Shown piece by piece: positions 1 through 64,000 of a stretch of 64,000 nucleotides of DNA (positions are counted from its first letter, which is position 1; each line of letters starts with the position of its first letter). A program made the translations under genes and the position numbers. Source of the DNA: Minisyncoccota bacterium. GTDB taxonomy: Bacteria > Patescibacteriota > Minisyncoccia > UBA6257 > 2-01-FULL-56-20. The stretch spans positions 51,762 through 115,761 of the forward strand of contig JARLIC010000137.1 in assembly GCA_031291905.1 (NCBI GenBank), in the 5' to 3' direction. Below the pieces are notes generated by a model. The model saw only the letters and a list, made by a program, of their open reading frames with translations. It had not been told where the DNA came from and searched no databases.

Positions 1-534
1 GGCGCCGCATGCCCATGGAGTAAGGCTTCGACTCGTAAGCCGGAAGCTTGCTCTTGATGGCGAGGCGCGTCTTGACATCGGTCGTGTATCCATTCTGGTC
101 CACGACGGGCTCGAAGATGATTTCCACCGTGACGGTTCGGGCTTTGGCGTCTCCGGGCCGCTCCTGGCAGTCCTTGGAAACCAAGCTCAGCCGGCTCTTG
201 AGTTCAGCATTGACGCTCCCCGCGTCCAGGATTGCAAGCGACCCGAAGTCGACCTCATGCAGCGAACTTGCCACGCTTCACCTCTTTCGCCTGATTCTTT
301 GAAGGACTTAATGCCAGACAACCCGACGATTTTCGGAAATCTTGTCAAATTTTCGCCGCTTCCACTTGCAGTACAGCCTATGTATCTTGTATGGTCGACT
401 GTGACGACGGTGCGAACTTTGGTACGCAGAGCGAACGAGGCCGGTTTGAGAGCCGGCTTCGCAAGGACTTTGGAAAGTTTCTGGCTCGACCCGATGCTTC
501 GTCGCCCCGTTGGCCGAATGCTAGCTGAAAATCT

Positions 535-574
535 TGACAGTTGGAAAGATACAAGTTTCCAGTGTGATTGTCAA
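535..574 (+). promoter_or_regulatory. candidate promoter/operator (TTGACA with nested inverted repeats TTGACA..TGTCAA and TGGAAA..TTTCCA) upstream of the gene starting at 641
   Basis: Read directly from the lower-GC stretch 300-650. Motif CTTGTA/TACAAG recurs at ~341, ~388 and ~550. Confidence 0.3.
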
Positions 575-640
575 GGCTAAACCTTCTTCTTGCTTTTCGC
601 CTTGCTTTTCACGGAATTGACTAGAGGTTACCGAACGGAG

Positions 641-1132
641 ATGCCTTTCATGACTACGCCTGACAAGAATTCCAAACCTGCGGCGATTCCCGGCCGCACG
701 TCTCCAGATTACGGAGGCAAGTCGTCGCGAGAAAAACAGATCACCGTCCAGGCGACGCCCGAGATGGTCGAGCTGTTCGACGATGTGATTCATTATCTGA
801 ATCAGCATCGCAAATTCGGCACCAAGAAATATGACAAGAAGAGGTTCTATAACAGTCTTCTTTTGGGGGTGCTGGACTTCCACTACGCCGGCGACTTTGA
901 CATCGAGGAGTTCAAGAAGAAGGGCCTCGTGCTGACCCTGATCGACCGGGGGGCGCTGCTGCATTCGCGGAAGGAGGCGATCGATACAGCGCCTTATGGC
1001 AAGAAGGGGCGAGATTTGGAGGCGGGAGGGAAAGCCAATGCAACCGAGCCCTCGAAGGATGCGAAGGCCCAGCCGCATCGCAAGCTTCCAGGTTTACGCA
1101 TCCCGAAGGATTACCTTTTCGGCGACAATTGA
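641..1132 (+). CDS. hypothetical Lys-rich protein
   Basis: ORF 590..1132. ATG at 641 is preceded by GGAG. Composition looks coding, unlike the Arg-rich antisense ORFs. Confidence 0.4.
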   Translation: MPFMTTPDKNSKPAAIPGRTSPDYGGKSSREKQITVQATPEMVELFDDVIHYLNQHRKFGTKKYDKKRFYNSLLLGVLDFHYAGDFDIEEFKKKGLVLTLIDRGALLHSRKEAIDTAPYGKKGRDLEAGGKANATEPSKDAKAQPHRKLPGLRIPKDYLFGDN

Positions 1133-1432
1133 CGTCGTGGCGTCTTCGGGGCTGAGGGCGATCAGGATGGGGCCGAATACGAACTGATGCCATGATTCCA
1201 ATTCGGGCATCTTGGATTTGGCCCTGTCCAATAGGTTGGCCGGAATCTTCAGTAGGTCGCGATCCCACATCGTGTCGCCGCGTATACCACGAAATCGGAA
1301 CTGCTCGGGGGCCAGCATCGCCCTCCTTTCTTCTTGCAGTTCCTCCACGATACGCCGATAACGCTCGGCTTCGCACCTCCAGAAGTCCGGGCCGGCTTCG
1401 TCGCCACGCTCTCGCGCATCCTCGGGCGCCAT
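1094..1432 (-). CDS. hypothetical protein
   Basis: 112-aa ORF with balanced composition. Confidence 0.3.
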   Translation of the reverse strand: MAPEDARERGDEAGPDFWRCEAERYRRIVEELQEERRAMLAPEQFRFRGIRGDTMWDRDLLKIPANLLDRAKSKMPELESWHQFVFGPILIALSPEDATTSIVAEKVILRDA

Positions 1433-1693
1433 GCGTCATCCTCCGTCGCTGTCATCACACCGGGGGTGGGTTGTTTGCCTCTCCACGAGATCCTAATAAA
1501 TCATGGGCCGCAATGCAAGCAATTCGCTCTTGACGATCGGCTTCGGAGTATGAATCGGACGCGTCAGCATTGTTCGATGTCGACGCATTTCGTTTCGCAG
1601 TACAGCCTTGCGCCGAAGGTGCATTTGAAAGAAATATCCTAGAAAACCGGATGATTCATGCCTTGGCATCTAGAGTGCATCATCGCGTCAAGC

Positions 1694-2008
1694 TCATTCT
1701 GGCTTGCCATCCGGCCCCGATGCAGCTTTATTTTGCCTATTGACCTCTCTTTCTATGGCAAGATTTAGATAGTGCTCGCACTTCTTTAGATCCTTTAACG
1801 TTGGCTCGCCGATCTTGCTTCCCGCTCGGATGGCGTATTTGCAGATGTTGTACGTCAGGCCGTCGAGACTCTGAAGCAGATGAACGGGCTGGATCGGATG
1901 TCCGCATTTCTTGCATTCAGCGTCCGGGATGCGGTAGTGGGCGGGGCAGCGGTCGTCAGTTTCGGGCGATCGTGTTGTAGTTGGCGACAAAGCCAGCCTC
2001 CTTGTCAT
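1694..2008 (-). CDS. DUF3310-like phage protein
   Basis: C-terminal HY..ECKKCG...LQSLDGLTYNICKYAIRAGSK....DLKKCEHYLNLAIE matches the DUF3310 pattern. Start is uncertain (ATG at 2008 or TTG at 1990); both overlap the 3' end of the upstream gene. Confidence 0.5.
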   Translation of the reverse strand: MTRRLALSPTTTRSPETDDRCPAHYRIPDAECKKCGHPIQPVHLLQSLDGLTYNICKYAIRAGSKIGEPTLKDLKKCEHYLNLAIEREVNRQNKAASGPDGKPE

Positions 2009-3293
2009 AGATGAACGCCTCGGCGGCGCGAATATTGCCGACGTACCCGTTCTCGCTGTGCCAGGCGTCGGTGGCGCACAGGGACGGAATCCCCCGCACG
2101 CGGACGCCCGCGAACTCGTCACTCTTGAAGCCGTGAAAGTGCCCCGTCTTGAACTCACGCCACGTCGTCTCGGCCCAGTCCTGCTTCCGCTCCTGGGCCA
2201 TGATCAAGGGGAGCTTCTCGCGTTTGATCTTGTCGCCGTGCGTGTAGCCCAGCAGGTTGACGCCGTACCGGACGTACTTGCGGGATTTCAGGTCGCAGTC
2301 GACCTCCACCCGTGCGTCGTGGCGGAAATGGGCCGCGATCGTCCGTGCCAGGTGGTACGACGTGTGCCAGTCGTGGTTGCCGGGGACCAGGACGACCTTG
2401 ACCTTCGGGCAGCGGTCGGCGAACAGCTCGATCGCACCGACGTTACAGTCCATGCCGATTCCAACCATCTTGGGATACCGACCGTCCAGCTCCAGTTGCG
2501 TGCCGGCGGTGGTCGTGTTGCGGGTCGCATCGACGTGGAAGTGGTCGCTCCCGATCAGGAAGACGACCTCTTCGACGTCGTACTTGTCGAGACGACCCCA
2601 GAGTTCCTCCACCGCTTCACCGAAGACGCGTTCGGCGATCCGCAAGTCGTAGTTCTCGCCCGTCTCGGGCGCCCAGCACAGCTTCCCGAGGTGCAGGTCG
2701 GGGATGTTGATCTCGGCCAGGACGCCGCTGTTGGTTTTGCGTGGGGGCAGGGGAGGGCGGCTGAAGAAAGGAGCCTTCTCCGCCATCCGTGCGAAGAACG
2801 CTTCGGATGCGTCGGTCAACTGCTTGGGGATCAGCCGTTCCAGTTTCAACGAGACCCGCCAGAGGCCGTGGCGCTCGGCCTCGTCCGCACCGTTCCCCTT
2901 CATCTTCATGACGACTTCCCAGGCCGTGCATCCCCAGGTCTTGACGCGCCACGTCGCCAGGTCGACTTCGGCGTAGGCGACGGCGTCTTCCAGGGTGCGG
3001 ATGCGGCGGGGGCTGGCGAGTTCCAAACTCTGTTCGTCGCCGGTTTCCACGATCTTGGATCGCATCCCGTCCGCCGTCGGCTCGTCGATCGCGGCGTCGC
3101 GGTCCAGCTTGTGAAAATAGGCAAGAGCGGCGCTAGCCGAACAGTTGGCTTGCGAGCCGCCGACCCGGCACGAGCCGCCGGACTCGCGGACCTGACGAAG
3201 AATCCTCTTCTGATCGGGCGTCAACTTGGCCAAGGTGCAATTCCTTTTGGTGGGACCAAAAGCAAGGCGGATTGCAAGAAATAAGTATTGCAA
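1956..3293 (-). CDS. calcineurin-like metallophosphoesterase with ~200-aa N-terminal extension
   Basis: Metallophosphoesterase motifs are present in order: DLHLG, GSDHFH, VPGNHDW, GYTHGDK, GHFH. The start is more likely the TTG at ~3230 (MAKLTPDQKRIL, preceded by AAAGGAA). Confidence 0.75.
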   Translation of the reverse strand: MQYLFLAIRLAFGPTKRNCTLAKLTPDQKRILRQVRESGGSCRVGGSQANCSASAALAYFHKLDRDAAIDEPTADGMRSKIVETGDEQSLELASPRRIRTLEDAVAYAEVDLATWRVKTWGCTAWEVVMKMKGNGADEAERHGLWRVSLKLERLIPKQLTDASEAFFARMAEKAPFFSRPPLPPRKTNSGVLAEINIPDLHLGKLCWAPETGENYDLRIAERVFGEAVEELWGRLDKYDVEEVVFLIGSDHFHVDATRNTTTAGTQLELDGRYPKMVGIGMDCNVGAIELFADRCPKVKVVLVPGNHDWHTSYHLARTIAAHFRHDARVEVDCDLKSRKYVRYGVNLLGYTHGDKIKREKLPLIMAQERKQDWAETTWREFKTGHFHGFKSDEFAGVRVRGIPSLCATDAWHSENGYVGNIRAAEAFIYDKEAGFVANYNTIARN

Positions 3294-3308
3294 ATCGACG
3301 CCGACGAG

Positions 3309-3626
3309 TCAAGCGTCGTCCGCGTCGGGATCGTCGAAGACGTCGACGGGCTCCAGGTCGGATCGGAAGATCCGGGCCGCGCGTTCGCAGGCGGCGATCG
3401 TCATCTCCCACGACGCGTACTTCAGGCGCCCCCTGGTGTCGTGGGGAAGCTCGATCGGCATCTTGCCGCCGGCCGCGAGCTGGACGAACGGCAGGATCGC
3501 TTTCAGCCACAGCCGGTCGCTCGACTGGACCGCCAGGTATTCCGGGTCGACGTCGATGCACTCGTGGGAACAATCGAAACCATCGTCTTCGCCGTCGTCG
3601 ATCGGCGATTCGTCCAGTTCGTTCAT
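3309..3626 (-). CDS. hypothetical acidic protein
   Basis: ORF 3309..3674; internal Met MNELDESP starts at 3626. Confidence 0.4.
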   Translation of the reverse strand: MNELDESPIDDGEDDGFDCSHECIDVDPEYLAVQSSDRLWLKAILPFVQLAAGGKMPIELPHDTRGRLKYASWEMTIAACERAARIFRSDLEPVDVFDDPDADDA

Positions 3627-3910
3627 GATGCCTTCCTCTCCCGCGAAAGGGATTGGTCCGCTTTCTGGTGGCACTCTTTACACAAAAATTGCACGCAAAT
3701 CGGATCGGAATGGTCTGGATGATGGCGATCCAAGATCCTAGAATGAAAACAGGCTTGACAGACCGCAGGGCGGTCGATCAAGCCAAGTCGTTCCGCCAAT
3801 GCGGCGGCGCGACGGGCGGCGTGGTGCCGGTTCCGTCGCGACGTTCTATAGTTTTGAGAAGCTGCGATCGCACGGTTGAGCCTGCTGGCGAGTCGGGCTC
3901 GTTCGGTCAT
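3623..3910 (-). CDS. HNH endonuclease-like small protein
   Basis: CQACFHSRILDRHHPDHSDPICVQFLCKECH matches the HNH His/Asn and Cys4 zinc pattern. Confidence 0.55.
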   Translation of the reverse strand: MTERARLASRLNRAIAASQNYRTSRRNRHHAARRAAALAERLGLIDRPAVCQACFHSRILDRHHPDHSDPICVQFLCKECHQKADQSLSRERKAS

Positions 3911-3942
3911 GGCGTTTACACCCTGGGGAGGATGGTAAATCG

Positions 3943-4578
3943 ATGATGACGATGGTAGTTTGTGCGGCGGCCTTGGTAGGGCAGGCGCCCAAGGCTGAAA
4001 AACCGATGGCGTTGGACCCGGTCACTCAGGGTCGCGTCTACGCGGCATACACCGGTGCCAGGGAATGGTCGTTCGGCTTGGCCAACAAGCTCTGTTACCG
4101 GAACCCAATGGTCCCCCTTCTTAACAGGGCTCGCCAGAAATCCGACGCTGTTTACAGCTACACGCTTTACCACCTAGAGGAAGGCGCCGCCAAACAGATC
4201 TGCGAGGCGTACGGGATATCGCGGATGACGCTCGCCAAGGTGATCGCGGACCCTCGCAGCCAGGACGTCGACTTCATTCCCGAGACGAACGGGGATGGAG
4301 GGATCGCGATGGCGACCGCCACCAATTTCAGCAGAGGGACGCGGTTTAACCCAAGGAAGGTCGTCTTGCCAGCGTCGATAGCCAGGCGGATCGGGTACAA
4401 GAATCCAGACCCGAACGCGCCGCCACCGCCACCGCCCTGGCGTCCTGAGTCGTACACGAGCGATGGTCGTCGGATACCGGGAAGGGCGGCGGATCCAGAG
4501 ATCGAACAAAGAAAGAAGGAGATCAAGGAAAGAGCAAAAAACACCGTGATCAAAGACCCGATTCCCGCATCGCCGTGA
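3943..4578 (+). CDS. hypothetical protein (possible HTH segment GISRMTLAKVI)
   Basis: Only plus-strand ORF of coding-like composition in this block. GGGGAGGA lies upstream of the ATG. It is divergent from the HNH gene. Confidence 0.45.
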   Translation: MMTMVVCAAALVGQAPKAEKPMALDPVTQGRVYAAYTGAREWSFGLANKLCYRNPMVPLLNRARQKSDAVYSYTLYHLEEGAAKQICEAYGISRMTLAKVIADPRSQDVDFIPETNGDGGIAMATATNFSRGTRFNPRKVVLPASIARRIGYKNPDPNAPPPPPPWRPESYTSDGRRIPGRAADPEIEQRKKEIKERAKNTVIKDPIPASP

Positions 4579-4580
4579 TC

Positions 4581-5087
4581 CTAAGACCTGGACAATCCGC
4601 CATAACTCTTGAGAACGGCCGTGTACGTCATTACGCCGTCGATGATCATCTTGGCGAAAAAATTCGTGACCAAGAAGTAGCCCTGCCAGTATTGATCGGT
4701 GGCACTGATTCCAAGTTGCGCGTAGGCGATGACCGAGCCGTCGAACAGGGCCGTCATGAGCGTATACGGGACCACGCCGACGTTGAAAACGCCCTCGATC
4801 CGAACATCCGTCTGAATGGCCACTGGCAGCGAGGCCGCGAACACCAGGTCCATCGAACTGTCGTAGTGGACCGACGATGTTACGTCCGACGTCTGAACGT
4901 CCGTGCGGGCCTCCCATGATCGGATAGGGACGAACGTCGGAGCAAGCGGCTTCGTCCTGTCGCGACCGGGCGGCTTGGTGAGGAACACGAACTTGGTCCC
5001 CGCACCCGCATCGTTAGTGTAGCCTAAATAGAGATAGCCTTGGGTTCCCGCACGTTTCCCGTCGTCGCCGTCATCAAATCCCGCCAT
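4581..5087 (-). CDS. hypothetical tail-associated protein
   Basis: Last ORF of the distal-tail gene run. Confidence 0.4.
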   Translation of the reverse strand: MAGFDDGDDGKRAGTQGYLYLGYTNDAGAGTKFVFLTKPPGRDRTKPLAPTFVPIRSWEARTDVQTSDVTSSVHYDSSMDLVFAASLPVAIQTDVRIEGVFNVGVVPYTLMTALFDGSVIAYAQLGISATDQYWQGYFLVTNFFAKMIIDGVMTYTAVLKSYGGLSRS

Positions 5088-5448
5088 CGTCGCTCCATTT
5101 GCCCAGCGGGCATTCCATGTCGCGGCCCCACGGCTTCACGGCCATCGAACATCTGCACTCTCGGCACTTGTTCCGCTTGGCGTCGAAGGACTCGCACGTC
5201 TCGCATATCGCGTGGCGGCGGTCGAATTCGGCCTGATCGACGGTCGCGCAGCCGGACTTGATGAACGTCCCGACCGCCACGGCAAGACTTCCGACTTGCT
5301 CAAGCAGCGGCGGATATTCGGGCTCGACTCCGTTGTGCCGGTCGATCACGCGTCGCCATTTCTCCGGGCTCTTGGCGTGGTTATTGCACAAAACCGCGTA
5401 CGAATCGCACTCGCCCGTGATCGGGCAGCCGGAGCACTTCGGGTCCAT
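5074..5448 (-). CDS. Cys-rich (11 Cys) small protein
   Basis: Start MDPKCSGC at 5448 overlaps the stop of the upstream gene (ATGA). Motifs CSGCPITGEC and CETCES..KCRECRC are present. Confidence 0.45.
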   Translation of the reverse strand: MDPKCSGCPITGECDSYAVLCNNHAKSPEKWRRVIDRHNGVEPEYPPLLEQVGSLAVAVGTFIKSGCATVDQAEFDRRHAICETCESFDAKRNKCRECRCSMAVKPWGRDMECPLGKWSDDGGI

Positions 5449-6941
5449 CAAGCGACCTCGTCGATGAAAATGCGCGTGACGACGTCCCCGGCGCCGATCG
5501 GCAGCGGGGCCGAGTAGTGCACAGGGCCGGACGTGTAATCGAGGTGAAGTGGACCGCACGACGATCCGCTTCCAAAGGTCACGGCAAGTCCGGACGTCGG
5601 CCAGTTTCCCGCTCCGGTTCCATCGATGGAGCCATAAGGGTAAGACGGACTGCTTCCGCCGTACACGATATTGATTCCATCGATTGCAAACGGGGCGTAG
5701 AGCGATGTGCAGTCGAAATAGATCGCCACCTTGAATGGAGCCGACGGCCTGGGAAAAAAAGGGTCCGACCTCCAGTGGCCGAGTTTCGTGGAGCCGGGCC
5801 GCAGCGACCCGTTAGGCATCTCCCAGGGCGCATCGGAGTACTTCATAGTCACCGAGTAGAGCGTGGTCGTCGTCGGCGGCCCGGCGGGGAAGGTGGGCGT
5901 CCGCACTTCGATGTACGTAAGCACCAGGTCTTTCTTGGGGAGGTCGCAGGGCCAGCAACATCGCCCCTTGAGCACCGCGTCGGGAGCGTCCTTGGTGTTG
6001 ACGCTTCCGTTCTTGGAGCCGTCCGCCGCAATTAGGTTGAACGTCTGGGCGCCGATGCCGCCGCTGGAAGCATAGTAAGTACGGGGGCCGGCGACGATTC
6101 CGTACCCCCATTTCAGAAACGCCAGTCCGCCGCATTCCAACTGGACGTTGTGGCCGCCCGGTGCGTTGGTCGGGTTCGTGTAGGAGGGTTGGTTCCACCA
6201 GTCGACGTTGCCGATCCACCGATAATTCTGTGTGCCGTCGTTATTGAAGATCGGGGTCTTCGTTAAACGCACCGACCCCACTCTATTTTCCTCGGCGATC
6301 GACTCGTCCTTGATATTATACGACAAGACCACGTCGCCGTCGGGATAGAAGCCCTGGGCGACGCCGCTTGACCCGGCCGCACCCCCGCAGTTTCGACATG
6401 GGCACCGTAACGTCGCCGCTGCATCCACGTCGAACGCAATGACTGGGTTCAGCCAGGGGGCCGGGAGGCCGAATTGCTGGACGATCGCGAACGTCGCCGT
6501 GATCGGGTCGCATGCTATTGAGTCGTGAGGGATGGACCTGGCGTCAATAGAGCCGCTTGAATCGCCCGGCTGGCTCGCGTTGAACAACCGCACGCCGGCT
6601 GGACACGTGGAGACGGAGTATCGCACGGTGAGCTGCATGCCCCCCCGGCTGGGATCGGTAAGCAGGACGTCGTCGATGCACGTCAGCTCATATCGATAGT
6701 ACGCAACGCCCGTCTTTCTGACGCAATCGCCGCTGGTCCAATCGTCGGTCGTCCACGCAATCCAATCCGTCTGCCACGGACGTCCTCCGGAAGCCATTGG
6801 GGTCGGCTGTTTAAGCGCATACACGCCGAGGTCGTCCGTGACGACGCCGTTCTTGAGGTATTGACCGTCGCACGCCTTGCAGCCGTTGAGGCACTGAGGC
6901 GAGCTTCCGCAGCAGCAGCCTTGGCGGTTCTTGGCACCCAA
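5448..6941 (-). CDS. distal tail / receptor-binding candidate (497 aa, Cys-cluster N-terminus)
   Basis: Large Gly/Ser/Thr-rich protein downstream of the tape-measure protein. N-terminus reads GCCCGSSPQCLNGCKAC. Confidence 0.5.
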   Translation of the reverse strand: MGAKNRQGCCCGSSPQCLNGCKACDGQYLKNGVVTDDLGVYALKQPTPMASGGRPWQTDWIAWTTDDWTSGDCVRKTGVAYYRYELTCIDDVLLTDPSRGGMQLTVRYSVSTCPAGVRLFNASQPGDSSGSIDARSIPHDSIACDPITATFAIVQQFGLPAPWLNPVIAFDVDAAATLRCPCRNCGGAAGSSGVAQGFYPDGDVVLSYNIKDESIAEENRVGSVRLTKTPIFNNDGTQNYRWIGNVDWWNQPSYTNPTNAPGGHNVQLECGGLAFLKWGYGIVAGPRTYYASSGGIGAQTFNLIAADGSKNGSVNTKDAPDAVLKGRCCWPCDLPKKDLVLTYIEVRTPTFPAGPPTTTTLYSVTMKYSDAPWEMPNGSLRPGSTKLGHWRSDPFFPRPSAPFKVAIYFDCTSLYAPFAIDGINIVYGGSSPSYPYGSIDGTGAGNWPTSGLAVTFGSGSSCGPLHLDYTSGPVHYSAPLPIGAGDVVTRIFIDEVA

Positions 6942-6954
6942 TGGGTCGTCCTCG

Positions 6955-7386
6955 TCAAGATGATCCGTCGCACTCTTCCCAGATCACTTGCCAGACGTTG
7001 AGGATCTTGGCGAGCACTAGATACTGACTACCGCCGACACTGGAAAGCCCCATGTTGTAAGCCTTGATCGGGTTTTCCTGGTCCACCTTAAGCACGCAAT
7101 CCCCGCTGTCGTCGCGAGCCAGTCGGACGGCGTAAACATCCGCTTTCCCGAGCATGCGATTGCCGTCGGCGTCATCTTCGGACGCCGGGATTCCATCTGT
7201 CCCCGATTTGGCGTACATCAGGGTCGGTGCGTTAAGATATACCTGCCTCCCGCTTGGACCCGTCATCATGCCGAGCCCAGGGCCGGGACTTGTTCCAGCC
7301 TGATCCGACACCGCCCGGTTCAACTGGCTGATCGCCTTGGCGAACGGATTCGACGACGCGAATTTGGTGAGCTTTGGGCGAAACAT
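6955..7386 (-). CDS. hypothetical tail protein
   Basis: ORF within the tail operon. Confidence 0.45.
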   Translation of the reverse strand: MFRPKLTKFASSNPFAKAISQLNRAVSDQAGTSPGPGLGMMTGPSGRQVYLNAPTLMYAKSGTDGIPASEDDADGNRMLGKADVYAVRLARDDSGDCVLKVDQENPIKAYNMGLSSVGGSQYLVLAKILNVWQVIWEECDGSS

Positions 7387-8384
7387 CAGTCGGCGTACTC
7401 CGGCCAGATGTCGAATTGCAATTCCGCCGTGGAGTAGGGGGCTTCTCCACCTTTAACCTGGATCACTTGGTCCCATTTCCCATCTGGAGAAACGAAATAG
7501 TTCCAGCTCGATTGATTGCTTCCGTTTACATCTTCGACGAGGCCGTTCGCAAGAATATGGTGCGTAATGTCGTACGTCAGGCCGCCGGTCGCGACGTCCG
7601 GCCTGGCTTCATACTCGTAGCTGAGATAAAGCATGCTTTCGGCCTTGAACGCCGTATTGCCAAAACCGAGAGGGATGTCGTTTGTTTTGCCAACGAGGTT
7701 ATTGAGTTTTTCCGAATCAACGAACGGCATGTTGTGGCGGGTGATTGTGATCTCAAGTTTGGGCCGAACGAGGCCCACCTTGGAGTCGTCGATGTTTTCG
7801 CCGCTGGTCGCGAATTTGTACCCTGAAGCGTAAGGCGAATACGCCTCTCCGGCCGCCTTGATCCGCGTCGTCGTGAACGGATATCCGCTGAGATCCGCAC
7901 CGGGGAAGTTGGGATCGAACTCCTTGTCGTCGACAATGTACGTCGGAACGCCCCACGTCGTGGGGATGACGACCATGGCGTACATGCCCCATCCGACCAT
8001 GCCCGTGGCCGACCCGTCGCCGTCAGTGCGAAATTTTACGGGGCGGAATTCCCCCGTCCCCATGCAGATCATGCGGTCCCATAGGTAGCCGCTTTGTTGG
8101 CCTGGCAGCCCCGGCGATTTATCACCGCTGATCACAGGGAGTTTCGTTGGAAGTTTGCGATAGTATTTGCCGCCCGAATATGAAGACGAGCCGGCGAGCA
8201 ACTGAAGAAACTTGATGTAGTCCTTCCATGCGATCAAGAAATCAATTTGGACGACAAGCCCCTGGTCGGTCCAGGACGGACGGATTCCGCCCTGAGATCC
8301 ATTCTCGCCCACGAAGATCGCGGCTTGAACGCCGTCGTCTCCCCCGAATTGAATGGGATCGCTGGAATACGGATTATTGGCCAC
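7386..8384 (-). CDS. distal tail protein candidate
   Basis: 332-aa ORF immediately downstream of the tape-measure protein. Confidence 0.5.
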   Translation of the reverse strand: MANNPYSSDPIQFGGDDGVQAAIFVGENGSQGGIRPSWTDQGLVVQIDFLIAWKDYIKFLQLLAGSSSYSGGKYYRKLPTKLPVISGDKSPGLPGQQSGYLWDRMICMGTGEFRPVKFRTDGDGSATGMVGWGMYAMVVIPTTWGVPTYIVDDKEFDPNFPGADLSGYPFTTTRIKAAGEAYSPYASGYKFATSGENIDDSKVGLVRPKLEITITRHNMPFVDSEKLNNLVGKTNDIPLGFGNTAFKAESMLYLSYEYEARPDVATGGLTYDITHHILANGLVEDVNGSNQSSWNYFVSPDGKWDQVIQVKGGEAPYSTAELQFDIWPEYAD

Positions 8385-8396
8385 GCGATATCATCC

Positions 8397-9746
8397 TCAG
8401 AAGGGGACGGCCCCGAGTTGGGGCTGTTTGGCCATCTTCTCGATCGCAACCGTCATGCGCTGTTGCTGTTCGAGCGATTTCTTGGCGATCTCGGTTTGAT
8501 TGCGAAGTTCATTGTGCTTGCCGCCGGTGATGGCATCCTGGATCTGACGACTCAAGCCCTGGATATCCGTGTAGGCGGCCCCGCGATGGCCGCCGCCTTT
8601 CTTGAGAGCGGCTTCCTCGGCGCTGAGCGTCAACTGGTCCTGGATCAAAGCCTTGTTTCGCTTGTCGACCTCGATGTCGGCATTCATTGCGTCTGCATCA
8701 CGCTGGGCGAGTTCCAGTTGAGATTTGCCGGACACGGCGTCCCAGAATCGACCCAAGAAGCTGGACCCCGAACTGAGGCCCTGGACCATGCTCGTCGTCG
8801 CCGAAACCACCGCGTTGAGCATCTGAAGCAGCTTCGTGAAGACAGGAAGTACCGTTTCCCCAATCGCGGCCGACAGGTTCTCCCAGTTCCCCTTGAGCAT
8901 GCGGAGCTGCATCGAATAGCGATCCTGAGATCGAACGATGTCTCCTTCGGCCCTCGCCAGTCCACCCGTGATCAAGGCGTATCGCGCCAACACCTTGGCC
9001 GAGTCCGTGACCACGCCGTCCGTGCCCACTAGCCCCATCTCGAACGCCTTGGCTTTAACCTTGGCTTCGGTCAGAAGCACGCCGAATTCACGGAGCGGGC
9101 GCGACATGCCCGAAAGGCCTGACTGAATCTTCCGCATCGCATCTTCGACGGGCACGTTGAAGAACGACGACGCTTCGGCGGCGAGTTTGGATAGGTTGGC
9201 ACCCATCTTCGCCGAGTCCTTCTCACTGGCCCCCGCGCCTTGCAGGAGGAGACCGGAAGAGGAGGAAAGTTCGTGGGTCTCCCGTTTGGATACTCCGTAC
9301 TTCGCCGCGAGTTCGTCGGCTTGATTTCCGACGATGCCTTTGTGCGAACCGAACACCTGTTGCGACTTGGCTTCAGCTTCCTGGAGTTCGCTGGCCGATT
9401 CGGCCGCCGCCTTGAGGCTGGTCGTCAACAACTCCAGGGAGCCGACGACCGCCGCAATCGCGATCGCCGCAGTGCCGCCGGGGATGGCGGCTCCGGCCGC
9501 AGGATTCGCATTTTGCGGACGGGGCGTCAAATTGGCTACTGCGCCAAGACCTCCTCCTCCTCTATGGAGAAGCGCCCCGTAAATACTCCCGACTGCACCT
9601 CCGAAATTTCCGCCAAGCTTATTGGCGATCGTCAGGAACCCGCTCATCTGCCGCTTGGTCTGAGCCAGGGCGTGGTCAAGCCCCTGTGTGTTCGCCCCGA
9701 TGTTGATCACGGCTGAGCCGAGAACATGGGCGTTCATAAAATTCAT
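8397..9746 (-). CDS. tail tape measure protein (short, 449 aa)
   Basis: Gly/Ala-rich N-terminus, long coiled-coil-like middle, and position right after the G/GT chaperone pair. Confidence 0.6.
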   Translation of the reverse strand: MNFMNAHVLGSAVINIGANTQGLDHALAQTKRQMSGFLTIANKLGGNFGGAVGSIYGALLHRGGGGLGAVANLTPRPQNANPAAGAAIPGGTAAIAIAAVVGSLELLTTSLKAAAESASELQEAEAKSQQVFGSHKGIVGNQADELAAKYGVSKRETHELSSSSGLLLQGAGASEKDSAKMGANLSKLAAEASSFFNVPVEDAMRKIQSGLSGMSRPLREFGVLLTEAKVKAKAFEMGLVGTDGVVTDSAKVLARYALITGGLARAEGDIVRSQDRYSMQLRMLKGNWENLSAAIGETVLPVFTKLLQMLNAVVSATTSMVQGLSSGSSFLGRFWDAVSGKSQLELAQRDADAMNADIEVDKRNKALIQDQLTLSAEEAALKKGGGHRGAAYTDIQGLSRQIQDAITGGKHNELRNQTEIAKKSLEQQQRMTVAIEKMAKQPQLGAVPF

Positions 9747-10240
9747 GGCGACTCATTCCACGCCTTCTCGGCGTTCTGGCGTTCTTCGAGATAGACTTTG
9801 TATTCGGCGGCGGACCCTATGGCTTTCGCACCGGGCGGTTCCTCGTTCGCGAGACAGACGAGTTGCGGGATCGTGAACCGCGCCAGTTCCCATGGCTTGA
9901 ATTTGCCTTCCTTCATCGCACTGTGGTAGATTTCCCACCAGTTGATTTTCGGCTCGCTCGCCGTTGCCGCCGGGACGCCTGTGAGCCACTCGTTGCGCTG
10001 GGCGGCGTCATGCTCAGCTCGTCGGGTTTTGGGTCGGTGGCCACCATGTCGATGTTCGTCGCCTGGCCGACCATCGCGGCGTCCACCAAGCTCATTTCGG
10101 TGAACAGGGCCTCCGCGTCGGCCTCCGTGAACGTCGGATCGCCCTTGCGGATCGATAGGAACAACGTCTGCTTGACGCCTTCGATCGAGAGCAAGAGCTT
10201 GTCGGCCTCGGGGGTGCCGATCAGGTGTCGCGGCTGGCAC
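9743..10240 (-). CDS. gpT-like extension reached by -1 frameshift from the gpG-like ORF
   Basis: This ORF lies in the -1 frame relative to 9913..10467. The fused product would read ...ATDPK/TRRAEHDAAQRNEWLTGV... Confidence 0.45.
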   Translation of the reverse strand: MPAATPDRHPRGRQALALDRRRQADVVPIDPQGRSDVHGGRRGGPVHRNELGGRRDGRPGDEHRHGGHRPKTRRAEHDAAQRNEWLTGVPAATASEPKINWWEIYHSAMKEGKFKPWELARFTIPQLVCLANEEPPGAKAIGSAAEYKVYLEERQNAEKAWNESP

Positions 10241-10467
10241 GCCGTAGACAGGGCCTCTTTAAGCAGGAACTCCTGCTGCTTCCAATTCCACGACCCGCTC
10301 GCGATAGCCTTTTCGACTTCCTTGAACGGATCAGGGAACTGACGATCGATCCACTCCTGGAGGCAACCGAAGTCTCCAATGTCGAGCGGGTGAACCTTAT
10401 ATTCCTTGCCCTTGACCGTCATCGTCTTGGGCTGCGCCGTGAGTGCGGAAAGGTTATTCATGAGCAC
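9913..10467 (-). CDS. tail assembly chaperone (gpG-like)
   Basis: Acidic 184-aa protein between the tube protein and the tape-measure protein. Its 3' end is overlapped by a -1-frame ORF. Confidence 0.55.
   Translation of the reverse strand: MLMNNLSALTAQPKTMTVKGKEYKVHPLDIGDFGCLQEWIDRQFPDPFKEVEKAIASGSWNWKQQEFLLKEALSTACQPRHLIGTPEADKLLLSIEGVKQTLFLSIRKGDPTFTEADAEALFTEMSLVDAAMVGQATNIDMVATDPKPDELSMTPPSATSGSQASRRQRRASRKSTGGKSTTVR
10027..10033 (-). promoter_or_regulatory. candidate slippery heptamer C_CCA_AAA for the G/GT -1 frameshift
   Basis: Zero-frame codons are gac cca aaa ccc. The heptamer fits the X_XXY_YYZ form inside the overlap of the two frames. Confidence 0.35.
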
Positions 10468-10468
10468 C

Positions 10469-10882
10469 TTAACTGTAGGGGAAGAACTTGCTGTTGGATA
10501 CTAACGTGCAGGTGTATTTCACGACGTCCTTGATATCGATATTGGAGGCGAAGTTCGAGATGTCGAACAGCCCGTGTCCCATCACGGCTCCCGCATCGAG
10601 CCCGAGCACGGTCGGGCACGCCCTGATTCCCGAATAGAGGTTGAACATGAGGGCGCTGGGAATGCTGTCGACGTGGAACATTCCTTCGACGTTGACCGTG
10701 GTATTCGCCATCACCGGGATCTGGGTGTTGAACAGGATGTTCGCATCCCCGTCGTAGTTCGTGTTGTCAGTACTGTCCACCAGCGTGCGGGCGACGTCGA
10801 ATGTGTACTTCGTAATCGGGATGTTCGTCCCGTTGAAGGTAATATACGACTGCATGCCGACTCTTTTTCCATCTTCGCCCAT
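10469..10882 (-). CDS. major tail (tube) protein candidate
   Basis: 137-aa ORF directly upstream of the chaperone pair. Assigned by gene order only. Confidence 0.4.
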   Translation of the reverse strand: MGEDGKRVGMQSYITFNGTNIPITKYTFDVARTLVDSTDNTNYDGDANILFNTQIPVMANTTVNVEGMFHVDSIPSALMFNLYSGIRACPTVLGLDAGAVMGHGLFDISNFASNIDIKDVVKYTCTLVSNSKFFPYS

Positions 10883-10900
10883 CTCGACCCTCCCCCTTCG

Positions 10901-12454
10901 TCAGAAATACCGCTCGATGAAATACTCGAATTCGATGATGCGTTTGTAGAGGGTCACGTTTCCGCCGGGGCCGGTCGCCTTGAACTTCGGGAACTGGCGT
11001 TCGGTGCGGCGCAGATAGAGAAGGACGCCGTCGGAGAACACCAACGGGGCGTCCTGGAGCGAGGCGGCCACGGCGTCGGCCATCTGGCGGGCGAGCAATT
11101 TCTCGGTCGCGACGACTTCGATCAGGAAGACGCCGTTGATGATCGACCCATGTGCACCGCGTGAACTCCTGGATTCGTAGTCCTCGAACTCCCTCGGCTC
11201 GCTGAACACGACGTACGGCGGGTCGGTCTTGGGCAACTCGACGTCGGAGACGAACTTCTCGCCCGTCGGTGCCCCCTTGACGTCGCCGAACGCGGCGACG
11301 ATCGCCGGCTTGGTCCTCAGCCATGCGATACACGCGGCGATCAGATCCCACGGCTTGTCGTACCGCTGGTCGTCTGGCTGGAGGATCGACGTCTTGACCT
11401 GCGGAGCGGGCCACATCAGTGGAACGCGTCGCTTGGGGACGACCACGAACAGCGGATGCGGCCGGGGGTCGTGTCGCGGCGGCGGGACGACGAACTGAAG
11501 GAACTGGCTCGTGAAGACCCACGGCGCAGCCTTGCGGCCGCGAAGGCGGGGGACGACGATCGGATCGAAGACCGGGATGCTGCGGTAGGCGATCGGCGGT
11601 CGGGTCGCGACGACGATCGGAACGCGGAGAGCTTTCGATCCCTTGAGGCGGGATGGAACGACGGTCGGCTGGGTCGACCACTGGGGGGCCAGCTCGAATG
11701 CGTCGCCGGGCAGGATCGTGACGATCCCCTTGAGCCGGGGGCCTCGCGCTGGGCGGGCGACCACGATCGGGCTTGCCCCGCGAGGGCGGATCTGTCGCGT
11801 CGCGTCGAACGAAGAGTGCAGGACGATCGGCGATCGAAATCGGCGCCTTGAGGCCGCCGGAGTGGTTACTATCTGGGGCGAGGGAGGCGGGGCTTCGGCG
11901 ATGCCTCCGGGCAGGATCGTGACGATCCCCTTGAGCCGAGGGCCTCGCGTTGGACGGCGGACGACGACCGGAGGATGGGGGCTGGCCCCCTGATTAATCC
12001 CCCACTTGTACGCCGGATGGACGATGATCGCGGGGGCCGCACGACGCAACCGAGGCGGATCAACGACGACGATCTGGTTCGGCAGGCCGTCCTTCGGCGG
12101 CTGCGTGTACCGCGTGCGGACGATGATCGCACGGGGAAGCGGCTTGGGCCTGCGAGCGACGTTGACGCCGAGCCACGTCGGCTGAAGGGGCTTGGGAGAA
12201 CCACCTCCACCGCTTGGAGGAGGGGGCGTGGGGACGCCCGTGACGACCCGAGTCGACGTGATTTGGATCAGGTCGAACGGCGACGGGCGGCGCCGCGTGA
12301 CGTAGTTGACGCCGAACCAAGTCGGCTGGAGCGGCTTCGGCGAACCACCCGCACCGATCGGCGGCGGCGGGACGACCACCGTGGACGCCGGCGGACTGGG
12401 CGTGACGACCAGGATGCGGCGGCGTCGACTTCCGTACTGGTAGCGGATTCCCAT
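10901..12454 (-). CDS. Pro/Arg-rich repetitive N-terminal region fused to a tail-completion-like C-terminal domain
   Basis: GC3 is strongly biased in this frame. Internal repeats: GGSPKPLQPTW occurs twice and RGPRLKGIVTILPG twice. The C-terminal 150 aa are globular (VVFSEPREFEDYE...KRIIEFEYFIERYF). Confidence 0.5.
   Translation of the reverse strand: MGIRYQYGSRRRRILVVTPSPPASTVVVPPPPIGAGGSPKPLQPTWFGVNYVTRRRPSPFDLIQITSTRVVTGVPTPPPPSGGGGSPKPLQPTWLGVNVARRPKPLPRAIIVRTRYTQPPKDGLPNQIVVVDPPRLRRAAPAIIVHPAYKWGINQGASPHPPVVVRRPTRGPRLKGIVTILPGGIAEAPPPSPQIVTTPAASRRRFRSPIVLHSSFDATRQIRPRGASPIVVARPARGPRLKGIVTILPGDAFELAPQWSTQPTVVPSRLKGSKALRVPIVVATRPPIAYRSIPVFDPIVVPRLRGRKAAPWVFTSQFLQFVVPPPRHDPRPHPLFVVVPKRRVPLMWPAPQVKTSILQPDDQRYDKPWDLIAACIAWLRTKPAIVAAFGDVKGAPTGEKFVSDVELPKTDPPYVVFSEPREFEDYESRSSRGAHGSIINGVFLIEVVATEKLLARQMADAVAASLQDAPLVFSDGVLLYLRRTERQFPKFKATGPGGNVTLYKRIIEFEYFIERYF
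11708..11949 (-). repeat. near-identical 41-bp direct repeat (11708-11748 and 11909-11949) inside the CDS
   Basis: gggcaggatcgtgacgatccccttgagccg(g/a)gggcctcgcg occurs twice. Confidence 0.7.
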
Positions 12455-12561
12455 GTTCTACAGGCCCACCGCCATACGGGGAGGTTGTCATGGATGTGAA
12501 GAAAGCGGGGAGGAGATGCGGGGGCGGCTGAAGCCGGAGCCCCGCTGAACGAACGCGGGCG

Positions 12562-13020
12562 TCACTCCTCGTAGCGGACGCCGCCGATGCAGTTGACCTG
12601 CGCCGTGGTCGTCACCTTGAGGCCGAGGATCGTGCCGCCGGGGACCATGTCTTCCTGGCCCGGGGGCAACGGGTAGATGACCAGGCCGCCGAAGACCGGG
12701 ATCGGATAGACGTGCAGCACGTCGCCCGAGGTGGGAGCCCCGGTCTGCGTGTTCTTGCTGACGGCCTGGAGCACCTCGCCGACGCTCGAAGGGTCGTTGA
12801 CCTTCTTGGGGGGGACGCTAGTGTTGGTGAACGAGCCGCCGGCCTGACGCTCGACGACCAGCGTGCCCGGCGCGTTGGCACTGTTGGTGCCGTCGAAGCC
12901 GACCTCGTAGCCGAGGATGCGGAGCCTCTGATTGGGGGGAGCGACGAGCTGCATCACCGTCAGGGTATTGGCGTTGATGTTCGCCGTGGTCCAGGTCGCG
13001 TAGCCGATCAAACCAGCCAT
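12562..13020 (-). CDS. hypothetical neck/tail structural protein
   Basis: ORF 12562..13086 with internal start MAGLIGYATW at 13020. Confidence 0.45.
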   Translation of the reverse strand: MAGLIGYATWTTANINANTLTVMQLVAPPNQRLRILGYEVGFDGTNSANAPGTLVVERQAGGSFTNTSVPPKKVNDPSSVGEVLQAVSKNTQTGAPTSGDVLHVYPIPVFGGLVIYPLPPGQEDMVPGGTILGLKVTTTAQVNCIGGVRYEE

Positions 13021-13165
13021 GATGTGGAACCTCTTGATATGCGGAGGGATGGGAAAAGGCGGGGAACGAACGGGCCGAGGCTCCACGTTGGAACTGGCCG
13101 CCCGGCACGCCCGTCGAAGACGGGGTGTTTTGGAAGTGGGAAGGGGAAGTGGAGGCGAAGCCGCC

Positions 13166-13912
13166 TCAGTCGGGATGGTAGTACTGAAAAGGGATGGGCA
13201 CGACGACGGGCCGGCGTGGGGGGAGGACGATGGCTCCGCTGGCGTTGACCAGGAGGTCGTCCATGAACACGCGGCTCGACGTGTTGTTCGCCTGTGCGGC
13301 GAACCCGTAGTAGCCGCCCGACGTGATGTCCGAGGCGGTGAGCGACGAGATCACGTTCACGGAAGTCGGCTGAAACGCACCGCTCGAATCCATCGTGTAG
13401 CCGTCGCTCATCCGAGTGAGAGTGACGTTGAAGATGTTCAGGCCGTACGTGACGACGCGGATCGCGTACCAACTGCCCTGGATGAGCGAACTGTCAGAGT
13501 TGGTGACGGACGCCAGGGTTGTGACCGTGCCGTTGACGATCTTGTCGAACTGGAGGTGAGCCCCCGTGAACGCGTTGTTGTACGCCAGATTCACCCAGTA
13601 GGCCGACGTGGTCGAGTTGTCCATCGTCGCGGCCGAGCACCGCATCGTCGGCCCGACCTTGTACAAGCCGACCGTCGCCGAGGAAGTGACGTAGACCATG
13701 CCCGTCAGGTCGAACGTGGCGCCGGCGCCGGGGTCGGCGATGCCGCTGGTCGCGTAATATTTGGTTCCCGCCGTGCCACTCGACAGCACCAAGCTGTTCG
13801 GCGACGAAAAGAATTGAGCGGCCGACGTGACCATCCCCGCGTCGTTGTTCCAGTTCGCCGGGATCGCGGGCGGCGTGACCGAGTCCCAATTTCCAACCAG
13901 AGAAAACGCCAT
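13166..13912 (-). CDS. Ser/Thr-rich structural protein
   Basis: 248 aa, very S/T/N-rich and beta-rich in composition. Confidence 0.5.
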   Translation of the reverse strand: MAFSLVGNWDSVTPPAIPANWNNDAGMVTSAAQFFSSPNSLVLSSGTAGTKYYATSGIADPGAGATFDLTGMVYVTSSATVGLYKVGPTMRCSAATMDNSTTSAYWVNLAYNNAFTGAHLQFDKIVNGTVTTLASVTNSDSSLIQGSWYAIRVVTYGLNIFNVTLTRMSDGYTMDSSGAFQPTSVNVISSLTASDITSGGYYGFAAQANNTSSRVFMDDLLVNASGAIVLPPRRPVVVPIPFQYYHPD

Positions 13913-13915
13913 GGA

Positions 13916-14257
13916 TCAAGTCTTCTCCTGACACGAAGCCCACCATTGGGCGGCGGGGACGGCCGGGGCGGTGTAGCCGACGACCTGATAGATCCGCGTA
14001 CGTCCCGCGCCGTCGACCCAAACAAGCACGTCTTTTGAACTCAGATCCGCGTCGTCAAGGAAGTAGATTTTCGTCGGATTGAACTCGATAGTCCGATTCA
14101 TTCCAGTTTCATCGCTGGTGTCGACGATCGTCCGGGCCTCTCCGGGCTGAACGAAGCAACGGAGCGATTGCGAGGACGTGGACGACGCGACTCTCGCCCC
14201 GCCGTCCTGATCGGCACCGAACGCATTGTGTTGCACCGTGACCGTATGAGGAGCCAT
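13916..14257 (-). CDS. hypothetical head-tail joining protein
   Basis: ORF 13916..14278 with Met MAPHTVTV at 14257. Small protein between connector-like and neck genes. Confidence 0.4.
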   Translation of the reverse strand: MAPHTVTVQHNAFGADQDGGARVASSTSSQSLRCFVQPGEARTIVDTSDETGMNRTIEFNPTKIYFLDDADLSSKDVLVWVDGAGRTRIYQVVGYTAPAVPAAQWWASCQEKT

Positions 14258-14281
14258 GCGGGCGGAAGGTCGTCTCATGGG

Positions 14282-15529
14282 TTACGCTCGATGGGAAACG
14301 TAGAGGGCGAGATCCTGACGGACGGGGTCCGGGATCGCCAGGTTCATAAGGTCGTTGATCTCGTACGAGTAATAGCCCGTCGACTCTTTCTTGACCGCGT
14401 AATCGAGGTTGATCCGCGAATACACGGTCTTGACGAGGTCGATCGCCGCCGTCTGGATGACCGTCGGGATCGTGGTGAACCCCGCGTCGTAGATCACGCG
14501 GACCACGTCGTTGGAGTGGTCGATGCTGGAGTCGAGACCCTGCATCCAGCCCGGCCCCCACATCGAGCCGAAGCCGTCGCTGAAGCCCACGCCGGGCGTG
14601 ACCAGCAGTCCGGTTCGTCGGTCCAGCCGCGACGTCGACACGTCCTCGCTGAACACCTGGAGCTGGACGCCGTCCGACAAGGCTCCCTGGGAGGTTCCGT
14701 CGCAATAAATTTCCGACACCGGCCAGCGTCCGTAGCCCATGGGGTCGACTGTGGCTTTCCACCCCGAGACCGCGTTGACGGCTGCGGCGAGGTCGTTGAT
14801 CGTCGCGAGGCCGGCGAACAGGATCGGGGTCGACGACGCGATCCCATAGGACGCACCGGCGAGGTTGAGACCCGTGTACGAAACGCTGAATGGGTTGGGG
14901 AGAACCACGTCCACGGTGCTGAAGTCGACGTAGGCCACCTGATAGGCCGAAGGGTCGGCGGTGATCGTGATCGCCGTTCGCGGGCTCCGCGACACGCGGA
15001 CGGCCCGATGCACGGGCATCTCCGAAAGCATCACTTCGCCGTCAAGCGTCGGGCTCAGGTATTCGGTGTACTCGCGTCGTGAAAACGTCCGGTTGCAGTA
15101 GCGGCGGATCTTCTCGGTGACGCCCTGGAGGATCAGCGGCAGCATCGCCACCTTGGCGGGATCGGCCGCGATGTCGGGGTTGAGAGCGAGGGCCGAAGCG
15201 GCCGAAACCAGCACGTCGTATTGCGGCTGATTGCCTGGTGCGGCGACGACTTCCAGAAGCCCGAAGGCGAGTTCGCCGTTGTTCGACGCGAGCCGGACGT
15301 GGACGGCATAGCCGCCGGGGGCGAGTGAAGCCGTTTGAGCGGCCGTCAGCGACAGCAGGATGTTCGGAGGACCGGCCGCCGCGAACGTGGGCGTGAACGT
15401 GATCAACGCCGCGTCGGTCAGCCCAGTGGAGACCGTCGCCGCCAGGATCGCGGTGGACGCGAGCGGGCACGCCGTAACGACGATCGGCGTCTTCGCCGCC
15501 TGACCTTGGACCACCTGCCACGTAAACAT
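14282..15529 (-). CDS. Ig-like N-domain fused to gp6-like head-tail connector domain
   Basis: Middle segment LILQGVTEKIRRYCNRTF resembles the gp6-like connector signature. N-terminal ~100 aa are Ala/Thr-rich and beta-rich. Confidence 0.45.
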   Translation of the reverse strand: MFTWQVVQGQAAKTPIVVTACPLASTAILAATVSTGLTDAALITFTPTFAAAGPPNILLSLTAAQTASLAPGGYAVHVRLASNNGELAFGLLEVVAAPGNQPQYDVLVSAASALALNPDIAADPAKVAMLPLILQGVTEKIRRYCNRTFSRREYTEYLSPTLDGEVMLSEMPVHRAVRVSRSPRTAITITADPSAYQVAYVDFSTVDVVLPNPFSVSYTGLNLAGASYGIASSTPILFAGLATINDLAAAVNAVSGWKATVDPMGYGRWPVSEIYCDGTSQGALSDGVQLQVFSEDVSTSRLDRRTGLLVTPGVGFSDGFGSMWGPGWMQGLDSSIDHSNDVVRVIYDAGFTTIPTVIQTAAIDLVKTVYSRINLDYAVKKESTGYYSYEINDLMNLAIPDPVRQDLALYVSHRA

Positions 15530-15701
15530 GCGTAATCCTCAATCCAGGCGGTCGAAGTCAACTGCAATTACACGGGGCGGTGGGGCTCGTCGGCGTCGGA
15601 ATATACGCGGCGAACGGCAGCGAACACGGAATGGGATCGACGACCCCGCCGGCGCCCATGCCGAGGTTCGACAGAAAGTAGATGATCATGACGAAGCCTC
15701 C

Positions 15702-17057
15702 TCAGACGAGGACGTATGCGACCTCGCCGGACACCGAGACGGCGCCAGAGAGGTTGATGTTCAAGGCCGCACTACTCGCCGTCCTGAAACGGCCGATCGG
15801 AGAGTATGAGCCGCCCGCCGAAGCGTACTGAATCATGTAGCGAAGACCCGAGATGTCGGTCGTGGCCGACTGCCACTTGACGTTGACGGTTCCGTTCGCG
15901 GTCGCCGACCATTGGAGGACGACGATCTGCTTGCCGGCCGACGACGCGACGACCTGCGTGTTGCCCGATGAGCTGGCGGTGAAGGTCGCGTATAGCGGCG
16001 CCGTCGGGACCGCCCCGCTATAGAGCGTGCTGACGTCGTCGGCGTTGGCGATCTTGCCGATCAGGTTCGTCCCGGCCGCGACGCCTACCGGGTTCGTGAT
16101 CGTGCCGACCGTCGTGACGTTGGTCACGGTGCCGACCGTGGTCACGGTCGCCAACGTCTGGGCGGAAGCAATGCTGACCGTCGCTAGCAGGTTCGCGGCG
16201 TTGGATTGAGCCACCGTCACCGGGTTAGTGATCCCCGTGACCGCCGTGACGGTCGAGACCGTGGCGAGCGTCTGGGCGGCGGCCAGAGAGACGGTCGCAT
16301 TCAGGTTGGAAGCGGTCGGCTGAGCCACGGTGACCGGGTTCGTGACGCTGGTGACGGCCCCGACGGTCCCCACGTTCGTGACGGTCGCTAGGGTCTGGGC
16401 CGCCGCGATGGACACGGTCGCGTTGAGGTTGGACGCCGTGGGCTGCGAGACCGTCACGGCGTTGGTGATCGTGCCGACCGTGCCGACGTTGGTGACCGTA
16501 GCAAGGGTTTGCGCCGAAGCGATCGAGACCGTGGCGTTGAGATTGGCTGCGGTGGGCTGTGCGACAGTAACGGGATTGGTGATCCCCGTCACGGCGGTCA
16601 CGGTCGACACCGTGCCGACGGTCGTCACTGTCCCGAGCGTCTGCCCTGATGCGATGTTCGCCGTGCAAAGCAGACTGGAGGCCGTCGGCTGCACGACCGT
16701 CACCGGATTGGTGATCGACGTGATCGAGGAGATCGCCCCGACGCTGACGGTCCCGCTGATCGCGGCGAGCACCGTCAGTTGGCCGCTGCTGTTGACGACC
16801 GCCGTGTTGCCCCCCTGCTTGATCGACATGACCCAGGGGTTGGTGTTCGGCGTATCGCCGGGGTTGACGACCCACGTCCCATCCTGCACCACGGGCATGC
16901 CGTTTCCGACCTGGACTGGCTGGGCGACAGCCGCATTGTCGGTGACGCTCGTCATGAAGACCATGGCGGCGGGCGCGTAAGCCTCGCCCGCCGCCGTCTT
17001 GTAGGTGACGAGCTTGGCGCCGCCTGCCCCGGCATTGAGTTCAATGTTCGTGGACAA
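15702..17057 (-). CDS. fibrous protein with 7-8 tandem ~37-aa repeats (NPVTVAQPTASNLNATVSIAAAQTLATVTNVGTVG)
   Basis: Repeats are visible in the translation and as ~111-bp DNA tandem repeats. Confidence 0.7.
   Translation of the reverse strand: MSTNIELNAGAGGAKLVTYKTAAGEAYAPAAMVFMTSVTDNAAVAQPVQVGNGMPVVQDGTWVVNPGDTPNTNPWVMSIKQGGNTAVVNSSGQLTVLAAISGTVSVGAISSITSITNPVTVVQPTASSLLCTANIASGQTLGTVTTVGTVSTVTAVTGITNPVTVAQPTAANLNATVSIASAQTLATVTNVGTVGTITNAVTVSQPTASNLNATVSIAAAQTLATVTNVGTVGAVTSVTNPVTVAQPTASNLNATVSLAAAQTLATVSTVTAVTGITNPVTVAQSNAANLLATVSIASAQTLATVTTVGTVTNVTTVGTITNPVGVAAGTNLIGKIANADDVSTLYSGAVPTAPLYATFTASSSGNTQVVASSAGKQIVVLQWSATANGTVNVKWQSATTDISGLRYMIQYASAGGSYSPIGRFRTASSAALNINLSGAVSVSGEVAYVLV
16030..16800 (-). 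repeat. ~111-bp tandem DNA repeats encoding the 37-aa protein repeats
   Basis: Recurring gtgaccg..gtgacggtcg..accgtggc..gtctgggc.. blocks. Confidence 0.7.
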
Positions 17058-17060
17058 CGC

Positions 17061-18656
17061 TCAGCACTCCGAATTGAAAATATAATTGTTCGTCACATTG
17101 GTGGTGAGCGAGGCCACGAACTTGGGGACGACCCCTCCCCGCAGTGCGGTCGCCAACGCGGACGGGTCGCCGGTCGCACCGCCGAAGGTGTCGATGTAGC
17201 AGACGCCATTCGCGGCGGCGGGTCTCGCCGTGACGCGGACCGTCACCCAGCCGGCGGCGGACGGCGTGAACGTCGTGAGCGACAGTTGGTTCCAGGTCCC
17301 CGTGTTGGCGGGCGCCGTGGTTGAGGCCGCCGAAACGCCGATGGCCGGCTCGGCGAGCACCTCGAAGACGGGAGGCGTCGCCGTGCCGTAGTTCGCGTCA
17401 GCGTTGGTGTAGATCGTCAGCGTGGTTGCGGACGCCGCGACCGGAACGCGCCACTCTTGCGTTCCGGGTCCGGGGCCGAGCTTCTCGGCCGCCGATCCCG
17501 CCTGGACTGTTCCGGTCTGGACCGTCGCCGTATCCTGTCGGCCGAAGCAGCCGACTTGCATCAAGAGCGATCCGCTGCCGGCCGGGACCATGCGGCCGCT
17601 GATGTCGACCGCAGGAGGGGTCCCCCCGTTGCCGAATCCAAGCTGCGGACTGCCGTCGAGCGGCTCCATGAACGGCCGAGGCGAAAGGCCAACCAGACGC
17701 TCGCCGCCGAAGTTCAGTCGCGGGTTGGCCGCGATCCGGGAGTGGGCTCCGATGGACACCGCCGTCCGGGGAGTGGTGACGTAGAAATCGTTGTAATCCT
17801 CGTCGATCACCGACGTGTTGTTGGCTGAAACGCTGCCGTTGAAGAAATAGCAGCCGTAGATCCCTATCTTCGTGGTCAAGGTGACGGCCGAACTGGTGTA
17901 GGCGGAAGCGCCCCCGCCGAAGACGAAACTGCAATTCTGGATCGTCTGGCCGGTTGCGAGGAATGAGCCGGAGCCCGTCTGCGTAAGGCGGGCGCCGGAG
18001 CCGCCGCCATAGAACAGGCTGTTTTGGATGAGGTTGCCCAGGCTATATTCAGCGGTGTGGAGCGGCGGCCGAATTTCCACGCCAATCCCGCCGGTAGGCG
18101 AGACGACCGTGTTTTGTGTGAACGTCAAGTTCATCGCCGCGCCAGCCGTGCCGTCGAACCAGCAGGTGACCGTTTTGAGTTGATGGGGGATGAGAATGCA
18201 ATTCGCAACCGTCCAGTTGGACCACACCCCCGTGACATACAGGGCGCACGCCGCCTGAGACGTGTTCGATCCTGTGATCTGGAAACCTTGGATCGTGACG
18301 TAACTCTTTCCGGTCGCGTAGAGCGTCGCCGTGGCCGTGAGCGCCGTCGTGTCGTTCGACCAGCCGAGCCACTCCACCTGGCCGGTGGCCGGCGTGGCGT
18401 AACCGCCGGCGAGAAACCCTGTCCCGTCGCAGTCGCCGATGATCGAGAGCGGCCCGGCGAGCGTCGGCGACAGGCTGAGCGTCACGATCTCGCGATACGG
18501 AGTACCCGGCTCTACGTAGACGACGTCGCCCGTGCCCGACAGGGTGATTTTGGGAGTAGGCCCGATCGCGGCGCCAATGGTTTGCCATGGGTTCGTTGCG
18601 GAACCTGTGCCTGTACTGTCGCTGCCCCTGGAACTGCTGACGTAGTACAAAGCCAT
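17061..18656 (-). CDS. right-handed beta-helix (pectate-lyase-like) fibre/spike protein
   Basis: N-terminus SSRGSDSTGTGSATNPWQTIGAAIG is the hallmark start of beta-helix spike proteins. The sequence is Gly/Thr/Asn-rich. Real start is probably MALYYV at 18656. Confidence 0.6.
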   Translation of the reverse strand: MALYYVSSSRGSDSTGTGSATNPWQTIGAAIGPTPKITLSGTGDVVYVEPGTPYREIVTLSLSPTLAGPLSIIGDCDGTGFLAGGYATPATGQVEWLGWSNDTTALTATATLYATGKSYVTIQGFQITGSNTSQAACALYVTGVWSNWTVANCILIPHQLKTVTCWFDGTAGAAMNLTFTQNTVVSPTGGIGVEIRPPLHTAEYSLGNLIQNSLFYGGGSGARLTQTGSGSFLATGQTIQNCSFVFGGGASAYTSSAVTLTTKIGIYGCYFFNGSVSANNTSVIDEDYNDFYVTTPRTAVSIGAHSRIAANPRLNFGGERLVGLSPRPFMEPLDGSPQLGFGNGGTPPAVDISGRMVPAGSGSLLMQVGCFGRQDTATVQTGTVQAGSAAEKLGPGPGTQEWRVPVAASATTLTIYTNADANYGTATPPVFEVLAEPAIGVSAASTTAPANTGTWNQLSLTTFTPSAAGWVTVRVTARPAAANGVCYIDTFGGATGDPSALATALRGGVVPKFVASLTTNVTNNYIFNSEC

Positions 18657-18907
18657 CAGGCAACCCCTTTCGCTAGAGCCGCCATGCGAGGGGCGACTTC
18701 GGAGAGAAGTGCGGCGAGGGCTTCCGAAGGTAGGTTTTCCAGGAGATCCGAAACGAGAACGGCCGAATTCCCGGTGCAATCAACGAGCATTTCGCCGGTA
18801 ACAGAGTCGCAGAAGCCGATTTCGATCTTGTAGTCGTTTTTCAAAACGATCGACTTTGGACCCGGTATCGACGAAAGCACGTATGGATTAAGATCCATGC
18901 TGATCAA
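18656..18907 (-). CDS. small hypothetical protein
   Basis: 83-aa ORF. Its stop overlaps the next gene's start. Confidence 0.4.
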   Translation of the reverse strand: MISMDLNPYVLSSIPGPKSIVLKNDYKIEIGFCDSVTGEMLVDCTGNSAVLVSDLLENLPSEALAALLSEVAPRMAALAKGVA

Positions 18908-18970
18908 CCTCGCGATATGATTCGCCGAACGGCGGGGTGGGGCGGGCCTTGCTGAATTGCAAGAGATTTG

Positions 18971-18989
18971 GTAGGATCACCGATCCTAC
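18971..18989. promoter_or_regulatory. perfect palindrome GTAGGATC-acc-GATCCTAC in divergent intergenic region
   Basis: Read directly between divergent gene starts at 18907 and 19020. Confidence 0.35.
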
Positions 18990-19019
18990 TTCTAAACTGC
19001 AAGGCTTGGAGCAAGACAA

Positions 19020-20669
19020 ATGGCTTGGGATTCAGCGTACTATTCGTCGGTCAACGAAGATCTCTTGCGATTCATCCCGCCGGATAGTAACCGCGTGCTT
19101 GAGGTGGGATGCGGAACCGGGGCGTTGGCCTCGCGGTTCAAGCGGATCAATCCGAAGTGCGTGTACTGGGGAGTGGAGGCTGACCAAGATGCGGGCGAAG
19201 CAGCTCACAATAATCCTGATCTCGATATCATGTTTTCAGAAACAATCGAGCACTTCCTAGGTCGATATCCCACGGAGTGCGAGAATCCCGATTGCGTCGT
19301 ATTCGGCGACTGCCTCGAACACCTTGTCGATCCACACGCCGTTCTCAAGAAATGCGTTGAATGGCTTAAGCCCAACGGCTCCGTCGTCGCCTGCGTTCCC
19401 AATGTTCAGCATTGGAGCGTGATTCAAACACTGATCCAGGGCCAATGGCCTCGAATGGGATCAGGATTGTTTGATGCGACGCATCTCAGTTGGTTCACCA
19501 AGCAAAGCCTGATTGAGATGTTCGAGGCGGCGGGGCTAACTATCGCGAAGATCGTCCCTCGCAATATCGCGCCAGGCGGCGAGCGTCTCATCGACGCCGT
19601 GAAGGAGTTTGGGCTTACCGAGGACGTCGGACGGTTTAGGGAGGGATGCCAGGCGTATCAATGGCTGATCCACGCCGTCAAGGGCGACGTCCCAAGCCGT
19701 AAAGTTCTCATCCGTGGCTTCACCGCCGAAGGATGCTGCGCCCGACCGCGTCTCACGGAGCCGGGCGGAATGATCAATACGATTCCCGGCTTCCGCTACT
19801 CCGAGGTCACGACACAGGTCGAGCCGGGGGAATCCGTGGTCGTTGTACGTCAGCGATTCAACATCACCGAAGCCGCCATCCGCGAACACCTGAAGCACGG
19901 GCAGTTGATTATCGGCGAATGGGACGACGACCCGTGGTACGAAGGGTTCAACGGCAAGCTCAAGACGCCATCCGTCGAATGGGCTCTCAAGGCTTGCCAC
20001 GCGATCCAGGTCAGCACCGAAGCCATCGCCGAACTCGTGCGACCGATCAACCCGAACGTCGCAGTGTTCCCGAATCAGATCGCAGCCGTGGGACCAGAAC
20101 GAGAGTACGTCGAGTCCGACGTAATCCGGGTCTATTTGGGAGGCCAGAGGAATAAAGGCGACTGGGACAAAGTGATCCCCTTCGTCAACGGCATGTCCGC
20201 CGCGAGCCCGGATGTTTTTCACTTCGTCGTCGTGCACGATAGGGATCTCTACCAGGCCCTTGAAACGCATAGGAAGACATTTTACGCCTTCCAGCCTTAC
20301 GAAAAGTATCGGGCCATACTGAGGACGTGCGATGTGACGATTGCTTCTCTAGCCAACACGCGGTTCAATCGGTGCAAGAGCGATATAACCGTAATCGAAT
20401 GCGCGGTGGAAGGCGTGGCCGTGATTCCGTGCAATCCAGAGTCCAGCATGTACACTGAGCTAAGGTCTTGGAAATACAACAAGAAACCAAGCGAGTTCGC
20501 TGAATCCCTTCGCAGCCAGGGACGAAGAGATCGCAGTTGGTCCATCAGCAACCGCATGCTCTGCGACCACTACAAGAAGCGAGCCGCATGGTACGACGGC
20601 TTGCTCGACGACAAGGCTGAATTGGATCGCCAGTTGTTCGAGCGGCTGCCGGAACTTCGTCCTACTTGA
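19020..20669 (+). CDS. class I SAM-dependent methyltransferase fused to GT-B-like glycosyltransferase domain
   Basis: MTase motif I VLEVGCGTGALA and post-I, II and III motifs are present. The C-terminal half has an ..ECAVEGVAVI.. GT-B-like region. GC is lower than in neighbours and the strand is opposite. Confidence 0.65.
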   Translation: MAWDSAYYSSVNEDLLRFIPPDSNRVLEVGCGTGALASRFKRINPKCVYWGVEADQDAGEAAHNNPDLDIMFSETIEHFLGRYPTECENPDCVVFGDCLEHLVDPHAVLKKCVEWLKPNGSVVACVPNVQHWSVIQTLIQGQWPRMGSGLFDATHLSWFTKQSLIEMFEAAGLTIAKIVPRNIAPGGERLIDAVKEFGLTEDVGRFREGCQAYQWLIHAVKGDVPSRKVLIRGFTAEGCCARPRLTEPGGMINTIPGFRYSEVTTQVEPGESVVVVRQRFNITEAAIREHLKHGQLIIGEWDDDPWYEGFNGKLKTPSVEWALKACHAIQVSTEAIAELVRPINPNVAVFPNQIAAVGPEREYVESDVIRVYLGGQRNKGDWDKVIPFVNGMSAASPDVFHFVVVHDRDLYQALETHRKTFYAFQPYEKYRAILRTCDVTIASLANTRFNRCKSDITVIECAVEGVAVIPCNPESSMYTELRSWKYNKKPSEFAESLRSQGRRDRSWSISNRMLCDHYKKRAAWYDGLLDDKAELDRQLFERLPELRPT

Positions 20670-20955
20670 TGATCGCCAGGACGTTCTCTTCTTTCACCAG
20701 AAGCAGCTTCTTGCCGTCGACCTTGAATTCCTCGCCCGCGTACTTCGTGAACAAGACCGTGCGGCCGGGCGAGAAACCGACTTCGATCCGCTCGCCGTTC
20801 GATGCGATCCGACCCGGACCGACCGCCAAAACTGTGCCCTTGTTCGGCCTGTCCTTGGCGACGTCCGGGAGGACGATGCCGCCCTGCGAAACGTCTTCGG
20901 TCGCGTCACGTTCGATGATGCACCAGTCAAGCGTCGGAACGAGAGTCATCAACAA
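20662..20955 (-). CDS. groES: co-chaperonin GroES (Cpn10)
   Basis: GGIVLPDVAKDRPNKGTVLAVGPGR..NGERI...KYAG.E.K.DGK..L..EENVLAII aligns along the full length with the GroES pattern. Confidence 0.85.
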   Translation of the reverse strand: MLMTLVPTLDWCIIERDATEDVSQGGIVLPDVAKDRPNKGTVLAVGPGRIASNGERIEVGFSPGRTVLFTKYAGEEFKVDGKKLLLVKEENVLAIIK

Positions 20956-20965
20956 AACTCCAGGG

Positions 20966-21196
20966 GCCTATGAAATGAGCGATCAGCGATGCGGGACGTG
21001 CGAGCACTTTGGACATGAACCGCATGCCAAAGCAGAGGGATCCCCAGGATACTGCTATCGAATCCAGGAGTATTATTGCCCAGGCCCAGAATTCAAAGAC
21101 CTGGCGTGCGTGTCGGCCGACGTCGGCGGCATCTTTTATTGCCGCCCCGAATTCGGCTGCATTCTCTGGGAAAAGAAGGAGAAGAATGATGAGTGA
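20966..21196 (+). CDS. small Cys-rich protein, paralog A (MSDQRCGTCEH...FGCILWEKK)
   Basis: ATG at 20966. Shares conserved N- and C-termini with two downstream paralogs. Confidence 0.55.
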   Translation, partial: AYEMSDQRCGTCEHFGHEPHAKAEGSPGYCYRIQEYYCPGPEFKDLACVSADVGGIFYCRPEFGCILWEKKEKNDE

Positions 21197-21410
21197 CCAG
21201 CGATGCGGGACGTGTGAGCACTATTGTAGAAGTGATCTACAGGCTGAAGAGAACACGTACGGCACGTGTGATCGAATAGGAACAGAAGGTGGCCCTTGGC
21301 CAAGCGAAGACAATCTGGCGTGCGCTGTCGACAGGCAGGACGGGGCGGATCTTCGCTGCATGCCAACCTTCGGCTGCGTACTCTGGGAATCAAAGGAGTC
21401 AGCGAAATGA
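21186..21410 (+). CDS. small Cys-rich protein, paralog B
   Basis: Start ATGATGAGTGA overlaps paralog A's stop. Sequence MMSDQRCGTCEHY...FGCVLWESK. Confidence 0.55.
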   Translation: MMSDQRCGTCEHYCRSDLQAEENTYGTCDRIGTEGGPWPSEDNLACAVDRQDGADLRCMPTFGCVLWESKESAK

Positions 21411-21691
21411 GTGACCAGCGATGCGGGGCGTGCAATCGATTCGGCGGTCTTCTCAGAAAGGATTACATGAGAGAAGACTATCCAGAGCCTTCTGAGAGAT
21501 TCAGCTTTGGGTACTGCCGAGCGATCAAACTCAATCGAATTCCCAATAGCAATGAACCCAGCGGCGAGCCGGATTGCCTCGCGTTCACAACCGACGTAGA
21601 AGACTATTCAGCAGCATTGATGGTTCGCCCCAATTTCGGCTGCGTCCTCTGGGAGCCTAAACGAACACCGGATCTTCCGGCTGCGGATTGA
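21407..21691 (+). CDS. small Cys-rich protein, paralog C
   Basis: ATGA overlap with paralog B. Sequence MSDQRCGACNRF...FGCVLWEPK. Confidence 0.55.
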   Translation: MSDQRCGACNRFGGLLRKDYMREDYPEPSERFSFGYCRAIKLNRIPNSNEPSGEPDCLAFTTDVEDYSAALMVRPNFGCVLWEPKRTPDLPAAD

Positions 21692-22622
21692 GTTGGCGGC
21701 GTAAATCGTCGTACAAAACCTCTTCCCGCATACTCCGCGTCAGCACGTCCTTCACCGCGTGAACGTATCGCGAGTCCATGCCGTCGAGCCCGGCGGCGTG
21801 GCCGCGAAGGTGGGCGTTGGGCATGATCTCCGCCCATAAGCCGAATTGATCGGCCCAGTTCGGCAGATCGTCCATCATGCCGTCGAGCCACTTCAGGAAC
21901 GACTTCTGCTGCTCGGGCTTCTCGACGAGGTTCTGGCGGTAGGATTCGTTCTTGCCGTGGTGTCGCCAGTAACCGATGCGGACGGGGTCGCAGACGACCT
22001 TGCCCTTGCGGCCCATCGCGGCGAGGATCGTTCGTTCGGTGAACAGGTCGCAGTGCTCGGGCACTTCCGCCATCGCGTCGCGGAAGTCCTGGCCGCACCG
22101 GAAGGCGACGGCGGGCGACAACGCCCAGCTTGTGACGTACGCGAACGGCGTCAGCATGTCGCCGTCGATGACCATCGGCCTGTTCCTGAGAAGGTTCATC
22201 GGCACCAGAGGGCCGACACCGGTGAACCACATCGCAAGGTCTTCGTCTTCGGAGATAGCGAGGATCGCGGTCCACGTCTGTGCATCCGCGAACGTGTCGA
22301 AAGCGATGGTGATCCGCTCGCTGTACCGCTCATGGACGATGTCGTCGTCCTGGCACCACGCGAAGTATTCGGCCCCGTCGTCCATCGCCATCTCGGCGGC
22401 TTCACGCCAGTTCTCCCAGAGGCACGTCGCGTCGGTGCGTCGATGGGAGACGAGCGGGTTGTCTTTGTATTGGTGCATCAACTCGGCGGTCGCGTCCGTC
22501 ATGCCCTGATCGGCGACGAGTATCCGGCATGGCGAGATCTGCCCCAAGAGGCATTCGATCGTCTTGCCGAGGAATTCCGTGCGATCCAGGTGCGGGACGC
22601 CGACCGTGAGCTTGGGATGCAT
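21657..22622 (-). CDS. family-2 (GT-A) glycosyltransferase
   Basis: N-terminus LTVGVPHLDRTEFLGKTIECLLGQ...ILVADQG fits the GT2 start pattern. A DxD-like WCQDDD follows. Confidence 0.6.
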   Translation of the reverse strand: MHPKLTVGVPHLDRTEFLGKTIECLLGQISPCRILVADQGMTDATAELMHQYKDNPLVSHRRTDATCLWENWREAAEMAMDDGAEYFAWCQDDDIVHERYSERITIAFDTFADAQTWTAILAISEDEDLAMWFTGVGPLVPMNLLRNRPMVIDGDMLTPFAYVTSWALSPAVAFRCGQDFRDAMAEVPEHCDLFTERTILAAMGRKGKVVCDPVRIGYWRHHGKNESYRQNLVEKPEQQKSFLKWLDGMMDDLPNWADQFGLWAEIMPNAHLRGHAAGLDGMDSRYVHAVKDVLTRSMREEVLYDDLRRQLNPQPEDPVFV

Positions 22623-22709
22623 GGAGGATTCCGAAGAATGAGGAGCCGCCGCCCCGATCGTTTACAAGGCGAAGGGGGCGACGGCGATTAACACATCAGC
22701 AATCGCTGA

Positions 22710-23168
22710 TCAAAAGAACGTGTTTTCAAGCTGCACATACGCGGCCGTGTCGTTGTACGACGCGGGGGCGTAGTGCTCGACGAAGCCGTTGGCGTGAACG
22801 CCCGCGACTACCGACGCACCGGACACCGACAGGACCGGGAAAAGCCAAGGTCCCGTGCTCTGGTTGCCGAGGAACTCGCCCCGGATCTCCGCGACGAGGG
22901 TTCCGCCCGACGCCGAGGTGGCGGAGGCGAACAACAGGCCCGTGGATGCGACCAGGGTCGACCCAGTGCCGGTCGAAGCCGACGCGGCGTAGAACAGCAT
23001 CCTGGCCGAAGCCGCTCCACCCGAACCGGCGTCCAGGTGGAAAACCATCTTGTTGCGGCCGGTCATGGTCAACGCCGAGCCGATGGACGAGCCGGCGGCG
23101 TAGACGGCGGGGGGCAGTCCGGCGTTCAGCTCGCTGAACACGTCCCGGAACTTGCGACTTGCAAACAT
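22710..23168 (-). CDS. Ala/Ser/Gly-rich structural protein (decoration candidate)
   Basis: 152-aa ORF directly downstream of the capsid genes. Confidence 0.45.
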   Translation of the reverse strand: MFASRKFRDVFSELNAGLPPAVYAAGSSIGSALTMTGRNKMVFHLDAGSGGAASARMLFYAASASTGTGSTLVASTGLLFASATSASGGTLVAEIRGEFLGNQSTGPWLFPVLSVSGASVVAGVHANGFVEHYAPASYNDTAAYVQLENTFF

Positions 23169-23190
23169 GGGGATTACCTCCGGGAAGTGA

Positions 23191-24690
23191 TTAGGAGCCG
23201 AGCGAAAGCTGGACGAAGGGGGACGTCTTGTAGATCACGCCCGAGGGGGACGTCGACTGACGCGGCCCCATCCACAAGGACTTGCCGTCGTGGCGCTGCT
23301 TCCAGCGATACGCGATCTGGTCGGTGTCGAAGAGGAACTGTTCGCTGATCGCGACTTCGATGCCCGAGCGGTTCGCCACGCCGTACTGCGTGGGGTCGAT
23401 GAGCATGATGTCGCCGGTGCCCGAGACCTCAAGCTTTTCGGTCGTGAAGCGGATCGGCAGGCCGAGCAGGGTGCCCGCAGCCTGATACCGCATGCCGGCC
23501 GACTTGGTCCCGGCGATACTGGAAAGCATCGCGGCCTGGGTGATCTGTGAGTTGGGCTGGAACGCAAGGGTGGTGCCGTCGCGGACGTTAAGAAGTTGAC
23601 TGTAGGTCGCCTGGTGGGCGATGAACATCGCGTTCTTAAGACATGACATATCGAACAAGGCCAACATCGCCTGGAGGTCGGCGAGCTGGATCTTGTTCTG
23701 CAACAGGCGGGTCGCCGTGAGCAACGCCGGGCTCTGGCGGATTCCGGTCGGCTTGCCGGCTCCGTCGCCGTTCAGGAACACGAAGTCCGTCTTGTACGCC
23801 ATCGCCTTCAAAAAGAGGCTCTGAAGGACGGTGGCAGCCGAGATGTAGTTGTCGGCGACGAGGTCGCGGGAGATCTGCGTGTAAGCAGTCTGGTCGACGA
23901 TTTTGTACGTGATCTCGCGAAGCTTCGCGTCGGAAGCCTGGCGTTGGGTCGACTCGCCCTTGTAGAAGACCTGGATGCCGGCGGTCGCCGACGTCTGGCC
24001 GATGCCGGGGGCGAAGTACTGGTCCAGGGCGGGCCAGTGGACTTCGTTGGTCGCCCCGACCGGGATGTTGAAGGCGTACGGCTCGATCAGCGACTCTTCC
24101 ATCGCGATCTCGTTGTAGCCTCCGAGAATCTCCGGCTTCACGAAGTAGCCATAGGCGGAGCCGCCGGAAAGCGATTCACTGCCGGCGCGAGCGACGGCGG
24201 GCGACGCGGTCGACATGGAGCCGTCCCATGTCCGCTCCAGCTTGAAGTGCTCGACGAGCCGCTGGTCGGCGTGGTCGCGTTCGCCCTGAGACGCCGACGG
24301 GCGGGTTCGATAGAGCAGCCCGAGGATTTCGCCAAGGCCGCGACCGATCGCCTTGCCGTCCACGCCGCGATCGGCGGGGGATTCGGTGTGCTCGATCGTC
24401 CCGTTGAACGGAACGCCGTCGTCATCGAACTCCATGCCCTTGGACGGAGGGCCTTTACTGGGCTTATTGCCGCCGCTCTGGAGCGAACGCTTGAGGTCTT
24501 CAAGCTCCTTCGTGATCCCGGCGGTGGCGTCACTGAGTTGGCTGCGGACCATCGCGCTGACGTGGGCCTGAGCGTCGGATTCCTCGGCGAATCCGTACTC
24601 GATGTACCCTCGTGCGACCTTCTCGTCCGCGATATCGATCACATCGCCGGCCTTGTGCTCGTCGATGTTCTTCTTGAGCTTCACAAACAT
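23191..24690 (-). CDS. HK97-fold capsid protein paralog with N-terminal coiled-coil (delta-like) segment
   Basis: DLVADNYISAATVLQSLFLKAMAYKTDFVFLNGDGAGKPTGI matches the HK97 major-capsid signature. Start MFVKLKK at 24690. Confidence 0.7.
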   Translation of the reverse strand: MFVKLKKNIDEHKAGDVIDIADEKVARGYIEYGFAEESDAQAHVSAMVRSQLSDATAGITKELEDLKRSLQSGGNKPSKGPPSKGMEFDDDGVPFNGTIEHTESPADRGVDGKAIGRGLGEILGLLYRTRPSASQGERDHADQRLVEHFKLERTWDGSMSTASPAVARAGSESLSGGSAYGYFVKPEILGGYNEIAMEESLIEPYAFNIPVGATNEVHWPALDQYFAPGIGQTSATAGIQVFYKGESTQRQASDAKLREITYKIVDQTAYTQISRDLVADNYISAATVLQSLFLKAMAYKTDFVFLNGDGAGKPTGIRQSPALLTATRLLQNKIQLADLQAMLALFDMSCLKNAMFIAHQATYSQLLNVRDGTTLAFQPNSQITQAAMLSSIAGTKSAGMRYQAAGTLLGLPIRFTTEKLEVSGTGDIMLIDPTQYGVANRSGIEVAISEQFLFDTDQIAYRWKQRHDGKSLWMGPRQSTSPSGVIYKTSPFVQLSLGS

Positions 24691-24843
24691 GGGGTTCTCC
24701 CGATGTTGTCGTGGGTGTTGACAACGCTCGGCGCGGCGAATCTCCAGTCCGCCGGGGAGTCCGCCGCATCTCGAAGACGGGTCGGGCCGGGAACCTGATT
24801 GCTCGTGCGCTGACACGAAACAAAAACGTGTATTAAGATGTCG

Positions 24844-25884
24844 TTACTTGAGAACGACGAAGGGGCCGGCGGTCTGCGAGCCGTCGGCGATCGTGACGGG
24901 CTGCCTCCAGAGCGGCGAGCCGTCGACCCGGAACTTGAACCGAAAGACCGTACTGTCGGTGTCGAACATGAACTCGTCGGCCGACCGCGTCTCGACGAAC
25001 TCGCCGAGTGACCCACAGGTCACGCTCATGTCGGGGTCGCCGTTATTGTCCACGGTGCGGGCCACGAGGGCGTACTGGCTCCAGTCGCCGACGATCAAAT
25101 CGCCTTGCGTCCCGAGTGCGGGGCACTGTTCGACGGGCAGGAGCGGGCGGCCCTTGAGCAACGGGTACGGGTTGCCGTACATCCCCATCGGCATGTACAG
25201 ATTCGCGGGCCAGCCGGTCGTCGTGGCCACGGCGTCGAGCTTCAGCAGCGTGTCGTCGTTGCACATCCACGCCGCGTTGCGACGGCAGTACGGCCAGAGC
25301 CGGCTCCACATCGTGTCGACGTCGGCCTGTGCGATGTTGTTGGAGCCGTTCCGCGTGACCTGGATGCTGGAGTTGGCCGCGATCACGCCGAGCGGGTGAG
25401 TGATCCCCTTGCCGTTGATCATCGACTCGACGACGGCGTACTGGATTTCCTGGCTTGCGGCGTAGTCCAACATTCGTTCGACGAGCGGGGCGTCGGCGAG
25501 CAGGTCGTTGCTGAACGGCGTGGAAAAGACCATGGCTCGCTTGGGGACGAACTTGATCATCGCCGCCGCCGGCTGGCTGGCGTCCGGCGTGGCCGACTTG
25601 TCGTCGGTCGTTCCCTGCCATCGAACCTTGATGCCGCCGAAGCGAGAACCGGCGACGCGGCTGGTTTCGTCCAGTGCGGGCCACTCGGCTTCGTGCTTGT
25701 TGGTCGTCAGGAAGAGGCATCGCGCCAATGGGCCGTCGATCGCACGAGCCTTGTCCCACACCGACTGGAACAGCTCGGTGTCGAGCAGGAAGCCGCCGTT
25801 GGCCCCGCCGCCGTACGTATTCAGTGCGCGGGTGACGTCCGCAAAGTAACGGACGATCGGATTTCCGCTCTGTGCGGTCGTCAT
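24844..25884 (-). CDS. HK97-fold capsid protein paralog (no delta domain)
   Basis: NDLLADAPLVERMLDYAASQEIQYAVVESMINGKGITHPLGVI carries the same HK97 signature in a second, different sequence. Confidence 0.7.
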   Translation of the reverse strand: MTTAQSGNPIVRYFADVTRALNTYGGGANGGFLLDTELFQSVWDKARAIDGPLARCLFLTTNKHEAEWPALDETSRVAGSRFGGIKVRWQGTTDDKSATPDASQPAAAMIKFVPKRAMVFSTPFSNDLLADAPLVERMLDYAASQEIQYAVVESMINGKGITHPLGVIAANSSIQVTRNGSNNIAQADVDTMWSRLWPYCRRNAAWMCNDDTLLKLDAVATTTGWPANLYMPMGMYGNPYPLLKGRPLLPVEQCPALGTQGDLIVGDWSQYALVARTVDNNGDPDMSVTCGSLGEFVETRSADEFMFDTDSTVFRFKFRVDGSPLWRQPVTIADGSQTAGPFVVLK

Positions 25885-25925
25885 GCGATGCCTCGAAATG
25901 TCAAAGAACTTGCAGAGCGGTGGGA

Positions 25926-27071
25926 TTAAGCTTCGCCGCGAAACCAGCCCTTGAGATCCTGGATGCGTTGCGTGTTGGCCTTCTCGAAGTCGTCGATCGA
26001 CCTGAGAGCTTCCTTCAAGATGTCGTCAAGCGGACGGCCGACGAGCGGGGGAAGGTCGGGCCTGGCATCGACGACGGACTCGACTTCCTTGGCGGCCTCG
26101 ATGAATTCGTCGATGGCGGTTTCGACGGCCGACGCGGTTCGCTCGATCGTTTCGGGCTCAACGGCGGCTTGCGTCGCTTCAGGCTCGGGCTCGGGCGTGG
26201 TTCGTTCGACGGCTTCAGGCTTAACGACAGGGACGGCCTCTTCATCGAGGGACCGCTTCTCTTCGTCCTTCATGCACATCTCGACGTCGTCGCCCGCATC
26301 GTCGTCGGCGGATCGCTTCTTCTTTTTCTTCTTCTTGGTCTCGTCGTCTTCGTCGTCGTCCGGCTCATCGGCCTCATCTTCGTCGTCGTCGACCAAGGCG
26401 CCGCCGTCGGCAAGCGTCGATTCGTTCATGCGTTCGACGGGATCGACGCCGGTCAGTGTTCGCCTGACTTCTTCGGGCTCGTTCATCTGTTCAATGATGG
26501 GGTCCACTAGCGGTTTCACATCCTCGTTAGGGGACCAGAAACCACGCACGACGAGCCTTGCAATTGACCTAAGTTCTTGCTGGCTAAGTGCTTCGGGATT
26601 CCCTGGGACGGCCGTGACACTGTACTCCAGAAGCTCGGACGACCGATAAACCAGGTCGCAATTAGCGAGTTCGGGACGCGATCGAATCTCTTCGCGGGTC
26701 GGGACGCTCGCGTCTTTCGGGAGGATCGAGACCGACCAGCCTCGCATCGTGCCATCGCAATACATGTCGAAAAGCTGGGCCGAAAAATCGTCCTTGCCGA
26801 AAATCGTCTTGGCGAGCAGTCGTTCCGTGTTGTCCTTCTCGACCCGAACCCACTGGTTGCGACCAATCGGAAGCGATCCTCGCAGGGGGTCTTTGCCGTG
26901 CTCGAACAGCACAACGGGGTTGGTCCTGTACGCGACAAGGTCGATGCCTCGCGGCTCGATCACGGTCTTGTAGCGATCGACGGCGCGAGTCCCGATCTTG
27001 GCGACGACGGACCTCTCGGCGGGCTTGACGTCGTCAACGACGGCGGCAAAGGAGCGGATGATTTGATTCAT
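25926..27071 (-). CDS. prohead protease (S78/HK97-type) fused to acidic/Lys-rich scaffold-like C-terminus
   Basis: GTMRGWSVSI matches the GxxxGWSxGF-type S78 motif. The C-terminal half is D/E-rich with a KKKKKKK run and coiled-coil character. Confidence 0.7.
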   Translation of the reverse strand: MNQIIRSFAAVVDDVKPAERSVVAKIGTRAVDRYKTVIEPRGIDLVAYRTNPVVLFEHGKDPLRGSLPIGRNQWVRVEKDNTERLLAKTIFGKDDFSAQLFDMYCDGTMRGWSVSILPKDASVPTREEIRSRPELANCDLVYRSSELLEYSVTAVPGNPEALSQQELRSIARLVVRGFWSPNEDVKPLVDPIIEQMNEPEEVRRTLTGVDPVERMNESTLADGGALVDDDEDEADEPDDDEDDETKKKKKKKRSADDDAGDDVEMCMKDEEKRSLDEEAVPVVKPEAVERTTPEPEPEATQAAVEPETIERTASAVETAIDEFIEAAKEVESVVDARPDLPPLVGRPLDDILKEALRSIDDFEKANTQRIQDLKGWFRGEA

Positions 27072-27109
27072 ATCGGGGCTCGCAAGATGGGGCGTGGCCC
27101 CGAACAGGA

Positions 27110-27400
27110 TCAGTCGTTGTCGACGACGAACTGGGGCGGGACGTAGCTCGACTCGACCACGTCCTTCACGGCTTCGGTGCCAGTCGCCGGTGCGTGAAAC
27201 GCACCGAGGTCCGACACCGGGAGCCAGATGCCGTCGATGCGGTGATACATCGCGACCGGGAAAGTGCAGGTGATCACGTCGCCCGGCTTGGCCCTAGCGA
27301 TCTCCGTGACGTTATCCTGGAACTTAGCCCGGTCTTCTGCGGTGAGATGGTCGACCGGCGAGACGAGAAGGGGAGGGGGGAGGGGCATGATCAGTTCCAA
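27110..27400 (-). CDS. hypothetical protein
   Basis: 96-aa ORF. Confidence 0.35.
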   Translation of the reverse strand: MELIMPLPPPLLVSPVDHLTAEDRAKFQDNVTEIARAKPGDVITCTFPVAMYHRIDGIWLPVSDLGAFHAPATGTEAVKDVVESSYVPPQFVVDND

Positions 27401-27945
27401 GCCTTGCGGATTCGGTTGAGTTTCGTGAGGCTGGAGAGCATGACTTTGCTCTTTTGTTCAAGGCCGACGTTGTGACGACGTGGGGTTCCGGCTCGGTCGG
27501 TGTGAACTGCTGTCAGGCTGGTTCGCTTCGTGACGCCGACGTTATGCATCGCGTTAGCGGCCGAGATGTGCGGCCGGATATTGGCCTTGATCTTTCGCGG
27601 AGTGTGATTGGGGTTTATGCTGGTTCCAGCCGAGATGTTCGTGCTGACTCCGGCCATCTTGCCCGTGAGAAATGCAGGACCGGCGGCGTTCATCGCAGGC
27701 CGCAAGAAGGGGTGGGGGCGCATTTTCCAGGTGCCGAATTCCTGCGGGATCGCGTGGTTTGTTCCGGCGTAGAGCGTCAGAGTCTTCGTTGCTCTGTCGT
27801 AACGGTAGCCGATCGACTTTTGCAGATCCCCGGAGTCGACGGCTACCATGGTTTCCGCAATCGCCACCATCGCTTGGCCGGCGGCGTGCATTCGTTTTTC
27901 AACGAGGTCGTCAATCCACTTCGTGGGGTTCCACTGGATGCCCAT
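27391..27945 (-). CDS. HK97 gp10-family phage protein
   Basis: SGDLQKSIGY...LYAGTNHAIPQEFGT....PHPFLRPA matches the gp10-family pattern. Confidence 0.5.
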   Translation of the reverse strand: MGIQWNPTKWIDDLVEKRMHAAGQAMVAIAETMVAVDSGDLQKSIGYRYDRATKTLTLYAGTNHAIPQEFGTWKMRPHPFLRPAMNAAGPAFLTGKMAGVSTNISAGTSINPNHTPRKIKANIRPHISAANAMHNVGVTKRTSLTAVHTDRAGTPRRHNVGLEQKSKVMLSSLTKLNRIRKAWN

Positions 27946-27960
27946 CGATCACTCCGCCGC

Positions 27961-28506
27961 CTACGTATGAAGCACATGGAACGGCTTGCGGACGCCGGCG
28001 CTATGGGCTTCGGCCGCTTCCAGCGACAACAGGATCGCCTTCTCTGGAGACTTGAACCCGTCCGACCGCTTCACTGCGTAGAGGCAACCGAGTGCGATGT
28101 CTTGCCCGCAACCCACGGCGTCATATCGATCCAGCGATTCGCCTACCTGGAAATCCGAATCGATCCTGAACAGCCTTCCTTGGAATCCGACGAGGAAGGT
28201 TCCCGCCGATTCCTGGCCCCTGTCGACGCTGAGATGGCCGGCGGATCGAAACCGTTCCCTTACGGCGTCAACGAATCGAGTCACCATGTACTCGTAAACG
28301 TCGTCGCCTTGATGTAGCTTCGGTGGCGTGAATCCGTAGCGAAGGATCTGGCCCATCCGAAACGATGATGTGAAACCGAACAGCATATCGCCGTTCAGGA
28401 ACACTTTCTCGTCGGACCTGACGGTCAGAGACAAGCCGCCGACTGCGGCACTGTCTCCACCGACATAGACGTCTTTGCCGTAAACCAGTCCGGCTATACA
28501 GGTCAA
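27961..28506 (-). CDS. HslV/proteasome-beta-like Ntn hydrolase
   Basis: N-terminus M-TCIAG..GKDVYVGGDSAAVGG....KVF...D.LFGFTSS and later AVGCGQDIALG parallel HslV (TTIVSV...GDGQ..GN..KVR..GFAGG; AIGSGG). Confidence 0.5.
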   Translation of the reverse strand: MTCIAGLVYGKDVYVGGDSAAVGGLSLTVRSDEKVFLNGDMLFGFTSSFRMGQILRYGFTPPKLHQGDDVYEYMVTRFVDAVRERFRSAGHLSVDRGQESAGTFLVGFQGRLFRIDSDFQVGESLDRYDAVGCGQDIALGCLYAVKRSDGFKSPEKAILLSLEAAEAHSAGVRKPFHVLHT

Positions 28507-28528
28507 ACGCGACTCCTGATTGGCATAG

Positions 28529-28762
28529 TTAGACCAGCGGCTTCCGGTCCTCGGACCTCTTGACGAGATAAAAGTCTTCAGTCAAGAGTTCCAACAACTT
28601 GTCGCCGTGCTCGTTTCTTGGGATCGACTCGACCGTGACATGAACGACGTCGTCGTGTTTAGAATCGATGGTGATACGCCGGACAGGAACAGTGATCCCG
28701 AGTGCTTGGGCAAGTTCCTTAAGAAACAAGGCCGGTGCGAATAAACTGGTGACGTTGCTCAT
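28529..28762 (-). CDS. hypothetical protein
   Basis: 77-aa ORF. Confidence 0.35.
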   Translation of the reverse strand: MSNVTSLFAPALFLKELAQALGITVPVRRITIDSKHDDVVHVTVESIPRNEHGDKLLELLTEDFYLVKRSEDRKPLV

Positions 28763-28780
28763 TCAGTCCCTTTTGAGAAA

Positions 28781-29587
28781 TCAAGGAGCGACAATGAACT
28801 CTTCGCCGTCATCGCCAAGACGATACGTCAGGTGACAATGGCAATTTTGTCGGCACTGGCGATCGCCAATACTCCTGAGACTTCCGATCGGAACGAAGCC
28901 TCTCGCGGAGTCTTCCAGGCAGTCCCCGCAGTGTTCGGCTTCTCCAAGGACCAAGCGTTCCTGATCGAACACCATGTTCCTGGCGTACGTCGCTCGGGCG
29001 ATCTCTTGCGAGCAGCCCCAGGCGCAGGCACCGTAGGATTCGGCTCGGGCGATGAATTGATTAGCCGTGATCGGTGCGGGGAAGATGAAGACTTCCAGCG
29101 TCTTGTCCGGATTGAAGGGCTGGGGCCGAAGCATGTCGGCCTGGAAGCGATCGAGGTAGGCGTCTTGCGTTACGGCCTGGCGTTCGGCCTGCTGGAGTTC
29201 ATCACTGGTCAAGGCTCGCGGGCCGAGCAAGCCCATCGCACCGGCGACGATCGATTCGCGGACGAAGCCTTTTATCCGTTTGAAGAACCGGCCCGCTTGT
29301 TCACGTAGAGACCGCCCAACTTGCTCATCTTCGGCTGGGCCGAGAAGACTCCGGCCTTCGTTCCAGTCGAGCTGGCTCCTTGCGAACTGCTGGGCTTCAT
29401 GCTTAATCCACGCTTTGGAAAAAGCACGAATGGCTTCGAGAAGGCGAAGACGCTCATGCCCATCGAGTTGCCCCTTGTTGTAGCGTGCGGTCCAGCCGAG
29501 CTTTTTGAGGACGTGTGCGAGGATCGCTTCGGCCGAAGCCGGCTTGTTCGTCAGCCGCTTGCTTCCGAGGGAAGGTCCACGGACCAC
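28781..29587 (-). CDS. Mu F-like head morphogenesis protein
   Basis: Located directly after the portal gene. C-terminal H...CRQNCHCHL resembles the Mu F domain His/Cys motif. Confidence 0.55.
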   Translation of the reverse strand: MVRGPSLGSKRLTNKPASAEAILAHVLKKLGWTARYNKGQLDGHERLRLLEAIRAFSKAWIKHEAQQFARSQLDWNEGRSLLGPAEDEQVGRSLREQAGRFFKRIKGFVRESIVAGAMGLLGPRALTSDELQQAERQAVTQDAYLDRFQADMLRPQPFNPDKTLEVFIFPAPITANQFIARAESYGACAWGCSQEIARATYARNMVFDQERLVLGEAEHCGDCLEDSARGFVPIGSLRSIGDRQCRQNCHCHLTYRLGDDGEEFIVAP

Positions 29588-31209
29588 GGCAGGTGATCGA
29601 AAGGGTCGCGATCCTCACCCTCCGCTAATCCTTCGACTCCATGAAGCTCCGCATCCTCTTGATCGAGGCCGCCATAAGCACCGCGAAGGCCGTCAGTCCC
29701 GCCATGCTCAAGACTTCGATTGCGGCTTGCATTGGGCTTCTTCTTCTTGTCGTCGCCGCCCTTGGCTTTCGGCTTCTTCTTCACGTCCTTGTTGTTGACG
29801 GCCGGGTTCCCGCCGCCTTCGGCCATTCCGATCGCACCGGCGGTGGCCATCTTGATTGTAGCTTCATTCATCTTAACAATCATCGACAGCGGCGACATGG
29901 TGTTCGGAAGAATCGGCTCGTCCCCCCACGGCACCGGAGGGAGGCCGGTTTCGGCGTTCCTCTGGTTGATCGTGATGCTTCCGTTCCTCAGATCCATGTC
30001 GAATATCTTGGTTTCTTGCTCGCGATCGACCTTGAGCGGGTTGTCGAAAGCGAAGAACAGCCGCCGGTCCCATTGCTGGATCACCCGCGTCAACTTGCTT
30101 GCGATCGACATGCACCGGGGGCTGATCGCCTGCTCGGCGTGCATCTCCTTGGCGGCCTGGAGGTTCGCCAGGTTCGTGTCGGTGGAGAAGAACTCTATCG
30201 GCGTGCCCATCGCGGCGCACATCGCCTGCCAGTCGTACTCGGCGATCTTCAGGCCCGAGAGGTCGGTCGGCGCATAGGTCGTCGGCTGGAAGTTCCACAT
30301 CCCGGTCGTGACCAGGATGCCGCCCTGGCGAGAGCGGGCGTGCTTCATGTTCAGTTCTTGCTCGAACTTCAGCCGCTCGGCGTCGCCGGGCATCGCGTTC
30401 GCGTCGGCGGGCGATGCGATCAGGTTGGGACGAGGCCCTTGCGCCAGGAGTTGCTCCTGGACCGACACGAACTTGTCTTCGAGCTTGGCGTACTCGTAAG
30501 CGGCGTAGAGCGGCGGGTACGACGCTCCGTAAGGGTCTTTCAGGCTCACGCCGTGACCGAAGTAGACGATCTCGTCGGGCTCCAGTCGACTGGCGAAATA
30601 CTGGTAGTGCGACGGAATCGGGGTTCCGGCTGCGCGGACCGGGAGGACGTACTGGCTGAACAGCGGCCAGAATTCCGTGTACGGCCTGCCTTCCGGCCCC
30701 TTGGGGGCGAAGTAAGCACGGCCGATGATGTCGCTGTAGAGCGAGATCATTTTGAGGATGTAGACGAGATCGAACATCCCGTACGGATCGGGATTGTTGA
30801 GCGTGTGGAGAAACGGATGCTCGCGAATCTCTCGAATATTCGCGACGTTCGTTCCATTGCTGGGGACGTACCCCGCGTTCCGCATGTGGCAGAACTGCCG
30901 AAGCGAAACCTCTCGCGGGTCGGAGATGTCCTTCGGCTTCTTGCCGTTCGTCGAGTCCATGTACAACTTGAGCGGAACGGAACTGACGGCGTTCGCGTTG
31001 ATGACGGCACAACTGTAGGCGATCGACTTGAAGTGCTCGATCAACTCGACCGGCGAAGGGGCCGGCTTGGACCGCCACGCGTCCGTGGTCGACGGGCCGC
31101 CGATCCACCCGGTGCCGAGAGAGAATCCCCCAGGGGGTCCAGAGGAGCCTTTACGCTCGACACTGAACGCCGATGCGTCGGCCTGGAGTCTTTCGAGGAA
31201 GCTTGCCAA
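29551..31209 (-). CDS. portal protein
   Basis: 552 aa, located downstream of terminase. Acidic/basic C-terminal tail. Central HPFLHTLNNPDPYGMFDLVYILK segment. Confidence 0.7.
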   Translation of the reverse strand: MASFLERLQADASAFSVERKGSSGPPGGFSLGTGWIGGPSTTDAWRSKPAPSPVELIEHFKSIAYSCAVINANAVSSVPLKLYMDSTNGKKPKDISDPREVSLRQFCHMRNAGYVPSNGTNVANIREIREHPFLHTLNNPDPYGMFDLVYILKMISLYSDIIGRAYFAPKGPEGRPYTEFWPLFSQYVLPVRAAGTPIPSHYQYFASRLEPDEIVYFGHGVSLKDPYGASYPPLYAAYEYAKLEDKFVSVQEQLLAQGPRPNLIASPADANAMPGDAERLKFEQELNMKHARSRQGGILVTTGMWNFQPTTYAPTDLSGLKIAEYDWQAMCAAMGTPIEFFSTDTNLANLQAAKEMHAEQAISPRCMSIASKLTRVIQQWDRRLFFAFDNPLKVDREQETKIFDMDLRNGSITINQRNAETGLPPVPWGDEPILPNTMSPLSMIVKMNEATIKMATAGAIGMAEGGGNPAVNNKDVKKKPKAKGGDDKKKKPNASRNRSLEHGGTDGLRGAYGGLDQEDAELHGVEGLAEGEDRDPFDHLPWSVDLPSEASG

Positions 31210-31224
31210 GTTTGATTGTCGCCG

Positions 31225-31494
31225 CTAAAGAACCCGGTCAAGGAACCAGGCTGGATAAACGTCTTCGAGTTCCGATCGCCACAAGAGGCCGTCTCGGATG
31301 TCCTGTTTCCACATCTTGACGGTGACGTTCATCCACCGAGCACCGACCGCGAATCCGTTGGGCCTTCGGTCGGCGAACAAGCCGAACTGGAGGTCGCCCT
31401 TGCCCGTAGTCTCAAACAAGTACATCTCTTCAGCGGCTTCGCCGGAGAAATCCAGGCCGTCCTCTTTGGCGAACATCCTGTAAATCTCAGACAT
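31225..31494 (-). CDS. hypothetical protein
   Basis: 89-aa ORF. Confidence 0.35.
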   Translation of the reverse strand: MSEIYRMFAKEDGLDFSGEAAEEMYLFETTGKGDLQFGLFADRRPNGFAVGARWMNVTVKMWKQDIRDGLLWRSELEDVYPAWFLDRVL

Positions 31495-31584
31495 GGCGAG
31501 CCACTTCTTGCTGATCTTCAGCCTGCTTTTCGCACTGACATAGACAACCTCGCAATTTGATTAGCCGACCGAGAGGGGAGTGGT

Positions 31585-31827
31585 TCAGGCAGGCCCAACA
31601 GGTCCGCCCAACGGCGGCGGCGGGTAGACGATCGGCGGGTTTGGCCCGGGGAAAGGTCCGGGGCTCGGCTCTGGTGCCGGAGTTGGTTCGCTCGGCGGAT
31701 TGCTCGGTGGCCGTGGAACGGTCGGGTCCGACACGATCACGGGCGGCATCACAACGCGTCCGGGGCTGATTCGCGGTTCAAGCGGCATTGCACCGCAGCA
31801 GCCGCACAGGCTGGGTATGAATCGCAT
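31585..31827 (-). CDS. Pro-rich small protein (uncertain)
   Basis: ORF could be a GC-rich artefact. N-terminus MRFIPSLCGCCG is followed by PxP repeats. Confidence 0.25.
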   Translation of the reverse strand: MRFIPSLCGCCGAMPLEPRISPGRVVMPPVIVSDPTVPRPPSNPPSEPTPAPEPSPGPFPGPNPPIVYPPPPLGGPVGPA

Positions 31828-31866
31828 ATGGTTGATCCGTGGGAGTGGATCGGAGGGAGAGATGAA

Positions 31867-31970
31867 GTGACGCGCCTTGGAATCGAACCAAGGTGGGCCA
31901 TCTACTGACGACCCCAGCCGCCAACAGCCCCGCTAAAAGGAGCGAAGCCTAACGTTGGTTGTCCGCGTCA
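31867..31970 (-). tRNA. non-canonical tRNA-like gene (~104 nt), candidate anticodon UUA
   Basis: On the minus strand TGACGCG...CCTTGGTTCGATTCCAAGGCGCGTCA-C shows a canonical T-arm (GGTTCGATTCC) and perfect 7-bp acceptor pairing (TGACGCG/CGCGTCA) 96 nt apart. Hairpin GCTCC-TTTTAGC-GGGGC gives a 7-nt loop with anticodon positions UUA. The D-arm and long variable region do not fold cleanly by hand. Confidence 0.4.
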
Positions 31971-32295
31971 ACTGATTCACGATTATCGTGATACAAGAAA
32001 GATCAGCATGGCGGTAATGTTGGTGACAAGGCATACCGCCCCGATCGAGATCCTGAACTTTCGTGCTTCGGTGATGCCATCTTGTTTAATGAAATTCAAG
32101 GCGAACAAGTTGATAACAAGCCACGCCAGCCACGCTCAAGCCAAGTGGATCGCCATCTAGTTCCTTTGTTCTACAATAAGGCTGTGAATCAGATTTCCTT
32201 AATACAGCAATTCCCGATTTTGAATAATAAGTTTCTAGGGACACCGTACGCTTTGGTCGATAGATCCACGGCGTATTCCTCTGCGCGAATTCCTT

Positions 32296-32559
32296 TCAGA
32301 TCTTCGGGCGAGTGCTCGATCGGCGTGAAGTGCCAAGCGGCGTCTCCCGCACGTCCATCAGCACCGACGTATCGGCCAGCCTGTCCCGGTTCCGACTCAT
32401 CGATTCGCCGTTCCAACGCCTATCCCCCTGGAAAATGCCGTAGCGACGCCTGACATCGACGACCTCGGCCATGCATCGCGGGCACACTTCGTCGTCAGCC
32501 GCGCAACCGCAGTCGCTGCAATAATCTTCACAGACATCGGCGTCGTCGTTGATCATCAA
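32296..32559 (-). CDS. small protein with N-terminal Cys cluster (CEDYCSDCGC....CPRC)
   Basis: ATGA-coupled to the upstream membrane-protein gene. Confidence 0.35.
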   Translation of the reverse strand: MMINDDADVCEDYCSDCGCAADDEVCPRCMAEVVDVRRRYGIFQGDRRWNGESMSRNRDRLADTSVLMDVRETPLGTSRRSSTRPKI

Positions 32560-32822
32560 TCACGTCGTCCATAAAAACGCTGGTTCAGGGCGGCGATCGT
32601 TTCCTCGCCGCTCCAGTGCAGCCAGAGCAGAGCCCGATAGAGCCTGAGGCCGACCCAACTGGCGCCCATGATGGGAATCGAAAGCACGCCCATGAAAACC
32701 TTGAAGAGAAAATCGGACCACCCCATGACGGCGGGTCCGGCAAGCCTCTCCAGCATGACTTCCGTCTTCGTCGGGCGATCGATCACGGCTTGCCCCTCGG
32801 TTTCGTTCTCGTCTTGCAGCAC
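32556..32822 (-). CDS. small membrane protein
   Basis: Hydrophobic stretch FLFKVFMGVLSIPIMGASWVGLRLYRALLWL. Confidence 0.45.
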   Translation of the reverse strand: MLQDENETEGQAVIDRPTKTEVMLERLAGPAVMGWSDFLFKVFMGVLSIPIMGASWVGLRLYRALLWLHWSGEETIAALNQRFYGRRD

Positions 32823-32886
32823 AGCAAGATAAATTCATTGCTACGATGGCAAGACTATCATCTTGCGAAGCAGAACGCAAGTCAGA

Positions 32887-33318
32887 TTAGGCGCCGACTT
32901 CGGTCCAGCGTTCGTCGTCCCAATCGCTCGTCATCGCCTCGTAGGTTCCGTCGTGCTGGGCCGGCGGCGGCGGCTGGATATTGTGCTTGGCCCCGTAGAT
33001 CGCCATCGCACGAACGACGAGCGGCGGCGGATTGCCGGTGGTCGCGGTCAGCGTGTCCCACCACTGGTGCGGGCCGTCTCCCTCGATCGCGACCTGGCGG
33101 CAGAAGTCGCACCGGAGGGCGGCCAGATCGTAGCGTCGCAGGAGTCGGGTTGATCGCTGTGTCGACCGGGTGCAGCGAGGGCAGGGGGGGCCGTCGTGCT
33201 TGATCACGACCTGGACTTCATCGTCCGGCACGTCGGCTTCGACGGCTTCAATAATGGCGTCTTCGGCATCGCGGGGCTTCGGGGGACGGCCGCGACGTTT
33301 GGTCTCGATCGTGCTCAT
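32887..33318 (-). CDS. basic zinc-ribbon protein (KRRGRPPKP; CPRC...CDFC)
   Basis: Overlaps the TerL stop by 4 nt. Confidence 0.45.
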   Translation of the reverse strand: MSTIETKRRGRPPKPRDAEDAIIEAVEADVPDDEVQVVIKHDGPPCPRCTRSTQRSTRLLRRYDLAALRCDFCRQVAIEGDGPHQWWDTLTATTGNPPPLVVRAMAIYGAKHNIQPPPPAQHDGTYEAMTSDWDDERWTEVGA

Positions 33319-35864
33319 GCTACCTCTATGTCCGTGTCATGCCACGAGTCGGGCCACCAGCGGGGGTCTTGCCAATCTTGCTGGGCGGCTCGATCTTTTT
33401 CGATCTTCTCCAGCCACGCCCGCTCCAGCCGTTCGCGTTCCATGCGTTCGCGTTCTTCGGGGGGGATGGCGGCTGGGCCACGCTTCTGGACTTCAAGAGA
33501 GGCGTAGGCGAGCACGTCGACTGTGTCGTCGTGGGCACCGTTAGGAAAGGTCATCAACTCGGTTTCGAGGTTGTCGAGTTCCGGGTGATGCTTGGGAAAC
33601 CAAATCTGACCGGCTTCCATGCGTATCTGGGCGTCTACGCTTCGGGCTATTTTATCGACGTTCCCGGTCTTGAGCGACTGGATCGTCAAGCCTTGCTTTC
33701 GAGCCGCTTTAATGACTAGGTTTTGCGCTGCAACATCTTCGATTCCACAATACGACGCCTTGTGCTTGTCCATCATCGCACGAATAGACGGGACGAGCTT
33801 ATCGCCGGTCATCTGTTCGCGATGCATGTCAAGAAGAATCAGGTCGCTGTCCGGCGTCACAGCCCACGCGCCGATGCATGTGTAGTCCGCACTGGTTCTT
33901 GTAGAAAATGCGAGGTCTACCGCCAGGAAAATTCGGCAGTGATCGAGGCTGAATGATCGTGTTTCAAGCCTGATGTAGTTTTCGTGCCGATCATAGTATT
34001 TGAAATCTGATCGCCGAAATAATCCACCACCCTCGGGGGAGGGGCGTTGCTGATACACAGAATTAAAAAGATGTTTTTGGGTTGCTTTGACACGAAGCAG
34101 GTATTCTTCGTTGAAGTGCTCGGGCCAGAGGGCTTCGCCTCGCTTGCGTCCCATCGGATCGTTATCTTCGGCCAAAGCCGGAAGATTATAGACGACCCAT
34201 TCCTCGCCCGTCTCTTTCGCTCGATCCAGGATCTTGCCGACCATGTCGGCTTCATGCCACCTCTGCATGACGACGACGATCGACCCACCGGGCTCAAGCC
34301 GCGTGTACGCGGTTCCGACGTACCAGTTCCAAGCCTTCTCGCGAAGCGTCTCGCTGAACGCATCCTCTTGCTTCTGGACGTCGTCAAGCACAAGTAGGTG
34401 CGCTCCCTTCCCGAGCAACGCGCCCCCCATGCCGACGGTCTGCATTCCGCCGCTGTGGCCCTTGAGCATCCAGCGATCGGCGGCCTTGCTATCCTGGCGG
34501 ATCTTGACTCCGAAGTATTTCTCGCCGTCCTCTTCGATCAGGTCGCGTACCTTGCGTCCCCACTCGGAAGCGAACTCAGCCTCATACGACGCCAGGATCA
34601 CTTTCTTGTCCGGGTTCCTCCCCAGATACCACGCCGGGAAGTACATCGACGTCATTGTGCTATTGCACGTCGGAATCATCGAGCGGCCACACAAAAACAT
34701 GTGGCTCGGTGAGTCGACTTCGATGCAAACAGTGTCGCCGGTTCCGACGTACGTGGCGCCGATGTATCGGTTCGGCTGCTTAACGCCGTCGCGACATCGC
34801 GGCGACTTCCGAGGCGACTTGCAGGCCCCTGCTTTATAGAACATGACGCGGAATTTGGGTCCGCAATCTTTTCCATAAAGCGTAGCTCTTCCAAGTATCA
34901 GGCTCGCCTTGGTTCCGAGTGAACGAACGAGTTCAAGGCAGCCTTCAGCCAATGCTAGGTCTGTCGAGCAAAACTCGACCTGGCCATCCGGAGCGACATG
35001 GCCATCCGTGTCGCAAAGCCCACGAAGCAACTCAAACCTTTGGCTCTCGCTCGCTCGCAGGTATTGGTTCGGGACATGCTTGTTCTTCAGCAGGCCGAGT
35101 TCGCGAAGCTTTCCGCCAAGGCCCATGACCCCAAATACGTTTTCGACCGACCGATCTCTCGTCTCGTAGCCGAGCCGCGAAAGTTCTTCCTTGAACCACT
35201 CAGTATCCAGGCCGTTGCACGTGATGCCGCAGTTCTCGGAGCAGCCGTTTCCAAGCCAAACACCGAGGACGTACGGGTCGATCGGCAAGTCGGCATCGGG
35301 AAGCTGAAGTGCCCCCTGCTTGCGGACCATAAGCCTCTTGTTTCGAGGCTTCGAGAGATAGGCGGTGTCTTTGACGTGGAATATATCGCGAGTCTTCGCC
35401 TTGCTGACGACCCACTCGTGATTTTGGTCGGCGAAGATTTCATCGCCGTCGTCGGTTGTTACTCGGTAGATCGGGCGGTTCTTCCAGACGGGAGACTTTG
35501 CCACAACGTTACAGGGCTGACCGTCTTCATTAAAGACCTGATCGCCCGGCTTCAGTTCCCCTATCGTCGTCCAGCCGGAAGGCGTCGGGATCGGGGTGCT
35601 CAGGGCTAAGGCTTTCCCGTGCCTCGGTGGCACCGTCACAATTAATCGTTTGATCCGGCCCTCCGCCACATCCATCATCTTCTGCGTCAAGAAGAGAAGA
35701 TGTTTCGCCGGCTTCCACTGAAATTCGCTCGAAAGATGTGCATAGTGCGCGGGGCTCAGGTTCGCTATATGCTTCTCTAGGCTGAATCGCTCCTGCGAGT
35801 TGAGTGAGGCCGCCAAGGAGCGTAAGGACTCGATCTGTTGCGGCGTCTCCATTGAGGTGATCAA
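33315..35864 (-). CDS. terminase large subunit interrupted by an intein
   Basis: N-terminal ATPase region runs through the Walker A up to VTVPPRHGK. It resumes as STMTSMYFPAWYLG.. after ~317 inserted residues. C-terminal RNase-H-like nuclease (FLAVDLAFS...DSDLILLD). Confidence 0.85.
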   Translation of the reverse strand: MITSMETPQQIESLRSLAASLNSQERFSLEKHIANLSPAHYAHLSSEFQWKPAKHLLFLTQKMMDVAEGRIKRLIVTVPPRHGKALALSTPIPTPSGWTTIGELKPGDQVFNEDGQPCNVVAKSPVWKNRPIYRVTTDDGDEIFADQNHEWVVSKAKTRDIFHVKDTAYLSKPRNKRLMVRKQGALQLPDADLPIDPYVLGVWLGNGCSENCGITCNGLDTEWFKEELSRLGYETRDRSVENVFGVMGLGGKLRELGLLKNKHVPNQYLRASESQRFELLRGLCDTDGHVAPDGQVEFCSTDLALAEGCLELVRSLGTKASLILGRATLYGKDCGPKFRVMFYKAGACKSPRKSPRCRDGVKQPNRYIGATYVGTGDTVCIEVDSPSHMFLCGRSMIPTCNSTMTSMYFPAWYLGRNPDKKVILASYEAEFASEWGRKVRDLIEEDGEKYFGVKIRQDSKAADRWMLKGHSGGMQTVGMGGALLGKGAHLLVLDDVQKQEDAFSETLREKAWNWYVGTAYTRLEPGGSIVVVMQRWHEADMVGKILDRAKETGEEWVVYNLPALAEDNDPMGRKRGEALWPEHFNEEYLLRVKATQKHLFNSVYQQRPSPEGGGLFRRSDFKYYDRHENYIRLETRSFSLDHCRIFLAVDLAFSTRTSADYTCIGAWAVTPDSDLILLDMHREQMTGDKLVPSIRAMMDKHKASYCGIEDVAAQNLVIKAARKQGLTIQSLKTGNVDKIARSVDAQIRMEAGQIWFPKHHPELDNLETELMTFPNGAHDDTVDVLAYASLEVQKRGPAAIPPEERERMERERLERAWLEKIEKDRAAQQDWQDPRWWPDSWHDTDIEVA
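34662..35612 (-). mobile_element. intein with LAGLIDADG homing endonuclease inserted in the terminase P-loop
   Basis: Hint N-blocks ALALSTPIPTPSGWTTIGELKPGDQVFNEDG and ..IFADQNHEWVV. Two LAGLIDADG motifs: YVLGVWLGNGCS and LLRGLCDTDGHV. C-terminal block ..VCIEVDSPSHMFLCGRSMIPTCN followed by S. Confidence 0.7.
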
Positions 35865-36345
35865 TCTCGATCCTCTGCACGAACATCCCGTGGTACTTGG
35901 CGAGTTTGTCCATCGCCTCGGCCGCGTCGTGGAACTTGACCTCGATCGCGCCGCTCGGGTGGATCTTGAGATCCTTGATCAGGTTGCCCTTCTTGAGCTT
36001 CTTGACCTTCTTCAGGTCCAGCACAGGCTTCTCGATCGGCTCGCCGCTGGAGTCGAGCTTGACGTTGCCTCTGGCGTCCACGTCTTCAACGAACTCGACG
36101 AACTCCATCACGTCCAGTGAGGCGATCGTCGACAGTCGTGCCAGAACCTCGGCGACCGGCATCGCCCCGGATTCTTCGAGCTTCTGTTCGAGGTATCCGC
36201 TGATCACCCTGCTTTTGAGTAGTTGAAAGGCGGCCGACTCAGGATTCGCGTACCCCGCCATCTTCGCGGCTTTGACCGCGTTGTCTTTGGCGTCGCCAAG
36301 GTAGTAGTGGACGAACAGACGTTGGCGGTGGTTGAGCGTCGACAT
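35530..36345 (-). CDS. terminase small subunit
   Basis: N-terminus LNHRQRLFVHYYLGDAKDNAVKAAKMAGYANPESAAFQLLK fits the terminase small-subunit pattern. The 3' 335 nt overlap the TerL ORF in another frame. Confidence 0.65.
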   Translation of the reverse strand: MSTLNHRQRLFVHYYLGDAKDNAVKAAKMAGYANPESAAFQLLKSRVISGYLEQKLEESGAMPVAEVLARLSTIASLDVMEFVEFVEDVDARGNVKLDSSGEPIEKPVLDLKKVKKLKKGNLIKDLKIHPSGAIEVKFHDAAEAMDKLAKYHGMFVQRIEIDHLNGDAATDRVLTLLGGLTQLAGAIQPREAYSEPEPRALCTSFERISVEAGETSSLLDAEDDGCGGGPDQTINCDGATEARESLSPEHPDPDAFRLDDDRGTEAGRSGL

Positions 36346-36352
36346 GGGCGGT

Positions 36353-36577
36353 TCAGCGGGAGTGCGTGGGGAGCAGGATGTGGCCTACCAGGGTTCCCAA
36401 AGCGAAAACCGCCACGACGAACGTCACGGGGTAATCGGCGAACAGGCGAGCGGCGACCCGAGAATACGTGGCGTGAACGCCGAACGTCTTCATCAGCCAA
36501 ACGTCGGACGCGATGATGAACAACGCGACCGCGACCATCAGGGCCAACGTCAGCCATTGCCGTTGAACATCGTCCAT
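36353..36577 (-). CDS. two-TM small membrane protein (holin-like candidate)
   Basis: 74 aa with two hydrophobic helices, just upstream of TerS. Confidence 0.4.
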   Translation of the reverse strand: MDDVQRQWLTLALMVAVALFIIASDVWLMKTFGVHATYSRVAARLFADYPVTFVVAVFALGTLVGHILLPTHSR

Positions 36578-36593
36578 CGCGTCGCCCCGCGAA

Positions 36594-37064
36594 TCAAAGC
36601 GTGATATTGATGATGTCCGGCAGGTTGCATTTCTTACCGGGGTCGGCCGGAACGGGGCAGACGTGCATCGCCAGCCGCTTCTTGAGCAGTTCGTAATTTC
36701 CGGTGACTTCCGACAATCTCAGGTCCGTGGCGACGATCTTGTCATTGGCGAGTTTGAGCTTTCCAAGGCAGTCGTCGACTTCAGCCTCCGACTTGTCGAG
36801 CCGCTTAAGGATCGTCTCGAATCGCTGATCGTTCGCCGCACGGTAGATCGCCCACCCGAGGCCCACCACGCCCAACGCCGCGCCGATGGCGATCGGAAAG
36901 AAATCGTCCTGAGCCGCCGCCCATGACACGGACGCGATCGAGGCGAGTACGCCCGTAACCAATGCGTTTCCGCTCGAAACACCGTGCAACATGATCATCC
37001 CCTCGATCGACGCCAAATCACCCGTGCCGCCTTGTAGACGGCCGACGCGAGGAGACCGATCCAA
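36594..37064 (-). CDS. membrane-anchored coiled-coil protein (spanin-like candidate)
   Basis: One TM segment followed by a KLKLANDKIVATDLRLSEV coiled-coil region. Confidence 0.35.
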   Translation of the reverse strand: MDRSPRVGRLQGGTGDLASIEGMIMLHGVSSGNALVTGVLASIASVSWAAAQDDFFPIAIGAALGVVGLGWAIYRAANDQRFETILKRLDKSEAEVDDCLGKLKLANDKIVATDLRLSEVTGNYELLKKRLAMHVCPVPADPGKKCNLPDIINITL

Positions 37065-37510
37065 ACCGCCGCCCAGAACACGCGAGCATCAAGGAAGGGC
37101 CGATCCTCCATGTCGATCGCGGGCATGAACCAGGCGATGGCGAACATGGCGGCGACCCACAACAGGATGCCTAGTTGCCCCACTTTTCCGCTTCCGGCTT
37201 GGGGGCTTGCAGCGATGCACGATCGGCTCGCCACGCACTGGTCAGCGTGATCGCCGGATGGTCGCGGGGCAACTTGTCCTGAAGGCTCTGAAGGAAGGTC
37301 GTCACGACCGTTCCAAGCTTGGCCCAATCCGATGCGGGGATGTTGGACACCGCCATGACGGCGATCTTGAAGGCGAATTTCGCGAGCGTGAGCCACATTG
37401 CCGGGCCTCCTTGAATCCTTGGAGTGGAGCAAACGAAAGCAGCCGGGCCTGGCGTCTCACGACGGTTGGCCCGGCGCTGCCCGACGATCGAAATCGGCGG
37501 GGGATATGAA

Positions 37511-37813
37511 TCAGGGGGTCGGTGCGGAAGCCGGGGGATTGACGTCGAGCACGGCCGCGTCGATCTTGGCCTTCAGGGCGTCACCCTTGGCTTCGATGGC
37601 GGCGACTTCGGCGGGGTCGGCGACCTTGGACTTCAGATCGGCGATTTCGGTGACGAGGGTCGTCACGCTGGCCTGAAACTCGGCGAGCTTCGCGGTGAAC
37701 GAGGCGTCGAGAGCGTCGATCTTGCTGTCGATATTGCTGAACAAGGCCATGATCATATTCTCCAGGGCGGGACTAAGGGCAACGGTATGAACGATATTAA
37801 TTGTGAGCGGCAT
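37511..37813 (-). CDS. small coiled-coil protein
   Basis: 100 aa, Ala/Lys/Asp-rich. Confidence 0.35.
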   Translation of the reverse strand: MPLTINIVHTVALSPALENMIMALFSNIDSKIDALDASFTAKLAEFQASVTTLVTEIADLKSKVADPAEVAAIEAKGDALKAKIDAAVLDVNPPASAPTP

Positions 37814-37820
37814 GGCGTCC

Positions 37821-38639
37821 TCAGATTGCGAGGGCGATGGGCGGCGTGTCGGCGTCGGATGGATCTTCGATCACGGCCTTGATCGTGTAGGCTTCTTGGT
37901 AGCCGGTCGCGTTCCAGTGATCTTCCTTGTACCAGCCGAAGCCGTTCTGGCCCCACGCACGACTCCACGACCCGCAATGCCTCAACGCCGGCTTCCCGTT
38001 CCGCAGCGTCTTCTTGCCGCCCGCGATCAGGATGGCGTGATTTCCCGGACCGCGATCGACGCCCATGCAGCCTTCGGAATCGAGGTTGCTGTACGTGTTG
38101 CCGACCTGGATGGCCAGGATCACCGCACGACGACGGCCGCCGGCCTCACTCTGGACCTCTTCCCAGCTATTAAGCTGCTGGTCGATCTCGAAGCGGAATC
38201 GGAGGGCGTTCGCGACAGCTTTTGCCGAGAAGCTTCGCGGATTGGCAAGTGACGCGGGGATCTGGCCGACCTCGCAAATGCCGACCTTGGCGATCTGGGC
38301 CGCCGCGTCCAAGATGCTGGTCCCGACGTTCCAGCCGCCGGTCGCGACCGAGTAGGAGTACAACGGCTCAAGCTGGGCGTGCGGTTGCCCCGACTGGAGC
38401 CGGGCGAACATGAGACCCTGTGTCGAGCTGTAGTGCGTGCAGCCGTTGTAGCCGTTCTGGTCGAGCACCTTCAATTGGCTCGGCCAGTGATCCCAATCGG
38501 GGATCTCCGACGCTGGAATCACGCTGGACGCCATGCGCGGGATGGCGGATCGCAGGATCTCGGAACTGCGAGGCAGGCCAAGCAGAAACTTTTGTCCGCT
38601 GGGGGTGACGTGGCTACCGGAAGCGTATTGCGACATCAC
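37821..38639 (-). CDS. papain-like (C1 family) cysteine peptidase
   Basis: QNGYNGCTHYSS fits the Gln-Cys block. GPGNHAILIAGG fits the His block. SWSRAWGQNGFGWY fits the Asn-Trp block. Confidence 0.55.
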   Translation of the reverse strand: MMSQYASGSHVTPSGQKFLLGLPRSSEILRSAIPRMASSVIPASEIPDWDHWPSQLKVLDQNGYNGCTHYSSTQGLMFARLQSGQPHAQLEPLYSYSVATGGWNVGTSILDAAAQIAKVGICEVGQIPASLANPRSFSAKAVANALRFRFEIDQQLNSWEEVQSEAGGRRRAVILAIQVGNTYSNLDSEGCMGVDRGPGNHAILIAGGKKTLRNGKPALRHCGSWSRAWGQNGFGWYKEDHWNATGYQEAYTIKAVIEDPSDADTPPIALAI

Positions 38640-39271
38640 TGGCCCCTCAACGTCTTGATCTTGGCCATCACGTCGTCGAACGATTCGGGATTCGACACGT
38701 CGATCACCGGGGCCGGTGGCGCCGGCTCAGCGTCGTACTTCACGCCGGTCGCGGCCTCCTGAACGACTAAAACGGCCCGCGACGAAGCGTAACCGTCCAT
38801 TTTCCTGGCCTTCAGCTCCGGGCTGCTCGCCCCGTAAGCCCTCCAGTGGCAGTCCAGGCCCTTCCAGTCCGTGCCGACCGCCGCATCGCGGATCGCGGAC
38901 GACTTCACCGTCGCGTCGTCCGGCTCGATGAAGGACAGAGTCAACGTCCTGTCGTGCTTGACGGGAGCCGGGACTGGTGCGGGGGACGGATCGGGCTTGG
39001 GTGCGGGAGAGGGGGCAGGCCCTGGAATCGGTGCGGGAATCGGAACCGGCGCCGGAATGGGAGTAGGGGCCGGGCCGTGGCCGAACATGGCGGCGCCGAT
39101 CGCGATCCCCATGACCAGCGTCTTGACCTGATCGTACACCCACGCACCAGCGCCCATCGCCGCGCCTTCAACCTGAACCAACGCCTGATAGGCGGGAGTC
39201 TGGGCGGCTGCGGGGTCTGGCATGGGAAGCCCTTTGGAAAAGAAGGGACGTGGAGCAGGCAACGCCGACAT
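38636..39271 (-). CDS. membrane-anchored protein with PAPVPIPAP-type Pro-rich linker and C-terminal globular domain
   Basis: TM segment LVMGIAIGAAMF, then PAP repeats (DNA repeats at 38985-39065). Confidence 0.45.
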   Translation of the reverse strand: MSALPAPRPFFSKGLPMPDPAAAQTPAYQALVQVEGAAMGAGAWVYDQVKTLVMGIAIGAAMFGHGPAPTPIPAPVPIPAPIPGPAPSPAPKPDPSPAPVPAPVKHDRTLTLSFIEPDDATVKSSAIRDAAVGTDWKGLDCHWRAYGASSPELKARKMDGYASSRAVLVVQEAATGVKYDAEPAPPAPVIDVSNPESFDDVMAKIKTLRGQ

Positions 39272-39362
39272 TCGTTCGCCGGTTTTGGTTATCCCGGATC
39301 GGATTACGGATGCACGGGGCCTTTAGGGTTCAGCGTCGGAACGCCGGCGCTGCCTGCCCTGA

Positions 39363-39692
39363 TCAGGCGGATTGAGACGCACGCCGTTCGCGGCGGGTCT
39401 GATTCGACTTGGCGGGAGATGGGGCGGGAGTGGGCGATTCGGCTGACGCCGCCTTGGGCTCGGGTTTTGGGTCCGTAAGCGGGTCGCGTTGGAGAATTCC
39501 AAGATGGTCGACGCCCGATTTATGGCACACGGCACATGTGCAGAGCGATCCTCTTGGAATCTCAGAGACCCCGGTTCCCCGGCACCGTCCGCAAGTTGCG
39601 TGATCCACGAACCCCGTGGACCGACATGACTTACACGGATGCACATCTTTACATGTGAGTTGAGAGTAAGGCTTTGAGGATGCGCCGAACAT
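39363..39692 (-). CDS. DnaJ-type zinc-finger (CxxCxGxG x2) small protein
   Basis: CKSCRSTG and CGRCRGTG repeats. A further CTCAVCHKSG follows. Start taken at internal Met. Confidence 0.45.
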   Translation of the reverse strand: MFGASSKPYSQLTCKDVHPCKSCRSTGFVDHATCGRCRGTGVSEIPRGSLCTCAVCHKSGVDHLGILQRDPLTDPKPEPKAASAESPTPAPSPAKSNQTRRERRASQSA

Positions 39693-39978
39693 CAGGACGA
39701 GTTCCGGACCCTCGACTCGCGGCAACGGCGGAGTCCAGTCTGCCCAAATATTCTTCCGTGACATGCCGGTTCTTCACCTTTTCTGGCATCTGCTTGAGGT
39801 AGTCGGAAATAACCGTGAAATCAACCTCGAAGCATTCGGCGATATCCCTGAGAGGGATACCCGCCCGGTGCAGGTCGCTCCAGATCAGGACCGTGGCTCG
39901 AATCTCATTGAGTTTGCCGGCAGGTTCGTCTTTATGCGGAGGCTCTATCTGGATTCCGCGTTCGTCGACCCAACTCAT
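39649..39978 (-). CDS. HTH DNA-binding protein
   Basis: RATVLIWSDLHRAGIPLRDIAECFEVDFTVISDYL resembles a sigma region-4/resolvase-type HTH. Confidence 0.45.
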   Translation of the reverse strand: MSWVDERGIQIEPPHKDEPAGKLNEIRATVLIWSDLHRAGIPLRDIAECFEVDFTVISDYLKQMPEKVKNRHVTEEYLGRLDSAVAASRGSGTRPDVRRILKALLSTHM

Positions 39979-40032
39979 GCAGACGAGCCCTTTCGACAAT
40001 ACCTGTCTCTCTACTAATAGAAATTTGTCTTG

Positions 40033-40275
40033 CTATTTCTCTTGTTTGCCAAACATAATTTCGCATAACTCCTTTATTGTCTTCCACTTACGCATAGGAT
40101 AATCTTGTTGGGTGTTTGATTTTGGGTTATCGTTCGCTGCTATAAACAGTCGTGCGGCAGCGTTTATCGCGATACGGTAATCCGCCGAGTCGTTGTCTCC
40201 TTCTTTGGACAACTCTTCAACGCGAGCCATTGCTTCGGCATAGTTCTCGAACTTGGGTCTTTTCGGTTTCGCCAT
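40033..40275 (-). CDS. hypothetical protein
   Basis: Lower-GC ORF with start MAKPKRPKF. Confidence 0.35.
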   Translation of the reverse strand: MAKPKRPKFENYAEAMARVEELSKEGDNDSADYRIAINAAARLFIAANDNPKSNTQQDYPMRKWKTIKELCEIMFGKQEK

Positions 40276-40316
40276 TGCAACCTCATCGTTGTTAGTTATC
40301 TGGGATAACTTCGTGA

Positions 40317-40664
40317 TCACCGCGGTAATGCGTTCCAGTTACGGATCGCGATCCGCACTGAATCACCTTTGGAGCCTCGCATATAGCAGTTCGGGCAATG
40401 AACTTGCCAGAAACCAAAGTTCACGAAACAAGCTAGTCTGCCGTTGCCCCAAGTCCCATCGCAACCGCACCCAGGGCAAGGATCGATCGACGGCACTTCG
40501 GATTTGACAGCCTTAACATGGACGTTGATCGCTGCCATCCGTTCGTTGAACGCCCGGCCGTGCTTTTTCTTGCCCTCCGCATCGAGGGACTTGAACCACG
40601 CCTTGAGTTCCTTGGGCGAGTTAATGTCGGCGGGGATCATCTCAACCTCATTGTTGTCAGACAA
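40317..40664 (-). CDS. Lar-family-like restriction alleviation protein
   Basis: PCPGCGCDG....C......HCPNC.......DSVRIAIRNWNALPR fits the Lar pattern (CPFCG...C..CG....eAi.aWNrR). Confidence 0.55.
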   Translation of the reverse strand: MSDNNEVEMIPADINSPKELKAWFKSLDAEGKKKHGRAFNERMAAINVHVKAVKSEVPSIDPCPGCGCDGTWGNGRLACFVNFGFWQVHCPNCYMRGSKGDSVRIAIRNWNALPR

Positions 40665-41037
40665 GTCGACTCAAAAGCCTGTCGGCAACCGGAAACCCCC
40701 GCCTATCGACTATCGCATCGTACGCAACGTCATAGAATTTCGTTCGCCGCTCCAACTTTTCCTTTGCGGCGTAGGTTATGCACAAACACCCTCTGAGCAG
40801 ATACGAAGGCGTTTTAGAGACATCAAGATTGTCCAGGATCGAATCGATGATCTTGAACTCGCCTTCGTGGCACAATCGATCGATCGCATTGAAAACATGA
40901 TCGGTCGCCCCCTGACTATTGTCGATCGCCGTTAATGCGTATAGGTCTTCAAGGAACTCTGTAACATCGAAATCCATCATCCCTCCTAAATAGGATACGA
41001 CGCCGCGAACGAGTGCTCGCGACGCCGCTGTGATCAC
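40657..41037 (-). CDS. hypothetical protein
   Basis: ORF. Confidence 0.35.
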   Translation of the reverse strand: MITAASRALVRGVVSYLGGMMDFDVTEFLEDLYALTAIDNSQGATDHVFNAIDRLCHEGEFKIIDSILDNLDVSKTPSYLLRGCLCITYAAKEKLERRTKFYDVAYDAIVDRRGFPVADRLLSRLV

Positions 41038-41040
41038 TGC

Positions 41041-41349
41041 TTACTCAGTTCGCTCGATCGCCGCTATCGCCCACATCAGACATTGCTCAAGATTCGTCAG
41101 CGCCGATGACTGCTCACGCGACGCGGATGAGTGGTCGACGATGGACAAGGCGAGATTCTTGGCATCGTCCCGAAGTAACGCGAGAGGGATAACCTTGTCA
41201 GCCCGAACAGTGAGCTTTGCGGCGAACCGCTTCTCGACTTCTTCGCGGAATCGCTCGGCGCGAGTCTTTCCGTCATCGATATGAACAGCGTAGATGGGTG
41301 GCGGGTTATCTCTCACCGAACTTGGAGCCGGGTACACAGGGTTCATCAA
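41041..41349 (-). CDS. hypothetical protein
   Basis: ORF. Confidence 0.35.
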   Translation of the reverse strand: MMNPVYPAPSSVRDNPPPIYAVHIDDGKTRAERFREEVEKRFAAKLTVRADKVIPLALLRDDAKNLALSIVDHSSASREQSSALTNLEQCLMWAIAAIERTE

Positions 41350-41948
41350 AGCTCTCCTTCAAAAACCGATCCGCCGAAGTAGTCGATCACATCGAACTCA
41401 CGCGGGCGGGCGAACGGAATGTCGTCTTCCTGAAAAGCGTCCACCTCGGCCTGGCTGACAGGAACCGTTCGCCCCTGCCCACCCTGCCCGTTGTATCCGC
41501 CGCCGCCACGACCTTGCGGTGCGGGACCGCGACCCTGGGGAGGACCGCTGCGCGACTCGGCTTGCGGCTGGCGTTCGTTTCCGCCTTGGCTGCGCGGTCC
41601 GTCTTCGTCGCGAGCCTTAGCCTCAAGGTTCTGGACCCGGTCGGCGTTCACCTTGATTTTGCTCCGTTTCTCGCCGGTCGCCTTGTCGTCCCACTGGTCC
41701 ATCTTGAGCGAGCCTTCGACGAAGATCAGGTTGCCCTTGTGCAAGGTATTGCAGGCCCGCTCCGCCGCCGCACCCCAGACGGTCGCGTCGATATAGAGGA
41801 CTTCTTCCTTCCACTCGTCGTTCTTGTCCTTCCATGACCGATTGACGGCCATGCGGAGTTCGGTCACGGCCGATCCGCTTGGAATGCGGCGCAACTCGGG
41901 CTCGAAAGTCAGTCGGCCCATGAGTTGGACCTTATTTAAGTCAGCCAT
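41346..41948 (-). CDS. ssb: single-stranded DNA-binding protein
   Basis: N-terminal OB pattern MADLNKVQLMGRLTFEPELR..SGSAV..LRMAVNRSWKDK. Gly/Gln-rich tail ending EDDIPF plus ~20 extra residues. Confidence 0.8.
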   Translation of the reverse strand: MADLNKVQLMGRLTFEPELRRIPSGSAVTELRMAVNRSWKDKNDEWKEEVLYIDATVWGAAAERACNTLHKGNLIFVEGSLKMDQWDDKATGEKRSKIKVNADRVQNLEAKARDEDGPRSQGGNERQPQAESRSGPPQGRGPAPQGRGGGGYNGQGGQGRTVPVSQAEVDAFQEDDIPFARPREFDVIDYFGGSVFEGEL

Positions 41949-41964
41949 TCGTCGTCTCCTCTTC

Positions 41965-42306
41965 TTAGGAATATTGACCCGTCGGCAGGTCGTCGCCGTT
42001 GATCACGCATTCGTACGACGCTATGTTCGAGGACGTAATTTTCGCCGAAAAGTCGGCGATTCGAAATTTCCCCGACATACTGTACAACCGATTGCGAGAC
42101 GTGAGAATGCAATAGGCTGTAGCCTTCTGGCTCTGCAAGTACTCCAGGAGACCGTCGGGCAAATCGCTCAACCCGAAGACCCCCTTGACGCTGCCACCGA
42201 CGCCGCCGTTGGTAAGCCTCACGTCGATAGTATGAATCCCCAGTGCGACCGGCCCTACGCCATCGAACTCTATCCTCATCACCGCCGAACCACCATGACT
42301 ATCCAT
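41965..42306 (-). CDS. hypothetical protein
   Basis: Start MDSHGG is preceded by GGGAGGGTGAG. Confidence 0.4.
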   Translation of the reverse strand: MDSHGGSAVMRIEFDGVGPVALGIHTIDVRLTNGGVGGSVKGVFGLSDLPDGLLEYLQSQKATAYCILTSRNRLYSMSGKFRIADFSAKITSSNIASYECVINGDDLPTGQYS

Positions 42307-42307
42307 C

Positions 42308-42454
42308 TCACCCTCCCGCCATCTTAATAACGAACATTCCAACGACATAAACGAGCATCGCCGCAACCAGGCCGATCATCAAGAACCCGTTAGGCGCGGG
42401 CCGAAAAGGATCTATAACCGGCTGAGGTCGCTCAGGCTTCGGCGGAATCTCCAT
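42308..42454 (-). CDS. 48-aa hydrophobic peptide (MEIPPKPERP...LMIGLVAAMLVYVVGMFVIKMAGG)
   Basis: Not in the ORF track (<60 aa). Its ATG is preceded by the same GCGGGAGGGTGAGATGG element that also forms its stop (AGG-TGA). Confidence 0.35.
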   Translation of the reverse strand: MEIPPKPERPQPVIDPFRPAPNGFLMIGLVAAMLVYVVGMFVIKMAGG

Positions 42455-42544
42455 CTCACCCTCCCGCATACACCAGAAACCCCATTGCCACCACGAACAC
42501 CATCATCGCCACCGAGACGGCCGCCAGATGCCAGTTGAAGCGTC

Positions 42545-42931
42545 TCACAGCCCGTACCTCCCAGCCATCTCATGAACCCCTGAATCCGCCGCAACCTCGC
42601 AAACCGCCTGCTGCAACTCCTCCAGCGTCATCGCCCGACCCAGCGCGAGAATCGACTGATACGTCTCTTCCACCTGATCGCCGCAGTCTTCCGCCTTCAG
42701 CACCTTCTTGACGATGCGACGCAGCATGAACCGCTGGATGAAATTCGGATTGCGGCACTTGTCTAACGCGGTGCTCGATTTCCAGCACTCAAACAGCAGG
42801 ATCGCGATTTTCAAGATCGCGACGATGATCGCCACGGTTACGACGACGCTTCCTGGCTTGCTCTGAGCGTCGCGGGAGATGGTCGGCATGTTGGCGATGG
42901 TGCGTTCGGCGAGTCGGTCGATTTGGGTCAT
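42545..42931 (-). CDS. membrane protein
   Basis: TM segment VVVTVAIIVAILKIAILLF. Confidence 0.4.
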   Translation of the reverse strand: MTQIDRLAERTIANMPTISRDAQSKPGSVVVTVAIIVAILKIAILLFECWKSSTALDKCRNPNFIQRFMLRRIVKKVLKAEDCGDQVEETYQSILALGRAMTLEELQQAVCEVAADSGVHEMAGRYGL

Positions 42932-43305
42932 TGGGTCCCTTGCTTCTATTGTACGACGGCCTTGGTCGGCTATCGCATGAGGCTACTCCAGTTTACGGAA
43001 CGCTTGGATCGCTACTTGTTGCTTCGCCAATGCCGTCAATCAAGTATTTCCCCTTGCTGACCCAATTGACGCACGCTCCATTACTGGTTGCAAATCGAGA
43101 TAGACCTTTTGTGAGGCCGTTTGGCCCGCTCAGGTGAATCGACTCTATCACTGTGCCGTGCTCGAAAATCCTATGAGTGACCCCGAATGCATCAATCACA
43201 TCGAAGCACTGTTTTGTAGGGTGGATTCTGTTCATCGTATCTCCGATAGCCTTTGTCTTGTAATTGCAATGCGTACCAAACGGCCACGTGGCCATGCGGC
43301 GTACG

Positions 43306-43785
43306 TCACGCCGCGTTACTATCGGCCTCCAATGGGTAAAACTTGCCGCCCATTCTATAGCCGATAACTACCCCCAGGGTGTTCCGCGTCTCTTGTTTAA
43401 TGTGCTTGAACGCCTCCGGGGATCTCGCCATTACATGGCGTATGTTATACAGTCCTAACTTCTCTAGACGTTTGTGGGACAACAGCATCCCGCCGTTTGC
43501 GTCAGCCATGCCAGTGATAATGCGAACCCATTCTTGAATGGGCTTTGGTTTTTCCTGCTTCTTCTTTACAGAGATAGGATTCGGATCGCACTGATCCCGT
43601 GCAGGCTTCTGCTTCAGCCCTACGCCGCCGAATTCCGCTTTCGAGCACGACGGCCATGATGGGTACAAGAGAGCGACCCATCCTTTTCGACGACGAAATT
43701 CAGCCACGTCGTCCGGACGGCCGAACGGATCTTCCTTGATCCGATCGGCATAGGCCCTGGCTTCCCGATACTTCATAACAAGCAT
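43306..43785 (-). CDS. hypothetical protein
   Basis: ORF. Confidence 0.35.
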   Translation of the reverse strand: MLVMKYREARAYADRIKEDPFGRPDDVAEFRRRKGWVALLYPSWPSCSKAEFGGVGLKQKPARDQCDPNPISVKKKQEKPKPIQEWVRIITGMADANGGMLLSHKRLEKLGLYNIRHVMARSPEAFKHIKQETRNTLGVVIGYRMGGKFYPLEADSNAA

Positions 43786-43808
43786 GTACGCTTCTCGCCT
43801 CTTGCTGA

Positions 43809-44909
43809 TTACTTGATCTTGAAAGAGTATTCCTTGCGCTGGCCGTGATTAAGTTCGTCGAGCACCCCGCGCGCCGACGTCTTAACACCTTTATTCCTGT
43901 GGTACTCGCGCGCTTCTCGCGCCGCCTTGATGATGCCTGAAGCCTTGAGGTCAACGAGTTTGCTATGCCATTTCGTCCGGAGCAGCGACTCGCCTTCGCT
44001 GTTCTTCTGGATGTAGAACAGGGGGGCGACTACGCTCTCGTTGATGAACTCGCCGTCGTGCAATTCGACGAATAGAGGCCAGAGTTGCCTAAGGATTTCG
44101 CGGTCCTGGCTTGCGAGGTTCATCATCATCTTGATGCATCGAACACTGCGAGTGCCGCCCGGCTGGACTACGTAGCCATCCTGTGCAAACAAGTCGCGCA
44201 GGAAAACAGCGTTGGCCACACCGGCCTCGCATTTCGCCTTGAAGTCGTCATGCGGCGTGATGCGACGCCGTTCTTCGTTGGTTGCGATGTAAGCATTGGA
44301 CTCCTCGCGCTTATCCTGCATTTCATAGACCATGCAGGGGACGAACTCGATCGCATCGATCATATTTGCCGCAAGGAGCCGATGCCCTCCATCGTACACA
44401 AAGAAAGAACCGTCCGGACGACGTGCCACAAGCAGCGTGCCGAACGACGACCACCTGAATTTCCTCTTGATCGACTTGGCGAAATGAATGGCCGTCTCTC
44501 GCTGATAAGAGACGTCGATGAACAAACTCGACTTGTCGAGCATCATGAACTCGCCAGTTTCGTCCAGGATCGCACAGTCGCCGCCCGGCACCGCGAAGCC
44601 AAAGCCGTCGTCAACGTCGTCCTGATACGAAGTCTCAAAGTACACCGTGCACGGCACCGCCGCCCTGTCGACAGCCATTAGGATTTCGCGGCCCGATTTC
44701 AGCGTGCCGTCGGGATAGAATTGCACGACATGCCTACTGTTCCTCCATAGGCCGTTCCTGATGTCCTCTGTGAGCGCCATGACCAGACGCATGTCCCTTG
44801 GCCCGGTTGGTGCCCCAACCATGATCGCCCTGGCTCGCTCTGGAGTCACCATCTCAATGCTCGTGTCGCCACTATGCTCAACCATCGTTGCTTTCAAAAC
44901 CGTAGACAT
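43809..44909 (-). CDS. ParB-like nuclease domain protein
   Basis: LLVARRPDGSFFVYDGGHRLLAA fits the ParB N-domain GxxRxxA motif. Confidence 0.55.
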   Translation of the reverse strand: MSTVLKATMVEHSGDTSIEMVTPERARAIMVGAPTGPRDMRLVMALTEDIRNGLWRNSRHVVQFYPDGTLKSGREILMAVDRAAVPCTVYFETSYQDDVDDGFGFAVPGGDCAILDETGEFMMLDKSSLFIDVSYQRETAIHFAKSIKRKFRWSSFGTLLVARRPDGSFFVYDGGHRLLAANMIDAIEFVPCMVYEMQDKREESNAYIATNEERRRITPHDDFKAKCEAGVANAVFLRDLFAQDGYVVQPGGTRSVRCIKMMMNLASQDREILRQLWPLFVELHDGEFINESVVAPLFYIQKNSEGESLLRTKWHSKLVDLKASGIIKAAREAREYHRNKGVKTSARGVLDELNHGQRKEYSFKIK

Positions 44910-44970
44910 TCATGATCTCCTGTTATGAAGTTGCACTGAAACACCTGAACTGAAAACCCAACACCGACCC

Positions 44971-45255
44971 TCAGTCGTTGGCACTCTCGACGAGCGACAT
45001 TGACGCTTCGCCAGAAGACTCGTCTTCGGCTTGATCCTTGAATACGCCCTTCTTGCGTAAGTTGATAAGAGCGACGATGGCATCGTTCATTGTGCACGGA
45101 AAGTATTGGATCATATTGACCCAGAGAACTTCGTGCTCATAGGTACTGCCTATTTGGTCTGCCGACAAAGTGATTTCGCCTTCACTCTTTAAGCGCTTGT
45201 ACGTGGCCTCCAGAACTTCCTGGAAATCTTTTCTGTCACGGATTCTCACGATCAA
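44971..45255 (-). CDS. hypothetical protein
   Basis: ORF. Confidence 0.35.
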   Translation of the reverse strand: MIVRIRDRKDFQEVLEATYKRLKSEGEITLSADQIGSTYEHEVLWVNMIQYFPCTMNDAIVALINLRKKGVFKDQAEDESSGEASMSLVESAND

Positions 45256-46150
45256 CCTCCTCTAAGTAATCGATGCGCTGGCCGATCCACCGCATCATGG
45301 GAACTGGGAAAGAATTGCCGAGCACCGTCGTTCGCTGCTTGTCGCTCGCGGGGCGACCCTTATAAGTGACGCTCGTCCACTCATCCGGAAATCCCTGAAG
45401 CCTCTCCCACTCGATCGGCGTGAGCCGCCTTGTGATGCCGTCCCTGGCCACAAGCACTCCTTCGCCACCCTGACTTGCCCGAAGCGTCGGCGTCATTCCG
45501 ACGCAAGCTTTAGGGGTAGGGTCTCCGGTCCAACCGACGGGCTCCTTCCGAGTGCTTCCAGGAATTCGGGCGGCGCCGTCTTTCCGTATCGCGGAAACCT
45601 TGCCAGCATCTTGTCGATGGCCTCTGGCGTCAAAAAGTACCGCTGCGGCACGCTGCCATCGTCCTCCAGAATGTCCGACAACGAAGACGCGACGGCGTCG
45701 CTGGGGGACTCCGAAAGACTGGCAGTCCAGCACACGCCAGCACACGCCAAACCCGCACTCGGCCAGGATTTCAAGGAAGTTTCCGAAAGCCCTTCCGTTG
45801 TCGATGGACAGGATGCCAGGGACGTTTTCCCAGACGAACCATCGCGGGCGAAGAACCTCAAGAAGTCTTGCATAGTGCAGCGTGAGTCCGCCGCGATCGT
45901 CAGCCATGCCTTGTCGGCTTCCGACAATGGACCAACTTTGGCAAGGCGGTCCGCCAACGAGGACGTCGATCGGCCCATGTTCATCTCCGATGGTCGTCAT
46001 GTCGCCAAGGTTAGGAACGCTCGGATGCCGTTCAGCCAGCAACGCTGAAGCGAATGGGTCGATTTCAGAGAAAAAAGACGGCTTCCATCCCAGCGGTTCC
46101 CACGCCACCGTGGCGGCTTCTATCCCGCTGCACACACTGCCATAGATCAT
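45236..46150 (-). CDS. dcm: DNA (cytosine-5)-methyltransferase
   Basis: Motif I GSVCSGIEAA, motif IV GGPPCQSWS, ENV, QRRRRVFVVG and LGNSFPV are all present. Start MIYGSVC at 46150. Confidence 0.8.
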   Translation of the reverse strand: MIYGSVCSGIEAATVAWEPLGWKPSFFSEIDPFASALLAERHPSVPNLGDMTTIGDEHGPIDVLVGGPPCQSWSIVGSRQGMADDRGGLTLHYARLLEVLRPRWFVWENVPGILSIDNGRAFGNFLEILAECGFGVCWRVLDCQSFGVPQRRRRVFVVGHSGGRWQRAAAVLFDARGHRQDAGKVSAIRKDGAARIPGSTRKEPVGWTGDPTPKACVGMTPTLRASQGGEGVLVARDGITRRLTPIEWERLQGFPDEWTSVTYKGRPASDKQRTTVLGNSFPVPMMRWIGQRIDYLEEVDRENP

Positions 46151-46217
46151 CGTCGCTATCCCAATCCTGAATCGCCACGCAAGGTTCACGCGACTCGACG
46201 ATGTTGCTTTGCCATAA

Positions 46218-47329
46218 TTACTTATTGATCGGCATAACAACATACGTATAATTTTCGCCCGACCTGAACACCACCGCGTTCTTCGGGTCCAGCAAATCCA
46301 CCGTCAGGACCGTATCCATCTCCAGTGACCGCAACGCTTCGACGACGTACTGCGGGTCCATCGTCAGCGACATTCCATCCCCATCGAAGCCGCCCAGCAA
46401 AGGCAACTCGATGCACGATTGGCCGACGTCTGAGGCGTTGCTGGTCAACTCCACGCCATCGGACGAGAACTTGAACGTGACGCCCCGGCTTTCCTCGCTG
46501 GTCACGATCGAAGCCTGTTGCGTGGCCGACAAGAACGACGCCACGTCCAGCGGGATCGTGTACGTCGAGCTTTTGGGAAACACATCCTGATATCGCGGGA
46601 ACCGGCCTTCCACCAGCCGACTGTAGATCACGCTGTTCGACGACCGAACCACGACCGCAACGCCCTTAAGGAAGGCGACGTGAATCTGATCGCCGTCGCC
46701 GGACAGAGCCTTGTCGATCAGCTTCAGAGCTTTGACCGGAAGAACGCATTGCGAATCGTCCACGTCGCCGACCCGCTCAGCAGGAACCGTGGCTCGTGCC
46801 AGACGGCGGCCGTCGGTTCCGACGAACGAGACGCTGTCGTCCGCCCGTTCGACCAGGACGCCGCCGAGAGCGTATCGAGCCGAGTTCAGGTCGGTCGCAA
46901 AAGCCGTCCTCTTGATCAGCTTCTTCAAGTCCGAGTCGATCAGGACCATGTACGATTCGCTGTCAAACCCGGCTGGCTCGGGGAACAAACTTGGTTCTTC
47001 GTTCGGCAGGTTGAACCGTGACCGCTTGCCCCGGATCAGCAACTTGTCATCATCGGCTTCGATGCTGATCTCGTCGTCGATCGACGTCCGCAGGATTTGA
47101 CTGACGCGGTCGGTCGGCAGGATAACATGGCCGTCTCGATCGAACTTCACGCCAAGCAGCGTCCGCCGCACCCCGACTTCCAGATCCGTCGCGATCAATG
47201 TGCATTCGTCGTTGTCGATGACAAGTTTCACGTTTTGCAGGATCGGCTTGGGTGATCGAGCCGGCACGACGCTGGCGACCGTTGTAAACGCTTCGAGCAA
47301 GGCTTTTCGGTTGAACGTCGCTTTCAAGG
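46218..47329 (-). CDS. dnaN: DNA polymerase III beta subunit (sliding clamp)
   Basis: N-terminus KATFNRKALLEAFTTVASVVPARSPKPILQNVKL....LIATDLEV and C-terminal YTYVVMPINK are present. Likely TTG start at 47329 with GAGGTGG upstream. Confidence 0.8.
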
Positions 47330-47815
47330 TTCCACCTCGTGTGTCGGGCCATCTGATAGAAAGGTAGCCATCTGGTAATAGAACTTCTCTCGCCCCTCGA
47401 AGTCGTCTTCGACGGCGCATGCTTCGACCTTGCCGGCGTCCAAAAACATCGCCGCCGCACAGCCAGCCTGATCGATTTCGAGGTATACAGTGCGGTACTT
47501 ATGGGATTCGGTGTGTTTGAACATCATGCCGATTCCACCCTGGACGCAAGGTGACAGCCGCGTCAGGAATTGCATTCCTGGGTATTCAGCGAACAAGAAG
47601 TACTGAGCGACATCCAAAGCTTCCAGCGTCGGCGTCGGTGCGTCATATCCGTCCCACCCTGGCTTGAGCATCGTCAGCTTCACGAGCTTGGATTTCCAGT
47701 CGATCACGCTTCCCCTGACTCCCTCTGATCTCGATCCGCAAAAAACGTCTCGTAATCTGCTTTCGTCAACGACAGCAACTCGTCGTCCGGCATGCTGGCG
47801 AGGTAGGTGTTCCAC
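47324..47815 (-). CDS. hypothetical protein
   Basis: ORF. Confidence 0.35.
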   Translation of the reverse strand: MEHLPRQHAGRRVAVVDESRLRDVFCGSRSEGVRGSVIDWKSKLVKLTMLKPGWDGYDAPTPTLEALDVAQYFLFAEYPGMQFLTRLSPCVQGGIGMMFKHTESHKYRTVYLEIDQAGCAAAMFLDAGKVEACAVEDDFEGREKFYYQMATFLSDGPTHEVEP

Positions 47816-48126
47816 TTTTCCCAGAAGTCGACTTTAGGCTTAGCCTCTTCTTGATCTCTCTCGAACTCGATCCTGTACCTACACCACCAATCACAGAACA
47901 CAACGTCTAATGCTTCGGGTTTCGTCCTATCTCCAAGCATTTCGTCAAGGGATGCTATGTTCGCCTTGACTATCGCGAGTTTGGCACTACACGACTTAAA
48001 CTGGTATCCGACCTCATCCTTGACCACCTTCGCCGGCACCTTGATCGCCCACGATTCGACGCCGACCGCGTCCATCCCGGTGGGGAACCAGACTCCGGGA
48101 GTGGATTGAAGGTCCCGCATGTTCAT
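47704..48126 (-). CDS. hypothetical protein
   Basis: ORF. Confidence 0.35.
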   Translation of the reverse strand: MNMRDLQSTPGVWFPTGMDAVGVESWAIKVPAKVVKDEVGYQFKSCSAKLAIVKANIASLDEMLGDRTKPEALDVVFCDWWCRYRIEFERDQEEAKPKVDFWEKWNTYLASMPDDELLSLTKADYETFFADRDQRESGEA

Positions 48127-48512
48127 GATTCAGGCTCCCTTGGTTTGCCGACGCCTCGATAGAAGAACCGGTAGTCGTCGATCGTAAATCTCAGTTTCAC
48201 TGTCGGCTCGATCGTCAGAAGGAAGTCGTGCCAGGTTTCCCAGTACTGAATCTGGCTGACAGCCCTATCGCGGAGAGACGTCCCTTCGAGGCGTATTTTC
48301 ATGTCGCTTTCCCAATACGCGACGTGCTTCTTTATCACAAAGTCGGCGACGTCCCCCGCCTCAATCTCGCACGTCCAGTTGTCGCGGCCGACAGCAGTCT
48401 GTACGTATTTCATTCCGTCTTCCATGGTCCCAATTCTCCCGATCGTCGTCCACTTGACCGTAATCGGGGGATACGGCGATCCGTCGGGCTGTAGACTAGG
48501 CATGTTCATCAC
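48123..48512 (-). CDS. hypothetical protein
   Basis: ORF. Confidence 0.4.
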   Translation of the reverse strand: MMNMPSLQPDGSPYPPITVKWTTIGRIGTMEDGMKYVQTAVGRDNWTCEIEAGDVADFVIKKHVAYWESDMKIRLEGTSLRDRAVSQIQYWETWHDFLLTIEPTVKLRFTIDDYRFFYRGVGKPREPES

Positions 48513-48796
48513 GCCGCCTCCTGGTGAATCAAATGCTCCGCGTCACACACCTTGAGGATGCTCAACGCGAGCTGGACCGCCTGATCCCTGGGTAGCTTCA
48601 TGAACCCCCACAGGCCAGGGCTTTTGAACGACACGTCGATCAAATCGCCTTCGCCGTCCTGGACCGCGATTTTGGCTACGGACTGGGCCTCAACGCGAAC
48701 GGTGTCGATCGGCCTTCCGGAGAGCGACCGATTGACCGTCAGCATCCGCATGGCCGTCTCTCGAAGCGAAACACTCATCTTCGCTCGCATTCTCAT
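48509..48796 (-). CDS. hypothetical protein (first gene of the minus-strand block)
   Basis: ORF. Confidence 0.35.
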   Translation of the reverse strand: MRMRAKMSVSLRETAMRMLTVNRSLSGRPIDTVRVEAQSVAKIAVQDGEGDLIDVSFKSPGLWGFMKLPRDQAVQLALSILKVCDAEHLIHQEAA

Positions 48797-48930
48797 GGGC
48801 TCCTCGATTGTCTTGCTTTCAAGCGTCCATCCTCAGCGAGCCCAATCCTACCGGGCGAACATTTGCATGTCAATGGAGAAAGCAAGAAATTTCACTTGCC
48901 ACTAAACAGGGCTTCATGAAGTGAAATCCG

Positions 48931-49304
48931 AGCCGTCGAGACCTTTCGACGGGGAGGGTTTCGCAAGACTCCTCCGCGTTCGGCTGGTCCCGGCCCCATC
49001 GCGAATAGTTGGAGCCCACACGCAGAAATGGCCCAGGATGCCCCAGGAGCGATCCGTGATGTCAAACTGATGGAATCTACCAACCTGGTCCCGGCGATCG
49101 CGTGGTGAGCCCAGGAGAGGCCTCCGAACGCAGGGGGTTGCGAGCCGGGCGACGGCGTCCCCCGCGAACCGATTTTCGGCCTCGCGTGATATACAAGAAA
49201 AACCGTCGGCCTCGTGCGAATTCGGAATTAGCTTGCGCAGTACAAGAACAAGCGTCGCTCAATCTGGATTGCGAGCCGTTCGCCGTCGAAAGGTCTCGAC
49301 GGCT
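48931..49304. promoter_or_regulatory. 22-bp perfect inverted repeat pair (48931-48952 / 49283-49304) bracketing ~330 bp of the divergent control region
   Basis: agccgtcgagacctttcgacgg versus its exact reverse complement. Confidence 0.5.
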
Positions 49305-49574
49305 CACGTCTCCCCTTAGAATTTGCATTCAGGTAAGAAGATTAGATATGGCTAAACCAAATACTAAAACCTAATCCTTCGGAGTCAAAAAGACAATACT
49401 TCGCACGGCCAGCGTGCCCGAACCTTCTTTATATAGGGAATCCATCAAAGATCGTGAATGCAAGCGGCCGATTGTCTTGCTTTGCTAAAAATCTTGCAAT
49501 CTGTCTTGACGTTCGGAATAAACGGCGGTAGGATCTGGCTCGGGCGACAAGAACGTTGGAATGGCAAGGAGAAC

Positions 49575-50741
49575 ATGCGAATGAGTGAGCTGATCGTGGA
49601 GGTGTGCGAAGTACTGGAAGTCCTGCCGCATGGGAATGCGGATCGGCTTGAGATCGTCACGGTGAAAAATTGGCCCGTGGTTGTCCAGAAGGGCCTTCTC
49701 AAGCAAGGCGATCCCGTCGTTTTCTTTCCGCCGGACAGCGTCTTGACCGAAGAACTGGCCGATCGGCTCGGCATCCGGAAGTACCTCGCCCCGGTCAAGA
49801 CCGGCGAATCCGTCACCGGCTATCGGGTCCGGGCCACTCGGCTTCGCGGTGTCGCCAGTTTCGGGACGATCGACCATGAGATCCCGGAAGGCTTCGCGGT
49901 CGGGGCCGACGTGGCGGAGCACTACGGCGTAACGAAGTGGGAGCCGCCGGCACGGGGTGGCGACAATTGGGCTGGCGGAGGGCTCAAGGGCAGCCAGTAT
50001 CGCGTCACCAATGCGGCGTTCCACCGATACAAGAGCATCAGCAATATTCGGCACAATCGCAATGCGTTCAAGGACGGCGAGATGGTCGTCCTCACGGAGA
50101 AGGTCCACGGCTCCAATATGAGGTCCGGCCTCATCAAGACGCCGTACGACCCCGGAACCGGCTTTATTGGTTTCTTGCGGCGGATTTACTGCCGGGTGTT
50201 CGGTTCGCCGGAGCCGACCTACGAGTTGATGGCCGGGAGCCACAACCTTCCTCGCGACGTCTATAGCGAAGACGGCAGCCTCACAGAGTACGCCCTCCCG
50301 ATCGGCGAACCGAACGTCGTCGGCCTGCTCAAGTACCTGAGCAACGGCGAGCACGACGTCATCCTGTTCAGCGAACTGTTCGGCAGCGGCGTCCAAGATA
50401 TGACGTATGGCCACAAGGACGGCAGTCGTGGCTTCCTGGCCTTCGACATCACGATCGACGGACGATATCTGGACGCGGTTGAGAAGTACGACCTGCTGTC
50501 CCGCTATCAGGTACCGACCGTCCCCGTGCTTTACACGGGACCCTTCTCATGGGATGTCGTCGAAGCCTATACCGATGGCCCGACCACGATCTGTGATCCC
50601 AAGGATGCCGGCCCGTTCAAGGGTCGCGAGGGCGTCGTCGTGACGTGCTTGACGGAGCCTCGGGACTATCCAGGCCGGAAGATTTACAAGTCGATTTCGG
50701 CGGATTATTTGGCCCGGAAGAATGCCACGGATTCCCACTGA
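49575..50741 (+). CDS. ATP-dependent RNA ligase (Rnl family) with N-terminal tRNA-binding-like OB domain
   Basis: N-terminus EVLEVLPHGNADRLEIV...GDPVVFFPPDSVL resembles the HPNADkL tRNA-binding domain. Ligase motif I LTEKVHGSN matches Rnl EKIHGTN. Later EGVVV and KIYK fit motifs IV and V. AAGGAGAAC upstream of the ATG. Confidence 0.65.
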   Translation: MRMSELIVEVCEVLEVLPHGNADRLEIVTVKNWPVVVQKGLLKQGDPVVFFPPDSVLTEELADRLGIRKYLAPVKTGESVTGYRVRATRLRGVASFGTIDHEIPEGFAVGADVAEHYGVTKWEPPARGGDNWAGGGLKGSQYRVTNAAFHRYKSISNIRHNRNAFKDGEMVVLTEKVHGSNMRSGLIKTPYDPGTGFIGFLRRIYCRVFGSPEPTYELMAGSHNLPRDVYSEDGSLTEYALPIGEPNVVGLLKYLSNGEHDVILFSELFGSGVQDMTYGHKDGSRGFLAFDITIDGRYLDAVEKYDLLSRYQVPTVPVLYTGPFSWDVVEAYTDGPTTICDPKDAGPFKGREGVVVTCLTEPRDYPGRKIYKSISADYLARKNATDSH

Positions 50742-50752
50742 GGAGGATCAAG

Positions 50753-51142
50753 ATGAGCGATAAGGCGAACGGCGGCTACGTGATCCCGGAGAATATCTTG
50801 AACATGATGGAATTCGGATTCTCCGGAGTCCACGAGAAGAAGCCCGTGGCCATGAGGCATGCTGAGGTCGACAAGGCTTTCCTCGCGGCCAAGAAGGCTT
50901 GTGCAGAACTGATCGAGGCCGAGAACGCCTATCTCGTGTCGCGGGGCTTCGTGATGGAGCTTGATCACGAGAAGGAGGTCGTCCGGTGGCGCGAACCCAA
51001 GGAGCATGGCGGCTCGCTTTGGGGGCGGCAGCAAGCCCTCGGGGTCGCATGCAGGAAAGAGCAGATGGCTAAATACGCAGCCGAGCAGGATATCGCGAAA
51101 CTCAAGGCTGAGCATGGGATTGAGGACGGGGGTGCGAAGTGA
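50753..51142 (+). CDS. hypothetical protein
   Basis: GGAGGA upstream of ATG at 50753. Confidence 0.4.
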   Translation: MSDKANGGYVIPENILNMMEFGFSGVHEKKPVAMRHAEVDKAFLAAKKACAELIEAENAYLVSRGFVMELDHEKEVVRWREPKEHGGSLWGRQQALGVACRKEQMAKYAAEQDIAKLKAEHGIEDGGAK

Positions 51143-51750
51143 GCGAACAAGCCAAAAGCAGCGACGCGCGATCCCCGCACACTGACGCCCTCGATACGCT
51201 CGGAAGCATCATTACAGAGAACGAAAAGCGAGACGCGATCCACCTGGCGGTTGAAAATGTCGTGGCGGCCCACGTTCTTCGGCCTGGAGAGCATGTCGGT
51301 TTCTGGGCTGTTGGGATAGTCGGGAGCAGTTCTAAGCCAGTTGGGATCGTCGATCCTTTCCTGAAGACGGCCGTCAATGAAGGCGAGCACTTCTGGCTGA
51401 TCGTCTACCCTCGCCAGATCACGTCGCTTCGTCACGTCTGGACGCACCCGGCGTTTCCTGACGCATCGGAGCTGAAGACGCAGGAGGTCGCGATTCAACG
51501 CGAAGTCGATCCCGTTGCGGAGTCACGGCGGTGGATCGATAACTTCGCCGCGTCAATCGATCAAACGACCAATCGGCTGATGGAGGCGGCTGCCACTTGG
51601 ATCAATGACCGCGAGTTCACGTACGACAACAGCCGAGCCTATAGTGACTTTCAGCACAAGTTCCCGGAGTTCTGGGGCCACTATGAAGTCGTGACTGGGG
51701 CGAAGGTTGAAGAGGACGATCGCGAGAGGTTCTTTACGTGTGGCTGCTAA
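51139..51750 (+). CDS. hypothetical protein
   Basis: GTGA-coupled start. Confidence 0.4.
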   Translation: MSEQAKSSDARSPHTDALDTLGSIITENEKRDAIHLAVENVVAAHVLRPGEHVGFWAVGIVGSSSKPVGIVDPFLKTAVNEGEHFWLIVYPRQITSLRHVWTHPAFPDASELKTQEVAIQREVDPVAESRRWIDNFAASIDQTTNRLMEAAATWINDREFTYDNSRAYSDFQHKFPEFWGHYEVVTGAKVEEDDRERFFTCGC

Positions 51751-51763
51751 GGGAGGAAGCGAA

Positions 51764-52207
51764 ATGAATCGTCGTATCTTTGGAAAGAAATCAACAGGTT
51801 GGCTTGCGGCGTTCGGGGCTGTGCTTGGCGTGAAGACGGCACAGGCCCATGAGCCTTTCGGCCTGAAGGCGACGGGCCAACTAGAGACGATGGGCTACTG
51901 GAAAACCAAGCCGGATAATCCTGCCAGCACCGATCGGTATGGAATTTACATCAAGTTGGATAGTCCAGTTATCCAAGATGACGGAACCAAGTTGGATGAT
52001 TTCATCCTCCATATTTCAGAGTGCCGCAGGGCGTGGCATCTAAAATACAGAGTGACGAGTGCGGATGGAGTCATCTCGAAACAGTCAATCCATTGCGATC
52101 AACGCAATGCTATTCACGTCAATCGGAAGGGCTTGGATCAAATCCAGATTGGGACGGCTGCAATTTTCTTGCCGCCGAAGTACGAGGAGACGTCTTCATG
52201 TCCATGA
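51764..52207 (+). CDS. Tat-signal secreted protein, paralog 1
   Basis: MNRRIFGKKSTGWLAAFGAVLGVKTAQA signal. GGGAGGAAG upstream. Confidence 0.55.
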   Translation: MNRRIFGKKSTGWLAAFGAVLGVKTAQAHEPFGLKATGQLETMGYWKTKPDNPASTDRYGIYIKLDSPVIQDDGTKLDDFILHISECRRAWHLKYRVTSADGVISKQSIHCDQRNAIHVNRKGLDQIQIGTAAIFLPPKYEETSSCP

Positions 52208-52632
52208 ATCTGAATCGCCGCGCCTTCAGCAAGAAATCAGCCGGAGCATTCGGAGCCGTCCTCGCAGCCCTGGGCGTGAAGACGGCGACGGCGGAGAAGC
52301 TGTCGACGCCGATGGCTGGTGGTCGGCTGGAGACGGTGGGCTATTGGACCCACGAAACCTGCAAGCCCGATGTCGATCCATTGCCGGCCGTGCATCTCCA
52401 TGGTCAGGATTGGCCCGCTGGGTCCAAACGGCTCCACGTGCAATCCAGGGTGGCCAAGCTAAATCACAGCTATACGGCCGCATGGAAAGGCAAGCCACAA
52501 ATGAAGTGCACCAATTGGGCCGTCGTTCGCGTGTACCTGAACCGCGATGGAACAGAGACGTACGAGTTTGTCCCGGCCGATGGTCAGTCTGAATTGCTTC
52601 GCAAGAATGAGCCGATCGGCACCTTTTCCTGA
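52198..52632 (+). CDS. Tat-signal secreted protein, paralog 2
   Basis: MSMNLNRRAFSKKSAGAFGAVLAALGVKTATA signal. Shares the RLETVGYW motif with paralog 1. Confidence 0.55.
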   Translation: MSMNLNRRAFSKKSAGAFGAVLAALGVKTATAEKLSTPMAGGRLETVGYWTHETCKPDVDPLPAVHLHGQDWPAGSKRLHVQSRVAKLNHSYTAAWKGKPQMKCTNWAVVRVYLNRDGTETYEFVPADGQSELLRKNEPIGTFS

Positions 52633-52642
52633 AAGGACCACC

Positions 52643-52981
52643 ATGAACCGGCGTGACTTCGTTGGCAAGGCGGCTGGGGCTTCGGCCCTGGCTGCTACTG
52701 GCGGAATGGCAAAGGCTGACGTAGTCGAGCCGCCGGCAGAGGTTTGCAAACTTCGGCACACGGCCGAAGATGGGCCGCCGTGCGTGAGGATCAAGGTGCT
52801 CGGGGTCACGAAAATCTATGACATGAGCGCCACGAGCTGGAATAGCGATCACCCCGGCTCCAAATGGGAATGCGAGTACGAGTTGACTCGGATCGACGGC
52901 AGCACGGTAATCAGAACCGCGAACACGGTTCAACTGGGCAGCGACAAGCAGCCCAAATCCTTTGGATTCGACCTCTCTTGA
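52643..52981 (+). CDS. Tat-signal secreted protein 3
   Basis: MNRRDFVGKAAGASALAATGGMAKA signal. Confidence 0.5.
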   Translation: MNRRDFVGKAAGASALAATGGMAKADVVEPPAEVCKLRHTAEDGPPCVRIKVLGVTKIYDMSATSWNSDHPGSKWECEYELTRIDGSTVIRTANTVQLGSDKQPKSFGFDLS

Positions 52982-53001
52982 CAATCAGGAGTCCCCAGAG
53001 A

Positions 53002-53316
53002 ATGCATGATCGCACGGAGCACCTCGACTTGCTGGCCGACCACGTTGTTGAGATCATAGGCGGGCTTCAGCGTGAAGCCGTCCGGGAAGCCGTCAGCGAC
53101 GCGACCGCGATCAACATTTGCAAGATCAAACCTTCGGCTATTCATCCTAATGGCCAGCCGATGTTTGATGCCAAAACCTTGCAATACGCTGACGGCCTCA
53201 TGGAAGACGTGTTTAGCCACATCGCCAGCAAGTGGTCCGAGTTCCGCGAGATTCAGCGGCGGCTCTGTTCGGCGAGTGCGATGCATTACGATGAAAATGG
53301 GGACTTCGATCTATGA
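53002..53316 (+). CDS. hypothetical protein
   Basis: CAGGAG upstream. Confidence 0.35.
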   Translation: MHDRTEHLDLLADHVVEIIGGLQREAVREAVSDATAINICKIKPSAIHPNGQPMFDAKTLQYADGLMEDVFSHIASKWSEFREIQRRLCSASAMHYDENGDFDL

Positions 53317-53570
53317 GCAAGGCAAAACCAGAAACCAGGAGTTCAGAACCAATCAAGGAGATCAAGAGCGAAATGCAAGTCCGTAGAGAAGTTTACGAAG
53401 CGGCGAAGCGAGACATCATCCAGGTCGTCGTCGAACTGGCCACGGAGCACGAGTTGTTCCCTATCGAGATCGTCGCGATCCTTGGCGAGATCGGTGCGAA
53501 GTTCTCGGTGGAAGAACTCAACCGCCAGTACGAAGAGTTCTACGAACCGGCCGACGCGGACGCGAGGTGA
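53313..53570 (+). CDS. hypothetical protein
   Basis: ORF. Confidence 0.35.
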   Translation: MSKAKPETRSSEPIKEIKSEMQVRREVYEAAKRDIIQVVVELATEHELFPIEIVAILGEIGAKFSVEELNRQYEEFYEPADADAR

Positions 53571-53595
53571 CAACGATGCAACCGCCCGCTCGACG

Positions 53596-54225
53596 ATGAG
53601 TGGGCGGCCTTTTATCAGGAGTGCCATATTGAGGTATGTGAGCATCGATATCGAGACGACGGGATTGAATCCGGAGACGGATCAGATCCTTGAGTTCGGA
53701 GCCGTGATCGACGACACGCTGAGGCCAGATGTTCCGGTTGAGGAACTGCCGACGTTCCGCAAGGTAATCCGGAGCGACCGGCTATCCGGGACGCCAATGG
53801 CAATCGCCATCAACGCGAGCCTGATCAACTTCATTGCTTCCGTGGAAAAGCCGGAAGAGAACGAATTGTTCTGCCTTCCTAAAGATCTTGGCTTCGAGTT
53901 CTTCGTTTGGCTTCGAGGTCATGGATTCAAGATCAAGAACAACTCGAATGCGGCCTTTGTGCCAGCAGGAAAGAACTACGCCGGATTCGATTCCAGGTTC
54001 CTAAATAAGATCCCCCACTGGAATACGTATCTGACTCCATGCCATCGCACGCTCGACCCCGCCATCCTCTACTTCGATCCCCTGAAGGACGAGAAGCCGC
54101 CGAGCCTTTACGAATGCCTGGAGCGGGCTGGGTTCGACGCTACGGTGAAGCACACGGCCGTCGACGACGCACGTGATGTGGTGCGACTTCTTAGGCATAA
54201 GTTTGCGGAGGTGTCTGGTGGCTGA
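53596..54225 (+). CDS. DEDD-family 3'-5' exonuclease
   Basis: Exo I motif YVSIDIETTGL and Exo III motif HTAVDDARDVVRLL. Confidence 0.7.
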   Translation: MSGRPFIRSAILRYVSIDIETTGLNPETDQILEFGAVIDDTLRPDVPVEELPTFRKVIRSDRLSGTPMAIAINASLINFIASVEKPEENELFCLPKDLGFEFFVWLRGHGFKIKNNSNAAFVPAGKNYAGFDSRFLNKIPHWNTYLTPCHRTLDPAILYFDPLKDEKPPSLYECLERAGFDATVKHTAVDDARDVVRLLRHKFAEVSGG

Positions 54226-55180
54226 GAACACGAAGATTCAGTGGGCCACGCACACCTGGAGCCCACATCGTGGATGTGCGAAAATCAGCCCTGGGTGTGC
54301 TAATTGCTACGCGGAACGCGGCAGTCATCGCAACCCAGGACTATTCGGCGTATGGGGAGTGAACGGCAACCGAGTCATCAACGCTGACTGGGACAAGCCG
54401 CTGGCGTGGGACCGCAAGGCCGCCAAGCTCGGCGAACGGCACCGCGTGTTCCCGTCGCTGTGCGACCCGTTCGAGGATCGCGAGGATCTGGACGGGTCGC
54501 GGTCGCGGCTTCTGGAGTTGATCAGCAAAACGCCGAACCTCGATTGGCTGCTACTGACGAAACGTCCCGAGAACTGGCGTCCGCTGATGCAAAGATTGGC
54601 GAACGCCGGAGTCAGCGACGGCGACTGCTTGGCGGGCGACTGGCTCGCCGGAAATCCGCCCGCCAACGTCTGGCTCGGCGTGTCGGTCGAGAATCAGGAA
54701 TACGCGGACAAGCGTCTGCCTATCTTGCTTCAGATCCCAGCCGCGATCCGCTGGGTGAGCTATGAACCCGCGTTGGGGCTAGTCGATTTTAAACCTCATA
54801 TCTGGGACATCGACTGGATCGTATGCGGTGGCGAGAGCGGGCCAAGGGCCAGGCCCTTCGACCTTCGCTGGGCCGAAGCCGCACGCGATCAATGCAAGGA
54901 AACCGACGTGTTGTTCTTCATGAAGCAGGCCGGTTCTCGGCCGATCATGAGCAGCGACGAGGCCAATCCCATCAAGCGGGCCGTCTGCGAGAAATACAAC
55001 GCCGGCTGGATCGAGCGGCACATCACCGATCCCAAAGGCGGTGCGATCGAGGAATGGCCAGAGGATCTGAGGGTCCGCGAGATCCCAGTTGTCGGAGCGA
55101 CGCCAGCCGAGATCAAGAAGGCCGAGGCGAAGGGGATGCCGCTGTTTGATTCTACAGAGAAGGAGACTGGCCTTGAGTGA
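54218..55180 (+). CDS. phage Gp37/Gp68-family protein
   Basis: TKIQWATHTWSPHRGCAKISPGCANCYAERG fits the N-terminal hallmark of this family. Probable GTG start at 54218 after GGAG. Confidence 0.6.
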   Translation: MAENTKIQWATHTWSPHRGCAKISPGCANCYAERGSHRNPGLFGVWGVNGNRVINADWDKPLAWDRKAAKLGERHRVFPSLCDPFEDREDLDGSRSRLLELISKTPNLDWLLLTKRPENWRPLMQRLANAGVSDGDCLAGDWLAGNPPANVWLGVSVENQEYADKRLPILLQIPAAIRWVSYEPALGLVDFKPHIWDIDWIVCGGESGPRARPFDLRWAEAARDQCKETDVLFFMKQAGSRPIMSSDEANPIKRAVCEKYNAGWIERHITDPKGGAIEEWPEDLRVREIPVVGATPAEIKKAEAKGMPLFDSTEKETGLE

Positions 55181-55475
55181 CGCGAAAGAGATTATCGCCA
55201 AGCTGGAATTTATCGATGGTATTCATAGTCTGTATCAGGACGATCGAAAGACGATCGACGAGGCTATTGAGTTCATTGAGCGGCTAACGAAGCCGATGAC
55301 GCTGAAAGAGTGCCGCGACATCTTGAACGCGAACGAGTACAGCTTCGATCTCTGGGACGCACCTTGGGAAGTAGAGGGCGACGTGCTCTACAACGGGCTG
55401 GACGCACTGACATTGTTTGAGGCAAACGCACTGTCGCGTGCCTACATGGTCCAGAAGGAGGCTGGACGTGGCTGA
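55173..55475 (+). CDS. hypothetical protein (TTG start)
   Basis: AGGAG lies 7 nt upstream of TTG. Confidence 0.35.
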   Translation: MSDAKEIIAKLEFIDGIHSLYQDDRKTIDEAIEFIERLTKPMTLKECRDILNANEYSFDLWDAPWEVEGDVLYNGLDALTLFEANALSRAYMVQKEAGRG

Positions 55476-55842
55476 AACGAGCGAACTGCTAAAAGAGATC
55501 CGGCACGTCCTGGATAGCGAGAATACCGAGATAATAGATCTCTACGACGCCCTTGAGAAGGCGGCCGAGTTCATCGAGGGATGCGGCAAGCCAACCGAGA
55601 AGATCAAGGCGAAGTCGAATACGACGAAAGGGCTTCTCGAAGCCTGCCTGTGCGGCAAGTCTCCCGTCGTGCTCGACAACACGGCGAACGGCAAGTGGTC
55701 GATCGGATGCTATCAGGCGTTCTTCGGGCTGATGCCGGGCGAAACTGAATGCAAGGACAGGCCGGCGGTCGTTGAAGCGGAGTCGCGAGGGCATGCGGTC
55801 GAGACCTGGAATGAGCTGATCGTGCGGCGCAGGAATGCGTGA
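55468..55842 (+). CDS. Lar-like zinc-ribbon protein (weak)
   Basis: CLCGKS....C......ECKD......HAVETWNELIVRR. GTG start after AAGGAGG. Confidence 0.35.
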   Translation: MAETSELLKEIRHVLDSENTEIIDLYDALEKAAEFIEGCGKPTEKIKAKSNTTKGLLEACLCGKSPVVLDNTANGKWSIGCYQAFFGLMPGETECKDRPAVVEAESRGHAVETWNELIVRRRNA

Positions 55843-55896
55843 CGCCGCGAAGTCCGCCTTGCAATTCCATATTAGTAGACGAGAACAGGAGAGAAC

Positions 55897-56640
55897 ATGG
55901 GGATTCCGAGGGCGATCCTGTGTACGCCAAGATTTTCCGACGAGGTCAACGCTTTGTCGTTCATGTCCTCCCAGAATGCGACAAGAAATGAACTTCATCC
56001 ACCCGAAGATCATATCGAGATCGTGTACAACGTCGGCGCGAAAGGGTCGCTTTTGACCCTCTGCTTCAACCAGCTCCTCGTCGAAGCCCTGAATAAACGA
56101 GACGAAGGCGAAGTCGATTATATAGTCATGGCTCACGCGGACATAGCGGCCAGCCCAGGATGGCTCAACGTCTTATTCTCTCGCCTCCGCCAACGCGGAG
56201 ACGTGGTCGTGTCGGCGGTCGTGCCGATCAAGGAGCCGCAGAAATCCAAGACGAGCTGTGCCGTCGGCTCGCGCAGAGACCACTACGATATCCGCCGCTA
56301 TATCACGACAGAAGATCGCCTGTCGACGCCCGAGACGTTCGCCACCAAAGATGTCGCAAGGGACGACGACGAGGTTTTGCTGATAAATACAGGCATGTGG
56401 ATCGGAGATCTTTCATGGCCAGGATGGGACGCCTTCGCGTTCGACTTCGAGAACAAGATCATGGTGAACCCGGCCAGCGGGAAGCGCCAGGCGTTTTGTC
56501 TTCCTGAGGACTGGGCCATGTCTTTTGCCCTAGATGAGGCCACCGCTCCGTACAGTGCGTCGTGGGCCGTGCAAACCTACCATTTTGGCCCGAGCGTCTG
56601 GGATAGCCACGAGATTCCGGCTGCCGTGGGGGCGCAATGA
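55897..56640 (+). CDS. hypothetical protein, possible GT-A-like DxD (DYIVMAHAD)
   Basis: ORF. Confidence 0.35.
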   Translation: MGIPRAILCTPRFSDEVNALSFMSSQNATRNELHPPEDHIEIVYNVGAKGSLLTLCFNQLLVEALNKRDEGEVDYIVMAHADIAASPGWLNVLFSRLRQRGDVVVSAVVPIKEPQKSKTSCAVGSRRDHYDIRRYITTEDRLSTPETFATKDVARDDDEVLLINTGMWIGDLSWPGWDAFAFDFENKIMVNPASGKRQAFCLPEDWAMSFALDEATAPYSASWAVQTYHFGPSVWDSHEIPAAVGAQ

Positions 56641-57516
56641 GCAAGACGAACTCGGATCGCGACCGGCTCAACTTCATCGGCCAATCCTATGCCACCGTCA
56701 ACCATAACGGCCATGCGTGGGAAGTCAGGTTCATGAACGGCCAATGTGCCGTTCACAAGCAGCTACGCAAAGCCGTGGACGAGGCTATGCGATTCACCAA
56801 AGCGATAACCCGGGACGGAGATTGAATCCATGTCCACCACCGCATTTTTGATCTATGCTTCTTTCGTGGCCGGAGCCGCCTGTGCGGTCGCCTTCTCTTG
56901 GGTCGTCTCCAAGATCACCTTCCGTCCCAAAAAATAGACACCAACAGCAAGATATTTCGCTTGCTTTTTGGTCGGCGTCTTGCTAAAGTATAGAAAGGAG
57001 AAGATCAATCGTAACAGCAAGACGGAGGGACAGTTTGAGCGTTGTGAAAGAGGCTGTTTTCGTCACGGTTCTGATCGTGGCGTGGTACGCGGCGTGGCTG
57101 GCGATCGATTTCGTCAGACCCATGGATACGGCGGAAGCCAGGAAGTCGAATCCCGGGGCCGTAACGCCCGAGAACGCCCCGCTTCTTGGGCCTGGAATCG
57201 AGCGAACGATCGAAGCGTTGGGCGGATCAGTGGAGGAAGGGGTTGAGCCTTGAGTGAAGATTTCAAGTCGGTCATTGCGTTCGAAAAGGCTTGCGGCAAG
57301 GAATTGGACGCAGTGGAGGGAGAGTAAGATGGCAAAGATGCTGAGGATCGTGGTTCGGTCCTATATTTTCGACGAGGTCGACATCGCCGAAGACGAGTGG
57401 AATGCGATGAGCCGCAAAGACAGGGAAGACATGGCTCGCACGGTTTTGCGAGGCGCGGGCATCTGTGACATCGAGTTTAACGAAGAGTATCTGGACGAAG
57501 GGGAGGACGACTGAAC

Positions 57517-57963
57517 GTGGAATCAGCTTTCAGGCAAGTTTGCCGGTTTGAAGAGGCGTTCGGACATGAATTGTCCAGTAAGCCTCCGGCAGCACCAAGC
57601 AGGGATACGATCCGGCTTCGGCGGAAACTGATCCTTGAAGAAGCACGAGAGACGCTGGCTGCTCTCCGCGTCGTCCAGAAGGCCGTTGAGGCTGGAGACT
57701 CCGTGACTGGCGAGATGCTGGCCGAGGTGGCTGATGGATCGGCGGATTTGCAATTCGTCTGCAAGGGAACCGATGTCGCCTTTGGGGTCGACGGGCCTGC
57801 GGTCATGAACGAAGTGTGCCGAGCCAACCTCTCGAAATTCGGCCCTGGCCACTACTACGACGAGACGGGAAAGCTCAGAAAACCACCGGGATTCAAGCCT
57901 CCCGACATTCTCGGCGTGATCATGAATCAGAAGCCACTCGCTGAGTTGTACGGGAGCGAATGA
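57517..57963 (+). CDS. MazG/HisE-like nucleotide pyrophosphohydrolase
   Basis: FEEAFG......LRRKLILEEARE...A......E.ADGSADLQFVCKG..VAFGVDG...EVCRANLSKF. Confidence 0.5.
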   Translation: MESAFRQVCRFEEAFGHELSSKPPAAPSRDTIRLRRKLILEEARETLAALRVVQKAVEAGDSVTGEMLAEVADGSADLQFVCKGTDVAFGVDGPAVMNEVCRANLSKFGPGHYYDETGKLRKPPGFKPPDILGVIMNQKPLAELYGSE

Positions 57964-58098
57964 TGCATGAGTCCCGACGCCACAAGATCCTGGCCCGCAT
58001 CGAGAAGCGGAAGTGGCCTGAAGGCGACACTGCCTACATTCACCCTTTCTACTTTCCCGGCGTAAAGTCGAAGACAATAACGACGTGGGACGAGTTCT

Positions 58099-58530
58099 GT
58101 GTCGCGATGGGAATCGAATCGAAACTCAGGGAGCCAGAGATTGAGTATCCTGACCGGAATAAGTCCGTCCCAATGGGAGCGAGACCATATCATCGCCGTA
58201 AGGCAGGGCGTTAAGTACATCGCCGAGCACGATGCTGTGCCGGACACACCGATGTGGGACATGCTGGTTCATCGTCACGAGATCAATACCGCGAGGTTCG
58301 ACCACTACCATCACGTCGTCGGCAACGCTCTCGAAGAACTAGCCAGGCGACGCCTGACCGAATTCACCTGCCCGCCGCCCTACGACCACAAAGCCCCGTG
58401 CATCCCGTCGATCGAATGCCGGCCCGAAGTCCCGCTCCATCCCCAGGTCGTGCCTGAGCCGGGTTCGGTGATCAGCCTTGTTATCGGGCTCGTCCTATTG
58501 ATGGCTTTTGGCGTGAGGAGGATGCGATGA
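58099..58530 (+). CDS. hypothetical protein with C-terminal TM segment
   Basis: VISLVIGLVLLMAFGV. Start uncertain. Confidence 0.3.
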   Translation: MSRWESNRNSGSQRLSILTGISPSQWERDHIIAVRQGVKYIAEHDAVPDTPMWDMLVHRHEINTARFDHYHHVVGNALEELARRRLTEFTCPPPYDHKAPCIPSIECRPEVPLHPQVVPEPGSVISLVIGLVLLMAFGVRRMR

Positions 58531-58877
58531 GCACGTTCTACGCGAAATCCAGCAAGGTCGACGCGGTGCAGTGGTTCAAGGAAGGCGATCATCCCGACGT
58601 CTATATGCTCGGCGGCGACCCGTACTTCAAGACAGAAAACTCGGTCGTTCCTCAAGACGTGAATCCTGGGGATTGGATCGTCACGCCGCCGAACGGCAGG
58701 TCGATGCTTTGTTCGCACGAAGAGTTCAATGAGGCGTACGGCCAAGAAAGCGATTCCATCAAAGCCTTCGCCAACCACGTCCGCGACGTCAGCAGCGAGT
58801 TCTCGTCGGTCCACGGCAAGCGGTTGATCGTCGTCGATGAGAGCAAACTGAAAGCGTTCCTGCAAGCAACGGAGTAG
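58527..58877 (+). CDS. hypothetical protein
   Basis: ORF. Confidence 0.35.
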   Translation: MSTFYAKSSKVDAVQWFKEGDHPDVYMLGGDPYFKTENSVVPQDVNPGDWIVTPPNGRSMLCSHEEFNEAYGQESDSIKAFANHVRDVSSEFSSVHGKRLIVVDESKLKAFLQATE

Positions 58878-58881
58878 AGCG

Positions 58882-59496
58882 ATGGCCGCAAAGACCACCA
58901 GGATCAAGAGGCTGACCAAGAAGAAGAAGGATGAGGCTGCGAAGAACGTCCCGTTGGCCAAGCACATCGCGAAGAAAATGGGATGGCGAGATCTTCCGAT
59001 GGAGGATCAGATCCAAGAGGCGTCCGTCGGCCTGTGCAAAGCGGTGAACGGATTCGATCCATCCAGGGGAACGAAGCTGAGCACCATGATCGGCCGATGT
59101 GCGATGAACGAGATCTTGTCTGCGAGGCGGAAGTACGGTTTGATCCGGATACCAGACTACCTCCAAGAGAAAGCGAACGCCGAACACGGCCTCCAGAAGC
59201 ACGTCAAACAGGCCGGAAAGCGGCTCAGTATCGACGGGATATCGGAGGACTCGGAATTTCATCCAAGGTGCCCCGAAGACGACGACTCCGAGTTCGGCTG
59301 GAAGGCGATGCGGGCGGTTCGATGGGCCGTCCAGAAGCTTCCGCCGATCGAGCGGGACGTGATTCGCGGGCTGATGTTCCGCCAGGAAACAGCCCGCGAA
59401 CTGGGCAAGAAGCACGGCGTCCACGTCTCGGTGGTGCGTCACCTGAAAGACACAGCCTTGGCGAAGTTGCGAGCGAGTTTGGTTAAGCACGTGTAA
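58882..59496 (+). CDS. sigma-70 family sigma factor
   Basis: Region 2: PMEDQIQEASVGLCKAVNGFDPSRGTKLSTMIGRCAMNEI. Region 4: IERDVIRGLMFRQETARELG...VSVVRHLKDTALAKLR. Confidence 0.75.
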   Translation: MAAKTTRIKRLTKKKKDEAAKNVPLAKHIAKKMGWRDLPMEDQIQEASVGLCKAVNGFDPSRGTKLSTMIGRCAMNEILSARRKYGLIRIPDYLQEKANAEHGLQKHVKQAGKRLSIDGISEDSEFHPRCPEDDDSEFGWKAMRAVRWAVQKLPPIERDVIRGLMFRQETARELGKKHGVHVSVVRHLKDTALAKLRASLVKHV

Positions 59497-59511
59497 ATAA
59501 CTGGGGGCGAC

Positions 59512-60072
59512 ATGGCCAAAAAGAAGCCGACCGCGAAAGGATTGATTCCCTTTGACCTGCCATTGAATGAGGAACAAAAAGAACTGGCGGCGTCGTGCGA
59601 GAGGATGGTGGTGAACATAGCGAAGAAGTCGGCGAATCGGAACAACAACTTCGACGACCTGATCGACGCCGGGCAGATGGGCCTCATACGAGCCGCCCAG
59701 ACATACGACGAGGCGAAAGGTGCGTTTTCGACGCACGCGTATCGGTGGATTTTAGCGAAAGTGCTGAGAGCAAGACATGAGCTAAACAAGAACAACGCCA
59801 GAAAGGATTACGCATTCGACGTGCGGAATCTTCCGTCTCGCCCGGCCGAAGACACCTGGTTTGACCCAGATGTCGTATTGCAAGCCTTCGACTCCCTTCC
59901 CAGGCAACTTCAGGACGTTGTTCGACTCAGGGTCTGGGATGACGACGCCAAGAAGCTGGATAAGGTCGCCAGGCGGCTGGGCTGCGTAAAACAAACGGTC
60001 TTAACCCGCCAAGCCAAGGCGTTCGGAATCCTCCGCGACACGCTCTGGCGATACGCACGGGAGGCTTCATGA
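59512..60072 (+). CDS. sigma-70 family sigma factor (second, adjacent)
   Basis: Region 2: FDDLIDAGQMGLIRAAQTYDEAKGAFSTHAYRWI. Region 4: LQDVVRLRVWDDDAKKLDKVARRLGCVKQTVLTRQAKAFGILR. Confidence 0.75.
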   Translation: MAKKKPTAKGLIPFDLPLNEEQKELAASCERMVVNIAKKSANRNNNFDDLIDAGQMGLIRAAQTYDEAKGAFSTHAYRWILAKVLRARHELNKNNARKDYAFDVRNLPSRPAEDTWFDPDVVLQAFDSLPRQLQDVVRLRVWDDDAKKLDKVARRLGCVKQTVLTRQAKAFGILRDTLWRYAREAS

Positions 60073-60422
60073 CCAACTCGTGCCCCGGCTGCCGATCAAC
60101 CAAGGTCCAGCCCGTCTTGTCGCTACATGTCGGCTGGCGGGTCTTGTGCTCCGGGTGCTTGATGATGGGGCCGATCGGCGTGGATCAGACGGACGCGGAG
60201 AACAGGTGGAATAGGTTGCCACGAGTTTCCGATTTGGACGCCGAGATGAGGTATTTGTTCGATGTGATCAGTGCTGTCGCCAGGGGAGCCCATGACGACG
60301 AGCAGATGGAGTTCAGGACAAGTCTGAGCGGCTCTTGGATGACGGTAGGCGGCATCCGAAGGGCTGTTGCTCAGTGGAAGAATCTGCCTCGTGCGGAATA
60401 CGCTATTGAGGAGCTGCCATGA
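60069..60422 (+). CDS. Lar-family-like restriction alleviation protein
   Basis: SCPGCRS......(x12)...CSGC..MGP.....DAENRWNRLPR. Confidence 0.55.
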   Translation: MTNSCPGCRSTKVQPVLSLHVGWRVLCSGCLMMGPIGVDQTDAENRWNRLPRVSDLDAEMRYLFDVISAVARGAHDDEQMEFRTSLSGSWMTVGGIRRAVAQWKNLPRAEYAIEELP

Positions 60423-60703
60423 GTATGACCCTGCACCAGCTCGCCGACGAGCTTCTGGAGATCCGCCGCTACGTGCGGAGCCACCCAAAGCACGTCAAGG
60501 AGCGAATGGCTGTGATTAACGATCGCGACATTGTGAATGTCGGGCGGTATCACCCATTCCATAGAAAACTGAAACGAATGGCGACCAATGTCAACGCCGG
60601 TCTCGATCGCATCGTCGTCGACCCCGAGATCCTCGAAGGCTACCTCTACGGGGCCGCCGCCGAGATTCGTGAACTCGCTATAAAGCTGGAAACTACAGGA
60701 TGA
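60419..60703 (+). CDS. hypothetical protein
   Basis: ORF. Confidence 0.35.
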   Translation: MSMTLHQLADELLEIRRYVRSHPKHVKERMAVINDRDIVNVGRYHPFHRKLKRMATNVNAGLDRIVVDPEILEGYLYGAAAEIRELAIKLETTG

Positions 60704-60718
60704 TTCGGGGGCCTGGAG

Positions 60719-61018
60719 ATGGGCTGGAGAGAACGCAATCGGCCACCGGGCTTCAGGCATCTCAAGCGAGTCTGGTGCAAATACCTTGAGCGGCTTATCT
60801 GGCGGGAATCGGGCGCTTGGCGTGGCAACAACAGAAGCTATCGCGGCTGGGTCCGCCACATGAGAACAACGGCGGAAATTCGGGCCTACGACCCAGAGTT
60901 CTGCCGAGCGAAACGAAGCCCGCACCGACTGCCGGATGTTCGCGACGGCTACTGGCGGCGGAATCAGAGATGCTGGAAACGATTCCGGTCCTCGCAGTAC
61001 AAAATGAGGCCGATGTAA
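60719..61018 (+). CDS. basic Arg/Trp-rich small protein, paralog 1
   Basis: MGWRERNRP...DPEFCRAKRSP...WKRFR. Confidence 0.45.
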   Translation: MGWRERNRPPGFRHLKRVWCKYLERLIWRESGAWRGNNRSYRGWVRHMRTTAEIRAYDPEFCRAKRSPHRLPDVRDGYWRRNQRCWKRFRSSQYKMRPM

Positions 61019-61039
61019 CAATTAGGAGGTAGGCGATTC

Positions 61040-61246
61040 ATGGCAAAGGCAATGGATATCACGGGGCAGGTTTTTGGTAGGCTAACTGCCGTGAGCCGGC
61101 TTGTTGGCCCAAACATTTCCACCGTCAGCATGGACCACGCCGTCGAGGTCGCCCAGGCCGCACGGCTGAAATTCATTCGGGATAACGAAGGCAGGCTCAG
61201 CTACGATCCCGACTGGCACCTGAAGAATCGTTTCGCGGAGGAATAA
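61040..61246 (+). CDS. small protein with GQVFGRLTAV motif (resembles N-termini of phage HNH/AP2 endonucleases)
   Basis: 68-aa ORF. Confidence 0.35.
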   Translation: MAKAMDITGQVFGRLTAVSRLVGPNISTVSMDHAVEVAQAARLKFIRDNEGRLSYDPDWHLKNRFAEE

Positions 61247-61250
61247 TCCA

Positions 61251-61523
61251 ATGGGCTGGCGGGACAAGAATCAGCCCCAGAACGGCAGTCGTTGCTGGCA
61301 CGCCTACGGATGCCTCAACAAGTTCATGGGGCGAAAGTGGGCGAGCGGAAACTACTATCGCCATTTCCGCGTCATGCGAATCCTGAAGGCTTGCGATCCC
61401 GAGTTCAACAGGCCCGGCCGAAGCTATCGCCAGACGCCGCATCCTTGGGACGACGTCTACATAAAGTGCCAGAAGACGTGGAAGAAATTCCGCAGAACCA
61501 GATGGAAACCCAAACAAACATGA
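61251..61523 (+). CDS. basic Arg/Trp-rich small protein, paralog 2
   Basis: MGWRDKNQP...DPEFNRPGRSY...WKKFRR. Confidence 0.45.
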   Translation: MGWRDKNQPQNGSRCWHAYGCLNKFMGRKWASGNYYRHFRVMRILKACDPEFNRPGRSYRQTPHPWDDVYIKCQKTWKKFRRTRWKPKQT

Positions 61524-61774
61524 GCGAGAAACCAAAGTGTCCAGCGAAATGGACGCTACCTGAAATCATTTGGGCATTGCGTGATATTAAATATCTGGGA
61601 CACGACCAGTGGAAGATGGTCGCTGGCAAGAGCGGTCGAGCGAAGACGCATATCCAAGGTTCTCGCTACGACGCGCTTCTTGACATCGAGACAGCCAGGG
61701 CCGTCGTTGCGTGGGAGAAAGTCCGACGCGGAGACTGGCGGCTATCGGTAGCAGCAAACCCGGAGACATCATGA
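61520..61774 (+). CDS. hypothetical protein
   Basis: ATGA-coupled; start MSEKPKCPAKW. Confidence 0.4.
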   Translation: MSEKPKCPAKWTLPEIIWALRDIKYLGHDQWKMVAGKSGRAKTHIQGSRYDALLDIETARAVVAWEKVRRGDWRLSVAANPETS

Positions 61775-61965
61775 CCACCGGCATCACCAAGGCTGCCCTG
61801 GATCAACTGCCGCCCTTCGAGGCTTGGGTGATCAAACGCCGGCTTGTCGACAAAGAGAACTCGTGGAGGCGACTGGAATCTGAATGCGGTCTAGCCGTCT
61901 ACCGTTTAAAGCAGATCGAGCGTGAGGCTTTACTGAAGTTGTTTAATCCCGAGGGACAAGTATGA
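61771..61965 (+). CDS. small sigma-region-4-like HTH protein
   Basis: ECGLAVYRLKQIEREALLKL resembles a region 4.2 helix-turn-helix. Confidence 0.35.
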   Translation: MTTGITKAALDQLPPFEAWVIKRRLVDKENSWRRLESECGLAVYRLKQIEREALLKLFNPEGQV

Positions 61966-62909
61966 CCCGCCCCCCGATCCCGCTTCTTGCCCCGAACGTC
62001 ACTTGCGGCTTCCCGTATTTCGATCCCGACGTCTTCGAGACAGGCTTGGGCGTCCAGTATTTCAAGGAAGCCGGCGTCGCACTGATCTCGCGTCCTAACG
62101 TGAATATCGCGGCGGCTGCCGGGTTCCTGGACAGCTTTGACGACAGCCTTGGGTTTCGCGAGTACCTGTTCGACCCCGTGAATATCGACGACGGGGCGCA
62201 AGCGGCCAAGTACGCGGGACAGGGGTGCTATCAAAGCTATAGTGCGAAGAGGACCTGGAACAAGGACGCCGGAAGGTATCTCGACCACATCAAGGAGTTA
62301 GGTCACGGCTCCGTTCTTGAAGCGGCCAGTTATGGGTTCCAGTTCTGGGGAGTCGACCGAGCACTTACGCATGAGTTGGTCCGGCACCGGATGCTCAGTT
62401 TTTCACAGACATCGCAACGTTTCTGCGATGACAAAGCGTTGCGATTTGTTGAGAGGCCGGAGTATCAGCCCGAAAGATTGCCGGACGACGCGGGCGACGA
62501 ACTTAAGAGAGATGTCGCGTGGGCAGACACGAAGTTTCAGCAGATCATTAATAGTTTCGTGAGTCATTACGAATTATCCGCCGAGAATCTTGGCTCCGCT
62601 CGCGACCACGGCCATCCGCTGCTTCAAGGCGGCTCGGCGACCGAGAAGCGTAAGCATCTCAATCAGGTCGCGAGAGAATGCCTTCCCAATTGTTGCGAGG
62701 CCCCGATCGTCGTCACCGGCAACGCGAGGGCTTGGCGCGGATTCCTGGACCAGCGAGCCACGCCGCACGCCGACGTGCCGATCCGCGAGTTGGCCATCAA
62801 GGTTCTGAAAGCGTTATTGGTGACGAGTCCATTGTTGTTCGGCGACTATGAGATCGCGAAGCAGGATGATGGAACCGAGGCCGCTACGACCGCCTACCGC
62901 AAGGTCTGA
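61962..62909 (+). CDS. thyX: flavin-dependent thymidylate synthase
   Basis: ThyX signature RHRMLSFSQTSQR (RHRxxxxxxxSxR). Confidence 0.8.
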   Translation: MTRPPIPLLAPNVTCGFPYFDPDVFETGLGVQYFKEAGVALISRPNVNIAAAAGFLDSFDDSLGFREYLFDPVNIDDGAQAAKYAGQGCYQSYSAKRTWNKDAGRYLDHIKELGHGSVLEAASYGFQFWGVDRALTHELVRHRMLSFSQTSQRFCDDKALRFVERPEYQPERLPDDAGDELKRDVAWADTKFQQIINSFVSHYELSAENLGSARDHGHPLLQGGSATEKRKHLNQVARECLPNCCEAPIVVTGNARAWRGFLDQRATPHADVPIRELAIKVLKALLVTSPLLFGDYEIAKQDDGTEAATTAYRKV

Positions 62910-63066
62910 AAGCCATGCCAGAAACCGACCACGCCAGATACATCAGCCTTCTAACCAACCTGTACTCCGGTGCGACGTTGAGCGATAGTGAGCATATCGA
63001 GTTGACGAATTTGCATTTCGCGAATATAGCCAGGGTTGGAAAGATCACCACCGAGGGTGCGGCACC

Positions 63067-63363
63067 ATGAATATCCAAGATTGCAGTTTTCCGGTCAACG
63101 GAGACAGGTTTACTTTCGCACTCGTCAGCAAGGATGCTCACGATACCACTGTCGCCATCAAAGACGCCCGCATTAAGGAACTTGAAGCGTCTCTCTATGA
63201 AGCGCAGTTCGACCTAAAGTACGCCAAGTGGTCGACAGATAATGCGTACGCCGTCGTCGACAAGCTCGGAATTAGGATCGGCAAACTTCGGGTGCATCTC
63301 GCGGCCCGCGACGCCGAGATCGCTGAACTGAAGCTCAGAATCACCAGTGGAGACGCAGAATGA
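63067..63363 (+). CDS. hypothetical protein
   Basis: ORF. Confidence 0.35.
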   Translation: MNIQDCSFPVNGDRFTFALVSKDAHDTTVAIKDARIKELEASLYEAQFDLKYAKWSTDNAYAVVDKLGIRIGKLRVHLAARDAEIAELKLRITSGDAE

Positions 63364-64000
63364 TTCGCTACGGGAAGCGGTTGTCGAAGAAGACGATCTT
63401 CGATTACGTCCAGTGCCGTGACGAGAACAGTCATGCGGATTTCGTGTTCGCCGATCTAGTTCGGCAACTCGAAGAGAGAGAAGAAGAACTCGAAGCGAAA
63501 GACGCGGAACTGGCCGAGGCGGCCGAGCCGAAGGCTTGCGGTGCATACAGGATCGTCCACGAGGACGAGTACGCGGAGCTGAAGCGGCAGGCGAATATCG
63601 GCCGCGCCAAGGAAGAACTCTACTTTCGAGCGATGGACGCCAAGGACGCCGAGATCGATCGATATAAGGGCGCGACGGAACTCGCTGGCAAATTGATCGA
63701 CGACAGGAATTCGATCATCGAATCCAAGGACATGACGATCGCTGACCTTGAACGCGACATGGTCTGCCTTGAGCACGAACGTAAGGCTTCCCGACTGGCT
63801 TCCGGCAAGAACGGAGAAACGATCGGCAAACTTCGTGGGGAAGTTAAGACGAAGGACGCCGAGATCGCGTCCCTGAAGTCCGACCTCCAAGCCGTCGTTT
63901 TTGAGAGCGAATCGCAGGCGGCCGAGATCATCCGACAGCGAGACGAGGCCAGGGCCGAACTTCGCAAACTCCAGCGTCTCCAGAGCAGCGAGTCCACCTA
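63360..64000 (+). CDS. coiled-coil protein with repeated KDAEI(A/D) heptad-like units (3' partial)
   Basis: ATG at 63360 overlaps the previous stop. No stop before the window end. Confidence 0.4.
   Translation, partial: MIRYGKRLSKKTIFDYVQCRDENSHADFVFADLVRQLEEREEELEAKDAELAEAAEPKACGAYRIVHEDEYAELKRQANIGRAKEELYFRAMDAKDAEIDRYKGATELAGKLIDDRNSIIESKDMTIADLERDMVCLEHERKASRLASGKNGETIGKLRGEVKTKDAEIASLKSDLQAVVFESESQAAEIIRQRDEARAELRKLQRLQSSEST

Follow-up and report, generated by a model that had tools for sequence, protein, structure and literature searches.

A cluster of genes directly upstream of the terminase genes in the window (the whole 64-kb stretch of DNA analysed) may well be a phage lysis module, in which a two-part lysin built on a papain-family (C1) peptidase would be released by holin-like proteins. 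Of the explanations considered from sequence and context, this is the best supported: small membrane proteins precede the terminase genes, no canonical lysin was found in the ~77 kb surveyed, homologues of the peptidase are fused to secretion signals, and distant homologues reside in lysis cassettes. The lysis-like cassette proposed in a preliminary description is upheld to this extent, but Pfam and PHROG assign none of its membrane proteins to the known families of holins or spanins.

The cassette genes (36353-39271) are all on the minus strand, with transcription running towards lower coordinates. The first encodes a membrane-anchored protein with a proline-rich linker, hereafter the partner (38636-39271; 211 aa from the first ATG, or 195 aa from the public gene call, which starts at 39223). 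This gene had been described as following the peptidase gene, but the gene order places it upstream (5'). The peptidase gene itself (37821-38639) starts either at a GTG, giving 272 aa, or at an ATG at 38636, giving 271 aa (the start used for NCBI protein P0001). The partner stop codon overlaps this ATG (TGATG), and a Shine-Dalgarno-like site (GAGGGG) is present. Further downstream are genes for five small proteins: g100 (37511-37813; 100 aa), g75 (37171-37398; 75 aa), whose gene overlaps that of g62 (36995-37183; 62 aa) by 13 nt, g132 (36594-36992; 156 aa if the start is at 37064) and g74 (36353-36577; 74 aa). The cassette is bounded downstream by the minus-strand small terminase gene, TerS (35530-36345; Pfam Terminase_2, E 4.4e-14; PHROG 51, E 2.5e-19), and the large terminase gene comes next, which confirms the position originally given for the cluster. 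The peptidase gene is thus upstream of the terminase genes and outside the head and tail modules of the window. A promoter and terminator scan returned fewer sites than expected by chance and is uninformative on operon structure.

Judged from sequence profiles and a predicted structure, the 272-aa product does belong to the papain family (C1) of peptidases, as a member of its short xylellain type. The ORF itself has no Pfam or PHROG match even at E<=1, so its membership is established through intermediates. Several homologues score above the curated PF00112 threshold (e.g. P0009, 39 bits against a cut-off of 20.7), and a profile of the ORF with six homologues matches solved C1 peptidases in the PDB over its full length at E ~1e-5, including xylellain of Xylella fastidiosa (3ois, the best match at E 1.1e-5), procerain and cathepsins L, B and K. 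An AlphaFold2 model built from a 60-sequence alignment reached a pLDDT of 93.6 and a pTM of 0.91 (with only seven sequences the pLDDT was 46, and that model was unusable). The model fits the papain fold, a two-lobed structure in which the nucleophilic Cys heads the central helix and the His is on the beta-barrel lobe. Its best 50 Foldseek matches in the PDB are all C1 peptidases (top E 1.7e-12, TM up to 0.75), among them Cwp84, a surface-layer-associated protease of Clostridioides difficile. In BFVD, uncultured-phage proteins named Peptidase C1A match the model at TM 0.84-0.87. Pfam finds neither a CHAP (PF05257) nor an NlpC/P60 (PF00877) domain in the peptidase, and its structural matches are C1 instead. 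The original assignment to C1, rather than to CHAP, NlpC/P60 or glycosidase lysins, is therefore borne out by the sequence profile, the predicted structure and the Pfam matches of homologues. The family is large, with 3,554 clusters at 50% identity, mostly metagenomic.

The active-site blocks reported earlier are all present, although the classical triad is incomplete. The motif Q61-N-G-Y-N-G-C67 (38439-38459, minus strand, codons checked) spans the oxyanion hole to the nucleophile, and a second region (37965-38045, minus strand) holds the His block G199-N-H201-A and the block G223-S224-W225, which continues as S224-W-S-R-A-W-G-Q-N-G-F-G-W. Gln61, Cys67, His201 and Trp225 are retained, and are invariant in an alignment of 60 diverse homologues; Ser224 is invariant or nearly so in the family. 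The canonical Asn before Ser-Trp, however, is Gly223 in the window ORF and its closest relatives (the G-S-W clade), whereas the wider family mostly has N-S-W at this site. This substitution counts against the lysin reading.

A signal peptide and an I29-type inhibitory propeptide are typical of the C1A cathepsin and papain group. In the window peptidase, a Kyte-Doolittle scan found no signal peptide or hydrophobic N-terminus, and Pfam no I29 propeptide. It is a single-domain protein that begins with a conserved ~45-aa extension (G-x-x-[FR]-x-L-G-x-x-P) and ends in a conserved acidic, Pro-containing tail (EDPSDADTPP). Xylellain, which is also the best Foldseek match by E-value (1.7e-12; TM 0.69-0.70 over the whole length, chain B), is built likewise: it has ~270 aa, a short N-terminal extension in place of the I29 propeptide, and the same Gln-Cys-His order. 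The two nevertheless share only 17-18% identity, and the window peptidase differs in having Gly223 for Asn and in belonging to a phage cassette with a dedicated partner that is predicted to be exported. Xylellain-type short C1A peptidases have been acquired by tailed phages (PMC10380794).

From its Pro-rich N-terminus, the partner continues with a putative Gly/Ala-rich anchor at residues ~36-64 (core KTLVMGIAIGAAMFG). A Pro-rich linker (~65-104) then leads to the C-terminal domain, which is ~105 aa long and ends in IKTLRGQ. The putative anchor falls below the Kyte-Doolittle threshold used; the product of the syntenic gene in a close relative (locus L026), 49% identical overall, has a more hydrophobic one. 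Proteins similarly composed of a signal peptide or anchor, a Pro linker and a ~95-aa domain are encoded upstream of the peptidase in loci L004-L012 and L018-L020. Wherever this could be judged (12 of 12 loci, with peptidases 24-35% identical), the partner gene is directly upstream or within two small genes. Furthermore, at least 16 homologues are fused, with a signal peptide or anchor, a Pro linker, the partner domain and the C1 domain in a single protein. The Pro-linker protein is thus, as far as sequence comparison can tell, a conserved partner of the peptidase and often fused to it. Because the fused homologues carry a secretion signal or anchor, and stand-alone partners in L004, L005, L006, L018 and L020 have N-termini resembling cleavable signal peptides, the peptidase is predicted to act outside the cytoplasmic membrane.

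Whether the window partner is itself homologous to the others is indicated marginally, by its build, position, the fusions and an HMM score. An HMM of seven stand-alone partners ranks it first of 756 window ORFs (E 0.011 vs E 1 for the next), and one of all 20 partner domains gives it E 0.44. BLAST detected no similarity of the window's cassette neighbours to their counterparts in distant loci. Neither the partner nor the membrane proteins gave a match when scanned directly against Pfam and PHROG, a PDB profile search with the partner domain gave nothing significant, and no Pfam family recurs among its 21 members. A thioredoxin fold was considered for the C-terminal domain but is not supported (hhalign probability 0.5% against E. 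coli thioredoxin; no CxxC motif).

The run of small transmembrane proteins noted at the outset is partly supported by a Kyte-Doolittle scan: g62 and g74 each have two predicted transmembrane segments and g132 has one, possibly two, but g100 has none and g75 only a weak N-terminal stretch. Three or four small membrane proteins adjoin the peptidase, and they are conserved in L026. The strongest candidate for a holin is g62, which ends in a basic C-terminus (WRRSRG) and shares 57% identity with its L026 counterpart. In g132, one or more membrane segments at the N-terminus are combined with a helical region of heptad-like pattern and, near the C-terminus, a conserved pair of Cys residues (CPVPADPGKKC); a role as holin, antiholin or i-spanin-like protein is possible (58% identity to the L026 counterpart, from residue 29 of the long form). 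By eye it fits the inner-membrane part of a spanin (Rz type). A two-component spanin (Rz/Rz1) is nonetheless not supported, as no lipobox ORF was found in or next to g132 and no o-spanin lipoprotein nearby. Only in L010 is the peptidase followed by lipoprotein-like proteins with coiled coils. The Ala/Leu-rich g100 appears helical and coiled-coil-like, with only weak apolipoprotein-like matches (53% identity to L026), and g75 has a weakly hydrophobic N-terminus (55% identity). g74 is absent from L026 and is thus considered accessory.

A locus search with the seven-sequence alignment recovered one genome locus and nine viral loci. In L026, whose peptidase is 70% identical to that of the window, partner, peptidase, g100, g75, g62, g132 and TerS occur in the window order, with protein identities of 48-70%. 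Here the peptidase is the most conserved cassette gene (70% identity vs 48-58% for the others). Small membrane proteins accompany the module, and TerS comes immediately after, in the window as well as in L010 and L026. The L004 and L019 modules come after the tail genes, a position that in L004 coincides with the end of the prophage. A tblastn search of cultured phages with the window peptidase gave a sole match, to one uncultured 595-kb phage. A portal protein search gave no match that would place the phage lineage, and no tRNA genes were found.

No canonical lysin domain was detected by Pfam in 78 window ORFs, in 10 further PHROG scans, or in 9 kb and 4.5 kb of sequence flanking the window. 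This survey covered ~77 kb (the 64-kb window and 13.5 kb of flanks) of the 119-kb source contig, using Pfam profiles that are blind to novel lysins. The same was true of 126 ORFs in eight related loci, within 10 kb of the peptidase gene. A canonical endolysin elsewhere in the genome had been named as a finding that would speak against the proposal; none came to light in the ~77 kb surveyed. Such an enzyme would not decisively refute a role in lysis, because C1-like domains sit alongside canonical muralytic domains in the cultured phages described below.

Homologous C1 domains are also encoded by cultured phages, in three groups. In Alicyclobacillus phage MMB025 (PV686781), the endolysin (CDS0095) combines an N-terminal Peptidase_C1 domain with Big_1, GH25-like and PG_binding_1 domains. 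In Thermoanaerobacterium phage THSA-485A, a C1A gene is located next to a GH25 and PG_binding_1 lysin and precedes a gene for a protein with a hydrophobic stretch at its N-terminus. In Gordonia phage Aleemily, the gene for the C1-like gp29 has lysin A on one side and the holin and lysin B genes on the other, and C1A genes are also found in the lysis cassettes of Gordonia phages ObLaDi and Cafasso. Homology of these proteins to the window family is supported by hhalign (probabilities of 98.2% for MMB025, 98.8% for THSA-485A and 96.6% for Gordonia). They belong to lysis modules next to annotated holins or genes for products starting with a hydrophobic segment. Unlike the window gene, they come from phages of Gram-positive hosts, are associated with canonical muralytic and wall-binding domains, and lack a Pro-linker partner. 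Fusion of the catalytic C1 domain to wall-binding or muralytic domains is seen in distant homologues (MMB025 and P0205, the latter a homologue with PF00112 and an S-layer-homology (SLH) wall-binding domain). In all three cultured-phage groups, the C1-like domain or gene is accompanied by a canonical muralytic domain. These neighbourhoods thus show an association with lysis, not sufficiency of the peptidase alone. A C1-type lysin remains unusual, as first suggested, and uncharacterised, but it does have these precedents in annotated phage genomes. Our literature search found no paper testing or proposing a C1 peptidase as an endolysin, and a paper on Gordonia lysis cassettes makes no mention of the cysteine protease gene.

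What the analysis shows is the C1 fold with its catalytic residues, the conserved pairing and frequent fusion with the partner, how the genes are ordered, and that distant homologues sit in lysis cassettes; the timing, export route, partner complex, substrate and lytic outcome of the following model are inferred. The partner would be made first and inserted in the cytoplasmic membrane, with its C-terminal domain in the periplasm. The peptidase, translated from the overlapping downstream gene and lacking an export signal, would build up in the cytoplasm. A holin-dependent route is assumed for it because the window ORF has no export signal, while its fused relatives are exported by their own. 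Late in infection, one or more small membrane proteins would permeabilise the membrane in a holin-like manner, with g62 the best candidate and g132 and g74 also possible. The peptidase could then reach the envelope and associate with its partner, and the Cys67/His201 dyad, with Gln61 forming the oxyanion hole, would cut wall peptide bonds. Peptidoglycan stem peptides or cross-links are the most likely targets, and envelope proteins a second possibility.

An alternative that we consider rather unlikely is that the enzyme is an accessory lysis protease degrading envelope proteins (S-layer, surface proteins or outer membrane-wall tethers), with the muralytic enzyme encoded elsewhere or unrecognisable. 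The C1 enzymes that have been characterised are, to our knowledge, all proteases that cleave proteins rather than peptidoglycan, and Cwp84 appears among the structural matches. In THSA-485A and the Gordonia phages, the C1-like gene is an addition to cassettes with complete canonical lysins, one homologue carries the SLH domain mentioned above, and the survey took in ~77 kb of the 119-kb source contig. The only host hint, a relative in a Planctomycetales MAG, points the same way, since the Planctomycetales envelope is protein-rich. However, no other lysin was found in the ~77 kb surveyed or within 10 kb of the gene in eight related phages. Furthermore, the C1 domain of MMB025 occupies the usual endopeptidase position of multi-domain endolysins, together with a peptidoglycan-binding domain.

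Explanations that do not involve lysis fare less well. The genes could encode an exported protease pair serving lysogenic conversion, superinfection exclusion (via surface proteins or receptors) or the processing of an exported phage protein, which we regard as unlikely. The partner and fused forms do appear to be exported by the general secretion route. Genomic position also lends this idea some support: in L004 and L007 the module is at a prophage end or next to an integrase gene, where conversion genes also sit, an integrase gene is ~7 kb away in L020, and in L020 and L021 the module adjoins an Acb2/Tad1-like counter-defence gene. Nevertheless, the window, L010 and L026 modules occupy the late region directly before the terminase, among holin-like proteins; the window enzyme has no export signal of its own; and the cultured-phage homologues lie inside lysis cassettes, one as part of an endolysin. 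A virion-associated enzyme, either degrading the wall at entry or acting as a head-maturation protease, is very improbable. Phage proteases are usually encoded in structural modules, and the peptidase gene follows tail genes in L018, L019 and L004. Yet the secretion signals or anchors of the partners and the predicted export of the fused forms misfit particle assembly in the cytoplasm, and the window gene is upstream of the terminase genes rather than within the head and tail modules. In one related locus, moreover, a ClpP-type protease that could serve as the prohead protease is encoded together with portal and major capsid proteins in the head region.

If the cluster is a lysis module, it can be compared with several known lysis systems. 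PlyC is a two-component endolysin with catalytic and binding subunits from separate genes, and in the Gp1-LysA pair of mycobacteriophage Ms6 the lytic enzyme works with a second protein from an adjacent, overlapping gene. The window pair resembles both in combining a putative lytic enzyme with a second protein of an adjacent gene, but has no sequence relationship to either, and partners of the window type are predicted to be membrane-anchored or secreted and are often fused to the enzyme. SAR endolysins, such as P1 Lyz and phage 21 R21, are lysozymes or muramidases. They share with the fused homologues an N-terminal membrane anchor before the catalytic domain. In the window, by contrast, the weakly hydrophobic Gly/Ala-rich anchor is on the partner, and a SAR endolysin identity was rejected for the peptidase because the enzyme has no hydrophobic segment. 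The CHAP, NlpC/P60 and C39-like domains of endolysins (e.g. the LysK CHAP, PlyC, and N4 and N5 of mycobacteriophage lysin A) use Cys-His chemistry within the papain-like superfamily and perform the wall-cutting job proposed for the window enzyme (PMC10318531, PMC3314691). They differ from it in belonging to another structural cluster, and none of these Pfam families matched the window peptidase.

More tentatively, the window enzyme could be a member of a large, unrecognised class of phage lysins, in which a xylellain-type C1 peptidase is obligately paired with or fused to a membrane-tethered, exported partner domain. This class might replace canonical muralytic enzymes in phages of poorly studied Gram-negative-type hosts, possibly including Planctomycetes, with the partner controlling where and when the protease is active and with peptidoglycan peptides or envelope proteins as the substrate. 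The classification of endolysins relies on a small number of catalytic domains, and papain-family C1 is not among the characterised ones. If the family lyses cells, it would add a new catalytic class to the lysin repertoire, with thousands of metagenomic members and a built-in partner that possibly regulates or targets the enzyme. It would also explain host exit in many uncultured phages without a recognisable lysin. Should envelope proteins be the substrate, tailed phages would be using a means of lysis that has not been described for them. For annotation, a simple rule follows: a C1-like gene preceded by a gene for a signal or anchor, a Pro linker and a small domain. Partner and peptidase, which recur both as separate proteins and as fusions, also provide a natural system for studying how a protease stays harmless until lysis.

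Several homologues bear inteins in which the catalytic Cys (the equivalent of Cys67) is the intein +1 residue, marking this codon as the highly conserved kind of site that inteins favour.

On its own, the 272-aa ORF at 37821-38639 (minus strand) matched nothing in Pfam or PHROGs and gave only sub-threshold matches against the PDB. A profile built from this ORF and six homologues matched xylellain, procerain and cathepsins L, B and K along its whole length (E about 1e-5), and an exhaustive profile search recovered 3,554 clusters at 50% identity, the majority about 270 aa long. Gln61, Cys67, His201 and Trp225 are invariant in a 60-sequence alignment. The AlphaFold2 model made from that alignment reached a pLDDT of 93.6, and its best 50 Foldseek matches in the PDB were all C1 peptidases, with xylellain at the top (E 1.7e-12). 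Several homologues also pass the cut-off of PF00112 itself. Together, these results show that the papain-like C1 motifs quoted in the preliminary description are genuine. The catalytic triad it proposed stands in part: the Gln, Cys and His blocks are present, whereas the Asn before Ser-Trp is Gly223 in the window ORF. This position is also Gly in the closest relatives, with Asn-Ser-Trp found in most of the family.

Neither a signal peptide nor an I29 propeptide was found in the window peptidase. Its conserved N-terminal extension of about 45 aa resembles the short extension of xylellain-type short C1A enzymes. Acquisition of xylellain-type peptidases by tailed phages has been reported (PMC10380794), and C1A genes in such phages are already known. 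One deposited genome even labels a C1-containing protein as an endolysin, and literature searches found no paper in which a C1 peptidase was tested or discussed as a lysin. What appears to be new is a conserved partner protein, its fusions with the peptidase, and inteins at the catalytic Cys.

The partner, a Pro-linker protein (38636-39271, minus strand), is encoded just 5' of the peptidase gene; its stop codon overlaps the peptidase ATG as TGATG, with a GAGGGG site upstream. In all related loci that allowed a judgement, the peptidase gene is preceded, either immediately or with up to two small genes between, by a gene for a similarly built protein (stand-alone in L026, L004, L005, L006, L007, L009, L010, L012, L018, L019 and L020). 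Such proteins begin with a signal peptide or membrane anchor, continue through a Pro-rich linker and, in some cases, an additional beta-rich domain, and end in a C-terminal domain of ~95 aa. Peptidases from the partner-bearing loci are only 24-35% identical to that of the window, apart from L026 (70%). Partner elements and the C1 domain form a single chain with C1 last in another related locus, L021, as well as in at least 16 additional homologues, which argues for physical and functional pairing. The predicted architecture of these fusions would also locate the C1 domain beyond the cytoplasmic membrane. An HMM built from seven stand-alone partners placed the window partner first among 756 window ORFs (E 0.011); its sequence homology to the other partners is only marginal. 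Three tests of a thioredoxin-like fold for its C-terminal domain gave no support. Three of the fused homologues (P0034, P0074 and P0097) carry long Cys- and Pro-rich C-terminal tails, e.g. CGCGGTTDCACTPGDCACAACVKTKCDC….

The cassette as a whole comprises seven minus-strand genes and terminates right at the small terminase gene. The partner gene is transcribed first and the peptidase gene second, followed 3' by short ORFs named by their length in amino acids (g100, g75, g62, g132 and g74, in that order); TerS (35530-36345, minus strand) lies 3' of g74, with TerL next. A Kyte-Doolittle scan assigned two membrane segments each to g62 and g74, one or possibly two to g132, which also has a heptad-like helical region, none to g100, and only weaker hydrophobic stretches to g75 and the Pro-linker protein. 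Gene order is kept in L026, where g74 is missing, and identities are 49% for the partner, 53% for g100, 55% for g75, 57% for g62, 58% for g132 and 48% for TerS. Such conservation indicates that the short ORFs are genuine genes, and within the cassette the peptidase shows the highest identity in this comparison. The cassette membrane proteins gave no match to a holin or spanin family, nor was any lipoprotein of the o-spanin type seen for the window cassette. Just 5' of the partner gene, g133 (39363-39764, minus strand) encodes three CxxCxGxG-type repeats (CKSCRSTG, CGRCRGTG and CAVCHKSG) resembling a DnaJ zinc finger; in the syntenic relative, conservation of g133 is limited to the C-terminal third. 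Small Cys-rich proteins also occur near the C1 module in L018 and L019.

Lysis genes classically lie before the terminase genes, after the tail genes or at a prophage end. The C1 module is located immediately 5' of the terminase genes, surrounded by small membrane proteins, in the window, L010 and L026; in L004 and L019 it lies 3' of tail genes, in L004 also at the prophage end. No canonical lysin domain was detected in 78 window ORFs (Pfam), in 10 additional PHROG scans, in the 9 kb and 4.5 kb flanking the window ends, or in 126 ORFs from eight related loci; for the 119-kb source contig, which carries locus tag P4L67_05010, the survey thus covered the 64-kb window and these flanks. The preliminary description had named a second canonical endolysin, together with no lytic activity of the ORF, as a refutation of the lysis reading. 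No such endolysin was recognised in the surveyed sequence, and one would not be decisive because C1 domains accompany canonical muralytic domains in cultured phages.

Distant homologues, significant by hhalign (probability 96.6-98.8%), occur in the lysis modules of such phages. For example, the 753-aa endolysin of Alicyclobacillus phage MMB025 combines Peptidase_C1, Big_1, GH25-like and PG_binding_1 domains. In Thermoanaerobacterium phage THSA-485A, a C1A gene sits between the gene for a GH25 and PG_binding_1 lysin and one for an N-terminally hydrophobic product, and in Gordonia phages Aleemily, ObLaDi and Cafasso a 'cysteine protease' gene has the lysin A gene on one side and the genes for holin and lysin B on the other. 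A canonical muralytic domain is present alongside the C1 domain every time, and these examples therefore show association with lysis, not sufficiency of the peptidase. In addition, one homologue bears an S-layer-homology wall-binding domain, and BFVD includes phage proteins with the fold of the window peptidase that are named as peptidoglycan-binding or muramidase. C1-like genes were also seen in LR756511.1, a 595-kb uncultured phage with two different copies (449286-450005 and 481702-482505), and in jumbo Burkholderia phage FLC9, whose single copy (151577-152320) belongs to a more distant subfamily and bears the annotation hypothetical.

Position, the lack of canonical lysin domains in the surveyed sequence, the cultured-phage homologues, and the wall-binding domain and BFVD names all point towards a role in lysis. 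On this sequence evidence, we slightly favour a two-part lysin of the C1 type, whose partner is tethered to the membrane and whose release depends on holin-like proteins; holin-dependent release is assumed because the window enzyme carries no export signal. Given the muralytic domains that accompany C1 in cultured phages, the enzyme could instead be a lysis-accessory protease that cuts envelope proteins, a tentative alternative of lower probability. The secreted build of the partner and fusions would also suit an exported protease without any link to lysis, which the lysis-associated positions and homologues make doubtful. The same secreted forms speak against a virion enzyme or maturation protease, as does a ClpP-type protease among the head genes of one related locus, leaving this the least probable reading and an unlikely one.

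Inteins interrupt several peptidase homologues. In P0009, P0025, P0030 and P0052, reading of the sequences places the intein exactly before the catalytic Cys (…DQxGxGA / CFPAGT…VHN / CNGHAA…), so that the nucleophile doubles as the intein +1 residue. P0065, P0071 and P0095 have Pfam intein domains at the matching position, and homing endonucleases lie within some of these inteins; the window peptidase has no intein. The large terminase ORF (33315-35864, minus strand; 849 aa, or 729 aa in the public gene call, which starts later) appears to contain one of about 317 aa (~34662-35612) with a LAGLIDADG homing endonuclease, inserted in the P-loop (…PPRHGK / ALAL … PTCN / STMTS…). Similarity to Terminase_6N picks up again at residue 402 of the ORF, and the PHROG 38 match is split into two stretches.

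Portal and peptidase searches found no cultured relative, indicating a large phage whose lineage is unplaced; its contig measures 119 kb or more. The NCBI source-bin label, 'Candidatus Pacebacteria', looks doubtful because the region is ~60% G+C and phage sequence throughout. The sole host hint comes from a Planctomycetales MAG, in which a relative has a bacterial-type (YmdB-like) gene directly 3' of its peptidase gene. Other window genes include two adjoining sigma-70-family genes, a ThyX thymidylate synthase gene and a DUF5131 gene (~58880-60070 and 61962-62909, plus strand), and, elsewhere, genes for a sliding clamp (DNA pol III beta), an RNA ligase and a C5 cytosine methylase; a 1,381-aa ORF lies just past the right window end. 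Directly 3' of the SSB gene (41346-41948), a 102-aa ORF (41041-41349, minus strand) matches PF24729 (E 2.6e-9), the Acb2/Tad1 hairpin domain, a family of anti-CBASS/anti-Thoeris sponges. Both L020 and L021 have Acb2-like genes next to their C1 module.

Follow-up and report, generated by a model that had tools for sequence, protein, structure and literature searches.

To our knowledge, restriction alleviation has been tested in only one member of the Lar family, and we know of no Lar structure or mechanism, nor of any sequence similarity between lambda Ral and the Lar fold. The "restriction alleviation" annotation, which Lar-like proteins carry in many phage genomes, rests on a single genetic result from 1995, on the alleviation of EcoKI restriction by Lar of the Escherichia coli Rac prophage (King and Murray, 1995, as cited in PMC10286901). 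Like Ral, Lar is described as acting by stimulating methyltransferase activity (PMC10286901), and lambda Ral relieves type I restriction in that it accelerates modification of the first strand (PMC12707154; PMC10286901). E. coli RalR has also been described as a non-specific DNase and type I toxin that cleaves both methylated and unmethylated DNA (PMC4041452).

Here, Lar-like genes are described in a 64,000-nucleotide stretch of DNA (the window), whose source, judging from phage-type genes for capsid, terminase, tail-completion, SSB, DnaN and RNA ligase proteins, is a tailed phage with a previously undescribed genome. The region appears best explained as the early/middle half of this novel genome and assembles common phage parts from families already known. 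A sequence-only reading of the same DNA had proposed two to three Lar-like ORFs (A, C and, more weakly, B) on both transcription units, together with a C5-cytosine methyltransferase; all four ORFs were found where it had placed them, with the Lar-like ones on both divergent units. The Lar-type domain (PF14354) is a zinc ribbon of ~50 residues with four cysteines, leading into an A-x2-W-N-x-L-P-R helix. The features discussed below are as follows.

40317..40664, minus strand: ORF A, Lar-type protein (our own Lar HMM, phrog_599; PF14354 with the domain alone)
41041..41349, minus strand: Acb2/Tad1-hairpin protein, 102 aa (PF24729, phrog_1454)
45236..46150, minus strand: orphan C5-cytosine DNA methyltransferase, 304 aa (PF00145, TIGR00675)
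55468..55842, plus strand: ORF B, 124 aa from a GTG start at 55468, derived Lar-like by profile-profile alignment
58882-59496 and 59512-60072, plus strand: two adjacent sigma-70-family genes, directly upstream of ORF C
60069..60422, plus strand: ORF C, 117 aa, Lar-like (own Lar HMM, hhalign, fold matches)

The likely true starts of A, B and C are those called on public contigs; for A, this is ATG 40640 (107 aa), more probable than TTG 40664 (115 aa). Lar domains were detected with an HMM trained on 71 Lar-like domains taken from unrelated metagenomic proteins, A and C being excluded; PF14354 was matched by 42 of the 49 proteins behind it, which had been retrieved with A's profile. In a search of the complete six-frame set of the window (1207 segments), this HMM gave two clear matches, A (68.6 bits, E 2.8e-20) and C (41.0 bits, E 1.1e-11), and placed B (10.1 bits, E 0.049) beside an obvious noise match at 24972-25154 (10.4 bits). 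On the same HMM, E. coli Lar/RalR scored 43.8 bits in a run that gave A 68.6 and C 42.6. In six-frame translation, the window contains exactly two instances of the signature CPxC...CxxC...W[NK]xxPR, one in A and the other in C, compared with 0 to 0.005 matches in residue-shuffled sets. Both have the four-cysteine layout (CPGC...CPNC in A, CPGC...CSGC in C), whereas B has CLC...C-x13-C, and an A-x2-W-N helix is common to all three (AIRNWNALPR in A, AENRWNRLPR in C, AVETWNEL in B). Thus, two clear Lar-type domains and a weak one were recovered, in line with the grading of the sequence-only reading, which had proposed a search with PF14354. That model matched the domain of A alone (29.4 bits, gathering score 28.6), with full-length A falling to 27.4 bits, and A also matches phrog_599, "Lar-like" (1.1e-5). 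Scans of C with PF14354 and PHROG, whole and trimmed, gave no Lar match, and none of the Pfam or PHROG scans of B alone, whole or trimmed, returned anything. In the TIGR03655 (anti_R_Lar) scan, this model was the sole family match for A and for C (E about 0.002), at 18.2 and 18.3 bits respectively, both under its cut-off of 39.6; B had no match. For C, hhalign against the Lar profile gave 98.4% (E 8.8e-15), the AlphaFold2 model has a pLDDT of about 95 over residues 1-52, and its fold matches in BFVD include Bcep1 gp71 (E 5.5e-4) as well as numerous proteins labelled "Lar family". In the PDB, profile-based and fold-based searches both led only to generic zinc ribbons, none of them a Lar structure; a tblastn search of 50,697 phage records with the domain of A and with C found no match, and word-indexed homolog searches with A, B and C returned almost only the same phage.

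ORF A has an N-terminal helical module of ~45 aa, after which residues 60-115 (about nt 40320-40487) form a canonical C4 zinc ribbon and helix of the Lar type. The N-terminal module is common to two relatives whose C-termini differ, one (P0004) lying directly 3' of an SSB gene and the other (P0005) 3' of a gene for a cpYpsA SLOG protein. In the window, the gene order is SSB, the Acb2/Tad1-like gene, one ORF and then A, and the closest relative of A (P0015) is likewise downstream of ERF and SSB. Judged by gene order and domain content, A sits in a variable accessory island after SSB, two genes from the Acb2/Tad1-like gene. The latter, at 41041-41349 between SSB and A, reaches 37.6 bits with PF24729 (gathering score 27), a match also precomputed on the public contig. 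A pairwise PDB search linked it to none of the solved structures of Acb2 or Tad1, and its likeness to these anti-CBASS and anti-Thoeris sponges is at profile level only, in its C-terminal 42 residues; it is a candidate cyclic-nucleotide sponge. Restriction pressure on the phage is evident independently of any Lar annotation from strong palindrome avoidance, with GCGC present at 0.35 times its expected frequency and a number of 6-bp palindromes nearly absent. The Acb2/Tad1-like gene and this avoidance, both absent from the sequence-only reading, are the best independent signs of counter-defence.

The methyltransferase at 45236-46150 was confirmed by PF00145 (190 bits) and TIGR00675 (178 bits, cut-off 100.65), and its start at 46150 (MIYGSVCSGIEA) agrees with homologs. 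In an alignment with phage methylases, its motifs were read in order as SVCSGIEA (I), GGPPCQSWS (IV), ENVPG (VI), QRRRRVFVVG (VIII), RRLTPIEWERLQGFP (IX) and GNSFPVP (X), with a short target-recognition region. The protein is an intact orphan enzyme and not an ortholog of E. coli Dcm. The label "Dcm-type" given to it earlier holds at the superfamily level only, as the Dcm subfamily model (NF007772/PRK10458, CCWGG) gives 42.7 bits against a cut-off of 710; CCWGG itself is neither avoided nor enriched in the phage (105 observed, 110 expected). Its neighbours are dnaN, a 94-aa ORF without a family and a ParB-like gene, with no recognised nuclease family among them and no complete restriction-modification system apparent, although a novel small nuclease is conceivable. 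The closest described enzymes are phage orphan C5 methylases (phrog_116) such as those of Caulobacter phage DMCA, Roseobacter phage CRP-821 and Burkholderia phage Bcep22, which share all motifs at 41-61% identity, align end to end with the window enzyme (61% for DMCA) and have in common with it the family-typical VFVVGHxGDWRxAAAVLFE after motif VIII. Compared with these, the window enzyme has the shortest variable region (304 aa vs 357-558 aa). M.HaeIII and M.HhaI match it over the catalytic domain (residues 9-160; E 8e-24 and 3e-19), and their target-recognition regions have no match in it. Because GCGC is strongly avoided in the phage, HhaI-like protection of this site is argued against. Deduction of the methylated site from palindrome statistics was dropped, as these indicate avoided sites and not the methylated one. 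A frameshift or overlapping gene was considered for a methylase-like alternative frame at 45493-45984 and rejected, since the main frame aligns end to end; its tblastn matches to phage methylase genes are the shadow frame of the homologs (DMCA 30103-30294, out of frame with CDS 29063-30739), and its peptide gave no blastp match to annotated proteins. Gene callers split the methylase on contigs L001 and L002, where the split lies at the contig end.

The explanation favoured here, with modest confidence, combines self-protection by the methylase with separate roles for A on the one hand and B and C on the other. The methylase would methylate the phage's own DNA at a short site, shielding it from cognate host restriction enzymes. 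The Lar-like domains would be zinc-stabilised binding modules rather than enzymes, as suggested by the tandem copies and fusions among relatives, many of which carry 2-5 copies or are fused (DUF551, the DnaE C-terminus). A would most likely be a counter-defence protein, given its variable island after SSB, its proximity to the Acb2/Tad1-like gene and the swapping of the C-terminal domain among its relatives; by analogy with Rac Lar, it may bind the host type I restriction-modification complex and tip it from cutting to modification. B and C may be components of a conserved module, in which C in particular could act with the two phage sigma factors, its translationally coupled neighbours.

The sequence-only reading had instead proposed that all three Lar-like proteins are anti-restriction paralogs, layered with the methylase against host restriction. 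Consistent with this are the Lar-family domain homology of A, B and C, the restriction pressure seen in palindrome avoidance, the stimulation of modification reported for Lar (PMC10286901), the presence of two or more Lar-annotated proteins in other phages, and a locus (L020) in which a Lar-like gene abuts a C5 methylase. The Lar-like relative P0033 lies directly downstream of a C5 methylase. Yet this proposal is supported only in part, and within it only the methylase role is well founded, as the anti-restriction function of the Lar-like proteins is carried over by annotation from a single protein, Rac Lar of E. coli, with which identity is about 30% across 50 residues. The paralog label needs qualifying: A and C share 38% identity over 53 residues (BLASTP, E 7e-6), yet each has closer relatives elsewhere, and they are not recent paralogs. 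Moreover, the zinc ligands of B are altered, and B and C are positional orthologs of genes kept in a distant phage at 45-49% identity, C being coupled to a sigma gene. Because a distant phage keeps the module and C is sigma-coupled, both are unlike the usual fast-turnover counter-defence genes, and this synteny is more suggestive of a housekeeping role in the phage than of an arms race. Layered anti-restriction by all three is accordingly seen as unlikely.

In another reading, C, and possibly B, is a transcription partner whose ribbon binds a phage sigma factor or host RNA polymerase and times a transcription switch. The zinc ribbon and helix of C are N-terminal (residues 3-52, nt 60075-60224), followed by an extension that is helical and then disordered and that repeats the motif of this helix as IRRAVAQWKNLPR. 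Its start overlaps the stop of the second sigma gene (ATGA), and the two sigma genes (58882..60072) encode Sigma70_r2 and r4 domains (TIGR02937, phrog_351). The same sigma-sigma-Lar-like order with the ATGA overlap recurs in the distant loci L007-L010, where the sigma factors are only 26-31% identical to those of the window and the C zinc ribbon 45%. Modules of the zinc-ribbon type are often associated with RNA polymerase, and the weak matches in the PDB are ribbons of the RPA12, RPB9 and TFIIS type. Against this reading, the order is found in only two related lineages and may simply reflect inherited synteny, a sigma gene is missing from the surroundings of five other Lar-like relatives, the C-terminal extension is missing from the L007 ortholog, and Pfam scans gave no anti-sigma motif or family. 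A search of viral contigs with the sigma-2 alignment found no relatives, and in metagenomes only two distant sigma-4 matches turned up, both lacking a Lar-like ORF in their vicinity. Among the handful of Lar-like relatives checked, the neighbours vary (sigma factors, a methylase, ERF/SSB, P22 Y8K6-like genes), so no single partner is implied. A transcription role for C is therefore considered rather improbable, and it is more doubtful still that in C and its L007 counterpart the ribbon is dedicated to the sigma pair (as an anti-sigma factor or co-factor), with no part in anti-restriction and B as a second remodelled copy in the module. If C did prove to be a sigma partner, the Lar fold would be a general-purpose binding module reused by phages for transcription control.

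ORF B might also owe its resemblance to a chance cysteine pattern and a WNEL helix, with no relation to Lar at all. Its score on the window-wide search is at noise level, it has no curated family match, and its knuckles are non-canonical: in the Lar-like C-terminal part (about nt 55633-55818), which retains the AVETWNEL helix, the first knuckle is CxC and the second C-x13-C. By itself, B gave 77% in hhalign against the Lar profile, and its single-sequence AlphaFold2 model was uninformative (pLDDT 38). Set against this is its homolog in L007 (49% identity over 67 aa), which keeps CPSC in the arrangement CPSC...C-x13-C. The two-sequence profile of B and this homolog aligns with the whole Lar domain (hhalign 96.7%, E 4e-10) with one insertion, in the second knuckle; a search for relatives with the B-family alignment found none. 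A chance resemblance is thus very unlikely, and the view of B as a derived Lar form with altered zinc knuckles is credible only in conjunction with its L007 homolog. A role of the Lar-like proteins as DNA nucleases or toxins of the RalR type, degrading host DNA or serving as addiction modules, is highly improbable, as no nuclease active site can be recognised in a zinc ribbon of 50 residues, even though the founding Lar protein, RalR, was reported as a DNA-cleaving type I toxin (PMC4041452).

This phage is a convenient test of the Lar annotation, as its three Lar-like copies are divergent and differ in setting: an accessory island (A), a conserved module (B) and a sigma-coupled position (C). 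If the annotation is true, self-methylation, Lar-type modulation and a candidate nucleotide sponge are joined in this phage to palindrome avoidance; if it fails, a very common annotation is in need of revision.

Compared with the known systems, lambda Ral is the functional model for Lar and an analogue in mechanism only. Lar/RalR of the E. coli K-12 Rac prophage (b1348) has the same ~50-residue arrangement as the window proteins, namely CPxCG, a beta hairpin, CxxC and a helix ending in WN, and ralR adjoins recT in Rac, an early recombination/SSB-type setting like that of ORF A. RalR is a 64-aa single domain, whereas helical modules precede the domain in A and B and a C-terminal extension follows it in C, and the knuckles of B are remodelled relative to RalR. 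Unlike RalR, the phage proteins fall into a subgroup characterised by C-x2-C-x-M-x-G-P and WNxLPR.

The sequence-only reading had proposed an anti-restriction set composed of two to three Lar-like zinc ribbons and a Dcm-type methyltransferase. Its coordinates were right, and all four ORFs are present:

40317-40664, minus strand: ORF A, small Lar-like protein
45236-46150, minus strand: stand-alone C5-cytosine methyltransferase
55468-55842, plus strand: ORF B, small Lar-like protein
60069-60422, plus strand: ORF C, small Lar-like protein

The window belongs to the genome of a tailed phage and encodes an HK97-type capsid protein, a large terminase, a tail-completion domain, SSB, a DnaN sliding clamp, an RNA ligase, a DUF5131 protein, an RNase T-type exonuclease, a MazG-like PRA-PH protein and two sigma-70-family proteins; most of its small ORFs gave no family assignment. 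Genes run on the minus strand from ~39.3 to 48.8 kb and on the plus strand from ~49.5 kb on, and the gap between the two blocks holds promoter-like sites pointing in both directions. Proteins identical to those of the window occur on a few metagenomic contigs and on one NCBI contig labelled as a Candidatus Pacebacteria MAG; positions 30317-45706 are 100% identical to the metagenomic locus L001. The large terminase (33315-35864, minus strand) contains a LAGLIDADG domain within a putative intein that splits the Walker A loop (PPRHGK / ALALSTPIPT...MIPTCN / STMTS). At 19020-20669 (plus strand), inside the structural-gene block but on the opposite strand, lies the gene for a 549-aa protein that contains a class I SAM-methyltransferase domain (Methyltransf_23, 1.2e-21). 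Three successive ORFs at 51707-52981 (plus strand) contain similar Tat-like signal peptides (MNRRIFGKKSTGWLAAFGAVLGVKTAQA, MNLNRRAFSKKSAGAFGAVLAALGVKTATA and MNRRDFVGKAAGASALAATGGMAKA) and appear to make up a small secreted paralog family; none matched a known family. A 143-aa ORF (58099-58530, plus strand) ends in a PEP-CTERM-like hydrophobic tail scoring 17.8 bits, short of the 20.7 cut-off, which, if real, would hint that the host has exosortase systems.

In a six-frame translation of the window, the Lar signature CPxC...CxxC...W[NK]xxPR was found exactly twice, in ORFs A and C as had been proposed, against 0 to 0.005 matches in residue shuffles. The two proteins are 38% identical over 53 residues (E 7e-6). 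With the Pfam Lar family (PF14354), the C-terminal 57 residues of A alone passed the gathering score (29.4 against 28.6) and the whole of A fell just under it (27.4). ORF A also matches the PHROG "Lar-like restriction alleviation" family; neither C nor B matched a Lar model of Pfam or of PHROGs. With a profile made from A and its single homolog, HMMER was run over the full set of 1.84 billion representative proteins and retrieved 54; 42 of the 49 that were scanned are PF14354 members, and many carry tandem Lar domains in two to five copies. A Lar HMM was built from 71 domains of the retrieved proteins, with A and C excluded, and run against every one of the 1207 six-frame segments. It scored A at 68.6 bits and C at 41.0 bits (E 1.1e-11), followed by an obvious noise segment at 10.4 bits and B at 10.1 bits. 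When RalR/Lar of Escherichia coli K-12 (NC_000913), the founding member of the family, was scored with this HMM, it reached 43.8 bits, essentially equal to the 42.6 bits of C in that run. Aligned with hhalign, C matched the Lar profile at 98.4% probability, and the NCBIfam Lar model was the sole match for A and for C, at 18 bits each and under the cut-off of 39.6. The AlphaFold model of C (pLDDT ~95 over residues 1-52) consists of two hairpins and a helix; its best match among viral models was Bcep1 gp71 (E 5.5e-4, TM 0.79), and more than 12 further matches are annotated as Lar family. Thus, on the HMM, hhalign and AlphaFold results, C is a genuine but divergent Lar-type domain.

For ORF B, the sequence-only reading had made a weaker Lar call, which stayed at noise level when B was taken alone (hhalign 77%); a single-sequence structure model was useless. 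The nearest relative of C, the metagenomic protein P0030, led to contigs L007-L010 of a distantly related phage, which encodes a 90-residue homolog of the C-terminal part of B (49% identity, E 2e-17). The zinc ligands of B are altered, and its own first knuckle reads CxC; the homolog has a proper CPSC there, and both share a second "knuckle" spanning C-x13-C followed by an A..WNE helix. A profile of the two sequences aligned with the Lar domain over its full length, interrupted by a single insertion within the second knuckle (96.7% probability, E 4e-10), and with this homolog the call held up. Because of the CPSC of the homolog, the common C-x13-C and helix, and the profile alignment, B is accepted, with a small measure of doubt, as a probable derived Lar-like domain. 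By eye, the upstream ORF at 55089-55475 (plus strand) and the N-terminal half of B show a similar helical stretch (DEAIEFIER / KAAEFIEG) and may be paralogous N-terminal modules.

ORFs B and C have positional orthologs in the L007 phage. The common order is the B homolog, a 247-aa protein, PRA-PH, two sigma factors and the Lar-like gene, with other genes interspersed. The sigma factors are only 26-31% identical, whereas the Lar-like genes reach 45-49%, and in both phages the start of the Lar-like gene overlaps the stop of the second sigma gene (ATGA). A transcription-linked role is a live alternative for ORF C. In the C-terminal extension of C (60225-60422, plus strand) the Lar helix motif recurs, without cysteines (IRRAVAQWKNLPR against AENRWNRLPR). 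The extension, missing from the L007 ortholog, may be what is left of a second Lar domain in tandem.

ORF A lies three genes downstream of SSB, with an Acb2/Tad1-like gene in between (41041-41349, minus strand, 102 aa; hairpin domain at 37.6 bits against a Pfam threshold of 27). Acb2/Tad1 is a family of anti-CBASS and anti-Thoeris sponges, and this protein, which had no pairwise match among solved structures, could be a sponge for cyclic nucleotides that counters CBASS or Thoeris. The N-terminal module of A (~45 aa, 40520-40640, minus strand; PADxxSxKELKAWFKxLDAxxKKxHGRAFNER) is also found in the metagenomic proteins P0004 (L015) and P0005 (L016), whose C-termini are unrelated. The P0004 gene immediately follows an SSB gene, and the P0005 gene follows one for a cpYpsA SLOG protein. 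Such recurrence suggests a domain-swapping accessory locus. The closest Lar relative of A lies downstream of ERF and SSB, and in the Rac prophage ralR abuts recT. The surroundings of A resemble a variable accessory island within the early recombination region, a setting in which genes for counter-defence would be expected to accumulate. Other Lar-like relatives sit among unannotated small genes or beside P22 Y8K6-like genes. On one unrelated metagenomic contig (L020, 269-2053), a 71-aa Lar-like protein, P0033, is encoded 4 nt downstream of a 521-aa C5 DNA methylase, a single instance of such adjacency. The Lar-like contexts examined point to no single partner.

The methylase has every C5-methyltransferase motif and strong family scores, and its catalytic half matches M.HaeIII and M.HhaI. 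The enzyme class proposed for it is right, but with 42.7 bits, where the Dcm model asks for 710, it is no ortholog of Dcm. The nearest relatives that carry an annotation are orphan methylases of phages, and every homolog compared has a longer variable region. The neighbouring genes matched no nuclease family. A suspected internal frameshift was rejected as a shadow-frame artefact. The +1 shadow frame (45493-45984, minus strand) encodes a plausible-looking peptide (LSDILEDDGSVPQRYFLTPEA...) with significant tblastn matches to other phage methylase genes, likewise in shadow frame, and is a trap for frameshift calls.

Palindrome statistics over the whole window clearly show the mark that type II restriction has left on the phage. 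GCGC occurs 141 times against 406 expected (0.35 of Markov expectation, z = -13). Of the 6-bp palindromes, several are almost missing, with 0-2 copies against 10-35 expected: CCGCGG (1/34.5), GGATCC (2/24), CTCGAG (0/20), TTCGAA (2/21), GGGCCC (0/17) and GAGCTC (0/10). No avoidance was found for GATC, CCWGG or CCGG. This pattern supports a protective role of the methylase at some non-avoided site, without identifying that site.

Restriction alleviation by Lar, like that by lambda Ral, is ascribed in the literature to a stimulating effect on the methyltransferase of the host type I system (PMC10286901), the mechanism also described for Ral elsewhere (PMC12707154). A later report describes E. 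coli Lar/RalR as a non-specific DNase toxin (PMC4041452), and in one DnaE1 the C-terminal domain is replaced by a Lar-related domain (PMC3919608). PDB searches detected no solved Lar structure. The Lar-like domains would be small zinc-stabilised binding modules, with ORF A the best candidate among the three for a Lar-style anti-restriction protein, and the methylase would be a self-protecting orphan enzyme. Few accessory annotations are commoner in phage genomes than Lar-like genes and orphan C5 methylases. The new points are minor: the conserved sigma-sigma-Lar arrangement and the remodelled B-type domain. Multiple Lar-like copies per phage or per protein are found elsewhere too, and ORFs A, B and C and the methylase are divergent new representatives of already known kinds of protein.

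Follow-up and report, generated by a model that had tools for sequence, protein, structure and literature searches.

Very short hydrophobic open reading frames (ORFs) follow one another on the minus strand of the DNA analyzed here (the window, a stretch of 64 kb), and an identical sequence stands at two of their boundaries. Are these ORFs genes, and is the repeated element a device of its own or an ordinary gene junction? The reading that we consider probable, given the sequence evidence, is that the locus is an ordinary run of four translationally coupled genes in an early DNA-metabolism and host-takeover operon and that it includes a new family of single-pass membrane micro-proteins. The phage would be uncultivated and rather large, and its 128-, 30-, 48-, and 113-amino-acid (aa) genes would be cotranscribed.

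Anatomy of the chain

The chain reads, 5′ to 3′ on the minus strand, through genes for products of 128, 30, 48, and 113 aa and is followed by SSB. The first gene (42545..42931, minus strand) begins with ATG. The second, p30 (42456..42548, minus strand), has 30 codons and a GTG start that overlaps the stop of the 128-aa gene. The third, p48 (42308..42454, minus strand), has 48 codons and an ATG start, and the 113-aa gene (41965..42306, minus strand) closes the tightly coupled part of the chain. The SSB gene (41948..41346, minus strand) lies 16 nt past it. The successive junctions within the chain are GTGA (−4), TGAgATG (+1), and TGAgATG (+1), and near-consensus GGGAGG sequences lie 8 nt before the GTG of p30 and 5 nt before each of the ATG starts of p48 and the 113-aa gene. 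Each downstream chain gene has its RBS, at functional spacing, within the 3′ end of the preceding gene. According to a table of GGAGG sites, many real genes in the window have a GGAGG-type SD sequence upstream, and tight junctions (−4, −1, or +1 nt) are common across the operon.

Translational coupling needs overlaps or very short gaps between genes and is enriched among subunits of complexes (PMC10666635; PMC6728339). The chain is like the coupled pairs described previously (Huber et al. 2019, PMC6728339; Huber et al. 2023, PMC10666635) in its co-directionality, its −4 overlap or 1-nt gaps, and its SD sequences in the upstream 3′ ends. It differs from them in that two of its three junctions are +1 (TGAnATG) rather than the commonest −4 or −1 and in that the upstream partners are micro-ORFs; coupling is read here from the anatomy of the genes. 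A ribosome terminating on one gene of the chain would already be placed on the SD sequence and start codon of the next. Such coupling, whether by termination-reinitiation or by local re-recruitment, would tie the four products together in time, in place, and roughly in amount.

By hydropathy, the first three chain genes (128 aa, p30, and p48) encode single-pass membrane proteins, and the 113-aa product is soluble. The 128-aa protein has its TM segment at about residues 29 to 47 (VVVTVAIIVAILKIAILLF; KD19 maximum, 3.08), followed by a basic, helical C-terminal domain. A homologue search among 5.8e9 proteins returned only the protein itself, and nothing above threshold was found for it in Pfam, PHROG, PADLOC, or PDB; its gene was also called on L013. 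One weak terminator-like match lies inside the 128-aa gene (42823-42801). The product of p30 (MRRFNWHLAAVSVAMMVFVVAMGFLVYAGG) has a basic N terminus, one TM helix (KD19, 2.64), and an AGG tail. The product of p48 (MEIPPKPERPQPVIDPFRPAPNGFLMIGLVAAMLVYVVGMFVIKMAGG) has a Pro-rich N-terminal stretch of 24 aa, one TM helix (KD19, 2.71), and likewise an AGG tail. The 113-aa protein is a beta-rich ORFan: the homologue search returned itself only, and it matched no family and no PDB entry. AF2 modeling from single sequences was unreliable for both the 113-aa and the 128-aa protein (pLDDT 46 to 47; 47 for the 113-aa protein).

The initial annotation had described ORFs of 113, 48, 16, and 128 aa. Three of these were borne out, and the 16-aa ORF turned out to be the C-terminal half of the 30-aa, GTG-initiated ORF. 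Its proposed start (ATG ATG, at about 42506) was rejected for want of a suitably spaced SD sequence; the GTG at 42548, by contrast, is preceded at 8 nt by GGGAGG, takes part in the GTGA overlap, and was the start chosen by an independent gene caller. An ATG at 42469 would extend p48 to 53 aa, but this start was rejected too, since it lacks an SD sequence at usable spacing. The further statement that every upstream peptide ends ...AGG-stop on the next SD sequence is correct for two junctions of the three but not for that of the 128-aa protein, whose last residues are ...MAGRYGL. The end of its gene reads GCT GGG AGG TAC GGG CTG TGA, and here it is the Gly-Arg codons (GGG AGG) that form the SD sequence of p30 (42557..42562, minus strand), within the 3′ end of the 128-aa gene and 8 nt before the GTG.

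Evidence for p30 and p48 as likely genes

Judged by their reading frames and initiation signals, p30 and p48 are most likely real membrane micro-protein genes. Strong SD sequences, codon periodicity, and independent gene calls all favor the earlier view of them as real genes for membrane micro-proteins with tight coupling junctions. GC1/2/3 values were 0.63/0.40/0.80 for p30 and 0.65/0.40/0.62 for p48, next to 0.58/0.40/0.79 for the 128-aa gene, and the GC3 periodicity of the micro-ORFs was like that of the flanking genes. Codon scores were +0.32 bits/codon for p30 and +0.19 bits/codon for p48, and the codon log-odds of the 128-aa gene were +0.39 bits/codon; each was the best of the six frames. 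The in-frame scores of the micro-ORFs fell within the range of true-gene segments, and no other frame or strand scored as coding. At such lengths codon scores are not decisive: spurious short ORFs inside long genes scored as well as p30 in 6% of cases and as well as p48 in 14%. When all six frames of the 64 kb were scanned for ORFs of 20 to 90 aa with an SD sequence of at least 4 nt and a strongly hydrophobic 17-mer, only three were found, and two of these were p30 and p48.

The absence of the micro-ORFs from the ORF track, to which the initial annotation had drawn attention, reflects a length cutoff only. The gene caller run on independent Logan assemblies predicted both, picking the 30-aa ORF with its GTG start and predicting p48 on 4 contigs. 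The NCBI annotation of the same contig apparently omits p30 and p48, since the flanking locus tags are consecutive. In a search against 1.84e9 representative proteins, p48 returned itself and two marginal TM-segment matches.

L019 is the only related phage found, and all statements about the conservation of p30 refer to this one pair. Its ParB-like protein is 56% identical to that of the window, its 159-aa protein is 56% identical, and its SSB is 66% identical. It carries a 30-aa TM ORF (MTDFDRRLPIYIAALFTLTAAMAFIVFQGG; 2635-2727) that is syntenic with p30 and of the same length. The SW score between the two peptides was 46, compared with 18.8 ± 3.9 for shuffles; the in-register similarity had p = 2e-5, and p = 0.003 was obtained against TM-only shuffles. 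On these alignments, the L019 30-mer is the orthologue of p30. Length (30 codons), TM character, the basic N terminus, and the register of several residues are kept between the two. The L019 ORF overlaps the gene upstream of it (ATGA) and has no SD sequence of its own. It is joined to the following gene, which encodes a TM protein, via GGGAGGGTGAaGTG, a GGGAGGGTGA-n-start junction as in the window. This junction (CAGGGAGGGTGAAGTGGAGA) is identical to that of the window at 16/20 positions, with GTG as the start codon and a changed spacer base, while the p30 body shows 49% nucleotide identity. The slot downstream of the 30-mer is occupied by a nonhomologous TM gene. The dN/dS of p30 against L019 was about 0.7, with dS saturated and hence uninformative. 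Because this ratio comes out near 0.7 on the one pair, the p30 peptide appears weakly constrained beyond its length, hydrophobicity, and tail.

Other relatives were sought in several collections. No match was obtained when 2.1 kb was compared with GenBank phages by blastn. IMG/VR yielded nothing with the 113-aa, 128-aa, ParB-like, and TerL proteins or with the p30 alignment; the 159-aa alignment found one distant multicopy locus (L109) there. GTDB genomes yielded nothing with the 159-aa alignment and a window-specific 36-mer. Among 80 metagenome loci with related SSBs, 0 carried a homologue of any chain member.

Two alternatives to genuine micro-protein genes bear on these data. In the first, p30 and p48 would be chance ORFs in a noncoding spacer or in a decayed larger gene, and the repeat would have no translational role. 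The ORFs are indeed very short, their codon statistics are not decisive, and the NCBI pipeline left them unannotated. We nevertheless hold this to be highly improbable. Three strong SD sequences follow one another, each at the correct distance from a start codon that adjoins the stop of the preceding gene, and codon periodicity is gene-like with no alternative coding frame or strand. Moreover, the whole-window scan singled out these ORFs and one other, and L019 has an orthologous 30-codon ORF with a conserved junction.

In the second alternative, the translation of p30 and p48 would matter as a bridge that takes ribosomes from the 128-aa gene down to that for the 113-aa protein and as a means of setting expression ratios, with the peptides themselves functionless. 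The near-neutral body of p30 beside a much better kept junction is compatible with such a role, as is the L019 orthologue, which lacks its own SD sequence and relies on its ATGA overlap. Against it stand the exact 30 codons, the TM character, the basic N terminus, and the register of several residues that the two phages have conserved. A hydrophobic helix would also be needless for a pure relay, such peptides are costly, and the flanking genes could couple by direct overlap with no relay ORF between them. We regard this alternative as unlikely and favor p30 and p48 as genes for membrane micro-proteins.

The repeated junction and the origin of p48

The 17-mer GCGGGAGGGTGAGATGG is repeated, as the initial annotation had observed; it is present exactly twice, at 42303-42319 and 42451-42467 on the minus strand, 148 nt apart. 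The exact match between the copies extends to 18 nt (GCGGGAGGGTGAGATGGA), with copy A (42450..42467, minus strand) at the p30/p48 boundary and copy B (42302..42319, minus strand) at the boundary between p48 and the 113-aa gene; with mismatches, 21/23 nt agree. Exact direct repeats of at least 18 nt form only three families in the 64-kb window. Matches to the 17-mer at up to 3 mismatches numbered 3, against 0.27 expected from dinucleotide shuffles, and the element pair ranked at the top of the 9,038 GGAGG-site pairs of the window for in-register identity outside the core.

Each copy contains, as had been recognized from the start, an SD sequence, a TGA, and an ATG; the SD sequence is GGGAGG, the TGA belongs to the upstream ORF, and one spacer base separates it from the ATG of the next ORF. 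Copy A is made up of the three final sense codons of p30 (Ala-Gly-Gly, with GGGAGG inside them), TGA, the spacer, and ATG with the first bases of p48; the distance from the SD core to the p48 ATG is 5 nt. Copy B has the same composition, with the Ala-Gly-Gly codons of p48 carrying the SD sequence and the ATG and first bases belonging to the 113-aa gene. The two copies also share bases that none of these signals requires, namely, GC before the SD sequence, the spacer G, and GA after the ATG. The reiterated element would then be one junction written twice: Ala-Gly-Gly codons with an SD sequence, TGA, one base, and ATG-G. A degenerate third copy at the junction of the 128-aa gene and p30 (GAGATGGCTGGGAGG...GTGAGA) was considered but needs an 8-nt indel, and we treat it as an SD-driven resemblance only. 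RNA folds at the junctions were no better than those of shuffles (z = −1.4 to +0.7) and were not common to both copies. A search of Rfam gave no match at E ≤ 1 and none at the gathering score.

The layout of the element brings programmed frameshifting to mind. The +1 frameshift site of prfB (RF2) consists of an SD sequence followed by CUU UGA C, with the SD sequence about 3 nt before the P-site codon. Each element likewise has an SD-like sequence just upstream of an in-frame UGA, and the +1 frame runs straight into the next ORF (GGG U GAG AUG ...), so that SD-stimulated +1 frameshifting at GGG-UGA-G could yield a single multi-TM fusion of p30, p48, and the 113-aa protein. The exact repetition of the element would fit such a signal. 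In contrast with prfB, however, no gap separates the SD sequence from the final sense codons (GGA GGG), which it abuts or overlaps, so that the spacing to the P-site codon is 0; its distance of 5 nt to a proper start codon is ideal. L019 keeps a start codon (GTG) while the spacer base has changed, the same 17-mer links clearly separate genes in unrelated phages, and the motif is missing from the first chain junction, which is simply a GTGA overlap. Frameshifting at these sites is barely credible.

How general the element is can be seen in IMG/VR, where 12 unrelated phage contigs carry the identical 17-mer. In at least 9 of the 12, it forms an ...AGG-stop/SD/ATG junction, and the genes that it joins are unrelated and mostly nonmembrane. 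No contig has two copies; all 12 are single copies. This result does not support viewing the 17-mer as a modular coupling cassette peculiar to TM peptides, and a mobile or widespread cassette was rejected because the 12 copies are single, ordinary junctions of unrelated genes. The sequence of the 17-mer is largely set by its SD, stop, and start signals, and convergence can produce it. As an ordinary junction that unrelated phages have reached convergently, it reveals no new mechanism. Since the 17-mer is generic, its identity at the two boundaries is no independent evidence that p48 arose by duplication.

The peptides themselves bear on that question. The TM cores of p30 and p48 align without gaps and in register when counted from the C terminus. 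Their SW score was 42, compared with 19.2 ± 3.8 for shuffles (p < 2e-4, AGG tail included), and it was 31 without the AGG tail (p = 0.007). Against shuffles that preserved only TM composition, the in-register similarity had p = 0.014 to 0.018 and the local similarity p = 0.08. A phmmer search gave no link between p30 and p48. The p48 peptide is nearer to the p30 of the window than to the L019 30-mer. Other small genes in this phage group show tandem duplication with an SD-bearing tail retained: there are three MSDQRCG paralogues (20975-21691 of the window), and L019 has a 61-aa/75-aa pair ending ...YLTKKE. Together, these data lend moderate support to the view that p48 is probably a lineage-specific paralogue of p30, a tandem duplicate that included the 3′ junction. 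The modular duplication proposed earlier thus remains plausible as a duplication of p30 with its junction, through the in-register similarity of the TM cores, but not as that of a special cassette.

The identity of the two copies would be explained by such a duplication or, less likely, by selection of the same SD/stop/start solution twice. In the latter case, p48 would be an unrelated small TM gene, acquired or arisen de novo, that has the same optimal junction, and its likeness to p30 would lie in hydrophobic composition only. The use of the 17-mer as an ordinary junction by unrelated phages (at least 9 of the 12) agrees with this, as do the local similarity of just p = 0.08, the nonhomologous TM gene that follows the 30-mer in L019, and the Val codons shared by p30 and p48, which differ at all synonymous positions though the junction is identical. 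The in-register similarity, in contrast, stands out even against TM-composition shuffles. The copies are also adjacent and share their nonrequired bases, and two further tandem duplications of small genes with a junction occur in the phage group. We consider convergence at p48 somewhat unlikely, and duplication of p30 with its 3′ junction remains the preferred account.

A further proposal, which we find unlikely, is that the junction acts as a portable adaptor. The 18 nt shared at the unit ends would let recombination or replication slippage add, delete, or swap TM micro-ORFs after p30 while coupling is kept. If so, the counter-defense region would house an array of membrane micro-proteins that evolves fast and varies in copy number, and L019, with its nonhomologous TM gene behind the junction, would provide an instance of such a swap.

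Genomic context and possible function

The neighbors of the chain are sliding clamp, C5 methylase, ParB-like, SSB, Acb2/Tad1-like, and Lar-like genes, and terminase genes begin about 6 kb downstream. No lysis gene (endolysin or spanin) was found within the approximately 16 kb annotated (33.3 to 48.8 kb of the window). The chain belongs to a DNA-metabolism and counter-defense module and not to a lysis cassette. Between 42300 and 42550, nothing promoter-like or convincingly terminator-like was detected. Searches of PHROG, Pfam, NCBIfam, and PADLOC with the chain proteins gave no matches and assigned none of them to a superinfection-exclusion family; holin families were among the Pfam and PHROG families that p30 and p48 failed to match.

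Hok, Fst, TisB, and Ibs are type I toxin peptides, and in hok/mok, translation of the toxin is coupled to that of an overlapping ORF. p30 and p48 are like these peptides in being hydrophobic, single-TM, and shorter than 60 aa (KD19, 2.6 to 2.7), and the translational coupling that we propose for them has a counterpart in Hok. They differ in that no antisense RNA, known RNA family, or promoter of its own was found at the chain and in that the ORFs form part of a long phage operon. As small phage-encoded single-TM peptides, p30 and p48 could in principle form a holin/pinholin pair or act as type I toxin-like peptides. This is very unlikely, given the replication and counter-defense neighbors with no endolysin or spanin nearby, C termini in which AGG follows the TM helix immediately and the charged tail typical of holins is missing, the absence of a Pfam or PHROG holin match, and the lack at the chain of an antisense RNA family, RNA structure, or evident promoter or terminator of its own. 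The holin-like activity suggested by the initial annotation found no support in these neighbors or in the family searches.

T4 Imm and Sp, P22 SieA, and HK97 gp15 are small phage membrane proteins, made early or from a prophage, that act in superinfection exclusion. p30 and p48 resemble them in being small, hydrophobic, encoded outside the lysis cassette, lineage specific, and fast evolving. They show no sequence relationship to these proteins (PHROGs, Pfam) and are much smaller, having 30 and 48 aa and one TM segment each. The small membrane proteins of the chain may act jointly at the host inner membrane early in infection, where possible roles include superinfection exclusion and interference with envelope or defense components, but not lysis.

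The 2022 study by Fremin et al., 'Thousands of small, novel genes predicted in global phage genomes,' reportedly found genes of at most 50 codons to be abundant and often unannotated. The small-gene catalogue GMSC likewise indicates that genes of at most 50 codons are often missed by annotation and are abundant in phage genomes (PMC11364881). The micro-proteins p30 and p48 match no described family. The locus provides a clean, partly conserved case of 30- and 48-codon genes missed by length cutoffs and by at least one major annotation pipeline. It also illustrates that the C terminus of a micro-peptide (Ala-Gly-Gly) can be dictated by the RBS of the next gene. Further, p30 and p48 would represent a new small family of phage single-pass membrane peptides encoded beside Acb2/Tad1-like and Lar-like counter-defense genes, and its members are candidates for superinfection exclusion or for interference with the host envelope or with defense.

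The p30-p48 gene chain and its repeated junction

Four co-directional genes occupy the minus strand between the gene for a 159-aa protein (43306-43785) and an SSB gene (41948..41346; PF00436, E = 3.6e-31): a 128-aa ORF (42931..42545), p30 (30 aa; 42548..42456), p48 (48 aa; 42454..42308), and a 113-aa ORF (42306..41965), which ends 16 nt before the SSB gene. The gaps within this chain are -4, +1, and +1 nt, and a strong Shine-Dalgarno (SD) sequence lies inside the preceding coding sequence, 5 to 8 nt from the starts of p30, p48, and the 113-aa gene. The initial annotation described a micro-ORF chain that included a 16-aa peptide, MMVFVVAMGFLVYAGG. The genes were borne out, but this peptide is the C-terminal half of p30, whose GTG start overlaps the upstream stop codon as GTGA and has GGGAGG 8 nt upstream, while its internal ATGs lack a usable SD.

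The 17-mer GCGGGAGGGTGAGATGG that joins these genes is present, as had been claimed, in two exact copies (42303-42319 and 42451-42467, spacing 148 nt), both on the minus strand, a correction to the first description. The copies are the p48-to-113 and p30-to-p48 junctions, respectively; their identity is exact over 18 nt (GCGGGAGGGTGAGATGGA) and 91% when extended to 23 nt. The repeat exceeds chance. With up to three mismatches, three matches were found in the window versus 0.27 expected from dinucleotide shuffles, exact direct repeats of at least 18 nt fell into just three families, and the pair had the highest in-register similarity among 9,038 pairs of GGAGG-containing sites. Each copy comprises Ala-Gly-Gly codons (GCG GGA GGG, with the SD inside), TGA, one base, and ATG. 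An AGG-stop ending on the next gene's SD, proposed for every upstream peptide, thus occurs at two of the three junctions but not at the 128-to-p30 junction (...GCT GGG AGG TAC GGG CTG TGA, with the GTG overlapping). The element matched no RNA family, and junction folds gave no significant or shared secondary structure.

Several features of p30 and p48 resemble those of longer genes. GC contents at codon positions 1/2/3 (0.63/0.40/0.80 for p30 and 0.65/0.40/0.62 for p48) are similar to those of the flanking genes. In a codon log-odds model trained on 40 long ORFs of the window, p30 scored +0.32 and p48 +0.19 bits/codon, the annotated frame being the best of six for both; true-gene segments scored 0.34 ± 0.2. 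This score is not decisive, because 6% (p30) and 14% (p48) of spurious short ORFs match it. Both peptides contain a single, strongly hydrophobic helix (KD19 of 2.6 to 2.7), as does the 128-aa protein (3.08). A scan of all six frames over the 64 kb for ORFs of 20 to 90 aa with both a hydrophobic 17-mer (KD ≥2.2) and an SD of 4 nt or longer yielded just three: p48, p30, and an ORF at 57035-57253. An independent Logan assembly (SRR23300985) was 100% identical to the window DNA over 9.7 kb, and a gene caller run on it predicted exactly the p30 (30 aa) and p48 (48 aa) genes. NCBI lists this phage contig under a MAG labeled Candidatus Pacebacteria, in which the micro-ORFs were apparently skipped, since the 113-aa and 128-aa proteins carry consecutive locus tags.

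Conservation of p30 in a related phage

Homologue searches with the 113-aa, 128-aa, and 48-aa proteins returned only the queries themselves, and most anchors had no relatives in GenBank phages, IMG/VR, or GTDB genomes. The neighboring ParB-like protein has a 56%-identical homologue on a 6.5-kb phage contig, L019, which is syntenic with the window: the ParB-like gene is followed by the 159-aa protein (56%), a run of small genes, SSB (66%), and later an Acb2-like gene. Directly after its 159-aa gene, L019 carries an ATGA-coupled 30-codon ORF, MTDFDRRLPIYIAALFTLTAAMAFIVFQGG, that aligns with p30 without gaps (10/30 residues identical; Smith-Waterman score 46 versus 18.8 ± 3.9 for shuffles). The in-register similarity was significant with Met1 and the GG tail held fixed (p = 2e-5) and with only the transmembrane (TM) segment shuffled (p = 0.003). 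The stop/next-start junctions, CAGGGAGGGTGAaGTGGAGA in L019 and GCGGGAGGGTGAgATGGAGA in the window, are identical at 16/20 positions; the p30 bodies are 49% identical at the DNA level. The next L019 gene encodes a 57-aa TM protein that starts Met-Glu, as p48 does, but has no detectable homology to p48 or the 128-aa protein. By this comparison, p30 is conserved together with the junction that leads from it into a membrane-protein gene.

Apart from these, the region from the 159-aa gene to SSB is hypervariable, holding 80/100-aa, 128-aa, p48, and 113-aa genes in the window and 57-aa, 61-aa, and 75-aa genes in L019. A third lineage (L020-L027) has other small genes, with two TM micro-ORFs (34 and 32 aa; L021 4218-4417, plus strand) that lie consecutively downstream of SSB with 4-nt overlaps. 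No chain homologues were found at 80 further metagenomic loci with related SSBs.

Together, coding evidence and conservation in L019 contradict chance ORFs, a highly improbable reading, and p30 and p48 are most likely genuine micro-protein genes, as judged from sequence. That they merely relay ribosomes, the peptides themselves being irrelevant, fits the near-neutral p30 body but is quite unlikely given the conserved length, TM character, and register of p30.

Nature of the junction and origin of p48

The exact 17-mer was also found once each in 12 unrelated IMG/VR contigs. At least 9 of the 12 use it identically, with an upstream ORF (55 to 424 aa) ending ...AGG-TGA and a downstream ORF (31 to 346 aa) starting at its ATG; the proteins encoded upstream vary widely and are not membrane peptides. 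The 17-mer is thus a recurrent near-optimal SD, stop, and start solution in GC-rich phages. Almost all its bases are constrained: a GGGAGG SD, a 5-nt spacing that incidentally holds TGA, and ATG followed by G. The proposal of a special coupling cassette was therefore over-read, the sequence being an ordinary coupling junction. That the shared junction is an adaptor through which recombination swaps or amplifies TM micro-ORFs is, in our view, improbable. The use of the 17-mer between separate genes elsewhere also speaks against a prfB-like +1 frameshift fusion. The +1 frame does run on into the next ORF, but the start codon at ideal SD spacing has been retained, and the SD itself extends over the last sense codons, whereas in prfB it lies 3 nt upstream; a fusion is extremely unlikely.

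Counted from the C terminus, p30 and p48 have TM cores that align with no gaps (AVSVAMMVFVVAMGFLVY versus GLVAAMLVYVVGMFVIKM). Including the AGG tail, the Smith-Waterman score was 42 (p < 2e-4); omitting the tail gave 31 (p = 0.007). p48 resembles the window's p30 more closely than it does the 30-mer of L019, as expected of a lineage-specific duplicate. Junction identity is weak evidence for duplication because the 17-mer recurs in unrelated phages. A convergent junction arising without duplication draws on the local alignment restricted to TM composition (p = 0.08) but is unlikely, since in-register similarity held even against TM-composition shuffles (p = 0.014 to 0.018). Duplication of p30 with its 3′ junction is regarded as the likelier origin of p48. 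Of the proposed modular duplication, the p30-p48 relationship probably stands and the cassette does not.

Other small genes of this phage group have been duplicated in tandem while keeping an SD-bearing tail. Three Cys-rich MSDQRCG.C paralogues (73, 73, and 94 aa; 20975-21691, plus strand; ends ..FGC(I/V)LWE.K), which matched no family, have stops and starts overlapping by 8 nt and 4 nt, giving 17- to 22-nt exact repeats with a period of ~215 nt. In L019, the 61-aa and 75-aa genes (2899-3308, plus strand) are clear tandem paralogues (Smith-Waterman 86 versus 22 for shuffles). Both end in ...YLTKKE(S/T), a tail whose codons supply the SD of the following gene (AAGAAGGAA / AAAAAGGAG), the same principle as at the p30/p48 junctions. 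A GroES-like co-chaperonin gene (20662-20955, minus strand; NCBIfam E = 3e-26, below curated cut-offs) adjoins the MSDQRCG paralogues.

A second tightly coupled small-ORF chain lies on the plus strand (56830-57515). It begins with a 35-aa TM peptide (56830-56937) and includes a 72-aa TM protein (57035-57253; TTG start, SD GGAGGG), followed by a TTGA overlap, a 25-aa ORF, GGAGGGAGAGTAAgATG (57316-57332, a three-mismatch match of the 17-mer), and a 61-aa ORF. This phage habitually uses membrane micro-proteins and SD/stop/start junctions. Of the window's exact direct repeats, the longest (~33 nt; 11706-11738 and 11907-11939, spacing 201 nt) sits inside a minus-strand 517-aa ORF (10901-12454) and probably reflects repetition within a structural protein.

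Gene neighborhood and possible role

Gene content is that of a large phage, on a 119-kb NCBI contig, equipped with a toolkit of its own for transcription and DNA metabolism: two adjacent sigma-70-family factor genes (58882-59496 and 59512-60072, plus strand), ThyX, an RNA ligase (49458-50741), a sliding-clamp homologue, a DEDD exonuclease, DUF5131, and a MazG-like gene (further toolkit coordinates, 61962-62909 and 46218-47420). Residues 65 to 122 of the 128-aa protein gave two independent sub-threshold matches to the C-terminal region of Pab1020-type RNA ligase (PF18330, E = 0.006; TIGR01209, E = 0.018), in a phage that itself encodes an RNA ligase; these matches are probably noise. The large terminase (33315-35864, minus strand; longest ORF 849 aa, TTG start) overlaps the small-terminase gene by ~330 nt, and its N-terminal 50-300 residues match not only terminase families but also P-loop PHROGs of the primase and DnaC-like kinds. 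Either translation really begins further downstream, or the ATPase region at the N terminus is unusual. A 143-aa ORF (58099-58530, plus strand) ends in a PEP-CTERM sorting signal (VPEPGSVISLVIGLVLLMAFGVRRMR; TIGR02595, 19.7 bits versus a cut-off of 16), unusual in a phage gene, which hints at a Gram-negative host with exosortase, at odds with the MAG label.

Related contigs added two observations. L019 carries a Ro60/TROVE and vWA gene (4568-6214, plus strand) downstream of a tRNA-like element (4190-4380, plus strand; Rfam tRNA 58.8 bits) with a 52-nt anticodon-loop insertion, in which ARAGORN finds no tRNA; an overlapping YrlA match is sub-threshold (28 bits, E = 8e-4). The locus looks like a phage-borne Ro60/Y-RNA module, and no equivalent is present in the window. 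The C-terminal part of the 159-aa protein matches three consecutive long ORFs (4899-8308, plus strand; E = 1e-28 to 4e-39, local search) of a 152-kb IMG/VR contig (IMGVR_UViG_3300022555_000010) and is an uncharacterized multi-copy domain.

Overlaps or short gaps with an embedded SD are the geometry of translational coupling by termination-reinitiation. Such coupling needs overlaps or very short gaps, and coupled pairs are enriched among subunits of complexes (PMC10666635; PMC6728339). No promoter-like or convincing terminator-like site was found inside the micro-ORF chain. Ribosomes ending the 128-aa gene would restart on p30, then p48, and then the 113-aa gene, which would deliver three single-pass membrane proteins and one soluble partner together. 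The C-terminal Gly-Gly of p30 (Ala-Gly-Gly in the window) may be a by-product of the SD.

The chain lies in the order sliding clamp, C5 methylase, ParB-like, 159-aa gene, chain, SSB, Acb2/Tad1-like, and Lar-like. The Acb2/Tad1-like gene (102 aa; 41041-41349, minus strand; Acb2/Tad1 hairpin domain PF24729, E = 2.6e-9, above cut-off; phrog_1454) directly follows SSB, overlapping it by 1 nt or 4 nt depending on the start chosen, and an Acb2-like gene is also downstream of SSB in L019. The product of the window's gene is a candidate sponge for cyclic nucleotides that would counter CBASS or Thoeris. With the 107-aa Lar-like restriction alleviation ORF (40317-40640, minus strand; weak match, phrog_599 E = 9e-6), this gene suggests a counter-defense cluster beside the chain. 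Holins or type I toxins are very unlikely identities for the peptides, opposed by gene context, peptide tails, and family and RNA searches. The DNA-metabolism and counter-defense neighbors, with the terminase genes ~6 kb further downstream, argue for an early role rather than lysis. Family, defense-library, and structural searches gave no evidence of function for the chain, and structure models were unusable. The chain appears to be an uncharacterized example of a familiar arrangement, small membrane-protein genes of phages joined by translational coupling. Its peptides, we would guess, act at the inner membrane of the host early in infection, either excluding superinfection or interfering with an envelope or defense component.
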